Positions 1 to 64,000 are shown, counted from the first letter of the stretch. The stretch: DNA of 64,000 bases from an uncultured Fidelibacterota bacterium (GCA_913040915.1 CAJWHW010000003.1:20145-84144), one strand, 5' to 3'. Notes: generated from the sequence alone by a model not told the origin. Made by a program: numbers and translations.

Positions 1-1
1 T

Positions 2-367
2 TTTATTTGCAACTTGAGGACGAACACCGCTATAACCTTTTACATATGTTAATAATTTTAAGATAAATATAGATCGTACAACTCCTGGTTCTAAAGGATC
101 CCCAAAGCCAGAAGCATGACTGCGAACTAAATTCAATTGTAGTTGTTTTTGGTCTCGTGGCTTAATGGAATGCTGACTGAGTTTTCCAAAACCAGTATTT
201 ACGCCATAAATTATTTTTCCAGCTTCTATTTGACTAAGGAGAAGCTGACGTGATCTTTTTAAATTTTTGACTGATTCTTTGGTGATAGAAACCTTTACAG
301 GTCCCTTAAAAAGTGGGGCAAAATCCTTATAAGAAAAAGAACGGGGTGAAATACTTAGGTTTTCCAT
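2..367 (-). CDS. hutH: Histidine ammonia-lyase, 5' part (runs off window start)
   Basis: Not in ORF track. Manual translation from ATG at 367: MENLSISPRSFSY...IYGVNTGFGKLS...LQLNLVRSHASGFG...KGYSGVR, the HAL/PAL family motifs. Confidence 0.9.
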   Translation of the reverse strand, partial: MENLSISPRSFSYKDFAPLFKGPVKVSITKESVKNLKRSRQLLLSQIEAGKIIYGVNTGFGKLSQHSIKPRDQKQLQLNLVRSHASGFGDPLEPGVVRSIFILKLLTYVKGYSGVRPQVANK

Positions 368-447
368 CGACTAATTTAGGATTTTGTAACCTTTCATTCA
401 AAATATTGTTAGGCAACATAATGAATCTATTACGATTAGGAAATAGT

Positions 448-3261
448 TTAAGATTGAATTGATTCCAAATGAGAGAAAACACTCATTTTTACAGGAATGG
501 AATTAGCAAATATTTCGCCATATCGTTTTGTCACAATTCTATTATCTAAGCAAATAAATTTACCATTGTCATAGGTCGTTCTTATCAATCGACCAAATCC
601 TTGCCGAAATCGGATAGCGCATTCTGGCAATGCATACTCCATGAAACTATTTCCACCATACTTATTAATATAATCACCATAAGATTTAACTAAAGGTTCG
701 GTTGGCACATCAAAGGGCAATTTAACTAATACTAGTATTTCTAATAGATCGCCAGGTAGGTCGACACCTTCCCAAAAACTGTTTGTACCAAATAAAATAC
801 CATCAGGTTGTTGATGCATTCCTTTAATAATTGCAGGCCTTGATGCACCTCTGATTTGGGCAAATAACGGTAAATCCCTACCACCTGGTTTTTCTCTTAG
901 AAAATTTGCTGTATCGGAAAGTAACTTTCTTGATGTGAATAATACCATCATCCGTTTTCCATAGGTATTATGTAAATGATAAACTAAATCTGAAATTTTT
1001 TCTGGATTATTTGAAATTTCACTTAACCCACCATATTGATAGTAGTTTACCTGCTCTTCATATATAAAAGGGCTTGAAAATTCTTTTGTTATGATATTTT
1101 CTTGTTCAAAAAGTCCTGATCTTTTCAAAAAATAATCAAATTTATTATTAACCTTTAATGTTGCGGATGTTAGGAATGTGTGATCAAATCGACTAAAAAG
1201 CTTTGCATTGAGTGTTTCAGCAACATCTACTATAGATGCATGAAGAGAGATGATTAATTTTTCATTAGAAGTATTTCGTTTAAAATAATCACCTTCCATC
1301 CAATAAACCCAATCTAAATCTTGATTCTCCGTCAATCGAATTAGGTTTGTCATGAGTCCCATTATTGTATCTGAGCTTCTATCCAGAACAGAATGTAGTA
1401 CTGGGTATTCTGATCTTTTTGGGTCTAGTTCTAAAATTGCTTTTTTAAGTTGATCAAGAATTTTGAAGATTATTTCTAATCCCTGTTTTAAGGTAAATAT
1501 TTCTGTCTGAACAAAATTATAGGTTTGCTCAATATTATTAAGTATAGGTTTATCTTGATAAGCTTTAGTAGGCGTAAACCTGTGTTGATTATCTTCGGCT
1601 AGATTAATCATAAAATCTTTTAAAATATTTTGGGCTTCCTTTATGGCATCCTTCAATTCATTTCGCATTTTAGTAATACCGGGCTCTAGTTCCCCTATTT
1701 GATTGAGCATATTATTCCATCTAGCAGATCTGGGAAATGATGGATCTATTGATTGAAGTAAATGTGCTGTTCTCTTTTCACTCCAATCAGTTTTAAACTG
1801 ATCATAAGCTGATTTAATGAGATTATGACTCTCATCTACAACTACAGCATTAAATTGAGGTAAAAAACCAGGAGATTCAGCTTCGGTCATCAATAAAGAA
1901 TGATTTATCACAAGTATATTCGCTTTATAAATTTCAATTTTTAGTTTGCCATAGTAGCAACCATGGTTCCGGTTACAAACTTCTCCAGTACAAAATCCCG
2001 GTTCACTACAGATAGCAGATTTAAGCCATGTTCTCCTTGAATTCAGAAACCCTGAGCATTCGGAAAGGTCTCCAGTCTTCGTCCACTCTAGCCAGAAAAG
2101 TAATGGGAGTAATGCTTCTATATCAATTTCATCAAGGGTTTTATAATCCCCGATTAACCAATTAAAACGAGTTTTACAAACATAATTGTTACGTCCCTTC
2201 ATCATAACTGCTTTAATGGTCACATTTAGAGATTCTGCTAATAAGGGTAAATCTTTATAAAATAACTGATCTTGCAAGGGTTTGGTATTGCAGGCAATTA
2301 CAGTTGGACCATCTTCTTCTGATTGTAAAGACTTTTTAAAGGCGCCGAATAAGTAGGCTAATGATTTTCCCAAACCTGTACCTGCTTCAGCAACTCCAAC
2401 AAACTTTTCACCATTTAAGACCGTTTCAGCCATTTCAGCATAAGAAACTTGATTTAAACGGTGTTCAAAATTTGGATGGACAGATGTCAATAAGCCATTA
2501 GGGCCAAAAACGTCTTTAGCCGAAATTTCAGAAATTGAGTTTTTACCTTGCCACCTAAATGTATTTCCATGGTAATCGTGTGTTAACTTTAAGTTAGTGA
2601 GACCTTGTTTCATGTCTCCCCTCTTCGTCAATTCATTGCCAAGGTCCACATATAATTGTTTATTGGGAATTTCAGAACCTTTTATAAGGGATAAAACCTT
2701 TGAAATTACTTCCAGAGGATAACATGCTAAATGCTCAACCAACTTGATAAAAATAAGACCTGTATTTTCAGTATCTTTCTCAGCTCTATGGGCTCCTTTT
2801 GATGATAATCCAAAATGCTCTGATAATGCACTCAGATTAAAAACTGGTAAATCAAAATATAACGATCGAGCTAACTGCAATGTGTCATATTTTAAATTAT
2901 CGGGTTCATCTCTACCCAGTCTAGTACATAACTGACTTAAAAACTTTTCATCAAAATGAATATTATGGGCGACTAGTGGATTATCACCCAAAAAGTGAAG
3001 AAAATCATCGACTATCAATTCTTCTGTCGGTGCTGTACTCACCATTTTATTTGAAATGCCGGTGATCTCTGTGATCATTGGGGAGATATCTCTTTCTGGA
3101 TTAATTAAAGATACAAATCGATCTGAAATTTCTCCATCGATAAAACGAATAGCAGCAATTTCAATAATTCGGTCATTATAGGGGTCTAAGCCTGTCGTCT
3201 CATAATCAAAAGCAGTGAATTGAGAAAGATTTAATTTTTGTAATACTTCTTTTATTTTCAA
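448..3261 (-). CDS. dinG: DEDDh 3'-5' exonuclease (DnaQ-like) fused to DinG-family helicase
   Basis: N-terminal FDYETTG, AHNIHFD and HRAEKD exonuclease motifs; AGTGLGKS Walker A; VVVDESH; SATL; FWEGVD; QGFGRLIR helicase motifs. Confidence 0.9.
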   Translation of the reverse strand: MKIKEVLQKLNLSQFTAFDYETTGLDPYNDRIIEIAAIRFIDGEISDRFVSLINPERDISPMITEITGISNKMVSTAPTEELIVDDFLHFLGDNPLVAHNIHFDEKFLSQLCTRLGRDEPDNLKYDTLQLARSLYFDLPVFNLSALSEHFGLSSKGAHRAEKDTENTGLIFIKLVEHLACYPLEVISKVLSLIKGSEIPNKQLYVDLGNELTKRGDMKQGLTNLKLTHDYHGNTFRWQGKNSISEISAKDVFGPNGLLTSVHPNFEHRLNQVSYAEMAETVLNGEKFVGVAEAGTGLGKSLAYLFGAFKKSLQSEEDGPTVIACNTKPLQDQLFYKDLPLLAESLNVTIKAVMMKGRNNYVCKTRFNWLIGDYKTLDEIDIEALLPLLFWLEWTKTGDLSECSGFLNSRRTWLKSAICSEPGFCTGEVCNRNHGCYYGKLKIEIYKANILVINHSLLMTEAESPGFLPQFNAVVVDESHNLIKSAYDQFKTDWSEKRTAHLLQSIDPSFPRSARWNNMLNQIGELEPGITKMRNELKDAIKEAQNILKDFMINLAEDNQHRFTPTKAYQDKPILNNIEQTYNFVQTEIFTLKQGLEIIFKILDQLKKAILELDPKRSEYPVLHSVLDRSSDTIMGLMTNLIRLTENQDLDWVYWMEGDYFKRNTSNEKLIISLHASIVDVAETLNAKLFSRFDHTFLTSATLKVNNKFDYFLKRSGLFEQENIITKEFSSPFIYEEQVNYYQYGGLSEISNNPEKISDLVYHLHNTYGKRMMVLFTSRKLLSDTANFLREKPGGRDLPLFAQIRGASRPAIIKGMHQQPDGILFGTNSFWEGVDLPGDLLEILVLVKLPFDVPTEPLVKSYGDYINKYGGNSFMEYALPECAIRFRQGFGRLIRTTYDNGKFICLDNRIVTKRYGEIFANSIPVKMSVFSHLESIQS

Positions 3262-3273
3262 TGGTTATTCAAA

Positions 3274-4488
3274 TCAGGAAAAAAGGATTTTAAAATAAAA
3301 TAAAGGATTGGATAGTTCATCTTTTGGAATTTCATGTGATAACATTCCTGAGATGATCTCTTGGACCTCTTCATTTCTGGCAGCTCGATTAATTACAAAG
3401 TTTAATAAAAAGCGTGACCTGGCAAGATTTTGTAATTTGGTGCTTGTCCTGAGTTCTTTACCAATTTCGTACCATAATAATTGATCATATTCGCTAAATG
3501 CATTTTTAGAATAATTTCCCGATGTTTTACTTTTTGCTGCAATCTGCATTGCATATTTTGCAGATACCATTGCATTTCCAATCCCTTCACCTGTGAATGG
3601 ATCAATCAAACCTGCCGCATCTCCTAACAGCATAAATCCATTCCCATGATTTTCCCTATGGATCCTTCCTAATGGTAAATTCCAACCAATTGGTTTTTCT
3701 AATTGTTTAGCTCCTTCAAATCGATCTTTGAAATATTCAGAATTTGTAATTTCATCCAAAATTTGTGTAAGCGTTCGACTATCTTTTTTGATATCATTTT
3801 TACTAAGACCTAAACCTATATTGGCAATACCATTTCCAGCTGGAAATAACCAAAAATATCCTGGATTAACCTCCTTCACATAATGCAATTCTATTTGATC
3901 CTTAAGACCTTTTACACCTTCATAATAACAACGAATTGCAACTGAAGTGTTATCCATATCCATTTCATACAGTCCTAACTTCCTAGCAACAATCGAATTA
4001 TACCCATCACACCCCATTACAATCGATGCTTCAATTTTCTGTTTATCTCCTTTTTTTTTCCTACCTTCAATACCAACAACTCTTCCATTATCTTGAAGTA
4101 AGTCTGTTACAGAAAAACCCTGAATTGTATCGGTAACTTTTTCTGCTTGTTGGAAAAGAAAATGATCAAAAATCTCCCGTTTTATCACAAATCCTTTTGT
4201 GATATAATCATTCTTTTTTGAACCATTGAGATAAACATTAAAATTTTTATGACTTGGAGCGCCAAAGGTGATTCTATTGATAACTGCACCATCAAGATTT
4301 TCAATTTCTTCTAATAAATCAAGTTCACGGAATATTCTAACTGATTTTCCCGATAGAGCATCACCACATATCTTATCTCTTGGAAAGGTAGATTTATCAA
4401 CTAATAGACACTTTAGGCCTGCTCTATGTGCATATAATGCGGCTGTAGAGCCAGCTGGACCAGCACCTACAATAATAACATCATACAT
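3274..4488 (-). CDS. Geranylgeranyl reductase family FAD-dependent oxidoreductase
   Basis: DVIIVGAGPAGS, FPRDKICGDA, PGYFWLFP and GDAAGLIDPFTGEGIGNA motifs. Confidence 0.88.
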   Translation of the reverse strand: MYDVIIVGAGPAGSTAALYAHRAGLKCLLVDKSTFPRDKICGDALSGKSVRIFRELDLLEEIENLDGAVINRITFGAPSHKNFNVYLNGSKKNDYITKGFVIKREIFDHFLFQQAEKVTDTIQGFSVTDLLQDNGRVVGIEGRKKKGDKQKIEASIVMGCDGYNSIVARKLGLYEMDMDNTSVAIRCYYEGVKGLKDQIELHYVKEVNPGYFWLFPAGNGIANIGLGLSKNDIKKDSRTLTQILDEITNSEYFKDRFEGAKQLEKPIGWNLPLGRIHRENHGNGFMLLGDAAGLIDPFTGEGIGNAMVSAKYAMQIAAKSKTSGNYSKNAFSEYDQLLWYEIGKELRTSTKLQNLARSRFLLNFVINRAARNEEVQEIISGMLSHEIPKDELSNPLFYFKILFS

Positions 4489-4490
4489 TT

Positions 4491-5303
4491 CTATAAATCA
4501 TCAGAAAAATCCACACCAAAAGATGGATATACAATTCCATATCGAAAATAATTCACAACTCTTAGCATGTAAAATAACAATGCAATTGGAATGAAAAACC
4601 AAGGCGCTCGAACACATAAAAACATAGCAAAAATAAATAGAGGATAAAATCTTACACGCTGTAAATGACGGATTCGATTAGGCCAGATCAACGTAATAAG
4701 AGGAAAAGGTAAGGTAACCATTCCTGCCGTACTAATAATTGGGTCATCAAAATAAAAGCCTAAGATAACTGCTGCTGATAATGATAATGTTGAAAATAAA
4801 AAATTTTGTTCTTTTTGATCCCAGTCAAAATTATACCATTCACCCTTTGTCTCATCGTATTCAAGATTAACTTGAAAAGCAAATAAACATCCCATAAATG
4901 CAAAAACATATGGGGTGATTCCTATAAAATTTGCAATTGAAGCGCGATGATCTATCCATCCAATTAAAATTAAAAGTAAGGCTATGAAAGTATGGAGAAA
5001 TATTTCACTTCCACTTAATCTCTTTAATCCAGCTATCCAAAAAGATTTTGGTTTTAAAATAAAATAAAATAAGACTGTTACAGCAATAAGCTTTATGAGT
5101 CCATATTCCCACCCAGTCCAATCCATGTAGACAAATCGGTTTTCCTGTCCTGAACCGAGTACAAATCCTGATACGGTTAAAGTCCAAATAGAGAATAATT
5201 GAGTGATGCTTATGGCATCTAGCTTTTTTCCAAAATCCGAAAAACGATTCCTGTTCCTATTGTAAAATTTTGAATCTGGTGGAAAAATTCGTTCAACAAT
5301 CAT
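4491..5303 (-). CDS. Polytopic membrane protein, unknown function (possibly divergent UbiA-like)
   Basis: 270 aa with about 7-8 hydrophobic segments; 2-3 nt from neighbours on both sides; no Asp-rich UbiA motif. Confidence 0.6.
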   Translation of the reverse strand: MIVERIFPPDSKFYNRNRNRFSDFGKKLDAISITQLFSIWTLTVSGFVLGSGQENRFVYMDWTGWEYGLIKLIAVTVLFYFILKPKSFWIAGLKRLSGSEIFLHTFIALLLILIGWIDHRASIANFIGITPYVFAFMGCLFAFQVNLEYDETKGEWYNFDWDQKEQNFLFSTLSLSAAVILGFYFDDPIISTAGMVTLPFPLITLIWPNRIRHLQRVRFYPLFIFAMFLCVRAPWFFIPIALLFYMLRVVNYFRYGIVYPSFGVDFSDDL

Positions 5304-5306
5304 TTT

Positions 5307-6674
5307 TTAACCAACTATAGGTGATCCGGTAACAAGCGAAATAATTTCATTTAGAAGAATAAAGCCTACCACAATTGCAGAAATTGAGAATAAAATTTTA
5401 ACAAGCCCACCATCAATATCTTTATCCATCCCTTTTGATAAATCACGAATAAATTCAGATACTCCCCATTTGTAAAGAACAAATACTGCAGTCAAAAGTC
5501 CACCTATAGGCAGCATGTATTTTGATGATAAATAATCTAATACATCAAAGAAACTCATATCAAAAATCGAAGTGATATTGAATGCTCCCATGGACAGAGA
5601 ACAAAATACACCTACCACAGTCACGACTGATCCAAAAATTATGGTGGCTTTTTCACGACCCCAGCCTTTTGCATCGATGAAATATGCTGTTATCACTTCT
5701 AAAATAGAAATTGCAGAAGTCAAAGCAGCCATAAATAATAGAAAGAAAAATAATGATCCCCATATTGCACCACCAGCCAGTTTAGGAAAAATAGTTGGCA
5801 ATACTATAAAAATGAGTCCAGCACCTTCGCTGGGATTAGCCCCCATAGCAAAAACAGTTGCAAATATCGCTACACCCGCCATCATAGCAATAAGCGTATC
5901 CAACATTATTATCCAAACAGCAGACGTCAATAAATTTTGATCTTCTTTTAGGTAACTACCATATGTTATCATAGTTCCCATTCCTAAACTTAGAGTAAAA
6001 AATGAATGTCCTAATGCTAATACGATGCTTGATGCAGTTAAATCATCAAATTTAGGTTTAAATAAAAATTCCAATGCCTGTGCTCCATTTGGTAATGTTA
6101 AACCTCGTACCATGAGCATTACCAGAATAACTAAGATAGCAGGCATCATAATTTTTGTCCATTTTTCAATCCCTCCTTTTACTCCTTGTATGATAACAAA
6201 AATAGTGATTATCATAAAGATAATTTGCCAAAAAACAGGAGGAATTGTATCTGAAATAAAATCTGAAAATAACTTACCTGAGACTTCAGGTTTCCCTGCT
6301 AAATCCTGAAAACCACCTGTCAGAGAAATAAGTGTATACTTCATTGTCCATCCCCCAACAACACCATAAAAGGATAGAATTACAAATGCCGATGCCACAC
6401 CAAGCATTCCTACCCATTTCCAATTGGAATTTGGGGCAACGGTTGCAAAAGCGCCTACAGGACTTAATTGCGTTTTTCTCCCTAACACAAATTCACCAAT
6501 TACGATAGGCAGACCAACAACAAAAATGCAAAGTAAATAAACAACTGTGAATGCTGCCCCACCATTCTCACCCGCCATATGTGGATATTTCCAAATGTTT
6601 CCCAAACCTACTGCGGAACCCGATGCTGCTAAAATAAATCCTATTCTTGATCCCCACTGCTCTCGATTATTCAT
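5307..6674 (-). CDS. Sodium-dependent transporter, NSS/SNF family
   Basis: REQWGSRIGFILAASGSAVGLGNIWKYP...GGAAF; FFTLSLGMGTMITYGSY. Confidence 0.95.
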   Translation of the reverse strand: MNNREQWGSRIGFILAASGSAVGLGNIWKYPHMAGENGGAAFTVVYLLCIFVVGLPIVIGEFVLGRKTQLSPVGAFATVAPNSNWKWVGMLGVASAFVILSFYGVVGGWTMKYTLISLTGGFQDLAGKPEVSGKLFSDFISDTIPPVFWQIIFMIITIFVIIQGVKGGIEKWTKIMMPAILVILVMLMVRGLTLPNGAQALEFLFKPKFDDLTASSIVLALGHSFFTLSLGMGTMITYGSYLKEDQNLLTSAVWIIMLDTLIAMMAGVAIFATVFAMGANPSEGAGLIFIVLPTIFPKLAGGAIWGSLFFFLLFMAALTSAISILEVITAYFIDAKGWGREKATIIFGSVVTVVGVFCSLSMGAFNITSIFDMSFFDVLDYLSSKYMLPIGGLLTAVFVLYKWGVSEFIRDLSKGMDKDIDGGLVKILFSISAIVVGFILLNEIISLVTGSPIVG

Positions 6675-7083
6675 TTATATTTTCTTCCTTCTCTTCATTT
6701 TCTATTGGACTTTCCATTACCTGATCGAATTTATCCAAGTGTGCATCTACAATAGCATCAATCATACCGTAAACGTAAATAATTCCTATCCACCAAGCAT
6801 ATTTATTCCGTTTGGAAAGATAACGATACTTTGATAATTCACGATTCTTCAAATCATAATTATTATATATGTTTTTATTTCGAGACCAAGCTTCATAAGC
6901 AGCATATTCTAAACTAATGATTATTAAAGATTTGACCCATTTACCGTTATATACCTGTCCCAACCCTGGTACGAGAGAAAAATAGAATGCTTTTCTTGGG
7001 CTTTTTGTTTGAATATTCTCTTTGGTATTAGCAAGGATAATTCCAGAAATCAAAATTGTGCATATTAAATATTTATGATCCAT
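6667..7083 (-). CDS. DUF5683-like membrane protein
   Basis: SPRKAFYFSLVPGLGQVYNGKWVK and IDAIVDAHL motifs; start set at ATG 7083 (MDHKY) to avoid overlapping ridA. Confidence 0.75.
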   Translation of the reverse strand: MDHKYLICTILISGIILANTKENIQTKSPRKAFYFSLVPGLGQVYNGKWVKSLIIISLEYAAYEAWSRNKNIYNNYDLKNRELSKYRYLSKRNKYAWWIGIIYVYGMIDAIVDAHLDKFDQVMESPIENEEKEENINE

Positions 7084-7091
7084 TGAATTAA

Positions 7092-7472
7092 CTAACCAAA
7101 AGCGATACATTCTATTTCAACCTTTGCCCCTAAAGGAAGAGCTGAAACTTCGACGGTAGATCTGGCTGGATAGTCAACATCACCAAAAAAATCTTTAAAT
7201 GATTCATTTACATAATTAAAACCACCCAAATCAGTTAAAAATACTGTCAGTTTAACTATATGAGTTTTATCTACTCCAGATTCTTTTAGTATCGCTTCAA
7301 TATTTTGCAACGCTCGAAATGCTTCTGATTTAATTCCGCCTTCTACAAGTTTTTGCGTATAGTGATCAATTCCAAGTTGACCTGAAGTAAAAATAAAACC
7401 GTTATACTGTACTGCTTGATTATAGGTGCCAATTGCTGCAGGTGCAGCATTTGTTTGGATGATTTTCTTCAT
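7092..7472 (-). CDS. ridA: RidA/YjgF family reactive-intermediate deaminase
   Basis: APAAIGTYNQA, SGQ and PARSTVEVSALPLGAKVEIECIA motifs. Confidence 0.93.
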   Translation of the reverse strand: MKKIIQTNAAPAAIGTYNQAVQYNGFIFTSGQLGIDHYTQKLVEGGIKSEAFRALQNIEAILKESGVDKTHIVKLTVFLTDLGGFNYVNESFKDFFGDVDYPARSTVEVSALPLGAKVEIECIAFG

Positions 7473-7912
7473 AATAGTGATTCAAGTTTGTTTTCTAGAC
7501 ATATACATGGAAGTCCTATGTCTTCATTAAGCTCTCTATATGCATCTCCGGAAAATTTTCTTAGAAAAAATTCACCAACAGCAGCAACGGTTGTCTCAAA
7601 TAAATGACCACCAACGGTTTTCATTTCATGATTGGATAATATAACATGAGCATGTACAAATGGTTCTCCATCTTTTAAAGTCACATTCCCTTCATAGCTT
7701 ACCAGTTCCCAGACATCATCAAAGTGATTTTGAAAATATTCTTTTTTTTCTGTATCATAAGCACCAATTCCAGTTTCCTTTACCGCACCAATCCCTGAAA
7801 TTTTTGCATTTTTAATATTTTGATCTTTACAAAATTGAGTTAAAGTACTCATAACTTTTTCATTTTTTTCAATATATATAAAATAATCTATACCTTTACA
7901 TTGAAACTGCAT
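7469..7912 (-). CDS. PPC/DUF296 domain protein
   Basis: ISGIGA, ELVSYEGNV, PFVHAHV and GGHL motifs. Confidence 0.9.
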   Translation of the reverse strand: MQFQCKGIDYFIYIEKNEKVMSTLTQFCKDQNIKNAKISGIGAVKETGIGAYDTEKKEYFQNHFDDVWELVSYEGNVTLKDGEPFVHAHVILSNHEMKTVGGHLFETTVAAVGEFFLRKFSGDAYRELNEDIGLPCICLENKLESLL

Positions 7913-7915
7913 CTT

Positions 7916-10489
7916 TTATCCTTTCAATACATCTGTTATCAATTCATGAGTTTTTTCCATCACTAGTTCTAAAGACTTTATATCTTTGCCACCAGCGGTT
8001 GCAAGATGGTGTTTACCGCCGCCGCCACCACCCATAAATCCGCCGATTATTTTGGCTAAATTTTCGGCCGTAACACCTTTATCTATAAGGTCGTTTGAAA
8101 CTATAATTACGGCAGACGGCTTACCTTCTACTTCACTAAAGAGAATACCAACTCCGCTACTCAAGTGTTGAAATAATTTATCTCCCAAGCCCTTCAGCTG
8201 ATCCATTGAATTTGTATTTACTTGTTTTAATAGTATTTGATAATCTCCAATGGATTCAATTTCCTTTGATAAATCCAAATCTTGATTGGATTGCAAAAAG
8301 TGATGTTTTAGTTGTTTTTCCAGGTCCTTCTTTTCATTGAGAAGATTTTCTACACGTTCAGTAATGTCATTTGGTGGTGTTTTTAGTATTTCCTGTAACT
8401 CTTGTAATATAAACGAATTCTCCTGCATTTTTTCTACAGATTTTTTTCCAGTGATAGCTACAATACGCCGAACACCTGATGAAAGTGAAGATTCTTCAGT
8501 TATTTTAAAAGAACCAATATCTCCGGCACGATCTACGTGCGTACCACCACATAATTCCATAGAAAATTCGCCCACTTTAACCACCCTCACTTTTTCACCA
8601 TATTTTTCTCCAAATATAGCCTCTGCACCTTCGGATTTTGCTTCATCAAAACTTTTAACTGAAACTTCTAAATTACTATTTAACAGAATTTGCTTATTAA
8701 CTATTGTTTCAATTTGTATAATTTGGTCTGTAGATATTTTTTCAAAATGAGTTAAATCAAATCTTAGATAATCTGGATGGACCAAAGAACCAGCTTGATT
8801 CACATGCTCACCAAGAACTTTCTTAAGAGCTTTATGCATTAGATGTGTTGCAGTATGATTCTTACGAATAGATTGACGACGTGGCTCATCCACCCTACAC
8901 TGTACCATGCCTTTTCCTTCCATAGATCCTGTACAGATATGGATGAATGAATCGTTATCCTTTTTTACATCCAATACATGAAGGGAAATTCCGTCTCCTG
9001 TAATGGATCCTTGATCCCCAATTTGGCCCCCAGATTCCGCATAAAATGGTGTTTGATTTAAAACTACAAAAATTTGGTCTTCTAAAATAGAATATTGCCG
9101 AATTTCTGCTTCGCATTCTATTGTTTCATATCCTAAAAATTCAGAGTCATCACCTTTGGAAACAATTATCCACTCTGTTTTATCTGTCTCAGTTTTGAAG
9201 TTACCTGAGTCCTTAGCCCGTTTTTTTTGGTCATCCATAGCACTGATAAACCCTTTTTCATCCACAGCTAAATGTCTTTCACGGGCCATTAGCTGCGTAA
9301 GGTCCAATGGAAATCCATACGTGTCATAAAGCTTAAATGCATCTGAGCCACTGATCTCTGACCCTTCCAATTTGGCAACTATTTTTTCAAAATGATTGAT
9401 ACCGCGATCTAAAGTATGATTAAAAGATGATTCTTCAGATTCAATAACTTTTTCTAAATGAGCCTTTTTTTCCACAACTTCAGGGAAAATACTACCCATA
9501 ATCCCTCCAACGGTTTCTACCAGTTTATATAAGAAAGGATCGTATAGGCCAAGTGTCCTCCCAAACCGGGCACCACGCCTTAATATTCTCCTTAAAACGT
9601 ATCCACGACCTTCATTAGATGGCAGAGCACCATCTGCAATGGAAAAGCACAACATACGAATGTGATCTGCAATCACTCGAAAAGGGATTGGGTTTTTTTC
9701 ATATGATGTATTTGATAGAGTCTCTATCCTTCTGATAATAGGTAAAAACAGATCCGTGTCATAATTACTATTTTTACCTTGAAGAACTGCTGCTATACGT
9801 TCTAGTCCAGCACCAGTATCCACATGTTTATCTGGAAGATCTTCCAAAGAACCATTTTTATTACGATTATTTTGGATGAAAACTAGATTCCATAATTCCC
9901 AGTATTGTTCCGATTTATTGACACCTGAAGAATCTTGTTTTTTTAGATCATCCCCTACAAAATAATGTATTTCTGAGCATGGGCCACAAGGTCCAGTCTC
10001 GCCCATTTCCCAAAAGTTATCTTTTTTACCACAGCGTAATATTCGTTCATCTGGGATATCTGTGATATCCATCCAAAGGTTGTAAGCTTCGTCATCGTCC
10101 TTATAAACTGTAGCCCAAAGACGTTCCTTATCTAATTTCCATACTTCTGTTAATAACTCCCAGGCCCATTTTATAGCTTCTTTTTTATAATAATCACCAA
10201 AGGACCAATTCCCAAGCATTTCAAAAAATGTATGATGAAATGTATCTACACCAACTTCTTCCAAATCATTATGTTTACCTGACACTCTTATGCATTTTTG
10301 GCTGTTTACTGCACGAATACTTTTTGGTTTTGCTTGACCTAAAAAGATTGGTTTAAATTGATTCATTCCTGCATTGGTAAATAAAAGAGTCGGATCATCA
10401 TGGGGAACAACAGAAGAACTTCGAACAACTTTGTGATCTATATCTTCAAAATATTTTATAAATGAGTTTCTAATATCTGTGGAATTCAT
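7916..10489 (-). CDS. alaS: Alanine--tRNA ligase
   Basis: DPTLLFTNAGMNQFK, HHTFFEMLGNWSFGDY, editing HTATH and ELCGGTH, C-terminal GGGGGG. Confidence 0.99.
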   Translation of the reverse strand: MNSTDIRNSFIKYFEDIDHKVVRSSSVVPHDDPTLLFTNAGMNQFKPIFLGQAKPKSIRAVNSQKCIRVSGKHNDLEEVGVDTFHHTFFEMLGNWSFGDYYKKEAIKWAWELLTEVWKLDKERLWATVYKDDDEAYNLWMDITDIPDERILRCGKKDNFWEMGETGPCGPCSEIHYFVGDDLKKQDSSGVNKSEQYWELWNLVFIQNNRNKNGSLEDLPDKHVDTGAGLERIAAVLQGKNSNYDTDLFLPIIRRIETLSNTSYEKNPIPFRVIADHIRMLCFSIADGALPSNEGRGYVLRRILRRGARFGRTLGLYDPFLYKLVETVGGIMGSIFPEVVEKKAHLEKVIESEESSFNHTLDRGINHFEKIVAKLEGSEISGSDAFKLYDTYGFPLDLTQLMARERHLAVDEKGFISAMDDQKKRAKDSGNFKTETDKTEWIIVSKGDDSEFLGYETIECEAEIRQYSILEDQIFVVLNQTPFYAESGGQIGDQGSITGDGISLHVLDVKKDNDSFIHICTGSMEGKGMVQCRVDEPRRQSIRKNHTATHLMHKALKKVLGEHVNQAGSLVHPDYLRFDLTHFEKISTDQIIQIETIVNKQILLNSNLEVSVKSFDEAKSEGAEAIFGEKYGEKVRVVKVGEFSMELCGGTHVDRAGDIGSFKITEESSLSSGVRRIVAITGKKSVEKMQENSFILQELQEILKTPPNDITERVENLLNEKKDLEKQLKHHFLQSNQDLDLSKEIESIGDYQILLKQVNTNSMDQLKGLGDKLFQHLSSGVGILFSEVEGKPSAVIIVSNDLIDKGVTAENLAKIIGGFMGGGGGGKHHLATAGGKDIKSLELVMEKTHELITDVLKG

Positions 10490-10491
10490 AA

Positions 10492-12048
10492 TTAAAAGGA
10501 AAAACTTGTTTCTATGCTAGTCATATTTATCATCTCATCATTGTCCATTACATCACCGTCTCCATTCAAATCTTGGAATGTGCGGCGGAAAATATAGGTG
10601 AATATCATCCCATTTCCCATTCGAAGTCCAACATTATAGCCCATGATGGTAGATTCTGAATATTCAAATTCAAATGGGTTGGGTACATTCCTTTGCTGAT
10701 AGAACCAGGAAGCGCGGTCAATTTTGCTGATAGATTTCTTAAGTTTTAAAATTGCCATAAAACTTTGGTTTGCAGTCTCTTCAAATTTATTGATCGTTTC
10801 ACTATACTGTTCACCTTTTAAATTTTGATAAGATAAACCGACATCAAATAAATTACCTAAATCAAGATCTAAACCTGAAAAGATTCCATTTTGTTTTCCA
10901 TAAATTCCCAATTTATTTGCTTTGGTTTGAATCACCCCCTGATTTCCAGAAATACCTTGAAAAGTCGCTCGTTCAATTTCATATGAACGATTAAAATACC
11001 CAAATTCAAACTTCCCATTAGGTGCCATTCTAAATTCCAATGAAAAACGTGCAGGTCCTAATTTCATGGATAATCCTAACGGAATGATACCGTAACCAAC
11101 ATCTTCTTTGTCTCCGCTTATAGGATTTATCGTTTTACCCAATAGTGTAGCATATTGTGCATAGGCGTCCATTGCAATAGGCCCATCTCTTAAAAGCGGT
11201 ATACCTACATCGAAAGCAAAAGAATGAATACCTTCTGACTCTTCATCAATATTTAAAGGTTCAGGTTTTGTTTGTATATCAGTATCTAAAACAATTATGG
11301 TGTCTAAATTCCAACCAGTGATACGGCTATCCAAAGTATCTGTAATACCGTCTCCATCAATATCCAATTCGCTAGGATCACTATCCGCCCACCCATCTCC
11401 ATCCGAATCTAACCAATATAGTTTATCATTAGGAAAATCATCAACTAGATCTGGACGTCCGTCATCGTCAGAATCACGCAGTCCTAAATACTGGTTACGG
11501 TCACCTGCCCATGAAAAACTACCATTAAATCCGTAAGCCATCGGCGCAGTTACTCTTATACCTGACAAGCCAAGGTCTTCCTTAAAATCATTTGTAAAAC
11601 CGTATATATTTAGGCCCATTGATTTTGCAACAAATTCCATTCCAACTTTTCTAACTTGCGGATATAATAATGTATTTGTGTAATTACTTATTAGAATTCC
11701 GTAACCCATAGTTACATGATCCAATGCACCTACTTTAAAATAATTCTCCCCATAGCGATTACCATATTTTATATAATATATTTTATCAATTAACGTATTT
11801 TTTACTTTCTCTCCAGAAGAAAAGTCCCATTCATCCTTATGAATATTTCCATCCTGGTCAATATAAAATACCAGATCTAACGCTATAGATAATTTTCCAA
11901 AAGGCAGGATTGGACGTAGGGCTAATTGGTTCCAGATTTTGCCATCGATTGTCACTGCACCGAAAGCACCCTGTACAGATTTATCATTCTGCGCCTTAAT
12001 CAGGTTTGCTGAAAAGAATATTAAAATTATTTTTGTTTTAAGGCGCAT
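10492..12048 (-). CDS. Probable outer-membrane protein with TSP3-like Ca-binding loop insert
   Basis: Signal peptide; amphipathic beta-like segments; terminal ETSFSF; DSDDDGRPD, DSDGDGWAD and DIDGDGITD repeats. Confidence 0.6.
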   Translation of the reverse strand: MRLKTKIILIFFSANLIKAQNDKSVQGAFGAVTIDGKIWNQLALRPILPFGKLSIALDLVFYIDQDGNIHKDEWDFSSGEKVKNTLIDKIYYIKYGNRYGENYFKVGALDHVTMGYGILISNYTNTLLYPQVRKVGMEFVAKSMGLNIYGFTNDFKEDLGLSGIRVTAPMAYGFNGSFSWAGDRNQYLGLRDSDDDGRPDLVDDFPNDKLYWLDSDGDGWADSDPSELDIDGDGITDTLDSRITGWNLDTIIVLDTDIQTKPEPLNIDEESEGIHSFAFDVGIPLLRDGPIAMDAYAQYATLLGKTINPISGDKEDVGYGIIPLGLSMKLGPARFSLEFRMAPNGKFEFGYFNRSYEIERATFQGISGNQGVIQTKANKLGIYGKQNGIFSGLDLDLGNLFDVGLSYQNLKGEQYSETINKFEETANQSFMAILKLKKSISKIDRASWFYQQRNVPNPFEFEYSESTIMGYNVGLRMGNGMIFTYIFRRTFQDLNGDGDVMDNDEMINMTSIETSFSF

Positions 12049-12206
12049 TTTAAGTAAGAATTAGGAAGATAAAATTACCCTACGTCATTTTACTGAACAA
12101 CGTGTAAATGAACCATTTCTGACTATTTATAATCGTATAATCGCTCAGAAAAAATAAATCAAAACATATTCAGATAAATACAAACTTTTTTTTAATTTTA
12201 ATAATC

Positions 12207-12818
12207 TTGCATCGAGTAATTCAGATTAGTTTTTTCAAACAAATTATCGGTTTTATTATTTGGTTTACAGTTCTATTTCCACAAGTGAATCAAATAAAAA
12301 CACTTAATTTAGAGTCCAAAGTAAATGGTATTATGATTCTTATGGAATTAGATACCTTACCGGATTTAGCGAATATAACTGGTTGGCAGGCAAACTCAGG
12401 GTGGTTTTATATAACACTTTACCAATTTAAAGGTGATTCTTCCAAACTGATGCCAAAAATTCTAAATAACAGTATCCGGGACTTTCAATTCATTCGGACC
12501 AATGAATCAATACAATTAGGTATTCGCCTTAATAATCCTATTCAAAATCATGAATTTTCACTAAAGGATGAAAAAAATACATTAGTGGCATCTCTGCATT
12601 ATTCCACTGAATATTTGGCTCAATCAGATACCATCAAACAAATGGAGTTAGAGCAGCCGAAAAACATTATTAGCGATAATTTTAAAAACTGGCTTTATAT
12701 CACCAGCACAGGACTTACAGCAATAGGAATCCTAAATAGTTTCAATGATAATATAGATCATAAAACTACTATTGGGTTAGGCATTTTGATTTTTACCTTT
12801 ATTCTAGATAAAATTTGA
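12207..12818 (+). CDS. Hypothetical envelope protein (possible AMIN-like domain, hydrophobic C-terminus)
   Basis: 203-aa ORF divergent from the left gene block; hydrophobic N- and C-terminal segments; TTG start uncertain. Confidence 0.55.
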   Translation: MHRVIQISFFKQIIGFIIWFTVLFPQVNQIKTLNLESKVNGIMILMELDTLPDLANITGWQANSGWFYITLYQFKGDSSKLMPKILNNSIRDFQFIRTNESIQLGIRLNNPIQNHEFSLKDEKNTLVASLHYSTEYLAQSDTIKQMELEQPKNIISDNFKNWLYITSTGLTAIGILNSFNDNIDHKTTIGLGILIFTFILDKI

Positions 12819-12826
12819 TTGAAAAA

Positions 12827-12937
12827 ATGAAAGAATCTGTCATATTTCTAGCAATTATCTGGGCAATAGTTTTTATCATTATGGGCGTTTATCTCCGATT
12901 CAAGTATAAAGATCGATTTGATGAATTGGATAAATAA
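12827..12937 (+). CDS. Small single-pass membrane protein, 36 aa
   Basis: MKESVIFLAIIWAIVFIIMGVYLRFKYKDRFDELDK; fills the gap between two + strand genes; below ORF-track cutoff. Confidence 0.6.
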   Translation: MKESVIFLAIIWAIVFIIMGVYLRFKYKDRFDELDK

Positions 12938-14579
12938 ACTTCTTTTAAATCTGTCAATCATTTCTCTTATAAGCGCAAGCGAATTATCTGTTCGACAATC
13001 TTACCATACCCTTTTTCTCGATAGCAGTAATGTCTGTGGTACTCCGTACATAAACAATATAATTCGCCAAGGCCCCAGCGAACTAACAGAAGCTGAAAAA
13101 TTAAAGATGGATGAAGTTGGACTGTTTATTCAGGGTAATGAAATTATTTCAAAGAAATCTACTGATTTAGATCAAATATATGATACAGAACATTTTCGGT
13201 TTTATTATACTCTCGATGAATCATCTATTCATGTTGTGGAAAATCAAGGTTATGTAATCACTATGGGTGAAGTGTTTGAAAATGTCTGGGACTTTTTTAT
13301 GGATACTCTGGGATTCGAACAACCTCTTTTAAATCCGGAAAATGATCATTCACTATACGAAATCTATATTGAATATTTATCCCCTCAATATTTTGCTCTA
13401 ACATATGGGCAAGGTTTTGGAGCATCCTGCCATGGATTTATAAAAATGCGAAATTCATATTCTGGTTCACAATTTGATGATAATACAGTATTAGAAAATA
13501 TCCAGGTTACAGCAGTACATGAATTTTTTCATGCAATTCAATTCAGTTATAATTGTTATGAAGAATTCTGGTTTATGGAAGCAACTGCAGTCTGGAGTGA
13601 GGATGAATTATTTAATGATATCAATGATTTCTATCGTTATATACCTACTTTTTTTTCAAACCCAGATGATCCCATTGGCACAGAAGGTAATTTCATGTAT
13701 GGGACCTGTATCTTTTTCCAGTATATTGATGAACATTTGGGAGGGCGAGAAACCATCCGCAAAAGCTGGGATTATTCTAGAGATTATGCCAGCCCAACAA
13801 AAAATATAAGTTACATGTCAATAGATGCTGCACTTCAGGATAACAATTCCAGTTTAGAAACGGCAATAAATCAGATGCGGATAGCGAACCTAATTCTTAG
13901 TTCCAATGAAGCAGCTGGTATTTATGCGTATGATGAAGCTGATGGCTATTTAACTGTGGTAAATCATCCACCAAAAGAAGATTACCTAATATTTGAAAAA
14001 GGGAACATTGATCAGATTGAAAATTTTTCACTCCAACGCTACAGTTCACATTATTACTCTCTTACTACTGAATCTCCCGTATCATTATCACTAATAGCAA
14101 CAAGTGGAGAGTTTTACTTTACATCGGTAGTGAAAATTTATGGGACTGACCAATGGGTAGTAAAGAGTGGATCAGAACTCAATATAGATCCAAAAATTGG
14201 GATTGATTGGATCGCATTAATTGTTTCTGCAATTGGAAAAGATGCAGATAATTGGGATTATATTTTACGCTTAGATGATGGCTATTCAGAGGATTATACA
14301 TTTTACCCACCTTACCCTAACCCTTCTTATGGACAAAGCATAAACTTTCAATTTCAAGTAATCACAGAACAAACTGTTGATTTTCGAATAATTGATTTAT
14401 TAGGTCAGGAAATTTGGCATATCTCTAACTATTATGATGAACCCGAAGTCATAACTATTGTTTGGCATGGAACAAACCATTTTGGCAAACAGGTCGCAAA
14501 TGGTATTTATTTAGGTATTATGAAAGGAGAATCAAAAACAACACTACAGAAGTTTACCTATTTAAAAAAATCAGATTGA
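12921..14579 (+). CDS. Secreted zinc metalloprotease (MXAN_6640-like) with C-terminal sorting domain
   Basis: Signal peptide; TAVHEFFHAIQ and WFMEATAVWSED; C-terminal YPNP...GIY...QKFTYLK. ATG 12921 preferred over TTG 12918. Confidence 0.82.
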   Translation: MNWINKLLLNLSIISLISASELSVRQSYHTLFLDSSNVCGTPYINNIIRQGPSELTEAEKLKMDEVGLFIQGNEIISKKSTDLDQIYDTEHFRFYYTLDESSIHVVENQGYVITMGEVFENVWDFFMDTLGFEQPLLNPENDHSLYEIYIEYLSPQYFALTYGQGFGASCHGFIKMRNSYSGSQFDDNTVLENIQVTAVHEFFHAIQFSYNCYEEFWFMEATAVWSEDELFNDINDFYRYIPTFFSNPDDPIGTEGNFMYGTCIFFQYIDEHLGGRETIRKSWDYSRDYASPTKNISYMSIDAALQDNNSSLETAINQMRIANLILSSNEAAGIYAYDEADGYLTVVNHPPKEDYLIFEKGNIDQIENFSLQRYSSHYYSLTTESPVSLSLIATSGEFYFTSVVKIYGTDQWVVKSGSELNIDPKIGIDWIALIVSAIGKDADNWDYILRLDDGYSEDYTFYPPYPNPSYGQSINFQFQVITEQTVDFRIIDLLGQEIWHISNYYDEPEVITIVWHGTNHFGKQVANGIYLGIMKGESKTTLQKFTYLKKSD

Positions 14580-15440
14580 TTCTGTAATTGTTCGAATCTC
14601 TTTTAGAATTTCTAAATAGTTTTCTTTTCCTTCTGTAAATCTAGAAATGTATTTCATAGGTTTATCTTTTCTACCTACCAGAATGACATTAGCACCAGCT
14701 TCTTTTCTTGCTACTCTATCAATATTAGATAAAAACTGTTCATATTTATCTAATTTAATCCTGTATTCCTCGAGTTGAAGTGAGAGTTCTTGCACATAAA
14801 GCGAATAAGATGATTTAGGGTCTTGAAATAATGATTCATTTAAAACCTTATTAAAATAATCAATATGCGGATCCAACAATTCTCTTTTATAACGGATGGT
14901 GTACAGGTGTTTTTTCAAAGGGATTGCTTCTTCATCCACATAAATGATCATCTTTTTAACTTTTTTAAAACCCTTTTCTAGTTTTTCTCTTTCTTTCGTA
15001 TACTGTCTTTGAGATTTCTGAATAGAAATACTAAGGGAACGTAACATTTTTTGATAAGTAACGTTAGTGTCTGATGGGATTGTTTCGAGATCTATTGTAT
15101 CTGTTTTTTTCATCTTACGTACTAATTTAACCAATTCCCTTGTAAGACTATCAACTTCTAAAATAGCATTGTTCATTCCTGTGTAACTGGGATCCAATCT
15201 CTCATATATTCGCAAATCATTATCTAAATAATACCGTAACTCCTTTTTCATTATTGGTTGCAGGTCATCCATATTTCTTGTTTCGGTTTTAGACCATTGC
15301 CGAATATTCAAGATCTGAACATCTACGGAATATACGTCATGCAATCTCCAAGGCTTAATTCGTCCCGCACAGTCCGCAAAAAAAAACAGGGTTCCCACTA
15401 TTGCGAAAACCCTGGTCAATGCAAATAAACTGAAATTCAA
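14571..15440 (-). CDS. Hypothetical helical protein, possible lipoprotein
   Basis: Hydrophobic leader ending FFADC; helical charged body; stop overlaps the convergent gene by 9 nt; TTG start overlaps grx stop. Confidence 0.6.
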   Translation of the reverse strand: MNFSLFALTRVFAIVGTLFFFADCAGRIKPWRLHDVYSVDVQILNIRQWSKTETRNMDDLQPIMKKELRYYLDNDLRIYERLDPSYTGMNNAILEVDSLTRELVKLVRKMKKTDTIDLETIPSDTNVTYQKMLRSLSISIQKSQRQYTKEREKLEKGFKKVKKMIIYVDEEAIPLKKHLYTIRYKRELLDPHIDYFNKVLNESLFQDPKSSYSLYVQELSLQLEEYRIKLDKYEQFLSNIDRVARKEAGANVILVGRKDKPMKYISRFTEGKENYLEILKEIRTITESI

Positions 15441-15676
15441 ACTTTCAAATTCCCTTCATTGTAATATTGAACCAGGTTATCAAACCCACCAATGGGTTTT
15501 TCATCAATCACAATTTGGGGAACAGTACGTCCACCGGTCAATTTAAAAAGATCATCACGACTAATCTCTTTTTCTTCAATGTCTATAGTTTGAAAAGGGA
15601 GACTCAATTCATTCAATAAACTTTTGGCAGAATTACAGGGTCCACACCAACTAGTTGAGTATATTTTAATTTTCAT
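15437..15676 (-). CDS. Glutaredoxin
   Basis: WCGPC active site, RTVPQI and IGGFD. Confidence 0.92.
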   Translation of the reverse strand: MKIKIYSTSWCGPCNSAKSLLNELSLPFQTIDIEEKEISRDDLFKLTGGRTVPQIVIDEKPIGGFDNLVQYYNEGNLKV

Positions 15677-15678
15677 AT

Positions 15679-18600
15679 TTATTTCAAAAAGAGCAATTTC
15701 TGTACTTTAGTTTTTTCTCCATACTTCATAACAGCAAAATAAGTTCCTGAAGAGACTGAATTTCCTAACCTGTTTGTACCGTTCCATATAATTTTATAAT
15801 GCCCGGAAGCCAATATCCCATTTTGTAACTCAGCTATTTCTCGACCTAGGATATCAACAATAAATATTTTTATTCTGCCTGTAATCGGAATAGTATAATC
15901 CAAACTTGTTACAGGGTTAAATGGGTTAGGATAAGGCGAATTTAATACAAATTCGTTTGAATTTATTTGATCATCTACTGCTAATGGAGCAACATAATTA
16001 TCTGGTGCTTCCGTTGTGAAACGAATGACCCTTTCATTTACTAATGGGGCTGCACCAGGTGCATAAACATTATTAAAGACATACTGTAAACCGTAACTTT
16101 TTGTCGGAGATTCTATCCCAACAGTAGAATAATTTTTTGTTACATCCACATCTTCAACCTCTAAATATTGAAAATCAATAACACCGTCCCCTGTTGCAGT
16201 AGGCATAGATGATTGATCATGGAGAATAATTTGAAACGTCTCTTCTGTTTCTTCATCATAGCCATTTAATGCTCTCGACCATTCAATAATAAATCGACCT
16301 ATTTCTTCATCGAACCAAGTATATACATTGATCCAAATATCTATAATTTCATCATTATTTGTGTCAATGGTTTCCAAATCATCGGAGAAAGGAGCTAACA
16401 ACGCTTTGGGCCCCATATACATTGGAATTGACATATTCCAAAAATAATCAATATAACAAGGAACGAATGATGCCCATCCATTTGAACTTACTGTTATTTG
16501 ATTATAATTAATCCCATGATATTTAAATGTAAATGGAAGCTCTATATTTACGTGGTCATCATCATCTAATTGGTAATGTGTACCACCACTCCCTCCAAAA
16601 CCAGGATCCAATTCCACCCAATTAAATTCAGGTGTTTGTTCATAACCCACATCAGTATCATCATAGGCCCAATAACCGTACCTGTTCGGTGCAACAGGAT
16701 TATTCGTTGTAGGTGGTGAAATATGAAGTTGAACTTTTTGGGAAAAAAAAGTATTCCCTTCTTTTTGTAATTCAATTAAAAATGTTAAGTCACTGCCATA
16801 AGCAACTTCTTCAATGGAAAAATTATAATTTGTTGTATGAGATGATGTTGTAAATGGATTAAACGAAGACAAAATATCTGACGCACTATTCAGAGTAATA
16901 GTCACACCTTCTGTCAATGCAGAAACTCCAATCCATAGATCTTCATATGAACCTGCGGAAAAATTTGAAATGGATAATTCGGGTGAGATCTCTGTATTAG
17001 GTGTAACAGAACTACTTTCAAATGAAATATTGAAGAAAGGTAGTTCAACATCAACGAAAAATTCGCAAATCAAATTTCCATTTCCATCTTCCAATAACCC
17101 AATCACACCTTGACCAGCATCTAAATTGTTTATTACAAATTCAATGCTAGGCAGATTCACACTATTTCCTGGAGCTATAACAGGAACATCCAATGTAAAT
17201 GTATTCGGTGATACCCTATCAGAAAAAATAACCTGCCCAGAAAAAGCGTTGGAAGAATTTCCAGAACTATTTTCCAATGTAATAGTCAGGTTGACCAATT
17301 CCCCAAGCACAGGTTTGTCATCGCTGTTTTGTCCGATAACATGAATATTTGATAATAACAAAGTGTTATTTGTTGGCTCTGGATTAACTACTTCATGACC
17401 CTGTATAAATCCGCCTTTATTAGCATAGACATTTAATGAACTGACTCCGGACATATCTATAGTTGAAATAAATTTTCCTGATGCATCCGAAATTCCCTTA
17501 GCAATCAATACACTTCCATTCATTACACTGATTACTGCGCCCTTGACTGCATCTCCATTGTTATTTTTTACTGTTAAATTCAATAATCCATCTTGAGATT
17601 TGAATGGACCAACTTCAAAATTAAACTGCTCTGGAGTATCAACATACACCTGGAGTGAAGGGTCACCTAAAATGTTATAAACATGTGCATAAAATTCCTG
17701 AGCTTCACCAGGTCCATTTTGAGCAGGAAATTCTTTAATTAAACCTGATTGTCCTGCCTGCATAGCAGGACCTAATTCCACAATGTCATGATTTAATATT
17801 GCATCGTACATATATGCATTAATTACATTATTATATTTTGTGCTTGTGTGAAGATCGGATGGTCCGACAAATGCCACTCCGCCTTTAGGTACCGAAGGAG
17901 TTCCACCTCTCATCACAGCTTCAGCGAAACAAGGATCCACATTATTGGCAAAATCGTTTGAGTTACATACATAACTCATGAAAACCGGAGTTAGCCAGCC
18001 ATTATTCAAATCATTTACATCATCTACATGAAATTCCGGATAGTGCCATCCATTTGCATCACCCCATCCTCGGTAATTCACTATTCCTACACCACTATTT
18101 ATTGCAGGAATTATATACGGTGCTCCCTGCTGAACAGGTGGATAAAAAACCGTATCAACTTGGCTATATCCAAAATCTAATAATTCATCCATCAGCCAAT
18201 ATGATGTCCATTTAGGTGTAATCGGAATTGGATACGTATTGGCATAATTTCCAGCAACAATGAGTCCACGACTTAACCAATTAGCATCATACGCAAGTGG
18301 GTCCCTAGCGTATTTTATTGTTTTTGCCATCATGACCGCTAAATCAGATAAAGAATCAATTGAAAATCTGCCAATAAAGACATCTGGAATATTATCATTA
18401 CCAATAATGTAGGTGTATCTCTGATCTGATACGTCATTCTCCGGACCGTAATAAAAAGATGGAAATGCAGCAAAGCCATCCACATCACCAAGCAAAAGAA
18501 CATACTCTAACATAGGATTTTCAGACAACTTATTTGAAATTGTAGTTTTTATTGCTTCTGCTGTCTCTCCTGCTTCTGACAGCGGAATGACCTGAACATC

Positions 18601-18864
18601 AAATCCTTGGGAATTTTTGAATTCAATAAAGTCACCTAAATAGTTCACAATACCATCTGGTGTAATTATCATGAATGTACCTCTCTGGGGATTGATTTGA
18701 GATGGTAAAATATTATACTCATTCATAACCATATTTGTAAAAGCCATCGGTATTGGATTTCCTATGATTTGTTCCTTTGTTTTACCACGGAATAATTTTC
18801 CTTCTCCATAAACAAAACATAATGAAAATAGAAAATAAAAGATAAATATTTTATTCAGTCTCAC
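15679..18864 (-). CDS. C25 (gingipain-family) protein with Ig-like, NIDO-like and C-terminal sorting domains
   Basis: YVLLLGD, SDQRY, PDVFIGRF, YVCNSNDF and YNILGDPSL motifs; YPNPFNP...KVQKLLFLK tail. Confidence 0.88.
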   Translation of the reverse strand: MRLNKIFIFYFLFSLCFVYGEGKLFRGKTKEQIIGNPIPMAFTNMVMNEYNILPSQINPQRGTFMIITPDGIVNYLGDFIEFKNSQGFDVQVIPLSEAGETAEAIKTTISNKLSENPMLEYVLLLGDVDGFAAFPSFYYGPENDVSDQRYTYIIGNDNIPDVFIGRFSIDSLSDLAVMMAKTIKYARDPLAYDANWLSRGLIVAGNYANTYPIPITPKWTSYWLMDELLDFGYSQVDTVFYPPVQQGAPYIIPAINSGVGIVNYRGWGDANGWHYPEFHVDDVNDLNNGWLTPVFMSYVCNSNDFANNVDPCFAEAVMRGGTPSVPKGGVAFVGPSDLHTSTKYNNVINAYMYDAILNHDIVELGPAMQAGQSGLIKEFPAQNGPGEAQEFYAHVYNILGDPSLQVYVDTPEQFNFEVGPFKSQDGLLNLTVKNNNGDAVKGAVISVMNGSVLIAKGISDASGKFISTIDMSGVSSLNVYANKGGFIQGHEVVNPEPTNNTLLLSNIHVIGQNSDDKPVLGELVNLTITLENSSGNSSNAFSGQVIFSDRVSPNTFTLDVPVIAPGNSVNLPSIEFVINNLDAGQGVIGLLEDGNGNLICEFFVDVELPFFNISFESSSVTPNTEISPELSISNFSAGSYEDLWIGVSALTEGVTITLNSASDILSSFNPFTTSSHTTNYNFSIEEVAYGSDLTFLIELQKEGNTFFSQKVQLHISPPTTNNPVAPNRYGYWAYDDTDVGYEQTPEFNWVELDPGFGGSGGTHYQLDDDDHVNIELPFTFKYHGINYNQITVSSNGWASFVPCYIDYFWNMSIPMYMGPKALLAPFSDDLETIDTNNDEIIDIWINVYTWFDEEIGRFIIEWSRALNGYDEETEETFQIILHDQSSMPTATGDGVIDFQYLEVEDVDVTKNYSTVGIESPTKSYGLQYVFNNVYAPGAAPLVNERVIRFTTEAPDNYVAPLAVDDQINSNEFVLNSPYPNPFNPVTSLDYTIPITGRIKIFIVDILGREIAELQNGILASGHYKIIWNGTNRLGNSVSSGTYFAVMKYGEKTKVQKLLFLK

Positions 18865-18899
18865 AGCTATTCCTTTTGATTGATATTCGATAGGTTATC

Positions 18900-21233
18900 T
18901 TAATTTTTTAATATTAAACATTTTTTCACAACTTGACTATTCTGTGAATCGATACGGATGAAAACCATTCCAGAACTATTGGGAACCCCGCTCATGCTGC
19001 TCAAATTAAAATTAATTAAATTCCTACCTGGTGATAATCTTTGAAATTTTTGGAAATATATTTCCTGTCCAAGTAGATTATATGCCTTTACTGTTGCTTC
19101 CCCACCAGGGAAATTAGTTAAATCTATTTGAAATGAACCATTTGATGGGTTTGGATAAAGTCCACTTATTCTCATCGGATTTTTAGGTGCTTTATTAATA
19201 TTCGTTTCTGTGATACCTAAGTAATCATCCATAGTAGAAAACAATGTTAAAGATTGTATTTCCCAACCACGATAATTCACAGTTTGATCAGGTAAAAAAG
19301 ATAACCGTACCTTAATATTAGAAAATTCATTCAGAGACGTAGCGGATATTAAATCTGTACGAAATTCTTCCCATTGATTACCTGTCCAACTTTTATTTAC
19401 TAAAACATTTGATCCTTCATCTAAAATAGATAAGGAAACATGATCATAGTCCCATTCTGTCTCAAAGCGATGATCAATGGTAACAACAAGACGGTTTGTC
19501 CCTGTTACATCAATTAAATCGGACTCCATCCACTGTAGAGTTTGTGAAGAATCGCCATTCTCATAATAAAATTCTTCTTGAGATTTCAGAATTAGGTTCT
19601 CTGTACACCATGGCCCTTCAGAATTAGTCCAAATCCAAGAATCGCTCAATGATTGCGGATTACCATACCAATAAGGTACTGTCATTTCCATATTGCTGGT
19701 TATTGTAATATTATTATGCCAAGGCATCATTTCTCCATCCATCTTAAAGGATAGTATGTAATTCCCTTCATAAAGAGAAAAATTATTTGGACCGGTTGAA
19801 ATTTGTATCTCATCTTTTCCAAATTCATTTTCAATAAATCCAGTTATCGTATTATTGTCAGTTGTTTCATGATAAAGGTTCAGTATTAATGATCGTAAGG
19901 GGGCAGGTTCAAGATAAATATCTTCATTGGTTATACCACTATTATTGGTTACGACTGTTACTTCTTTTGGGATATATCCCTTTGCACGAATAGAAAGTGT
20001 ATATGTACCAGCATCTAAAATTCTTCTGTATCTTCCAAATTCATTTGTCAATCGTGGTTTTAGAACAGAGCCTGTATGCTCTAAAATTTCTACAATTGCA
20101 TTTTCTATAGGCTGGTTACTTGTTGCATCCGAAATAATTCCGGTGACCTGTGCCGCATCAGTATAATAACCGAGGGCACGGTCCATTAAATAAACCATTG
20201 CCGGCTTGTTACGTTCTATTGTATCTTCAATTAAAGTGCTGCCTGGCTGAAGATTTGCTGTTCCGCATTCTACCAGATACTGTATACAACCTGTTTCACG
20301 ATAAAACCAATCATGAAGTTTTCCATTCCTTGAGCCGCTGTATACAGATAAATAAGTACCTGTTCCATCTTCAGTCTCTATGAGCCCCGCAAAGTGATCT
20401 GCTATAGATTTCATTACGTTTAAATCTGGAGAATCTTTCGTTTCTTCCCAGCGCCAGCTGGTAAATACTTTTTCTGATAGATTACCTGAGCGTGAGCTGT
20501 GCCAAACGATTGAGAAGACAAAATTGTTTTCTAAGGCTAAGTCCCTAATAGCGATTGCTTCTCCTTCAGAAAAAGGTTCTTCACCCTTGTAATAATCATA
20601 ATGTGATGCGTAATCAGAATTGTCTGGTTCTAAAAATGTATCTCCAAACACCCAATTAAAGTTAAAATTACGGTTCAGATCCACCCCGTCTATATCGTTG
20701 CCAATCGAAGGATCATAATCGAATAATTCATTCGGATACGGACCTTCAGGACTTAAATCTCTTTTTGTTTTTCTATAACTGACATCCAAGCCTTCATGCA
20801 CGACATTTAACCCATCTGGGTTAGCAGTAGGAATAATCCAAATCTCTAAATATTGCTTAAGGATATTCATATGCGTGAATATACTATTATCAGGAAACAA
20901 TAAATCATCTATCAGATCTAATACTATTTCGTTGCCCAATATTTCTTCGGCATGAACCTGCCCAACAAATAAAACACTGGGCTCATCTTCTCTAACATCA
21001 ACATTATCTGAAATTTTTACCGCCAAAATAGGTATTTGGTCATGAGTAGAGTAACCAATTGTATCTACTCGGTACCATCCATCCAATTCTTCTAATTGAT
21101 CCAGTGAATCTAAATATGCATAAATTTCATCCACGGTATGATAGCGACTATCTAATACCTGTCCATAATTAGGATTGCCTAAATGAAATATAATGAGAAT
21201 AGAACTTATATTAAAAATTGAGGATAATTTCAT
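18900..21233 (-). CDS. Secreted M14 zinc carboxypeptidase with transthyretin-like and C-terminal sorting domains
   Basis: GQVHAEE, PTANPDG, GVDLNRNF, PFSE and WHS motifs; YPNPSNG...KKCLILKN tail. Confidence 0.9.
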   Translation of the reverse strand: MKLSSIFNISSILIIFHLGNPNYGQVLDSRYHTVDEIYAYLDSLDQLEELDGWYRVDTIGYSTHDQIPILAVKISDNVDVREDEPSVLFVGQVHAEEILGNEIVLDLIDDLLFPDNSIFTHMNILKQYLEIWIIPTANPDGLNVVHEGLDVSYRKTKRDLSPEGPYPNELFDYDPSIGNDIDGVDLNRNFNFNWVFGDTFLEPDNSDYASHYDYYKGEEPFSEGEAIAIRDLALENNFVFSIVWHSSRSGNLSEKVFTSWRWEETKDSPDLNVMKSIADHFAGLIETEDGTGTYLSVYSGSRNGKLHDWFYRETGCIQYLVECGTANLQPGSTLIEDTIERNKPAMVYLMDRALGYYTDAAQVTGIISDATSNQPIENAIVEILEHTGSVLKPRLTNEFGRYRRILDAGTYTLSIRAKGYIPKEVTVVTNNSGITNEDIYLEPAPLRSLILNLYHETTDNNTITGFIENEFGKDEIQISTGPNNFSLYEGNYILSFKMDGEMMPWHNNITITSNMEMTVPYWYGNPQSLSDSWIWTNSEGPWCTENLILKSQEEFYYENGDSSQTLQWMESDLIDVTGTNRLVVTIDHRFETEWDYDHVSLSILDEGSNVLVNKSWTGNQWEEFRTDLISATSLNEFSNIKVRLSFLPDQTVNYRGWEIQSLTLFSTMDDYLGITETNINKAPKNPMRISGLYPNPSNGSFQIDLTNFPGGEATVKAYNLLGQEIYFQKFQRLSPGRNLINFNLSSMSGVPNSSGMVFIRIDSQNSQVVKKCLILKN

Positions 21234-21272
21234 AGTGTGTATACTAAGTATTTAAGTACTAACTCTAAATTA

Positions 21273-24200
21273 TTACTTTAAGTATGTTACCTTACCTCTA
21301 TTTATATTTTTACTTGTATTGAATTCATAAAAATATATTCCACTTGTAACTAATTGTCCTGCAATATTCATACCATCCCAATAAATTCTGTAATTGCCAC
21401 CAAAATCTGGTAGAATTAATTTATCTGTTACTACTCTTCCGGTAATATCATAAATCCGAAAATTAACAGCTTCCTTTTCCGGCATAAAAAATTCAAAAGC
21501 CACCTTGCCATTGAAGGGGTTAGGATAAGCTGGCTTTAAGGAAAATTCAGTAGGAATATCACAATCAAAGCATTTTGGTTCATTGGATAATAATTCTGCC
21601 TTTGACAGAATGCGACCATAATAATTTGCCAGATCCTCCTTTCCTGAGCTTCGGTAATCAACCCAATCCAAAAAGAATTCTTCTCCTGAATAGTGTGTGA
21701 TTTGGAGATTTTGCTGTTTATGATAAGCAATACAAATAGGGACTCCATTTATATCAGTTGTCATACCCTGTCCGACTTTAAACCCAGATCCATATAAATC
21801 AACTCCATTAATTAATAATGGATCGTCATTGATATATCCCCGTCCGTCTTCCCATATAACCATAAATTCATCACCCGTAACATTTTCAACCGTAGGCATA
21901 TAATTATCAATAGAATCATTCACAACCGAAGTAAATTGAACAAATTCACTAGAAAGTGAGCCATTTTCTAAATTTAATAGTTGACCAAATATTTCAAAGT
22001 TTTGTCCATTTCTGAAATCTTCCCAAACAATTAATGCTTTTGTCTGTGTATCGTTCATTGAAAAGGAAAAGTTTGTTTGATCATTTTCATCATCAGTGAC
22101 AATAAGTCCGTTGGTTTCCCATAGTTTATTGCCATCCCAATCAACTTTTTGGGCATAAATATCCGCAAAATTACCAATCTGATTCCATAAACAAATTATG
22201 CCTGTGCCATCATCTAGTGTTTTGACCTGCAGAGAACTAGATGCCGAAAAATTATCCGTTAAATTAATCCCACCAGGATTCCATCCTATTTCAGTATTAC
22301 CGTTTTGATCGATCTTTAAATATTTAATCACTATATAGGAACCAGAAGGGTTCCATTGCTCATTCATCCAAAATACCATGAGTTTATTATCTGGTGTAGG
22401 TATAGCTGTTATAAAGAAATCATCATTACTAGCATCCACTAGTTCCACTCCACCACTTTCTAATATCGCATTTCCTTCGTTATCTAAATATTGAAAATAA
22501 ATATTATTGTCCCATAATCTGCTCTCAGACCAAAAACATCCAACACCGCTTCCTATAGAAACCAGTTTTGCATTTCTCATATCAGCTTCAGAAGATATTG
22601 CAACCCCTACAGAGTCCCACAAATTTTCAAATGATTCATCTAACTTATTAATTCGAAGATATTTCGGTGTAGAAGTTGCATCATATGTACCAACGAAAAA
22701 ATTATTATCATCTTTAATAACAATAGGTAATGCAATTTCATCTGAAGAATTGTCACTGTAAGAGAGTTGCTTACCATCTTGGTATAGTACAGAATTTTCA
22801 GTAATTCTTGTTCCATAGATTCTTTTTGCTGAACGATTATCTTCCCATGTAAGAAAAAAATCATTTTCGCCTTTCCGAAACCGTGATGTGTATTTTATGT
22901 CCCCATCTAAACCAACCATTGCAGTAATTCCACTATTTCCCCAAACAGTAGAACCATTATCTATTTTTTGAATTTTGAGATCAATGCTTCCTGTCCCTTG
23001 ATCTGCATAAATAATATAGAATTGATCATTAGTTGACCCTATCAAAATGGGTGAAAATTGATACCCGTCTGAATTGGTAAGATTAAGCGGCTCAGCTGGA
23101 AATGTACCATCAGCATTGATTGTACGCACCATAATCTCAATATCAGGAAAAGTGCCACGTTCCCATGCTACATTAAGCCCACCATTTTCATTGGAATTGA
23201 ACCTTGCACTAAAATCTCGATATGCCCCGGGATCAATTTTTACACCATTACCCCATTCACGATCACCATTTACGTTCACTTTTTGAAAATATTGATCTCC
23301 ATCAACAGCATCATCTCTATAATCTGTCCATTTAACAAATACTTCGCCTAGTGAATTTCTTTTCACTCGTGGTTTTGCCTGCAATGTTTCATCATCAGAA
23401 ATTGCTTTTTCATTTGTAAATACCAAGCCGCTTTCATTCACAAATTGGTAATATACTTTTGAGTTCGCGTCACCTCTTTTCCAAGTAACAAATGAAGTTT
23501 CTCCATTTACAAATGTAGCACGAGGCTTTGTCTCTTGATCAGTGGTATTTGCTATTGGAATACCATTTTCTGCAAAAACCGCTGTCATATCCATATTGAG
23601 GCGTTGACCATAAATATTTGCATTTTCACCTTCTCGGTAATCAGCCCAAGCAATAAATGCCTGATTGTCTCCTGCATATTCAATGGTCTTTGCATTTTGA
23701 TTTCCACCTTCAACAGCTATTGCAACGCCAACTCCGGGTGCAACTATCTCATTATCTGCAGAAACATGGGTTCCATATATATCTTCATCCACTCCGCCAC
23801 GCTTATCCTGCCAGGTAACAAAGACACCACCAAGGCTATCTGTACACATATTGATAGTTATTTGATTCCCATCAACTTGAGCCAGTGCAATTCCATTTTC
23901 ATCCATTAAGAGATTTCCATCTGAATCTAAATGCTGAATAAAAATATCTCCCTGTGCATCAAATCGATAATCAACCCAGGCAATAAACACACCCCCGTTA
24001 CCATCTTCGATTGAAACAGGGTCTTCTTGCCTACCAGGCAGATTAGTAACGATTGCTCCAGACTCACCCCATAGCATGGACCCATCATGATTAACTTTAT
24101 GTGCAAAAATGTTTCGCATGCCGTATCGTGTATCTGACCACACAAAAATTGCTTCACCTTGATCACCAGGAGAAACAGTCCTATACCATTCAATATGTAC

Positions 24201-24299
24201 ACCCTGTCGGATGGGTGCACCATCATTCGAATCAAAACCTGTTGAATAGGTTAATGATACAAACATAATTGAAAAAACTAATTTTTTCATTTTCATCAT
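21273..24299 (-). CDS. Secreted repeat (probable beta-propeller) protein with C-terminal sorting domain
   Basis: About ten W-x-D-x-R...IY/IF repeats; YPNPFNG...GKVTYLK tail; start moved to ATG 24299 (GAAGGA upstream; nearby in-frame ATGs possible). Confidence 0.78.
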   Translation of the reverse strand: MMKMKKLVFSIMFVSLTYSTGFDSNDGAPIRQGVHIEWYRTVSPGDQGEAIFVWSDTRYGMRNIFAHKVNHDGSMLWGESGAIVTNLPGRQEDPVSIEDGNGGVFIAWVDYRFDAQGDIFIQHLDSDGNLLMDENGIALAQVDGNQITINMCTDSLGGVFVTWQDKRGGVDEDIYGTHVSADNEIVAPGVGVAIAVEGGNQNAKTIEYAGDNQAFIAWADYREGENANIYGQRLNMDMTAVFAENGIPIANTTDQETKPRATFVNGETSFVTWKRGDANSKVYYQFVNESGLVFTNEKAISDDETLQAKPRVKRNSLGEVFVKWTDYRDDAVDGDQYFQKVNVNGDREWGNGVKIDPGAYRDFSARFNSNENGGLNVAWERGTFPDIEIMVRTINADGTFPAEPLNLTNSDGYQFSPILIGSTNDQFYIIYADQGTGSIDLKIQKIDNGSTVWGNSGITAMVGLDGDIKYTSRFRKGENDFFLTWEDNRSAKRIYGTRITENSVLYQDGKQLSYSDNSSDEIALPIVIKDDNNFFVGTYDATSTPKYLRINKLDESFENLWDSVGVAISSEADMRNAKLVSIGSGVGCFWSESRLWDNNIYFQYLDNEGNAILESGGVELVDASNDDFFITAIPTPDNKLMVFWMNEQWNPSGSYIVIKYLKIDQNGNTEIGWNPGGINLTDNFSASSSLQVKTLDDGTGIICLWNQIGNFADIYAQKVDWDGNKLWETNGLIVTDDENDQTNFSFSMNDTQTKALIVWEDFRNGQNFEIFGQLLNLENGSLSSEFVQFTSVVNDSIDNYMPTVENVTGDEFMVIWEDGRGYINDDPLLINGVDLYGSGFKVGQGMTTDINGVPICIAYHKQQNLQITHYSGEEFFLDWVDYRSSGKEDLANYYGRILSKAELLSNEPKCFDCDIPTEFSLKPAYPNPFNGKVAFEFFMPEKEAVNFRIYDITGRVVTDKLILPDFGGNYRIYWDGMNIAGQLVTSGIYFYEFNTSKNINRGKVTYLK

Positions 24300-24341
24300 T
24301 CCTTCGTCAAATTTATGTTGTTTTATAAACAAATAATTTTA

Positions 24342-25379
24342 TTATTGATTAATTGAGAGTATTTGTAATCCTTCGCGGGAACAAACAATTAAATTTTCAC
24401 CCCAGAACTCTGTTTTGTAAACATAGCCTATAGGAAATAGGCCTTTCTCAATGGGCTTATTTGGATCGGTAATATCATAAAGTGCAATCCCCTTCGATCC
24501 AAGAGACAATGCAGCAATTCCATCATTTACAGAAATATGATCTACAGTCAAATCCTGTGCAAATCTCACATGTGAATTGCTTGAAGCAGAAAAAACATTA
24601 TAAGGTATATAAGCAGCTCCAACATCATCACATGAGACAAAAACCCCAGCATCTGCTAATACAACTTTCTCTGCATTCCCTTCTGTATCAACTCGACCTA
24701 TGAATTCAGGATCAGCTTCAAGTGAAGCTAATTCATATAATTCCACGCCTAACTGATCTACAGCGAGAGCAATATAATTTTCTCCATTAGAGTCTATTCC
24801 CTGAGGCTTACCTGGTGTATACAGTTCACCGGCACTCCCCTCTGGATATACCGGATTCCAAAAAGAATAACCAAAAACTTCGTAAGGTTCATAAATACTC
24901 CACTTTAGACCATCATCATTATCTGCTGCATACATCACAAAGCGACCCGTATCTATTGGAAAAGAAACAAATTCTCTAGTCCTTGCACTCATGATTGTAT
25001 TAATAAAGCTTAAGTTGGAATCACCTACTGTATAATTAAAAATTTGCACATCTTTATTTGTTTCAGATGAAAAGATCAGATTATTAGTAATATCAATTTC
25101 AATAAGTGAGAGATCATCAAACTCTAAAAAGGATCCCAATTCATAATACCCACTGAAATCACTCAGTTTTATTTTATCTTTTAGATTCCATATTTGTATC
25201 CCTGATTGTCCTGCAGCAATGAAAGCTGTATTGCCGTGAATGGCCACATCTCTTGAAAAGCCTGTTGTATTTAATACTTCAACTTCCGTTACAGACCACA
25301 AATCTTCTACATTAGGTTCAATACACCCAAATAATAATATACTAATAACAGCTATAAAATGTTTTCTAATATCGATCAT
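24342..25379 (-). CDS. LVIVD-repeat-like beta-propeller lipoprotein
   Basis: Lipobox LLFGC; repeats such as AFIAAGQSGIQIWN and LGSKGIALYDITDP. Confidence 0.72.
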   Translation of the reverse strand: MIDIRKHFIAVISILLFGCIEPNVEDLWSVTEVEVLNTTGFSRDVAIHGNTAFIAAGQSGIQIWNLKDKIKLSDFSGYYELGSFLEFDDLSLIEIDITNNLIFSSETNKDVQIFNYTVGDSNLSFINTIMSARTREFVSFPIDTGRFVMYAADNDDGLKWSIYEPYEVFGYSFWNPVYPEGSAGELYTPGKPQGIDSNGENYIALAVDQLGVELYELASLEADPEFIGRVDTEGNAEKVVLADAGVFVSCDDVGAAYIPYNVFSASSNSHVRFAQDLTVDHISVNDGIAALSLGSKGIALYDITDPNKPIEKGLFPIGYVYKTEFWGENLIVCSREGLQILSINQ

Positions 25380-26397
25380 ATACCATATCCCATTCTATTT
25401 TGCACCAAAATTGAATTTGATTAAAACTTTTTAAATCTTTTACCCATTCATATGCTGAATCAGTTGTGCGAATTCTATATCTTCCTGTAAACAAAACTGA
25501 TACTGCTTCAAATATCTCTTTTTTCACCCATACATCATATTTAGAATCTATGTGATCTCTTCCTGCATGGAGCGGGTCATCAGGGTCTTCAGCTCCATAC
25601 TTTCTATATTCTTCACGTATTGAAAAACCAATTTCATCAACAATTGGAATATTTCTATGTATTTTAACTGGCATATACCATTCCATATTGTTATAGGAAC
25701 GATTAAAACTACTTGGTCGCTCAGTTGATAAATGAGATGTACTTCTTGCATGTCCACGGTTGATTTGAAAAGATATAGTTGCTATCCTTTTAATCTTATA
25801 ATTCACCCTTCCTTTGATATAATGAATATCTAAATCAAACTCCGTAAATGGTTTATCATAATATCGTTGAAGATAGCCTGTACTTAGGTTGATCCAGGAC
25901 TCTCTTAATATCTTTTGTGTGATTGTAATACTTTGATTTCTATCGGTAAAATAGCAAGGAGCTAGCAAATCATTGCTAATATCACGGTTAATATAATGTC
26001 TCAGATAAAAACTATTTAAGTGTCTAACAGAATATTTTATATTTTTATAACTTCCCCATTTATAAATCGCATCCAGTCCACCACTCCAATATTTTCTTTC
26101 AGTGTTATTTTGATAATCAGACCAACTGTAAAAACCATTTATGGAAAAATCTTTTCTTCTGGAATGCCAAACAGACTTTTTTCCTGATAATCGTAATTTA
26201 TAAACAAAACTGTCAAAAGTTGATGCACCACCCATGAGAGAATTATCAAGTGCTGCTTCACCAAATTCATATGTAGAAAATCGTAAAACATTATTATCAT
26301 ACCCACCAGTAATCCCGATGGTATACTCAATAGGTGTTTTACCCAGTAAGTATGATGAAATAAAAATAATGTAAAATATATATTTTTGAGAATTCAT
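25366..26397 (-). CDS. Putative outer-membrane beta-barrel protein
   Basis: Signal peptide; GGYDNNV near N-terminus; alternating aromatic/polar strands; aromatic C-terminus; coupled to upstream gene. Confidence 0.6.
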   Translation of the reverse strand: MNSQKYIFYIIFISSYLLGKTPIEYTIGITGGYDNNVLRFSTYEFGEAALDNSLMGGASTFDSFVYKLRLSGKKSVWHSRRKDFSINGFYSWSDYQNNTERKYWSGGLDAIYKWGSYKNIKYSVRHLNSFYLRHYINRDISNDLLAPCYFTDRNQSITITQKILRESWINLSTGYLQRYYDKPFTEFDLDIHYIKGRVNYKIKRIATISFQINRGHARSTSHLSTERPSSFNRSYNNMEWYMPVKIHRNIPIVDEIGFSIREEYRKYGAEDPDDPLHAGRDHIDSKYDVWVKKEIFEAVSVLFTGRYRIRTTDSAYEWVKDLKSFNQIQFWCKIEWDMVYDRY

Positions 26398-27275
26398 TAA
26401 TATAAAATAAAACGAGTAAGGACCACTTTATCCTTATCTGCAACTTCAATTGAATAAGTGTGTCTCCCTTTTGGTACAGGTATCTCACAAGATCGCCATT
26501 TACCCGGAACTTTATCATCCCTTCCTAAAATTTGTGATGCAGATGAGCGCTCAGAATTAAAATAATAAGTACCAATGACTTTTTTACCTTCCTTCACTCT
26601 AATGCGATATGATTCTTCCTGGCCCATAGAATCAGAAAACTCTAATCGATTCAAAATTCTTAGATTATTTTTCCCCCTTGCTTCTATTTGCAAAGGTAAT
26701 TCCGATGTACACTCAAAATATTTAATCTCTTTTTTATTCGAGATTAGACTGACAGCATTTTGATGAACCATTGGAGTAAGCACTTTTTTGTTTTTTCCTA
26801 TTGATTCAAAATTTTTTGCCAGAACCCGAATTAAAACTGGGTATTTTAACTTTTCATTCGATATCAATTCTATAGTTTGGGTTCCTTTTTCTAGGTTAAT
26901 GAAATAGTTACCAGAATGTGTGTATTTATGTTTTGGGTGTTGTATAGATTTAATGGATTTTTGAACTTTGTATCTATGATTTACTTGAATAGTATCTACT
27001 CCATTTAATACTATTTTATAATTAAAGGGATGACTTTTATTCTTCTTTTTTATCACAGGATATCGTGAAATGAATTCTAAACGTGTAGGGCCTTCTATCG
27101 TATAAATAAGTCCTTCATTATTGATGGGATAGTAGAGTCTTCTTTTGGAATTAATAATTAAAATCTCTTTATTTTCCCCATTTTTACTGGGCTTCAAAAG
27201 TTTTGCTTGCAGTGGCACCGCCATGGTTACAAAAAGAATAAATAGAATTGATTTAGAGTAGACTGTCAGGTTCAT
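26397..27275 (-). CDS. Basic exported protein with two similar beta-rich halves, directly after pgsW
   Basis: Signal peptide ending PLQA; Lys/Arg-rich; start overlaps pgsW end. Confidence 0.65.
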   Translation of the reverse strand: MNLTVYSKSILFILFVTMAVPLQAKLLKPSKNGENKEILIINSKRRLYYPINNEGLIYTIEGPTRLEFISRYPVIKKKNKSHPFNYKIVLNGVDTIQVNHRYKVQKSIKSIQHPKHKYTHSGNYFINLEKGTQTIELISNEKLKYPVLIRVLAKNFESIGKNKKVLTPMVHQNAVSLISNKKEIKYFECTSELPLQIEARGKNNLRILNRLEFSDSMGQEESYRIRVKEGKKVIGTYYFNSERSSASQILGRDDKVPGKWRSCEIPVPKGRHTYSIEVADKDKVVLTRFILY

Positions 27276-28404
27276 GTTGTATTAAATGCTCTTTAATTTT
27301 TGTTTTACTTTGGAGACCAACCATAAACACACATCCTCCTACAACAAATAAGCAAATTGCTGCAACAATTAAATTATAGCGTTCATCAGCATAAAGGCTT
27401 CCCGTACCAATATCCGGAATAGGGATTGGTGCAAAGGGCATGTTAAACTGTTCTATGAGCGGTCTGATATTGAGAATGTGAATTCCAGGAATATCCATTT
27501 TTATCATTTTGGAAAATACTCCTTCAATTCCGCCAGGACGAATAATATCGGTCACATTTTTACGGTTTACGACTCCAGGTGGTAATAATTTTAAATTAAA
27601 ACTAGTTCCTAAGCTGGCAACACCTCCACCAACATTGATTACAGCTTTATAATTCATTTTTGGTAATATAGAAGAATATGTCATCATACGATTTTGAATA
27701 TTATCAGCTAATTTTTCCATTTTGATAAGTGGCAGTTGATGATTTGCTATATTTTCGGTTATTAGTTTCCTCCCTGATGGAGATAACAAACGTCCCATAT
27801 CATTTCTTCCACCAATTGAAGCTGCAACGCTTTTCGCTGGAATAAGACTATTGTTAAAGAGAATTGATTCCATATCTAGCCAGGTGAAATCAACCTGATT
27901 GGCACCCCATTGAGAAGCACCAACACTTGTAATGGTAATTGGATATACCCCTAACGATTTACATGCCGTTAAAACAGCAATATTCGCTCCTGGCATAGAA
28001 CCTGTCATTAGAATTGCAACCGTATCACTTTCTTTTAGATCAACCTGATACATTAAATCAACAATAGCAGCTGAAAAATTAGGATCCAATGTTGTCAATT
28101 TCGCATCCAGATCTCCTTCATCTGTTGTAATTAAACTAAATGGACTCCCCACCAGTCCTGTCTCATTTGGATCATTTTCTATATCAATAAAAATGCCCTG
28201 TTCCATTCTACTTTCTTTCAGCAAATTCATTGCTTTTTCCATTAGACGAGCTGCTTTCACCTTATGTTCATAGGAAGGAGATACATCAATGGTTTTTGTA
28301 TTCAAAGCAATTAGAAAACAAAGCAAGGATAGAATGGATAAACTCACCAGAGTCGATGTCTTTTGAATAGCAGGAATAAAGGGTTGTTTTTTATAATTAT
28401 TCAA
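27253..28404 (-). CDS. pgsW: Poly-gamma-glutamate system protein
   Basis: DPNETGLVG, ITT..GDLDAK..T..PNF, SVGASQWGAN and INVGGG motifs; follows pgsC. TTG at 28404 taken as start (track gives 28419). Confidence 0.88.
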   Translation of the reverse strand: MNNYKKQPFIPAIQKTSTLVSLSILSLLCFLIALNTKTIDVSPSYEHKVKAARLMEKAMNLLKESRMEQGIFIDIENDPNETGLVGSPFSLITTDEGDLDAKLTTLDPNFSAAIVDLMYQVDLKESDTVAILMTGSMPGANIAVLTACKSLGVYPITITSVGASQWGANQVDFTWLDMESILFNNSLIPAKSVAASIGGRNDMGRLLSPSGRKLITENIANHQLPLIKMEKLADNIQNRMMTYSSILPKMNYKAVINVGGGVASLGTSFNLKLLPPGVVNRKNVTDIIRPGGIEGVFSKMIKMDIPGIHILNIRPLIEQFNMPFAPIPIPDIGTGSLYADERYNLIVAAICLFVVGGCVFMVGLQSKTKIKEHLIQHEPDSLL

Positions 28405-28840
28405 ACAGTACTCCACCAAATAATAACATCACAGCCAGTTTTACCAAAACAGCAGTCAGAATTACGACTGCAACTGTACGAATAACTCCTTGCCGGTCCA
28501 TCCAATTTGCAATTAGGCCAGGAATTATATTCCCAATTACAGCGACTGAACCTAATTCTTCAGGCATAAAGATAAAATTTCGAGATATATAACCAAAAAA
28601 GAATCCAAGAATTAAGGCCAATACAATTCTACGTTTGCCATATAAAAACATAAATTTCCCCATTACCTGGATAATTGCCCAGACTAATATTGCAACTCCG
28701 AACGTGACTAAAACCTGGATCGGATGGTGAAGATAAAGGGAAATATAACCAGGAACAATAATCCCTCCCGCCGTGACTCCTAGAGTCTCTGACAATACTA
28801 AACTTAATACAATTCCTAGTCCTATGCTGATCTCAGCCAT
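28397..28840 (-). CDS. pgsC: Poly-gamma-glutamate biosynthesis membrane protein PgsC/CapC
   Basis: GVTAGGIIVPGY, LYGKRR and IGNIIPGLIANWMDRQG motifs. Confidence 0.95.
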   Translation of the reverse strand: MAEISIGLGIVLSLVLSETLGVTAGGIIVPGYISLYLHHPIQVLVTFGVAILVWAIIQVMGKFMFLYGKRRIVLALILGFFFGYISRNFIFMPEELGSVAVIGNIIPGLIANWMDRQGVIRTVAVVILTAVLVKLAVMLLFGGVLFE

Positions 28841-37261: not shown

Positions 37262-40195
37262 TTAATCGCACTCTACTGGAGATCGAACCAATAAAATATC
37301 TAATGGATCACTCGTTGTAATAGTTGGAATCATTAATGTAGCGCTGATACTTGATGTAAAATCATCATAACTGCAGATTGGAGGATCATCAGTTGATGTA
37401 TTTGCCAGATTACAAAGTTCTTTCAAATATCGAACAGATATACTCGCATACCCATCTTCATCAGTTAAAACAATTGGTTCGCATCCAATCATTGAGTAGC
37501 CATTCCATTCTCCGTCACCTTCTCCCTGATCAGCTGTACCTTCTAAACCATCTAAACCAAAATCATCAAAATTCTCAGAAACTTCAGATACATCCCACTC
37601 ACCATCACCTGTTGTGTCAATTGCATCATGGATATTATTATAATTTCCCCAATCAACGGTCTCAGGGTCATCATCAGCTCCATAGTCCCTCCATGAAAAA
37701 CAGCCATCATTTTCGCCAGCTAATATATCTCCTGAGTCTTCTAAAGTATCCAGTCCCCAATCTTCGTAGGCTTCATATCCTACTTCTACCCAGCGACTAA
37801 CACCTGTACCTACAAATGACACTGGAGCACCTACTACTGGGTTTCCATAATAGTCAATAACAATCGCCGTGACTGTAATGTCAACGGAGTCTGTAGGAAA
37901 TGGTATGCTAAAATCATGGTAGGTTGCATTCGATGTAAGTGTCACCGCTCCTGGCAGGAAAAACAAGGTAGCATCTCCTTCACCTTCATTAATGTAAGAC
38001 GATAGAAAATCACTTTCACCATCACCATCCAAGTCACCAGTCGCTGTTGTTGCCCTAACTTTTCCAATATCACCAATCGCATCTGTGGAATAAATTATAA
38101 ATGATCTAGCCATACCAACAGTTGCTTCACCACTTTGAACACCTTCATTATTTGTAAAACTTACGCCTTCAACTACAGCATCAATAGTTGTATCAGGAGG
38201 CAGAGGAGCAATATCCCAATAAACGTAGGTTGTATCTTCTACGGGGTTACCATGTATATCTGAAACAAGTGCGGCACACTCAGTCCGATAAAAACCTCCA
38301 CCTACAGCTTCAGTACTGTTTGGATCATATTCAGCTTCTATACGATGAGGTTGTCCAGAAGCAATTGTTACAGGTACATCAATGACAGTTAGATCATTGC
38401 TACCATCCTGGTCACAGTCACAAGTAGCAACAATTCTTACTGGTCCTGGTTCGGACCCACTATTAATAGAAACCGTAGCCACACCATTCACAGTATAAAT
38501 TGTAGCCGATGTTTGCCCAGGTGTCTCTAAGTAAGCGTCACCAACTAAAGGTTCAATTGTGAAGACGACTGGGGTTGGTGTGTTTATTAGTGTTCCATTA
38601 TCATCATAGACTTCTGCCTTAATAAAAGTCGACTCAAGCCCACCACCATCTCTAACAACAATATCGCCTGGTATTGACGCTGGAATCTCCATAAACGCAC
38701 AGGTTTGAAAAGATGGATCTTCTATATAGACCTGTAGTGAATCTTGGATTAAGGTTGATGAAAACCCTGGGTGAGAAAACGTCGCCGAAATATCGGATAC
38801 ACCAACATCTTCCGGATTTCCTAAGTCTGTAAATACAGCAGTATCTGTACCTACAGTATCTGTTAAACCTATAGCATTAATAAAACCTAGGGTGGCTTCA
38901 TAATTGATTTGAGCATTCCCAACGGGATTTCCGAGCTTATTGAGCAGCCGCGTTACAATATTTGCAACTGTCTCCCCTCCATCAAGGGCAATTACATCTG
39001 TGTCTGTAGTAACAAAAAGATTGTAGGGCCACACATCATCTTCAGAATAGACATTGAATCTTTCACCTTCTGTAATTTTATCTCCAAATTTTGCAACTAC
39101 AGTTACACCTTCAAAATTCGGCGTTCCAGGATTATCTTTATAGGTATTGCCGCCGTCATCAAAATGAGCAATGACCTGCCCATCTGAATTAGATACACTG
39201 CTCTGATAATTTATTGTACCCACATCAACATTGCTTGATGTGGCAACAAATTCTACAGATTGTCCTGATATTGGATTTCCAGCTGTATCAGTAACCGTTG
39301 CAATGAGCCTGGTTTGAGATGCATCCCCTGCTATATCTTCACCAACCACGACTGTATTATTCGATTCATCAAATGAGACTGGTAAGATCTCCATTGAGAG
39401 TCCATTATCGGTTCCAATGATAACTTGGACTGAATCAGATATGGACAAATCAAAACCTTCATGGGTAAATGTGCATACAATATTTGCTGGTCCAATATCT
39501 TCTGGAACCCCATTATCCTGAAAAGTTAAGGTAACTGCTCCTGTGCTATCTGTTTCACCTTCAGAATCAATAAAGCCCCGATCCGTATCAAATGATAGGA
39601 TAACATTTTGAAGAGGTATATTTGATTTATTCAACAGTCGCGCTTCTATTTCTGCCGTAGTAGCGCCATTATCTAACTTGATATTGTCCACGTCCGATGA
39701 AACGAATAGTGTATATGGCCACACATCATCCTTTTCCTGATAAACATTAAATTGAGCTTTTGCCGTGATAGTTGTATTTGCATATGTCGCAGTAACAGTT
39801 AGACCTTCATAATCAGGCGTTGTTGTCCTGTCAACCATTTCTTCTGAACTGTTTGGCTTAAACGTGTTCACCACCTCTCCATTCTCATCAGTATTAACAG
39901 ACCTACCATTAGTATAGTCTCCACCACCGCCACCATTATCTGAAAATGTGATGCTTTCATTTTTTATCGGAGTTCCGTCTGAATTATTCAGTGTAAACAC
40001 CATACGCATATTAGATGAGCCAGATACAACTTCACCAACTGATGTACCATCATTTGTAACAGCCTGTAAGGAATTAAGTGTCAGTGTAGCATTCGGGTTT
40101 GTGGTCTCTTCAGGCAGTCTTTCATCACAAGCAAGGTTCATAAAAATAATGCCGTAGAAAATGGGATAAATAGATTTTGATTTAATTTTAAACAT
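37262..40195 (-). CDS. Large acidic lipoprotein with tandem invasin/Big_1-like Ig domains
   Basis: Start set at ATG 40195 (AAGGAG RBS); lipobox-like MNLAC; repeated A-T-V-T-D..GNP...V-x-F motifs; Asp-rich C-terminal insert. Confidence 0.78.
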   Translation of the reverse strand: MFKIKSKSIYPIFYGIIFMNLACDERLPEETTNPNATLTLNSLQAVTNDGTSVGEVVSGSSNMRMVFTLNNSDGTPIKNESITFSDNGGGGGDYTNGRSVNTDENGEVVNTFKPNSSEEMVDRTTTPDYEGLTVTATYANTTITAKAQFNVYQEKDDVWPYTLFVSSDVDNIKLDNGATTAEIEARLLNKSNIPLQNVILSFDTDRGFIDSEGETDSTGAVTLTFQDNGVPEDIGPANIVCTFTHEGFDLSISDSVQVIIGTDNGLSMEILPVSFDESNNTVVVGEDIAGDASQTRLIATVTDTAGNPISGQSVEFVATSSNVDVGTINYQSSVSNSDGQVIAHFDDGGNTYKDNPGTPNFEGVTVVAKFGDKITEGERFNVYSEDDVWPYNLFVTTDTDVIALDGGETVANIVTRLLNKLGNPVGNAQINYEATLGFINAIGLTDTVGTDTAVFTDLGNPEDVGVSDISATFSHPGFSSTLIQDSLQVYIEDPSFQTCAFMEIPASIPGDIVVRDGGGLESTFIKAEVYDDNGTLINTPTPVVFTIEPLVGDAYLETPGQTSATIYTVNGVATVSINSGSEPGPVRIVATCDCDQDGSNDLTVIDVPVTIASGQPHRIEAEYDPNSTEAVGGGFYRTECAALVSDIHGNPVEDTTYVYWDIAPLPPDTTIDAVVEGVSFTNNEGVQSGEATVGMARSFIIYSTDAIGDIGKVRATTATGDLDGDGESDFLSSYINEGEGDATLFFLPGAVTLTSNATYHDFSIPFPTDSVDITVTAIVIDYYGNPVVGAPVSFVGTGVSRWVEVGYEAYEDWGLDTLEDSGDILAGENDGCFSWRDYGADDDPETVDWGNYNNIHDAIDTTGDGEWDVSEVSENFDDFGLDGLEGTADQGEGDGEWNGYSMIGCEPIVLTDEDGYASISVRYLKELCNLANTSTDDPPICSYDDFTSSISATLMIPTITTSDPLDILLVRSPVECD

Positions 40196-40205
40196 GCTGC
40201 ACTCC

Positions 40206-41639
40206 TTATTCAGAATCTTCTTCAGATTCATCATGATCTTGTTGACTATGACTATCATCATCTTCACGTTTATCATTTTTTGGCCCTTTGATAACATAAT
40301 CTTCAAATTCAACCATATCTTCAGACTTTGTAATACCTGTATATGCATCTACAACAATCTTTGGTGTTATTTGGATAATTAAATCTGTTTTACGTTCGAC
40401 GATACCATTCGATGTAAACAATTTTTTCCCCAACCATGGAATTTTGCTTAAGACCGGGACTTGGTAGGTAGTCCTTTTTTTATCATTACTTAGTAAACCA
40501 CCAATGATAATTGACTCACCGTCCCTTACCCTTATCGTCGTAGATGAAATTCTGCTTTTTACACGTGGAATATTCTGGTCCGGGCCTATAAACTCGAATA
40601 TTGTAGATACTTCTGGCTCTACCTTACAGGTTATATACCCATCTGTATTCACTGTAGGCAGTATATTCAGCTTGATCCCTACTTCTTCACGCTGTACCTG
40701 TACCTGACCCCCAACACCACCTGAACTAAGGATGTAGGGTACAATATCAACTAATTTAATATTGGCTTCACGACCGTTTATTGTTGTCAGCCTTGAGTTT
40801 GCCAATACTTCAGCTTTGTTTGTTTTTTGAAGCATGTCCAGTGTAATATCAAAAGCAGTGAGTTGTCGGCTAAAGTACCGTGGGATAATGGCTGTTTCAT
40901 CTTTTTTATCACTCAATCTATTGAACAGCATTGTCGCAGGGAGATCACCAAGTGTCTGCTCTGCAGGGACTACGGAACCACCCCCGTCTGTTTCAGGAAC
41001 ACCATTTTCAGCTAAAATAGTTTTATAATTTGATAGTTTAGACCAATCAATTCCCAGCTGCTCTTCTACATCTGCCGCAACTTCAATCAACCTAGTCTCT
41101 AACATAATCTGGATTGCAGGAACATCAATTTCTCGTACAACCTGAATGATTTCAGCGATTTTTTTTGGAGAAGCATTAACCAAGAGTTTATTACCAGGGA
41201 TATCAACCTGAACCTGACCTGAAATGTCCTGGAGTAAGTTTTTCACATCTTCAGCTGATGCATATTTAAGCTCTATGACATGGGAAGAGACACCCACTTC
41301 TTCTTTTAACTTTTTGGGATCAGCAATTAAAAAAGAATTACCAACTACTTCGTAGCTCAAGCCAACGGCTCTTACAACCAAGTTAATCGCCTGTTCTATT
41401 GGAACTTCATCCAAATGAATAGATATTTTATCTTGCCTGTTCACATTGGGATCAGTCACAATATTATATCCACTTTCTGATGCTAAGATCGCTAGAATAC
41501 TTGGTAAAAAAGCATCTTCAGCGTGTACACTGATTAATTTTTCTTCGTTAGACTGAGTAGGCTCGCTATCTTGACCCCAGAGCGGAAAAATAACTGCCCA
41601 TATCAGCGCAAGAAGTTTTACCTTTTGTAAATAGTTCAT
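40206..41639 (-). CDS. pilQ: Secretin (PilQ/GspD family), short form without AMIN domains
   Basis: N0-like and N3-like domains, DVPAIQIMLETRLIE, DGESIIIGGL, VPVLSKIPWLG and LIIQITP motifs. Confidence 0.9.
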   Translation of the reverse strand: MNYLQKVKLLALIWAVIFPLWGQDSEPTQSNEEKLISVHAEDAFLPSILAILASESGYNIVTDPNVNRQDKISIHLDEVPIEQAINLVVRAVGLSYEVVGNSFLIADPKKLKEEVGVSSHVIELKYASAEDVKNLLQDISGQVQVDIPGNKLLVNASPKKIAEIIQVVREIDVPAIQIMLETRLIEVAADVEEQLGIDWSKLSNYKTILAENGVPETDGGGSVVPAEQTLGDLPATMLFNRLSDKKDETAIIPRYFSRQLTAFDITLDMLQKTNKAEVLANSRLTTINGREANIKLVDIVPYILSSGGVGGQVQVQREEVGIKLNILPTVNTDGYITCKVEPEVSTIFEFIGPDQNIPRVKSRISSTTIRVRDGESIIIGGLLSNDKKRTTYQVPVLSKIPWLGKKLFTSNGIVERKTDLIIQITPKIVVDAYTGITKSEDMVEFEDYVIKGPKNDKREDDDSHSQQDHDESEEDSE

Positions 41640-41660
41640 TGTGGCATATCCCTTTAAGAT

Positions 41661-42260
41661 TTAATTCTTTTTATTATTTTTTTTCAAATAGCTGTAATCA
41701 GTTCCGTGCACCCAAACCAGATTTTGATTTGTCATGGGATTGACCTTACTCTTTTGATTGAAGCTTGTGTTCAGATTACCGGGAGCTGGATAAGCTTTAA
41801 GACCAGCACTTGTTCGGATAAGTACTTGGGTCGCATCAATCAACTCGACCTTACCAATATTTTCTATGTTATCTCCCACCGATACAGTATAAGCTTTACC
41901 TCTGTAATCTATTTGAGCTTGAAAGTGATTATTCCTCTGATACACCAGGGCAACACGTACTGCATTTCGGTTTCTTCTGGAACGCCTACCTGTACCGTCA
42001 GCCATCGTTAATACATTTGTCAGCATCATTGGAGTATTGTTCAATGAAAATCGAAAATCGCTTCTCTCAGCCAAACGGTTTTCTAGATAAGCGATAATAT
42101 CTTCTAATTCTTTGTCTGTACCAAATTGCAGATTATTTGACCTCTCTTTTAGTCGATTATATTTTTTATTCATTGGAAATAGCTTAAAACTGGTAGCAAT
42201 CAGGGAAACGATTGTTATGCCAACCAACAGATTCCATATAGTCACTGATCTTTCACTCAT
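41661..42260 (-). CDS. PilP/GspC-position protein with N-terminal membrane anchor
   Basis: Between pilO and secretin; C-terminal YTVSVGDNI..GKVELID beta motif resembles the PilP fold; no lipobox. Confidence 0.6.
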   Translation of the reverse strand: MSERSVTIWNLLVGITIVSLIATSFKLFPMNKKYNRLKERSNNLQFGTDKELEDIIAYLENRLAERSDFRFSLNNTPMMLTNVLTMADGTGRRSRRNRNAVRVALVYQRNNHFQAQIDYRGKAYTVSVGDNIENIGKVELIDATQVLIRTSAGLKAYPAPGNLNTSFNQKSKVNPMTNQNLVWVHGTDYSYLKKNNKKN

Positions 42261-42832
42261 TAGGATACCTTCGTTTTTGATTTGACAAGCGTTATCGTTG
42301 AGAGACTGACAACAAATTCTTGATCTATTAAGTCTTCTTCCTGAATATTTGCTTTTATCCGTTGAATTCCATTTTTCACTTCAAATTCATCAATTGTGAT
42401 TAACCTCGGTGATCTCTCTATCTCAGAAAGAAATTCCCCAAATTGCTCAAATGTGCACTCAAGTGTTATGATGTACGGTGCTTCGAAGTATGTGGTTTTA
42501 TTTTTTCGTGGTTTCGGCTTTATACCCAGCAGCTCAATATCTAAAGCTTCTAACATATTGGTTAGATTATTTAAAAATGGGAGATTCGCATCGTCAGCCA
42601 GAGAGTCTGCTTGTGACAAGGCCAGATTCTCCTGAAATAATGTAAAGACACGGTCTAACTGACTAGCTAAAATTTGTGCACTGATTAAATTCTCATTCAG
42701 CTCAGCCTGCTCATCTTCCAACAGCCTAATATCAAATGGTTTTTCCCCGATCATTATGGAAGAACTGACCCAGAATGTGATGGTAAGTAAAACCAGAGCG
42801 CCAAATAATAATATATTTCTTTTTTCAGCCAT
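42260..42832 (-). CDS. pilO: Type IV pilus alignment protein PilO
   Basis: TM, coiled coil, then PY.I.L...FEQFGEFLSEIERSPRLI; synteny. Confidence 0.85.
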   Translation of the reverse strand: MAEKRNILLFGALVLLTITFWVSSSIMIGEKPFDIRLLEDEQAELNENLISAQILASQLDRVFTLFQENLALSQADSLADDANLPFLNNLTNMLEALDIELLGIKPKPRKNKTTYFEAPYIITLECTFEQFGEFLSEIERSPRLITIDEFEVKNGIQRIKANIQEEDLIDQEFVVSLSTITLVKSKTKVS

Positions 42833-42840
42833 CTATCTCT

Positions 42841-43434
42841 CTATGAATAAGATTTACGTCGATTCTTCTTAATTGTGGCTTCAATCTCAAAGCGTACAAT
42901 ATCCTGTCCTCGTACATTTATTTTGCTGTGACCAACATATTTGATTTTTCCAAAATTTTGGGAGAAATTTTTATTCCTGCGCAGCGTTTGAACATATTCA
43001 TCGATAATCTCAAAATCTTTGCGATCTTCAAAGGTAAGTGCAATACCACGAACTACCAGTTTTTGCTTTTTATATCGCAGACCCGTTATTGCCATATCAT
43101 CCGGTGTCATTGTTCCAAGAATCTCTAAATTTTGAGCCCAGAGATATCTGTTCTGCTCTAAATCAGCAAAGGCAAGGATATCATCCTTGGACAAATTTTT
43201 TCCTTCAGTCTGAAGCTTGGCAATTTCATCCTTTAATCTTTGAATTTCTTCTTTCTTCTGATCAATTATTTTGTTGTATCCTAATCCTATCATCCATGTT
43301 CGAATATTTACACCCAACAGAATAATCAGTAAGACTGCGAATGTACCCCATCTGAACTGCTCCCTTATTCGCTGAAGTCTTGTTTCTGCACTCTCAGCTT
43401 TATTCAGGTTGATAAGAATGAACTGCCTATCCAT
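42841..43434 (-). CDS. pilN: Type IV pilus alignment protein PilN
   Basis: N-terminal INL motif, TM, coiled coil, PDDMAITGL; synteny. Confidence 0.82.
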   Translation of the reverse strand: MDRQFILINLNKAESAETRLQRIREQFRWGTFAVLLIILLGVNIRTWMIGLGYNKIIDQKKEEIQRLKDEIAKLQTEGKNLSKDDILAFADLEQNRYLWAQNLEILGTMTPDDMAITGLRYKKQKLVVRGIALTFEDRKDFEIIDEYVQTLRRNKNFSQNFGKIKYVGHSKINVRGQDIVRFEIEATIKKNRRKSYS

Positions 43435-44485
43435 TAGACATTCCTCCCCGAATACTCAAGCCCATCGCAGTGGCATATTGACTCTTATTTGTTAATGAAA
43501 TGGAATCGCTCCCTTCAATATTTTCAAATGGATCGAATGAAGTGCATTCAATATTCAGTTTACTTGTAATAAAATCTGAAAGACCCTTGGTCTCACCACC
43601 ACCGCCCAATAAAAATAGTTTTAAGAAAAAACTCTGACCAGTTTGTTTCGCATAAAACCTCAGTGATCGTCTTAAATCTTCAACTAAATTATCGTAAACA
43701 GTACGCTCAGCAATTCCAACACCTGTAGATGGTTCATCGGTTTCAACGCTGCCAACAGCGGCTAAACCACCCTTGTAGAGTAAATCTTGTGCTTCTATAT
43801 AACTAATTTCTTTTAATTGAGATAATTCTTTAACAAAATGGTGTCCACCTATAGGTAAATCTCTAGTAAAAAACTGTTTTCCTTTCCCATAGACGACTAA
43901 ACTAGATGAAACTGCGCCAATGTCTAAGAGTACTACTAGACCGTCTTCTGGCAGATCTTTTACTAGCGTAAATGCATTACTGATGGCAATCGGATTCACA
44001 TCAACTACACCTGGTTTCAAACCACAATCTTTTATGAGCTCCATATGCCCATTTAAAACGCCTTTGGTACAGGCAACTAGACCAACGTCAATTTTATCCA
44101 CTTCCAGTTCATTTGATCCGATAATTTGATAGTCTATGATAGCATCCGTACCATCCATGGGAATATGCTTTCTAGCTTCAAAGGTCATAGCAGACTCTAA
44201 CTCATCTGAAGGCATTTCCATGGTTGTGATTTGTTTAACACTTGCATTTGAACCACTGATTCCGGTTGTCAGGACCTTAACCTTTTTGGGGTTCAGCCCT
44301 TGTTGACGAAACAATTCTTTCACAGCCATGACCCAGTGTGTTTTATCGATTTTCTCCGGATCATAGGCTGAGTTTGGTTCAGGAACTAATCTTGTTCCCG
44401 CATCCAAGACTTTAAATCCATCTTTTACCTTTTCAACTGTGACCAGTTTAATAAACTGTCTGCCAATATCTAGACCGAGGTACAT
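43427..44485 (-). CDS. pilM: Type IV pilus assembly protein PilM (actin-like)
   Basis: LGLDIG, EARKHIP, LDIGA, RSLRFY, LGGGG and AMGLSIR motifs. Confidence 0.92.
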   Translation of the reverse strand: MYLGLDIGRQFIKLVTVEKVKDGFKVLDAGTRLVPEPNSAYDPEKIDKTHWVMAVKELFRQQGLNPKKVKVLTTGISGSNASVKQITTMEMPSDELESAMTFEARKHIPMDGTDAIIDYQIIGSNELEVDKIDVGLVACTKGVLNGHMELIKDCGLKPGVVDVNPIAISNAFTLVKDLPEDGLVVLLDIGAVSSSLVVYGKGKQFFTRDLPIGGHHFVKELSQLKEISYIEAQDLLYKGGLAAVGSVETDEPSTGVGIAERTVYDNLVEDLRRSLRFYAKQTGQSFFLKLFLLGGGGETKGLSDFITSKLNIECTSFDPFENIEGSDSISLTNKSQYATAMGLSIRGGMSNG

Positions 44486-44506
44486 TATTTTCCTATTCTT
44501 TATACT

Positions 44507-46759
44507 TTAGTTTTTAGCTTCACCGTAAGAAGCCATTTTTAAAATTACTTGATTAGTGGAACTCTGTAGATCTGGAAAATATGGTGGCGGACGCATACGT
44601 AAATTCCAATCATAATGATAATCCTTATCGTATCCAACACCAGGGGTGACATTATAAGGGCCTTGCCAATTCCGTAGCATATAACCACGCTGAAATTGCA
44701 CAATTGATCCATATAGTTTTACATCACCTCTTTTATCATTTACCCCAGTATATATTCCATTACTTGTTTCAGGTCTGTAATAGTTCCTGTGTCCACCCCT
44801 ACCATCTGCAATAATGCCATACGGAAGATTATCATCTATATCATGAAAATCGGTTAAGGTATTTTGCCAATAATGTGAAAGAAATCCACCATTCATGGCA
44901 AGAAGAGAAGCATTAATTCTTATATGGCATTCATCATCATCACTATTGTCAGTGCAACCACCCCTAGCTCCATTGGGCCTTGTATTTGCAATAATAACGC
45001 TTCCACCTGCAATTAAGCCTAAGACATGATCTGAGCCACCATCTTCCGGGTGAATTACTTCCCCAGCTGCATCTGAATCGAGATAGACAATATCATCTAT
45101 AAGCCAAATATTACCCCAAACACGATCAATTATATCCATATTATCATGCCGTCGGTATTCAGTAAAGTCATCCGTTACAATTGTATATAAACCATCCACA
45201 GTACCTCGAACAAGGACTTGTCCACCTCGTACATAAATTACCTGAGGTGAACTCCCTTTAGAAAAAAATGTTCGATTCATATGTACGTATTCGCTGTTGT
45301 ATATGATATCAGGACAATTAAAAATATCACAATTATTTCCAGAAATACCGCCGTAGTTCCAATATTCAAAGTCAAAGTGGTGTAGTCTTCCTGCTTCACA
45401 AAATTCAGATGAGTTATCGACATGGTCGTGGTAATAATAAAATGAATTCCACTCCACATCTTCAGCAAGGCCTGTTGATGCACTGGTATTAATAACTTTC
45501 ACTCGTTCATTCTGACTAAATCCCTTTCCATCAGCATTGAAATAAGTTAAACTTCCTGGAGTAAAAATAATCTTAATATTGCCATCGCCTGGAAATACAG
45601 CATTAGCTATAAAAGTTGCTACCTTGGTACCGGCTTCATTCTCAATACGTATTACATCACCATTTTCAACTAAATCTTGAAATTCAGATTGTATATTGTT
45701 CCCATCAGCATCAATCACACTTACTATCAACATATTAGTTTGAGGATCATAATTACCGGCTGCATCATTAAATACATTGGAAAGTGCAAACCGACTAAAT
45801 CCAGCTGGTGGTGGATCTAAATTTACGTAGTTGGTACTGTCCCAGAAAAAATCATACTCTGCTGGCGGGCTACCAACTGGTGGGATATTATACCACCACT
45901 GTGTTGCCCAGTAACCACCTTGGACAAAATTAATCTCCGTCATAATTAAAGTGTCCTTCTGATTCCCACGAAATAATTTATCATCCGCTTCTAATACTCG
46001 AGTCGCGTTTTGCCTTGCAGTCTCTGCTGAATTATCCGGTGGAAAGATTATCTGTGAAACGGTATCAAGTATATTAATGTCATCCACTTCAAATACACTC
46101 TCATCACAACCTCCATAATTAACTCCACTACCATTTTCATCAATTGCCTCAAAGGTTATATTTACTTCACCTGAAAATTTTGGACCACCCCCGAAACAAT
46201 TATTACTAAGATTTATCACACCATTTGTATGTACCTTACCCTCTAACTCATCCGAACTTCCAAAATTGACATTTCCGGTATTTCCAGGACCTATAGGCTT
46301 TTCCTCATGGGTAAAATACATGAATTCTTCAAAACCCGCGGGTACCATAGTAGTATAGACTCGACGCTTGATCTGCACATCTGTTCCGCTCGGAGTGGTA
46401 TATTCAGCTATTCCTGTTGAGTAAGCTATGTATTCTTTCCTGGTTGATCCTATTTGTAACCTTGTAGAGCACGCTATATCTTCATAAGTGCCCAATCGCT
46501 CTCCGTTTTCATCTGCTCCATATTCTACACCATTACCAAGTAGCAATGTGTCAGATGTAATCTGGGGCAGAACAACAATACCGACTTCATTAAGTCCAGC
46601 TTCAGCAGCGTAGAGGGCTTTCCACTCGGAATATCTATATTTTTCCATCACATCCATACTGAATGAGTTCTTCAAATACGCTGCTGTAAATGCCATTGAT
46701 AGCATAGTAAAAAGGATCGCAAGCGGCGCCACACTTCCTGTAGATATCTTTCTAAACAT
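44507..46759 (-). CDS. Large PilX/GspK-like minor pilin (750 aa)
   Basis: G|SVAPL leader without Glu5, ALYAAEAGL motif, GKVHTNG, C-terminal GYDKDYHYD...PPPYFP. Confidence 0.75.
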   Translation of the reverse strand: MFRKISTGSVAPLAILFTMLSMAFTAAYLKNSFSMDVMEKYRYSEWKALYAAEAGLNEVGIVVLPQITSDTLLLGNGVEYGADENGERLGTYEDIACSTRLQIGSTRKEYIAYSTGIAEYTTPSGTDVQIKRRVYTTMVPAGFEEFMYFTHEEKPIGPGNTGNVNFGSSDELEGKVHTNGVINLSNNCFGGGPKFSGEVNITFEAIDENGSGVNYGGCDESVFEVDDINILDTVSQIIFPPDNSAETARQNATRVLEADDKLFRGNQKDTLIMTEINFVQGGYWATQWWYNIPPVGSPPAEYDFFWDSTNYVNLDPPPAGFSRFALSNVFNDAAGNYDPQTNMLIVSVIDADGNNIQSEFQDLVENGDVIRIENEAGTKVATFIANAVFPGDGNIKIIFTPGSLTYFNADGKGFSQNERVKVINTSASTGLAEDVEWNSFYYYHDHVDNSSEFCEAGRLHHFDFEYWNYGGISGNNCDIFNCPDIIYNSEYVHMNRTFFSKGSSPQVIYVRGGQVLVRGTVDGLYTIVTDDFTEYRRHDNMDIIDRVWGNIWLIDDIVYLDSDAAGEVIHPEDGGSDHVLGLIAGGSVIIANTRPNGARGGCTDNSDDDECHIRINASLLAMNGGFLSHYWQNTLTDFHDIDDNLPYGIIADGRGGHRNYYRPETSNGIYTGVNDKRGDVKLYGSIVQFQRGYMLRNWQGPYNVTPGVGYDKDYHYDWNLRMRPPPYFPDLQSSTNQVILKMASYGEAKN

Positions 46760-47390
46760 CTGTCTCTTCTTCAGTCATGGCATTAGTAATCTTCTTCTGG
46801 ATATAGCTAGTACCTAAGAATACTGTTCTATGAAATCTATGCTCTTCTGTGATTTCTCTTACACCTTCATCAATTACATCTGACTCGAGTCCTAAGGTGA
46901 GTGTGACATGCAAATAAGAACTCTTAAAAAGAGAGAGACTCGGACGCGTATCAACATCTGTCTGAACAATAAAATCAACAATGTATACTTCTCTCTGCCC
47001 ATTTCCTCGAAATGCACCTTCAGAAGGGAGCTTCAAAAGACCTTTAAGCGGCGGCTCACTGTTAAACTCAATTCCATTTCTACGATCGCAGGATATCTGT
47101 AAATGGGGAGAAATATCTGTGAATTCTTCATATAGCTTCATTCGAGAAAAACCATTCTGGCCATCTATTTCAACCTTTTTTGCCAGGTTTAATTCACGAG
47201 AAATCTCTCTTAGTATATTGTTCCCGTATTGCCTTAAGTCCTGTCGGACTGTATCTGTTTGGTAGTGTAGAATAACTGCTTGCGCTGCTGAAGTCATACC
47301 AAATGCAATAATTCCAACTACTATTGTTGTAGCCGCAATTTCCATTAGGGTAATACCTGAAGATGTTTTTTTCAAAAATGACTTAATCAT
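46752..47390 (-). CDS. Minor pilin (PilW-like)
   Basis: Class III signal KKTSSG|ITLME; ISRELNLA helix. Confidence 0.8.
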   Translation of the reverse strand: MIKSFLKKTSSGITLMEIAATTIVVGIIAFGMTSAAQAVILHYQTDTVRQDLRQYGNNILREISRELNLAKKVEIDGQNGFSRMKLYEEFTDISPHLQISCDRRNGIEFNSEPPLKGLLKLPSEGAFRGNGQREVYIVDFIVQTDVDTRPSLSLFKSSYLHVTLTLGLESDVIDEGVREITEEHRFHRTVFLGTSYIQKKITNAMTEEETDV

Positions 47391-47863
47391 GTTTCAAAAA
47401 CCGTCATGATAGTTGATAATCTTCTCTCTTTTGAAACTCGGCCAGCGTAGCGACTGGGGGGTGCTGCAAAGTAGTCACTCCATTTAATCCAACATTCTAT
47501 CTCAAACCTTGACATATCTGTAATACCGTAATCATTGAATTTGTTTAACCGTCTTATATTGTAATAAATTTTTGCTTTAATAGTGTAGCGGTCTCCAGCA
47601 GAGCCGACAAGATATATATCATTTCCATCCGGATCTCCTGCACGTTCCGTGGGTGATAGATTTCCATCTGCGATACGACCTTTCCAATACTCCATATAGT
47701 TCAAAAGCTCTTCTGTTGCTCGTTCTTTTATTTCCAATGCATGTAGCTCACTTCGAGCATGCACCACACCCATCATTAAACCAACACAGGAAATTAAAAT
47801 AATAACTGTGGCAGTCATCACTTCTATAAAACCAACGCCAGATGTTGTTTTTTTGAAATTCAT
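47387..47863 (-). CDS. Minor pilin (PilV-like)
   Basis: Class III signal KKTTSG|VGFIE followed by hydrophobic helix. Confidence 0.8.
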   Translation of the reverse strand: MNFKKTTSGVGFIEVMTATVIILISCVGLMMGVVHARSELHALEIKERATEELLNYMEYWKGRIADGNLSPTERAGDPDGNDIYLVGSAGDRYTIKAKIYYNIRRLNKFNDYGITDMSRFEIECWIKWSDYFAAPPSRYAGRVSKERRLSTIMTVFET

Positions 47864-48916
47864 TTAGAGTACGTTTTGAGCAAACAGTTTTGGATTCTCT
47901 GCAATAGACTGGGCCATTTTTCTCTCAATAAGACCTTGAGTAACTAAACGCTGTAGATCCTGGTCTAGTGATTGCATACCATCTGTTCCACCGGATTGAA
48001 TAATGGACGGTATCTGATAGATTCGATCTTCACGGATCAAATTTCGAATGGCAGTGTTTGCGATCATAACTTCACAGGCAGGAACCCTCCCTTTTGCGTC
48101 TTTTGTTTTCAATAGCTTTTGAGCAATGACTGCTTCTAAACTCTCTGAGAGCATAGAACGTATCTGTCCCTTCTGTCCCGTTGGAAAAATATCAATGATA
48201 CGGTCTATCGTTTTGACAGCACTTGATGTATGCAGTGTTGACAATACTAAGTGACCCGTTTCTGCGGCAGTTAACGCAAGAGAAATAGTCTCTAAATCGC
48301 GCATCTCACCGACCAAAATTACATCTGGGTCTTCACGAAGGGCAGAGCGCATTGCATTTGCGAAACTATGTGTATTGGCCCCTAGCTCACGTTGATTAAT
48401 CAGGCTTTCTTTTGTATGGTGGTAGTACTCTACAGGATCTTCAATAGTAATAATATGACATTTACGTTGAGTATTGATGTGGTCTACCATCGCCGCTAGA
48501 GTGGTACTCTTACCTGATCCGGTTGGCCCTGTTAGAAGAACCAATCCGCGGTCAATTAGAGCTAAATTTTTTAATACGGGTGGGATGCCTAAATCATCAA
48601 AATCTTTAACAACTTCAGGTATCGTTCTGAAAACTGCTGCCAAACCTTTGATCTGATTAAAAAAATTGACACGGAACCTTCCCTTACCTTCTAAACTAGC
48701 TGAAAAATCAATCTCTTTTCTTTCTTCAAAAATTTGAATTTGATCTTCATCCAGAACCTGAGGAATAATCGCTTCCATTTCTTCTTGTTTAAGTGGCTCC
48801 ATGTTTAATGGTTTCATAACACCATTAATCCGAACCATTGGTATAGAACCGACACTTAAGTGAAGATCAGAAGCGCCGCTATCTACAGAATAAGAAAGTA
48901 ATTGATTTAGGTCCAT
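47864..48916 (-). CDS. pilT: Type IV pilus retraction ATPase
   Basis: ASDLHL, GPTGSGKSTTLAAM, LREDPDVILVGEMRD and the PilT-specific AIRNLIRE motif. Confidence 0.97.
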   Translation of the reverse strand: MDLNQLLSYSVDSGASDLHLSVGSIPMVRINGVMKPLNMEPLKQEEMEAIIPQVLDEDQIQIFEERKEIDFSASLEGKGRFRVNFFNQIKGLAAVFRTIPEVVKDFDDLGIPPVLKNLALIDRGLVLLTGPTGSGKSTTLAAMVDHINTQRKCHIITIEDPVEYYHHTKESLINQRELGANTHSFANAMRSALREDPDVILVGEMRDLETISLALTAAETGHLVLSTLHTSSAVKTIDRIIDIFPTGQKGQIRSMLSESLEAVIAQKLLKTKDAKGRVPACEVMIANTAIRNLIREDRIYQIPSIIQSGGTDGMQSLDQDLQRLVTQGLIERKMAQSIAENPKLFAQNVL

Positions 48917-48921
48917 AAAAT

Positions 48922-49335
48922 CTATTCTTCTTCTGGTGAACCGTAACCGCTAAATCTACCATTATCCGCATCGTAGACTACAACCTTACCTGCACCACCA
49001 GACATTTCTTCAGTACTTGTAGCAGTAATCCTACCTCCTTGATCACTGAGTGCGATATCAAATGACCATTTTAGTTTGGTGGAGCGTTCTACGTCAAGTT
49101 TCCCGGCTCTTTCTAGCTGATCAATTTCTGATGGCCATTCGCCCTTTTCTTGATAATACATTTTGGAAGCATTACTAACATTAGACATCACTGTTCTTGC
49201 TTCGGATGCGTAACCACTACTTACTAAATCAAAATAAGTTGGTAGCGCGATTACCGCCAGAATAGCAACAATTACAACAACAACCATTATCTCAATCATC
49301 GTGAAGCCTGATTGTATTTTCTTTTTAAGGTTCAT
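48922..49335 (-). CDS. pilA: Type IVa pilin, probable major pilin
   Basis: MNLKKKIQSG|FTMIEIMVVVVIVAILAVIALP; start set at ATG 49335 (AGGAG upstream); first gene of the pil run. Confidence 0.85.
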   Translation of the reverse strand: MNLKKKIQSGFTMIEIMVVVVIVAILAVIALPTYFDLVSSGYASEARTVMSNVSNASKMYYQEKGEWPSEIDQLERAGKLDVERSTKLKWSFDIALSDQGGRITATSTEEMSGGAGKVVVYDADNGRFSGYGSPEEE

Positions 49336-49433
49336 TGTTCCCCATCTCCTTTTTATCATTATTTTTTTGAAAATTAGGTGTAAAGACAGACCTCCCATAT
49401 AGGATCCTATTGCCCTAACTCAAAATGAAAACG

Positions 49434-49461
49434 AAAAAAAGTGTGATTTCACTCACACTTT
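49434..49461. promoter_or_regulatory. Inverted repeat AAAGTGTGA-N6-TCACACTTT: CRP/FNR-family box and/or intrinsic terminator of the upstream M6 gene
   Basis: TGTGA at 49442-49446 and TCACA at 49453-49457, 6-nt spacer; on the minus strand the hairpin is followed by T7 (49434-49440). Confidence 0.6.
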
Positions 49462-49468
49462 AGACAGA

Positions 49469-52400
49469 TTATTTTAGATAGAGAACTTTTTTAGTTTGAC
49501 TGAAAGAGTGGGTGGTAAGCCTTACAAAATAAATTCCAGTTGGAGCAGGTAAGCCATTTTCATCAGTTGCATCCCATTTTATGGAATATTTCCCCTGGTC
49601 AAGGTATCCCTGTTTCAGAATCCGAATCATTCTGCCATTTAAATCATAAACTTTCAGATTCACAAAATCAAATTCAGCAATATCAAATGAAATAGATGTT
49701 ATTGGATTAAATGGATTTGGTATTGGGTTATTTAACCTGTATTTGGTGGGGAGAGAGTTATTTGAACTAATATCCAACAAATTATCTAATTGATAGACAA
49801 CACCATTGAATTCAATTTCTTCAAAATCGTATAGGTGATCAGTCCCATCTCTTCCAGGAACTAGATCTATAATTTGGAAAGATGAATCTCCGGTTATCTC
49901 AGGTGGTAAAATCGCATAATAGGGGTAATCACCTTGAAAAATTGCACGATCATTTCCATCACCTCCATGCAAAATATCTTCACCATCATAACCGATAAAT
50001 TGATTATCACCATCATTACCTACTATTGCATTGGAAAAGCTATTGCCATAAAAGTTAATAGATGTTTCACCAGAAACTTTGAAATTTTTAAGATACTGGG
50101 ATCGGTATGTATAGTCCAGACCAATCTGCTTTTCTAAATAAAAATCTGAACTAAATCCATCAGGTAAAACCGCTGTATATTCCCAAGCCTCACCAAAAAA
50201 CCCGTTTATTATTGCATACAATGATGGATCACCAGCTTCCATCGCTTCCCTAGTTATAAAAGCATATTCGTTATCACCACAGTAGCCATTACCATTTGGA
50301 TCATGTGACCAAATACCAAAATAACATTCAAGCCCCATTGCTAGATATTCTTCATCATAATCTTCTACAGGAAGGTCATTTAATGGGTTGTAAATATCAT
50401 TATTCATTGCATTTTCCATGGCAGATTCTAAAGCGACTTGCATAGCAGGTAGGGCAAGCTGAATGCCAAAGCCATGGACAAAGTGTAAAACTTCTTCAAA
50501 AGTAGCATCACGCTCTGAACTATTCATGTATTGTGGTGTCCCTTCAGGAAAAACCTCAAAAGCCAATAGGTCTTGGCCATTTACCCCTGCATCAATTAAC
50601 GCCCACAGATCTGGGTTTTCATATTCATCTTCATCGTTGAGTAAAAACATAATCGCATTACTGACGGCAATAGCGTCAGCAATATTAGACTTATCACTCC
50701 CCCAATCACTGCCAGGAATATTAGTAAGATAAGATTCTAGTACTTTTCGAGCGTGCAGGATTTGAGCATCCGTAAACTCATCCTGGATAAGGAATTGAAT
50801 TAAGTCGCCATTTGGCGCAACAATGTGAGTATACCTGGAAGCAACAGCTGTGAATAATGGATCCACATCATCTGGAAGGTTCACAATGCCATTTTCAGAT
50901 GAAGAAATATTAATATTAGGTAATGTTGGAGTTGCATTATCACCTGTAACATATAAGTTCACATCTATAGAAGCGGGTTCAACATTATAAGCAGAAACAT
51001 TGATTTTTGCAGAATACAGACCTTCTTCTAAACCGCTTGTAACTGCCTGAACATAAATCTCTGTTGATTCTCCACCAAAAAGGACACCAGATAAATTGCC
51101 AGAGCTTGAAGATAAGATCATCCACGGAACATCTTCGTCCGAAACATCTGCCTTCCAGGTGTATCCACTAGAGATAAAAGCTTCATTAGCAGCGATTTGT
51201 GTTGCCATGGTGCCATCACTATTTTGAAATCCAATGGTACCTGAATTAACAACCCCATTCATTTCACGATAATTAGTGCAGAATGATCCATCGGCATAGA
51301 GTACAATCTGAAAATCAAATTGGCCCCAATCATCTTGGTTCCAACGAACTATATCATTAAACCAAATAACTGCTCTATCTTGATCTACATGATAAAATAT
51401 ATCTCCAGCCGAATTTGTATTTCCATCATCATTATTGGGATTTAAATCATCCCAGAATCCAAATATTGCGGGACGGGGTGCACTTTGCGATGGCAGCTCA
51501 CTATTTAGCCATGCATTTTCATTCGTATTATCCCATCCTATCCAACCATTTGCATTTACGAGAACATAATTATAGGATTCACCATAAAACTCAAACTCAA
51601 ATGGCAATTCAATAGGGGCATCAGCAAAAAGATCATTGTGAGATAAATTAACCTGTAAAGCATTATCATCAATATCAACCCATTCGTATTCCATTCCCGG
51701 CTCTTGAGATGCTGAAGCCCAGTAATAATTCCCACCATCTGGGCCACCACTCGGATTTAAAAAAGGTAGATTTCCAGATTCATTTACCATGTATTCCAAT
51801 TGAGATTCAGCTTCACCTCCATTTGTCAGGGTTACCGTCTGATTATCAAAATCTCCCACAGCTAAATTAAAGTTTATTTCTTCTGAATTGAGATCAATGA
51901 TTGGCACACCGAAAGAGACTGTAAATGAAATAGTTTCTCCTGCACTGGTCACATTTAACAAATTTAATCCACCATCAGCACCGTTACCGTAATTATAGAG
52001 GTAGCAGGCTGGATCTGTCCCATCATTCAGTGCTGTATGAGCATAATCAGAGCTATAAGGAGCTGCACCAAAATTACCATTGTAAACAAGTGTCCCCCCC
52101 GGCCTATATAAATAGACTTCATCAGGCGGTCCACTCGCGTTACCGTTACCTGCTAGTGTGTTAATTCTGTAAACGAGAAGACCATTACGATTTCCGGGAG
52201 TATTGATTTCGTATATCCCTTCCTTTTTACGATATTCTAGCACATAATACTCAGTATCCGAATTTGGCGATGCAATTTTATAAATAGCGTTCTCCTGCTG
52301 CTGAAGGGGATTCAGTGTGTAGGTTCCAGTTTCAGTAATCTCTGGTAAATCAGGGAGCCAATCACCGTATTTCCATTTCATGAAAGCACCTGGATATTGC

Positions 52401-53443
52401 GGAGGATCAGTATTTGCTTCCATTACATCCCAACCGCCCACAGCTTGTGGAGCACCACCCCCATCATAGTGGTATAAATCAGGAGCACCCAAAACATGGA
52501 AAAATTCATGGCAAAGTACCCCAACATTGAAATACCAAGACTCTGATAACATAAATAAATAATCAGATACCTGCGCACCGTTTATCATCACTGTTTGGGT
52601 ATATAAGGACCAGCGGTGTGGCCATAAAAGATCGGCCCAGTCACCGGGGCCTCCATAAATAACAAAAGAAATTGCATCCACATATCCATCATCATTTGCA
52701 TCTATATCGTATAGAGGGGAAACTTGACCCGCAATTGAGTTCAAAGCATTTGCTAATAAAGTGTGTTCTCTCTGTGTCCTCTCTGTATTATTTTGATAGC
52801 CATTGGTATTATTCCCAGAATATGGCTCATAATAGCTCCTAGGATAAGGATCTTGATAGGATGCATTAAAATCACCAACAGTATGTGGAAAGTGAAATGT
52901 ATTTACCAACAAAGTATTGTAAGACACTTCCCAGTAATAATGTTTTAGGGATGGCTCATCATCATCAGTCTGAAAAACTACGTCATAATACGATCTTGGA
53001 TTTGCAAATTCAGGATCATCAGAAAAGCGGATAAAAACATTGATCTGCGAAATCTCTCCGGAAGTGGGTGCATCTCTAGTACCGTGGTTGGATGAGCCAC
53101 TAAAATAGAAATTTTTATTTCGTTCATATTCTTCAACAGAAATTGCCAGGCCAGGAGATAAGCCATATGATTCCGGGTCCCCATTACCAACAATCAGCTC
53201 TGAAGAGACTAGGTTTCCATTCAAATCTTTACGAGCATAGTGGTAATATCCATCGGTCTCATTTAATAATATAGTAAAGTCATTTTTATCATGAAGCCGT
53301 CTTCCAAATTGATCTCCTGTAACATAACAGTCAATTTTTACTCCATTGGGCTGGTAAATGGTTCTGGGAATATTATCAAACCATGTGGCAAAAATGAACG
53401 GACATGATAGAAAGGTTATTAAATAACGTGCAATAAGTTTCAT
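49469..53443 (-). CDS. Secreted M6 (immune inhibitor A-like) metalloprotease, multidomain, with C-terminal sorting domain
   Basis: QPNG propeptide, WPHRW, HEFFHVLGAPDLY, WDVM; NIDO-like domain; EEVLHFVH domain; GGDGND repeats; PNPFNP...KKVLYLK tail. Confidence 0.9.
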   Translation of the reverse strand: MKLIARYLITFLSCPFIFATWFDNIPRTIYQPNGVKIDCYVTGDQFGRRLHDKNDFTILLNETDGYYHYARKDLNGNLVSSELIVGNGDPESYGLSPGLAISVEEYERNKNFYFSGSSNHGTRDAPTSGEISQINVFIRFSDDPEFANPRSYYDVVFQTDDDEPSLKHYYWEVSYNTLLVNTFHFPHTVGDFNASYQDPYPRSYYEPYSGNNTNGYQNNTERTQREHTLLANALNSIAGQVSPLYDIDANDDGYVDAISFVIYGGPGDWADLLWPHRWSLYTQTVMINGAQVSDYLFMLSESWYFNVGVLCHEFFHVLGAPDLYHYDGGGAPQAVGGWDVMEANTDPPQYPGAFMKWKYGDWLPDLPEITETGTYTLNPLQQQENAIYKIASPNSDTEYYVLEYRKKEGIYEINTPGNRNGLLVYRINTLAGNGNASGPPDEVYLYRPGGTLVYNGNFGAAPYSSDYAHTALNDGTDPACYLYNYGNGADGGLNLLNVTSAGETISFTVSFGVPIIDLNSEEINFNLAVGDFDNQTVTLTNGGEAESQLEYMVNESGNLPFLNPSGGPDGGNYYWASASQEPGMEYEWVDIDDNALQVNLSHNDLFADAPIELPFEFEFYGESYNYVLVNANGWIGWDNTNENAWLNSELPSQSAPRPAIFGFWDDLNPNNDDGNTNSAGDIFYHVDQDRAVIWFNDIVRWNQDDWGQFDFQIVLYADGSFCTNYREMNGVVNSGTIGFQNSDGTMATQIAANEAFISSGYTWKADVSDEDVPWMILSSSSGNLSGVLFGGESTEIYVQAVTSGLEEGLYSAKINVSAYNVEPASIDVNLYVTGDNATPTLPNINISSSENGIVNLPDDVDPLFTAVASRYTHIVAPNGDLIQFLIQDEFTDAQILHARKVLESYLTNIPGSDWGSDKSNIADAIAVSNAIMFLLNDEDEYENPDLWALIDAGVNGQDLLAFEVFPEGTPQYMNSSERDATFEEVLHFVHGFGIQLALPAMQVALESAMENAMNNDIYNPLNDLPVEDYDEEYLAMGLECYFGIWSHDPNGNGYCGDNEYAFITREAMEAGDPSLYAIINGFFGEAWEYTAVLPDGFSSDFYLEKQIGLDYTYRSQYLKNFKVSGETSINFYGNSFSNAIVGNDGDNQFIGYDGEDILHGGDGNDRAIFQGDYPYYAILPPEITGDSSFQIIDLVPGRDGTDHLYDFEEIEFNGVVYQLDNLLDISSNNSLPTKYRLNNPIPNPFNPITSISFDIAEFDFVNLKVYDLNGRMIRILKQGYLDQGKYSIKWDATDENGLPAPTGIYFVRLTTHSFSQTKKVLYLK

Positions 53444-53479
53444 GGATTTAATTAATTATTATACAGACAGAATGGATAC

Positions 53480-54229
53480 TTACTTCAGAAGCACCATTTT
53501 GTAGGACTTAGAGTAGTCATCAGTCAATAAACGATAAATATAGGTTCCTCCACTCAATTCGTCACCAAAATCATTTCGGCCTTCCCAGATGTAATGGACC
53601 TTTCCTGCTGGTAAAATACCCTGGTGAAGTGTCTTCACGGCTTCACCCTTGATATTGTAAATAATAAGGCTGCCTTGTGTAGTATTTTTTAATTCTACCA
53701 CAATTGTTGTGGATGGGTTAAACGGATTTGGATAATTTTTATTAAGTGAAACTTTTGATGGGATGGTCTCATCTACGGTCAGGGTTGTCCTTGAAACAAT
53801 AATCTCATGATGGGTTTCAGAGTCTAGAGTGTGATACTCTGCTATAAAAGTATCATCATCCAAATGCACAAGATTATAAATGATTTCTTCAAAACCCACT
53901 GTTCCAATAGGCGTTATCCAACGTCTTAAGAATATCAATTCATTTGTTAACTTGTTTAAGCCAATATAATGATAGGCCCAATTCAGAGTATTGTCATAAA
54001 TAAAGTCTGAAGTTGCAGTATAGATCAAGAAACCTTCTCGGTCACCGCCTTCTGAAATTTCAATAGAGATACTCTTATTTTGGTAAGATGTTATTGGGCT
54101 GTGTAGATTCTCAACACCATTCCAATTACCTATGAAATCTCCTAAAATTTGGGCATAGAGACTTCCACCCGCAGTAATGGATACTGCGATTATCAGTAAT
54201 TTTAATTTACTTAGGCTATTCATGGGCAT
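53480..54229 (-). CDS. Small secreted protein with C-terminal sorting (FlgD-Ig-like) domain
   Basis: Signal peptide; NYPNPFNPST...WEGRND.G...GTYIYRL...KMVLLK. Confidence 0.8.
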   Translation of the reverse strand: MPMNSLSKLKLLIIAVSITAGGSLYAQILGDFIGNWNGVENLHSPITSYQNKSISIEISEGGDREGFLIYTATSDFIYDNTLNWAYHYIGLNKLTNELIFLRRWITPIGTVGFEEIIYNLVHLDDDTFIAEYHTLDSETHHEIIVSRTTLTVDETIPSKVSLNKNYPNPFNPSTTIVVELKNTTQGSLIIYNIKGEAVKTLHQGILPAGKVHYIWEGRNDFGDELSGGTYIYRLLTDDYSKSYKMVLLK

Positions 54230-54413
54230 TATTTATTGAAGTAAAATATACATTCAATCCGACCACAAATAGAATAGTGTAAGAAGATTATTTGAGCTGT
54301 CTCATAATTGGTCTGTTGGTGACCCTTACATTTTAATATGCTTATCAAATAACCTAGCGTTTGACTCTTAATTCATAAGTTATATATTAAAAACAAATTA
54401 TTGATGATGATGA

Positions 54414-57095
54414 TTATTTTAGGTATAACATTTTGCGACTAAAAGTACCTTCAACTGTTTCTAAACTGTAAATATACATACCAGTTGTAACTTTTTCTCC
54501 TGAAGAATTTTTCCCATCCCAGACAGTACTATAAATTTTCCCTTTAATACCACGATCTTCTAATAATATATTCACCAGTTGACCATTCAAATTAAATATT
54601 TTTAAAGAGAAAAACCCATCTTCTCCCAGAGTGAATTGAATAGTTGTCACAGGGTTAAAAGGATTCGGGAAATTTTGAATTAAATTAAATTTATTTGCGG
54701 TTATTTCTTCCCTGATAGATACTGATGAACTGCAAACATCCGTAAATGCACCTATAATACCACCTGTATCAGAAGAAGTCCTACATACAGATATTTGATC
54801 CAGACCATAATCAAATACAGACTCATCGCAAAATCTCGGATTTTCATTTATTATACCATCACCAATATTTAATGTAAAATTCTCATAATTCTCCAAGGCA
54901 GTCTCACCCCCATCAATATCTGAATATGAAATAGCAAGAGCTGTAAGCCCACTGGATTGAGATGAGTAAAATTGATCGCCTGAATTATCCCATAATATTG
55001 AATTGACTATTTCAATAGCCGCACCATGGCAGGTCATTACGGAACCTGTTCCGGAAATATTTCCTTCAAATGTTGTTTGATTTAATTCAATTGCTGCCTC
55101 ATGTGCTACAATACCAGCACCAAAATCGTAGCCCAAATTCTGTTCAAAGGATGTCCACTTCACTTCTCCGGTTCCGCCAAATTGATACAGTCCGCCTCCT
55201 TCAATAAGTGCTTCATTATTTCTTAAACGACTGTTTAAGATGATCGGATCAGCATTTTCTGAATACATTCCAGCACCCCAATATGCAATATTATCTCTGA
55301 TCAACATTTGATCAAATATGGGATTACCATCGGTAGTATATATTCCACCGCCAATATTCGATCCATTATTTTGAATTGTACATTGAATAAATTCTGCATT
55401 TGAACCGGAAAGAAATACTCCACCTCCAATTTCAGCTGTATTATCTTCAACTACAATACCTATAAATGTAGGTGAACAATTTTCTACAACAATGCCTCCT
55501 CCGTAAGGTACAGTTCCACCGCGAAATGAAATTCCCCGTATTACGGCATCATTATTTGAATCGCCTTCGAGAACAAAACAGGAGCCCCCAAGTGGACCCG
55601 GAACAAAAGTTGTTTCTTCTACAAGTGCCAAATTATCTAATTCAAATGCCTGAGATTCTAGAATAATTGCTTTCGAATCAAAGTCAATATCATCATAATA
55701 AATATTCGGAGTCAAACGAATTGTATCTCCGTCAGATGAAACATTGATCGCATGCTGTATCGTTGCAAACGGAGTTTCAAAACTTCCATCACTGGCATCA
55801 CTCCCATTCATATCAACATACCAAACAGGCCCTAGGTTAACAGGACCACAAGCTGATTGAAAGCATCCCATCAATGAACCATCTTCACCGCTAGTAAGAC
55901 ATGGTGAATTTTCTCTTAAATAATAATTGCCTGATGCTGTATTACAAAAATAAGGATCTCCATCTATATTTCCATCTTCCCAGTTTATTTCACCATTTTC
56001 ATTTACAATAATTCCATCTTCACCATTCTCGAATAAACAGTAACTTACACTGATTTCTAAATCAGCACCTGTGGAACGAAAATAAACTTGTGTTTCTTCG
56101 TTTCCCCATACGATTGAGTTATTTAAAAATACAATTGCCTCATCTCTCATATAAATTCCGCCACCGTAAGACGCTGCAGAATTGTTTGCAATTGTCGCGT
56201 GAGATAATTGAGTTTGAGATGGGTTTCTGATATAAAGCCCTCCACCAGAGCTAGATGAATTTCCTGCAACCAATAATGTGTCTATTATTGGACTGGATTC
56301 ATTAATATATAATCCACCTCCTAGTCCGTCTGCTGTATTGTTATAAATATATAGATTGGTTGCGACTAGATTAGCATCGTCTTTTAATACGACTGCCCCG
56401 CCAGAATTATTAGCTGAATTTTCGTAAAATGATACATTTACCATAATTGGTGAATCATCACGTATGTAACATCCTGCACCAAAATCAGCAACATTTTCAG
56501 TAAAAACACAATCATAAAATTCTGGACTGGATCCGCTTCTGGAGTAGAAACCACCGCCAACATCATCAGTCTCATTTTCAATAAAAACACAATTATAAAA
56601 TTTAGGTGAAGCATTATAACAGAAAGCACCACCGCCGCCGCCTTCATCACCCACATTTTCCTTTATGATGCAATCCTTTATGATAGGATCGCTATTTTCA
56701 CAATAAATACCTCCACCGTATGTATAATATGTCCCATTATTATCTGGATCTTCTAGATTGCCAATTCCATTTCTCAGGGTAAATCCCTGTAAAATAGAAT
56801 AATTATTTTCATCAGAGTCAAATGTTACTACACTGCCACTTTCTTGCGCATCAATTATAGTAGCTTCGATCATCATGGAATCAGTATCTACTGCGAAATA
56901 AGATGCAACTAGGATCTCTTTACCGTTAAAATCAATTCCTTCATTATATATACCAGGTGCCACCAATACAGAGTCACCATCTGAAGCAGCATTAATCCCA
57001 CTCTGAATCGTGGAATAATCATTGGGGACCAATATTATTTCAGCATTTAGTATTGAGTATAGTGCAATAAAAGAAGCAAAGGGTTTAAATTTCAT
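54414..57095 (-). CDS. Secreted tandem right-handed beta-helix protein with C-terminal sorting domain
   Basis: Two units starting VPNDYSTIQSGI and PFATIQHAI; many N-x-A...GGG[IL]Y repeats; NFPNPFNP...KMLYLK tail. Confidence 0.85.
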   Translation of the reverse strand: MKFKPFASFIALYSILNAEIILVPNDYSTIQSGINAASDGDSVLVAPGIYNEGIDFNGKEILVASYFAVDTDSMMIEATIIDAQESGSVVTFDSDENNYSILQGFTLRNGIGNLEDPDNNGTYYTYGGGIYCENSDPIIKDCIIKENVGDEGGGGGAFCYNASPKFYNCVFIENETDDVGGGFYSRSGSSPEFYDCVFTENVADFGAGCYIRDDSPIMVNVSFYENSANNSGGAVVLKDDANLVATNLYIYNNTADGLGGGLYINESSPIIDTLLVAGNSSSSGGGLYIRNPSQTQLSHATIANNSAASYGGGIYMRDEAIVFLNNSIVWGNEETQVYFRSTGADLEISVSYCLFENGEDGIIVNENGEINWEDGNIDGDPYFCNTASGNYYLRENSPCLTSGEDGSLMGCFQSACGPVNLGPVWYVDMNGSDASDGSFETPFATIQHAINVSSDGDTIRLTPNIYYDDIDFDSKAIILESQAFELDNLALVEETTFVPGPLGGSCFVLEGDSNNDAVIRGISFRGGTVPYGGGIVVENCSPTFIGIVVEDNTAEIGGGVFLSGSNAEFIQCTIQNNGSNIGGGIYTTDGNPIFDQMLIRDNIAYWGAGMYSENADPIILNSRLRNNEALIEGGGLYQFGGTGEVKWTSFEQNLGYDFGAGIVAHEAAIELNQTTFEGNISGTGSVMTCHGAAIEIVNSILWDNSGDQFYSSQSSGLTALAISYSDIDGGETALENYENFTLNIGDGIINENPRFCDESVFDYGLDQISVCRTSSDTGGIIGAFTDVCSSSVSIREEITANKFNLIQNFPNPFNPVTTIQFTLGEDGFFSLKIFNLNGQLVNILLEDRGIKGKIYSTVWDGKNSSGEKVTTGMYIYSLETVEGTFSRKMLYLK

Positions 57096-57215
57096 TTTAA
57101 CAACTTTATGTGAAACAAAAATTAAGATATTTATTCAAGTATTTCAGGATGGATGTGGGTACTTCCGGTATTAATTTTATGCTGATTTTTACATGAACTA
57201 GTAAAGAAAACGTAT

Positions 57216-64000: not shown

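Follow-up and report, generated by a model that had tools for sequence, protein, structure and literature searches.

In diderm bacteria such as Pseudomonas aeruginosa and Myxococcus xanthus the type IVa pilus is built from the pilin PilA, the ATPases PilB and PilT, the platform protein PilC, the prepilin peptidase PilD, the PilMNOPQ proteins, minor pilins, and PilY1. Poly-gamma-glutamate (PGA) synthesis in Bacillus depends on PgsBCA(E), also designated CapBCADE. Type IV pili are coupled to secreted polymers in Myxococcus, where they act together with exopolysaccharide, and in Vibrio cholerae, where the MSHA pilus and VPS are under the control of c-di-GMP. A locus joining a pilus, PGA genes, and secreted proteins of the gingipain (C25) and M14 families is described here from an abundant, uncultured bacterium of the ocean, a member of the Marinimicrobia/SAR406 group (Fidelibacterota; GCA_913040915.1 CAJWHW010000003.1:20145-84144). 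An ORF listing and family scans of the window, i.e. the whole stretch of 64,000 nucleotides which was analysed, yielded an unbroken run of 26 genes, all on the minus strand, from position 49335 down to 14571. This run and its three modules had been proposed in a sequence-only reading and both proved to be real, and no description of the combination was found in the literature searched.

The pilus operon

The 5' half of the run holds the 14 genes of the pilus operon. It is headed by the major type IV pilin (48922-49335; PF07963, TIGR02532), the start of which was taken at Met22 of the ORF 48922-49398, giving the leader MNLKKKIQSG followed by FTMIEIM with Gly-1, Phe+1, and Glu+5. Next come the retraction ATPase PilT (47864-48916; TIGR01420, 480.8 bits against a cut-off of 319), two minor pilins of 158 and 212 amino acids (46752-47863), and a 750 amino acid protein (44507-46759) which by its position, and with a hydrophobic N-terminus, may be a PilX/PilY1-like tip or priming protein. 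Family scans gave no match for these last three; the minor pilins have prepilin-type N-termini (GFIEVM and GITLMEI) and are present in all pilus modules examined, and the 750 amino acid protein is colinear in relatives. Then follow pilM, pilN, pilO, a pilP-like gene, and the secretin gene pilQ (40206-44485; PF11104/TIGR01175, PF05137, PF04350, a weak TIGR03021 match, and PF00263/TIGR02515, respectively), a Big_1 (bacterial Ig-like) lipoprotein of about 978 amino acids (37262-40198; PF02369, lipobox FMNLAC, start probably at Met51), the extension ATPase PilB with an N-terminal MshEN c-di-GMP-binding domain (35524-37242; PF00437, PF05157), PilC (34277-35524; PF00482, NF052607), and a short PilD of 214 amino acids (33630-34274; PF01478). 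PilB scored 621 bits with TIGR02538, below the cut-off of 675.65 for that model, and 54.5 bits with NF053729 at a cut-off of 38. Scores above the curated cut-offs were reached by PilT, PilM, PgsB, PgsC, and TIGR04332.

The class III signal pilin, both ATPases, the platform, the alignment subcomplex, the secretin, the prepilin peptidase, and the MshEN N-terminus of PilB are shared with described type IVa pili. Differences are the single array headed by pilin and pilT, and the Big_1 lipoprotein fixed between pilQ and pilB, which is a constant member of the pilus operon throughout the order. PilD also differs in consisting of the A24 domain only; it has 250-265 amino acids in unfused relatives, and was not found between pilC and the C25 gene in two tightly fused families. 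A further difference is that the array passes without a gap into the PGA operon.

The polyglutamate operon and its surface proteins

Only 8 nt separate pilD from the gene of a protein with signal peptide, C25 propeptide, C25 domain, and C-terminal type I dockerin (30040-33621). After a further 25 nt follow PgsB, the ligase subunit of poly-gamma-glutamate synthase (28833-30014; TIGR04012, 414 bits against a cut-off of 222.7), PgsC (28397-28840; TIGR04011, 116.7 bits against 96.45; PF14102), and the TIGR04332 'poly-gamma-glutamate system protein' (27253-28419; 297 bits against 100), in which a hydrophobic segment is seen by eye at each end of the sequence. The last gene had been called pgsW; as none of the literature matches listed for this name dealt with polyglutamate, it is referred to here as TIGR04332. 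The three genes next in order, of unknown function, encode a secreted protein with two tandem beta-sandwich (CBM-like) domains (26397-27275; AlphaFold2 pLDDT 86, Foldseek), the gene of which overlaps TIGR04332 by 23 nt, a 14-strand outer-membrane beta-barrel (25366-26397; AlphaFold2 pLDDT 87, pTM 0.81), and a lipoprotein with the lipobox LFGC (24342-25379). The top PDB matches of the barrel model were CymA, OccD2, and OmpG, and it is a candidate for the PGA export channel; the lipoprotein, with faint LVIVD and WD40 hints, is probably a beta-propeller. Then come a 1019 amino acid repeat protein (21273-24332; TIGR04183, 31.5 bits against 23), for which Atlas returned only a TolB-like lead below 0.9, an M14 zinc carboxypeptidase with a CarboxypepD_reg domain (18900-21233), and a second C25 protein (15679-18864), all three carrying the C-terminal sorting domain (CTD) of the type IX secretion system (T9SS). 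This system is present in the genome, with PorU at 563 bits against a cut-off of 420 and with SprA. The genome also encodes a T9SS-anchored protein with two cohesins, available for docking. A glutaredoxin of 79 amino acids (15437-15676; PF00462, E 3e-17), counted as the 26th gene of the run, fills what appeared as a gap of 238 nt, and is followed by an ORF of 289 amino acids to which the family scans assigned no function (14571-15440).

Like the Bacillus system and the NCBIfam TIGR04332 cassette, the operon has PgsB and PgsC above equivalog cut-offs with TIGR04332 directly next to them. In contrast to Bacillus, it has no PgsA/CapA, PgsE, or CapD, it occurs in a diderm cell, and it adds the beta-sandwich protein, the barrel, the lipoprotein, and T9SS cargo. 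The sole PGA_cap domain of the genome is in a 1584 amino acid protein with PKD and dockerin domains on another contig.

The C25 proteins resemble the gingipains RgpB and Kgp (MEROPS C25; PDB 1cvr, 4ief, and 4rbm) in the C25 domain (E 1e-45 to 2e-59), in the propeptide on one copy and the T9SS CTD on the other, and in the catalytic cysteine, which is kept as Cys457 and Cys300, respectively. They differ from them in the tail of one copy, a dockerin in place of a CTD, and in the column of the catalytic His211 of RgpB, which is occupied by Tyr429 in the dockerin protein (all 25 orthologs have Tyr, Phe, or Trp) and by Trp267 in the CTD protein (Trp in all 15). Neither attains the cut-off of the PorU sortase model (41 bits where 420 are demanded); the real PorU of the genome is encoded elsewhere and keeps the histidine. 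The PGA module and the reading of the C25 proteins as histidine-less were derived from the window and 24 other genomes. In the M14 protein the equivalents of carboxypeptidase T His69, Glu72, Asn146/Arg147, His204, and Glu277 are kept in all 15 orthologs, so judged by its residues the enzyme looks active. The columns of Thr257 and Asp260 hold arginine and lysine, a reading of the pocket which comes from an alignment of weak overall score (about 50 bits).

Fusion in relatives and probable borders of the unit

In three families of the order (f2, f6, and f10) the two operons are unlinked. The entire pilus operon, Big_1 gene included, lies on another contig and runs from pilin to pilD, or to pilC in G025, where no pilD matched; of the five such contigs, three show the end at pilD directly, and in G033 the next gene is convergent. 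The PGA operon of these families begins with a C25 gene of 1752-1836 amino acids after an intergenic region of 270-530 nt. Both modules also co-occur where they are unlinked, in 9/9 genomes of these families.

The tight fusion was present in 14 of the 20 genomes compared at the locus. In the order sample pilC and pgsB share a contig and a strand, at a distance of 4.4-5.7 kb, in 68 of 108 pgsB-positive genomes (39 in f1, 3 in f7, 18 in f9, 5 in f11, and 3 in f14); 14 further genomes of these families have the genes on different contigs or an unmatched pilC, and in two f11 genomes the sole PgsB is 34% identical and a pilC ortholog is lacking. Counted as named species-level loci, 47 of 80 are tight, the others being out of range (18), cut by contig ends (9), or not tandem (6). 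Since the block is colinear in five families at 40-60% amino acid identity, its order is not confined to very close relatives. Among 18 tight genomes the spacing from pilD to C25 is 8-19 nt (16/16), from C25 to pgsB 17-64 nt, and from TIGR04332 to the beta-sandwich gene -23 nt (16/16), and 204-321 nt (10/10), with the glutaredoxin gene inside, lie between the stop of C25-CTD and the ORF past glutaredoxin; this gene followed C25-CTD in 14 of 15 rows where a true C25-CTD ortholog was used. A tree of PgsB, PgsC, and TIGR04332 with 57 distinct rows placed all 46 tight rows on one side of a branch with an SH-aLRT of 100, and the other 11 comprised 8 separate, 2 spaced, and 1 divergent arrangement, with at least two changes of arrangement. 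The tight fusion thus has one origin, and no later break was seen among the 46 rows. As a single evolutionary event, its wide spread reflects inheritance and not repeated selection.

The junctions are too short to accommodate intergenic promoters; promoters within coding sequence are possible. Sigma-70 promoter-like sites were no commoner than in shuffled sequence, and by eye and with a sigma-54 pattern no common motif was found between the regions upstream of pilin and of C25 in unfused genomes. The statement that the run has no terminator was wrong at its 3' end. Right after the glutaredoxin stop lies a terminator-like hairpin with a 12-bp stem, a 4-nt loop, and T9 (15414-15378, dG -17.3), the strongest of the eight minus-strand sites across the whole window that combine a hairpin with a T-run (dG <= -8, at least 5 T). 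Hairpins of the same shape occur in seven other f1 genomes and a weaker one in G002. It is the probable 3' end of the unit, which is therefore likely to comprise 25 genes from pilin to glutaredoxin. As the hairpin lies within the first codons of the ORF 14571-15440, that ORF is probably a separate unit.

Upstream of the pilin the same-strand run extends to 57095 with three further CTD proteins. The upstream M6/CTD gene ends in a second terminator-like hairpin with a 9-bp stem and T7 (49461-49438, minus strand). This hairpin precedes the pilin start by about 100 nt, divides the CTD genes from the pilin, and occurs in G004 and G011 as well. In four of five f1 relatives with sequence visible there the M6/CTD gene precedes the pilin; in the four tight genomes outside f1 which reach the pilin it had no match at this place. 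On the other side, five tight genomes outside f1 run past C25-CTD. Of these, G030 keeps the u518-alaS flank, and in the DNA fetched for G037, G034, G046, and G130 it was not found. The flanks have been rearranged within the tight clade; the block itself has not. By our own count, glutaredoxin included, the minus strand carries about 41 of the window's 48 genes, and the unrelated housekeeping genes at 448-12048, among them alaS and RidA, either overlap or have no more than 12 nt between them. Tight packing is usual in this streamlined genome, and spacing by itself is therefore no better than chance as an argument for a joint unit; the comparative evidence exceeds it.

A probable joint surface programme and its alternatives

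We consider it somewhat better than an even bet that the block is a super-operon by which pilus and PGA coat are made together, and which arose when two older Marinimicrobia operons, each conserved in its own right, were joined head to tail. One of these provides a complete type IVa pilus system from pilin to the short PilD, the other would provide a PGA system adapted to a cell with two membranes. PgsB, PgsC, and TIGR04332 would make the polymer and move it across the inner membrane, the periplasmic double beta-sandwich protein, the barrel, and the lipoprotein may carry it through the envelope, and the dockerin C25 protein, the repeat protein, the M14 enzyme, and the second C25 protein would serve it at the surface. 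Transcription would most likely start upstream of the pilin at about 49336-49440 and end at the hairpin 15378-15414; a search of RNA runs gave none that contained the locus to a useful extent.

A less likely reading, to which we give roughly a one-in-four weight, is neutral streamlining, in which the DNA separating two neighbouring surface operons was lost. The product is perhaps read through, pilus and PGA having no functional dependence; the fused array would persist because a gap-free array has no harmless breakpoints. It fits the single origin of the tight form, the equally tight housekeeping genes, and the small genomes of the order (about 1.1-3.8 Mb). In G082 (f16), a plausible intermediate, a 559 amino acid gene on the opposite strand still stands between pilD and a giant C25 gene, and in six genomes of families f4 and f5 the PGA operon is present and no pilus ortholog was found, so that PGA can do without a pilus. 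Against it, adjacency exists also in divergent form, pilin and C25 of L150 lying head-to-head across 485 nt, the block stayed intact while its flanks were rearranged, and the modules occur together in the unlinked families. Among 221 genomes of the order 98 have both, 10 pgsB only, 5 a pilC ortholog only (all less than 85% complete), and 108 neither; in the 100 high-quality genomes the numbers are 44, 5, 0, and 51, so that every one of these with the pilus ortholog also has pgsB.

The sequence-only reading had proposed a single apparatus, with attachment to particles by pili, a coat of PGA around the cell, and digestion of particle protein by tethered peptidases of the gingipain type and the M14 family. 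The C25 fold with propeptide, the signal peptides and dockerin or CTD tails suited to surface display, the apparently intact M14 catalytic set, and the two-cohesin protein speak for it, and a paper lists C25 with the extracellular peptidases of MAGs including Marinimicrobia (PMC8359207). Nevertheless we regard it as improbable. The lack of the catalytic histidine in every C25 ortholog examined, in a genome whose PorU keeps it, weakens the idea of protein digestion, and since C25, M14, and repeat proteins accompany the PGA genes throughout the order, even where no pilus ortholog was found, they are tied to the polymer and not to prey protein. For the M14 protein a PGA-trimming enzyme is probably the better reading. 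Hardly likely is a pilus-like machine that secretes for the PGA module in the manner of a type II system, with cargo such as the dockerin C25 protein or the polymer, which could pass through the PilQ secretin. Some type IV pilus systems do secrete proteins, and the first PGA-operon protein of the tight clade, having a dockerin and not the T9SS tail of most unfused lineages, would need another route out. However, a dockerin-type C25 is also present in L153, where the visible 2.7 kb upstream of it contain no pilus genes, a second GspF/A24 cluster in the genome could serve as type II system, PilT and the full minor-pilin set point to a true retractile pilus, and the PGA operon has its own barrel.

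Returning to the super-operon, it would share with the Myxococcus and Vibrio systems the apparent joint use, for surface life, of a retractile pilus with an anionic polymer that is secreted, as well as a PilB-type ATPase with a c-di-GMP module. It differs from them in that the polymer would be a polyamide and not a polysaccharide, and in that the link would be a gene array rather than a regulatory network. What is novel here is the fusion with the pilus and the pattern of co-occurrence of pilus and PGA. For the organism this means that the cell probably builds both surface structures jointly, and pilus and PGA coat would be produced together as one surface or attachment programme.

The gene array and its boundaries

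The unbroken minus-strand run claimed by the sequence-only reading was confirmed by an ORF map and family scans. The junction figures given there (8 nt, 25 nt and one overlap) proved to be exact on the map, and its count of 26 genes stood as well, the twenty-sixth being a glutaredoxin of 79 amino acids inside the 238-nt 'gap' after the tailed C25 gene. The array opens with a pilin, PilT, two minor pilins, a 750 amino acid protein, PilM/N/O, a PilP-like protein, PilQ and a Big_1 lipoprotein. It continues with PilB, PilC, a short PilD, a C25 protein with a dockerin, PgsB, PgsC and a TIGR04332 protein, and closes with three proteins without family, a 1019 amino acid protein which ends in a T9SS sorting tail, an M14 protein, a second C25 protein with such a tail and the glutaredoxin.

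The major pilin (48922–49335, minus strand) has the leader MNLKKKIQSG followed by FTMIEIM, a class III signal peptide (Gly-1, Phe+1, Glu+5) with the N-methylation motif, and in family scans scored 31.8 bits against 21.2 for PF07963 and 32.3 against 16.3 for TIGR02532. Extension and retraction ATPases are both encoded, as separate genes: PilB (TIGR02538, 621 bits, just below the equivalog cut-off of 675.65; T2SSE, E 7e-135), which carries an MshEN c-di-GMP-binding domain (NF053729, 54.5 bits against 38), and PilT (TIGR01420, 480.8 bits, cut-off 319). The scans matched PilC to PF00482, PilM to PF11104/TIGR01175 (170.7 against 133), PilN to PF05137, PilO to PF04350, the PilQ secretin to PF00263 (TIGR02515 reached 194.6, under its cut-off of 284) and, weakly, the PilP-like protein to TIGR03021. 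Prepilin N-termini were read in the two minor pilins, and the 750 amino acid protein occupies the PilX/PilY1 position.

The Big_1 lipoprotein (37262–40198, minus strand, about 978 amino acids) contains Big_1 domains, which are Ig domains of the invasin/intimin type, and a C-terminal Asp/Gly-rich stretch. Its start is probably Met51, at the lipobox, and with this start an apparent 143-nt overlap with pilQ is gone. In all pilus operons of the order which were seen, fused or unfused, the gene is fixed between pilQ and pilB. PilD (33630–34274, minus strand, 214 amino acids; A24 peptidase domain, 38.3 bits against 26.5) consists, like the in-operon PilD of the window's own family (f1) in general, of the A24 domain only, without the Cys-rich N-terminal part found in the 250–265 amino acid PilD of unfused relatives. 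A second, longer A24 gene lies on another contig of the same genome (C12). Where pilD is lacking in the block, the sole A24 peptidase found belongs to a second GspF-type cluster; the genome of the window has both.

The neighbourhood of the block is rich in surface proteins. Directly upstream on the same strand (49469–57095) three further T9SS-tailed proteins are encoded, one of 1324 amino acids with an M6 domain and an RTX repeat, one of 249, and one of 893 with Chlamydia-PMP repeats. From the other side a 553 amino acid protein with a weak T9SS tail converges on the plus strand (12918–14579).

The glutaredoxin gene (15437–15676, minus strand; PF00462, E 3e-17) starts 2 nt past the stop of the tailed C25 gene, and a glutaredoxin was located within -4 to +64 nt of that stop in 14 of the 15 rows with a true ortholog of the tailed C25 protein; rows starting from the dockerin paralogue were left out, and one genome (G060), whose contig ends inside the tailed C25 gene, yielded no result. 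The protein closing this surface operon is a redox protein of cytoplasmic type. A few bases past its stop follows a terminator-like hairpin (15414–15378, minus strand) with a 12-bp stem and nine T. Of the eight hairpins with T-run found in a fold scan of the whole minus strand of the window with chosen cut-offs, it is the strongest by far (dG -17.3; the runner-up, inside pilC, has -12.0). A hairpin of the same shape occurs at the same place in eight of nine f1 genomes, the window's own counted, and a weaker one in the ninth (G002); the same simple scan did not find it in five genomes of other families. The ORF at 14571–15440 is probably separate from the unit because its start falls inside the hairpin, and the unit most likely runs from pilin to glutaredoxin and comprises 25 genes. 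At its other end, between the M6-domain gene and the pilin, lies a hairpin with a 9-bp stem and a T-run (49461–49438, minus strand), which is the same in two f1 relatives.

Close gene spacing alone means little in this window, because unrelated genes (448–12048) are equally packed, with gaps of at most 12 nt or overlaps, and because about 41 of the 48 genes in the ORF list are on the minus strand. A search for sequencing runs with the locus listed none of RNA. Three metatranscriptome runs, taken from a sample with a matching DNA run, and one DNA run were compared to positions 15300–35299. Two RNA contigs of about 150 nt aligned cleanly (31187–31341 and 32404–32554), both within the dockerin C25 gene; none spanned any junction, further matches were short, partial and loose-ended, and the data have no bearing on co-transcription either way. 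Promoter sites of the sigma-70 type, scored with a consensus which may not be that of the phylum, were fewer than in shuffles (79 against 93.9 and 55 against 69.4). A regulatory motif shared by the regions upstream of the pilin and of the C25 gene in unfused genomes was not found by eye or with a sigma-54 pattern. Spacing and the bracketing hairpins fit a single operon, which may also contain internal promoters, and co-transcription of the block is considered likely.

Predicted polymer synthesis and export, and the surface proteins

Poly-gamma-glutamate (PGA) is the product predicted from the family matches of PgsB (TIGR04012, 414.1 bits against 222.7) and PgsC (TIGR04011, 116.7 bits against 96.45). 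These are shared with the PgsBCA/CapBCA synthase, but its PgsA/CapA partner is missing from the block, where no PF09587 match was obtained. The gene order is that of the PgsA-less, TIGR04332-type cassette: the TIGR04332 protein (297.1 bits, cut-off 100), which has hydrophobic segments at both ends and is present in a single copy in the genome, follows PgsB and PgsC in 25 of 25 genomes with genes called. The name pgsW was not found as a polyglutamate name among the literature matches listed. In one f1 genome the pgsB match is split (G114:C1:98961–100104) and its second part contains four stops (two TGA, one TAG, one TAA), possibly a decaying copy inside an otherwise tight block. The only PGA_cap domain of the window's genome (CapA/PgsA family, 199 bits) sits on contig C14 (L158:1277–6031, plus strand) in a protein of 1584 amino acids with PKD and a type I dockerin, which may serve the PGA system as an accessory docked at the surface. 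Of 41 relatives, 22 were seen to have the PGA_cap part; all of them belong to families which also have pgsB, but the part is missing from several pgsB-positive genomes (G013–G016; families f2, f5, f7 and f11).

For the proteins without family, Pfam searches up to E 1 gave nothing usable except the glutaredoxin. A model of the 343 amino acid protein, calculated from an alignment of 23 sequences, yielded a signal peptide followed by 14 strands (pLDDT 87, pTM 0.81), with the 14-strand channels CymA and OmpG and the Occ/OprD channels as best solved matches. The 292 amino acid protein was modelled as a signal peptide and two beta-sandwich domains with tandem-CBM-like matches, whose TM-scores are low because two domains were compared together. 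The 345 amino acid protein has a lipobox. Because of the barrel and beta-sandwich folds, this lipobox and the hydrophobic ends of the TIGR04332 protein, an export route can be proposed which would lead from PgsBC/TIGR04332 via a periplasmic protein to the barrel. For the 1019 amino acid tailed protein the ESM Atlas gave leads only, all below 0.9 and TolB-like. Two tight genomes (G130 and G060) have an extra 0.7–1.4 kb between the barrel and lipoprotein genes.

The dockerin C25 protein (30040–33621, minus strand, 1193 amino acids) is composed of a C25 propeptide, a C25 domain and a type I dockerin; the tailed C25 protein is encoded at 15679–18864. Their C25 domains match PF01364 (E 1.2e-44 and 1.9e-58) and RgpB (E 2e-20 and 9e-31). 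With gingipain-type peptidases they have this domain in common, but not the His-Cys dyad, which we take to be His211 and Cys244 of RgpB. In alignments to 1cvr and 4ief the 'GHG' histidine and the 'AC' cysteine of RgpB fall at about chain positions 211 and 244, and the NYTGHG of RgpB reads NYRGY in the dockerin C25 and NYRGWG in the tailed C25 protein. The histidine column is occupied by tyrosine in 21, phenylalanine in two and tryptophan in two of the 25 orthologs of the former, and by tryptophan in all 15 orthologs of the latter, from whose alignment ten rows had been dropped, the gene caller having picked up the other paralogue there; the catalytic cysteine is kept in all orthologs of both. 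As a control, PorU of the same genome has histidine in this column (SYIGHGS). Because the catalytic histidine is replaced in all orthologs, both C25 proteins are predicted not to be gingipain-type proteases by the defining dyad of the family.

In the M14 protein, which also has a CarboxypepD_reg domain and a T9SS tail, the residues aligned to His69, Glu72, Asn146/Arg147, His204 and Glu277 of carboxypeptidase T are kept in 15 of 15 orthologs, i.e. the family set of HxxE and His zinc ligands, catalytic Glu and NRN substrate-carboxylate site is present. Arg and Lys occupy the columns of Thr257 and Asp260; in carboxypeptidase T the latter is the pocket residue which selects basic side chains. Glutamate at the C-terminus would fit a basic pocket, which is a lead only, as the alignment scores weakly (about 50 bits). 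The sequence-only reading had seen in the block an apparatus digesting protein; with an intact M14 site on its side and the replaced histidines of both C25 proteins against it, this is quite unlikely.

All four large proteins have signal peptides as judged by eye. The TIGR04183 tails of three proteins scored 31.5, 39.0 and 23.5 bits against 23, and on other contigs the genome encodes PorU (563 bits against 420) and SprA of the T9SS; more than 30 ORFs are T9SS-tailed. The dockerin (PF00404, 29 bits against 22.9) has two canonical calcium loops. A dockerin partner within the pilus module was considered and rejected as unsupported: no cohesin match was obtained in the window, the cohesins are on contigs C15 and C10, and at least seven ORFs of the genome have dockerins. 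On C15 (L156:1202–4645, plus strand) a protein of 1147 amino acids combines two cohesin stretches (52 bits against 24.1) with a T9SS tail, and a second protein on C10 (L157:733–3873, minus strand; 1046 amino acids) has CarboxypepD_reg, a dockerin, a weak cohesin match and a T9SS tail. Dockerin-cohesin docking is plausible as a prediction, and these domains suggest a cellulosome-like display scaffold anchored by the T9SS.

Distribution and history of the arrangement

When 185,579 species genomes were screened by a pattern search with the barrel protein, 101 relatives were obtained, and all 80 loci which were kept are labelled Candidatus Neomarinimicrobiota, Marinimicrobia, Fidelibacterota, FCB group or uncultured bacterium, in agreement with an assignment of the window's genome to Marinimicrobia/SAR406. 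Pilus genes stand directly before the C25 gene in 47 of them; 18 are out of reach, nine are cut inside the C25 gene, and six show at least 800 nt upstream without tandem pilus genes. When about 40 kb around pgsB were compared from 20 genomes of the order, the neighbourhood proved to be conserved beyond close relatives, with 14 genomes keeping the order of the window unbroken to the contig ends, including members of families f14, f11 and f7 at 40–60% amino acid identity. The other six (f2, f4, f5, f6, f10 and f16) have no pilus genes directly before the PGA module, which is headed by a C25 protein of 1752–1836 amino acids (C25, M6-like middle and T9SS tail) with 270–530 nt of intergenic sequence before it. 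In f2, f6 and f10 a separate contig carries the entire pilus operon including the Big_1 gene. Three of the five contigs of this kind (G033, G029 and G040) directly show the operon ending at pilD, with a convergent gene next in G033. In G025 the queries gave no match to pilD, which leaves pilC as the last gene recognised, and the f16 contig stops about 1 kb past pilD.

Of 221 sampled genomes of the order, 108 have pgsB (E ≤ 1e-40) and 103 the pilC ortholog (E ≤ 1e-90). The two genes lie 4.4–5.7 kb apart on one strand of one contig in 68 genomes (39 of f1, three of f7, 18 of f9, five of f11 and three of f14). Linkage was not readable in 14 more genomes of these families, with the genes on different contigs or pilC unmatched; in two f11 genomes the sole PgsB is 34% identical and a pilC ortholog is missing.

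The junctions were compared in 18 genomes with tight arrangement, i.e. with pilus genes directly before C25/pgsB on one strand. The gap from pilD to the C25 gene is 8–19 nt in 16 of 16, that from the C25 gene to pgsB 17–64 nt; TIGR04332 and the next gene overlap by 23 nt in 16 of 16, and the M14 and tailed C25 genes by 22 nt in 13 of 15. Two families (G037, G030, L137 and L140) gave no pilD match between pilC and the C25 gene, and in G037 and G030 these two genes abut. The sole consistently long interval, 204–321 nt from the tailed C25 stop to the ORF beyond the glutaredoxin, contains the glutaredoxin and the hairpin. Other forms of adjacency exist: in G082 (f16) pilD, an opposite-strand gene for 559 amino acids and the giant C25 gene follow each other, and in locus L150 the pilin and a dockerin-type C25 gene are head-to-head over 485 nt. 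That the dockerin type is strictly tied to the fusion was rejected, as it occurs both in this divergent locus and in L153, where the 2.7 kb visible upstream contain no pilus genes.

The flanks are less constant. The M6-domain gene with T9SS tail precedes the pilin in four of five f1 relatives with visible upstream sequence; the four non-f1 tight genomes reaching the pilin gave no match to it in the 0.8–2.7 kb visible upstream. Downstream, f1 and G030 retain the u518-alaS pair, which could not be located in the fetched DNA of G037, G034, G046 and G130. A quick IQ-TREE calculation (LG+G4) was run on concatenated PgsB, PgsC and TIGR04332. From 78 labelled loci, 72 with all three intact gave 57 rows after removal of identical ones; the tree is unrooted, so an ancestral state was not inferred. 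All 46 tight rows are on one side of a branch with an SH-aLRT of 100, the remaining 11 being eight separate, two spaced and one divergent. The fusion of the two operons occurred once and then stayed frozen while the flanks changed. These structural and evolutionary statements are made with high confidence.

A possible functional tie and its biological meaning

We propose that one promoter region before the pilin would drive both a retractile pilus, whose extension motor has the c-di-GMP-binding domain, and a PGA coat along with its export parts and surface enzymes, in a unit which would end at the hairpin past the glutaredoxin gene. As a whole this statement is given slightly better than even chances. 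Within it, a real functional tie between pilus and polymer is evenly balanced. Among the 221 genomes, 98 have both modules, 10 pgsB only, five the pilC ortholog only (all 72–83% complete) and 108 neither; among the 100 genomes with a completeness of 90% or more and a contamination of 5% or less the respective numbers are 44, 5, 0 and 51. These counts are given without p-value because the genomes are kin. In the unlinked families f2, f6 and f10 both modules occur in nine of nine genomes. As the leading alternative, adjacent operons may have fused neutrally during genome streamlining, with which the general packing of genes in the window agrees. That the link is more than inheritance is suggested by the other forms of adjacency, the fixed block against changing flanks and the co-occurrence. 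Neutral fusion is rated less likely than the proposed unit, though it is the most serious competitor.

A stronger view would make pilus and polyglutamate layer one interdependent machine, the pilus working only in or through the PGA coat, e.g. by binding PGA for retraction, as pili of Myxococcus bind and retract on exopolysaccharide, whose place PGA would take here. Building and remodelling of the coat at the surface would fall to an assembly anchored through cohesin-dockerin pairs and the T9SS, whose members would be the C25 proteins as 'pseudo-gingipains' without proteolytic activity, an M14 gamma-glutamyl carboxypeptidase and, in many genomes, the dockerin-tailed PGA_cap protein. It fits that the pilus ortholog never occurs without the PGA module in the 100 high-quality genomes, the reverse being found. 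In the six genomes of f4 and f5 the PGA operon is present and a pilus ortholog was not found, and because of these operons a strict dependence of the two is disfavoured. The interdependent machine is rated unlikely. That the pilus machine, with its secretin and a retraction ATPase of its own, serves in a secretion role is very unlikely.

No paper joining Marinimicrobia and poly-gamma-glutamate was found in the openly searchable full-text literature, and none joining SAR406 and polyglutamate among the matches listed; further queries listed nothing closer. One paper combines Marinimicrobia with gingipain. A description of PGA export in two-membrane cells was likewise not found in the searchable literature; the TIGR04332 protein, the periplasmic beta-sandwich protein and the 14-strand barrel are candidates for it. 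CapBC-type PGA synthesis is mentioned for MAGs of other candidate phyla in a passage which draws no link to pili (PMC9324843). C25 is named among the common extracellular peptidases of MAGs in a paragraph which also gives a peptidase count for Marinimicrobia MAGs (PMC8359207). Because both C25 copies are without the catalytic histidine across the order, counting Marinimicrobia C25 proteins as extracellular proteases, as in that paragraph (PMC8359207), may overstate proteolytic capacity.

In the block, nature offers a clean example of operon fusion. Few uncultured bacteria of the dark ocean are as abundant as Marinimicrobia/SAR406, whose cell surface is to our knowledge unknown. A conserved unit of retractile pilus and anionic polyamide coat offers candidates for holding on to particles and gels, and through its PGA part bacteria may contribute polyglutamate to marine organic matter. 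The finding is of interest for how an abundant uncultured lineage builds its surface, for the export of PGA in diderms, for peptidase inventories and for operon evolution.
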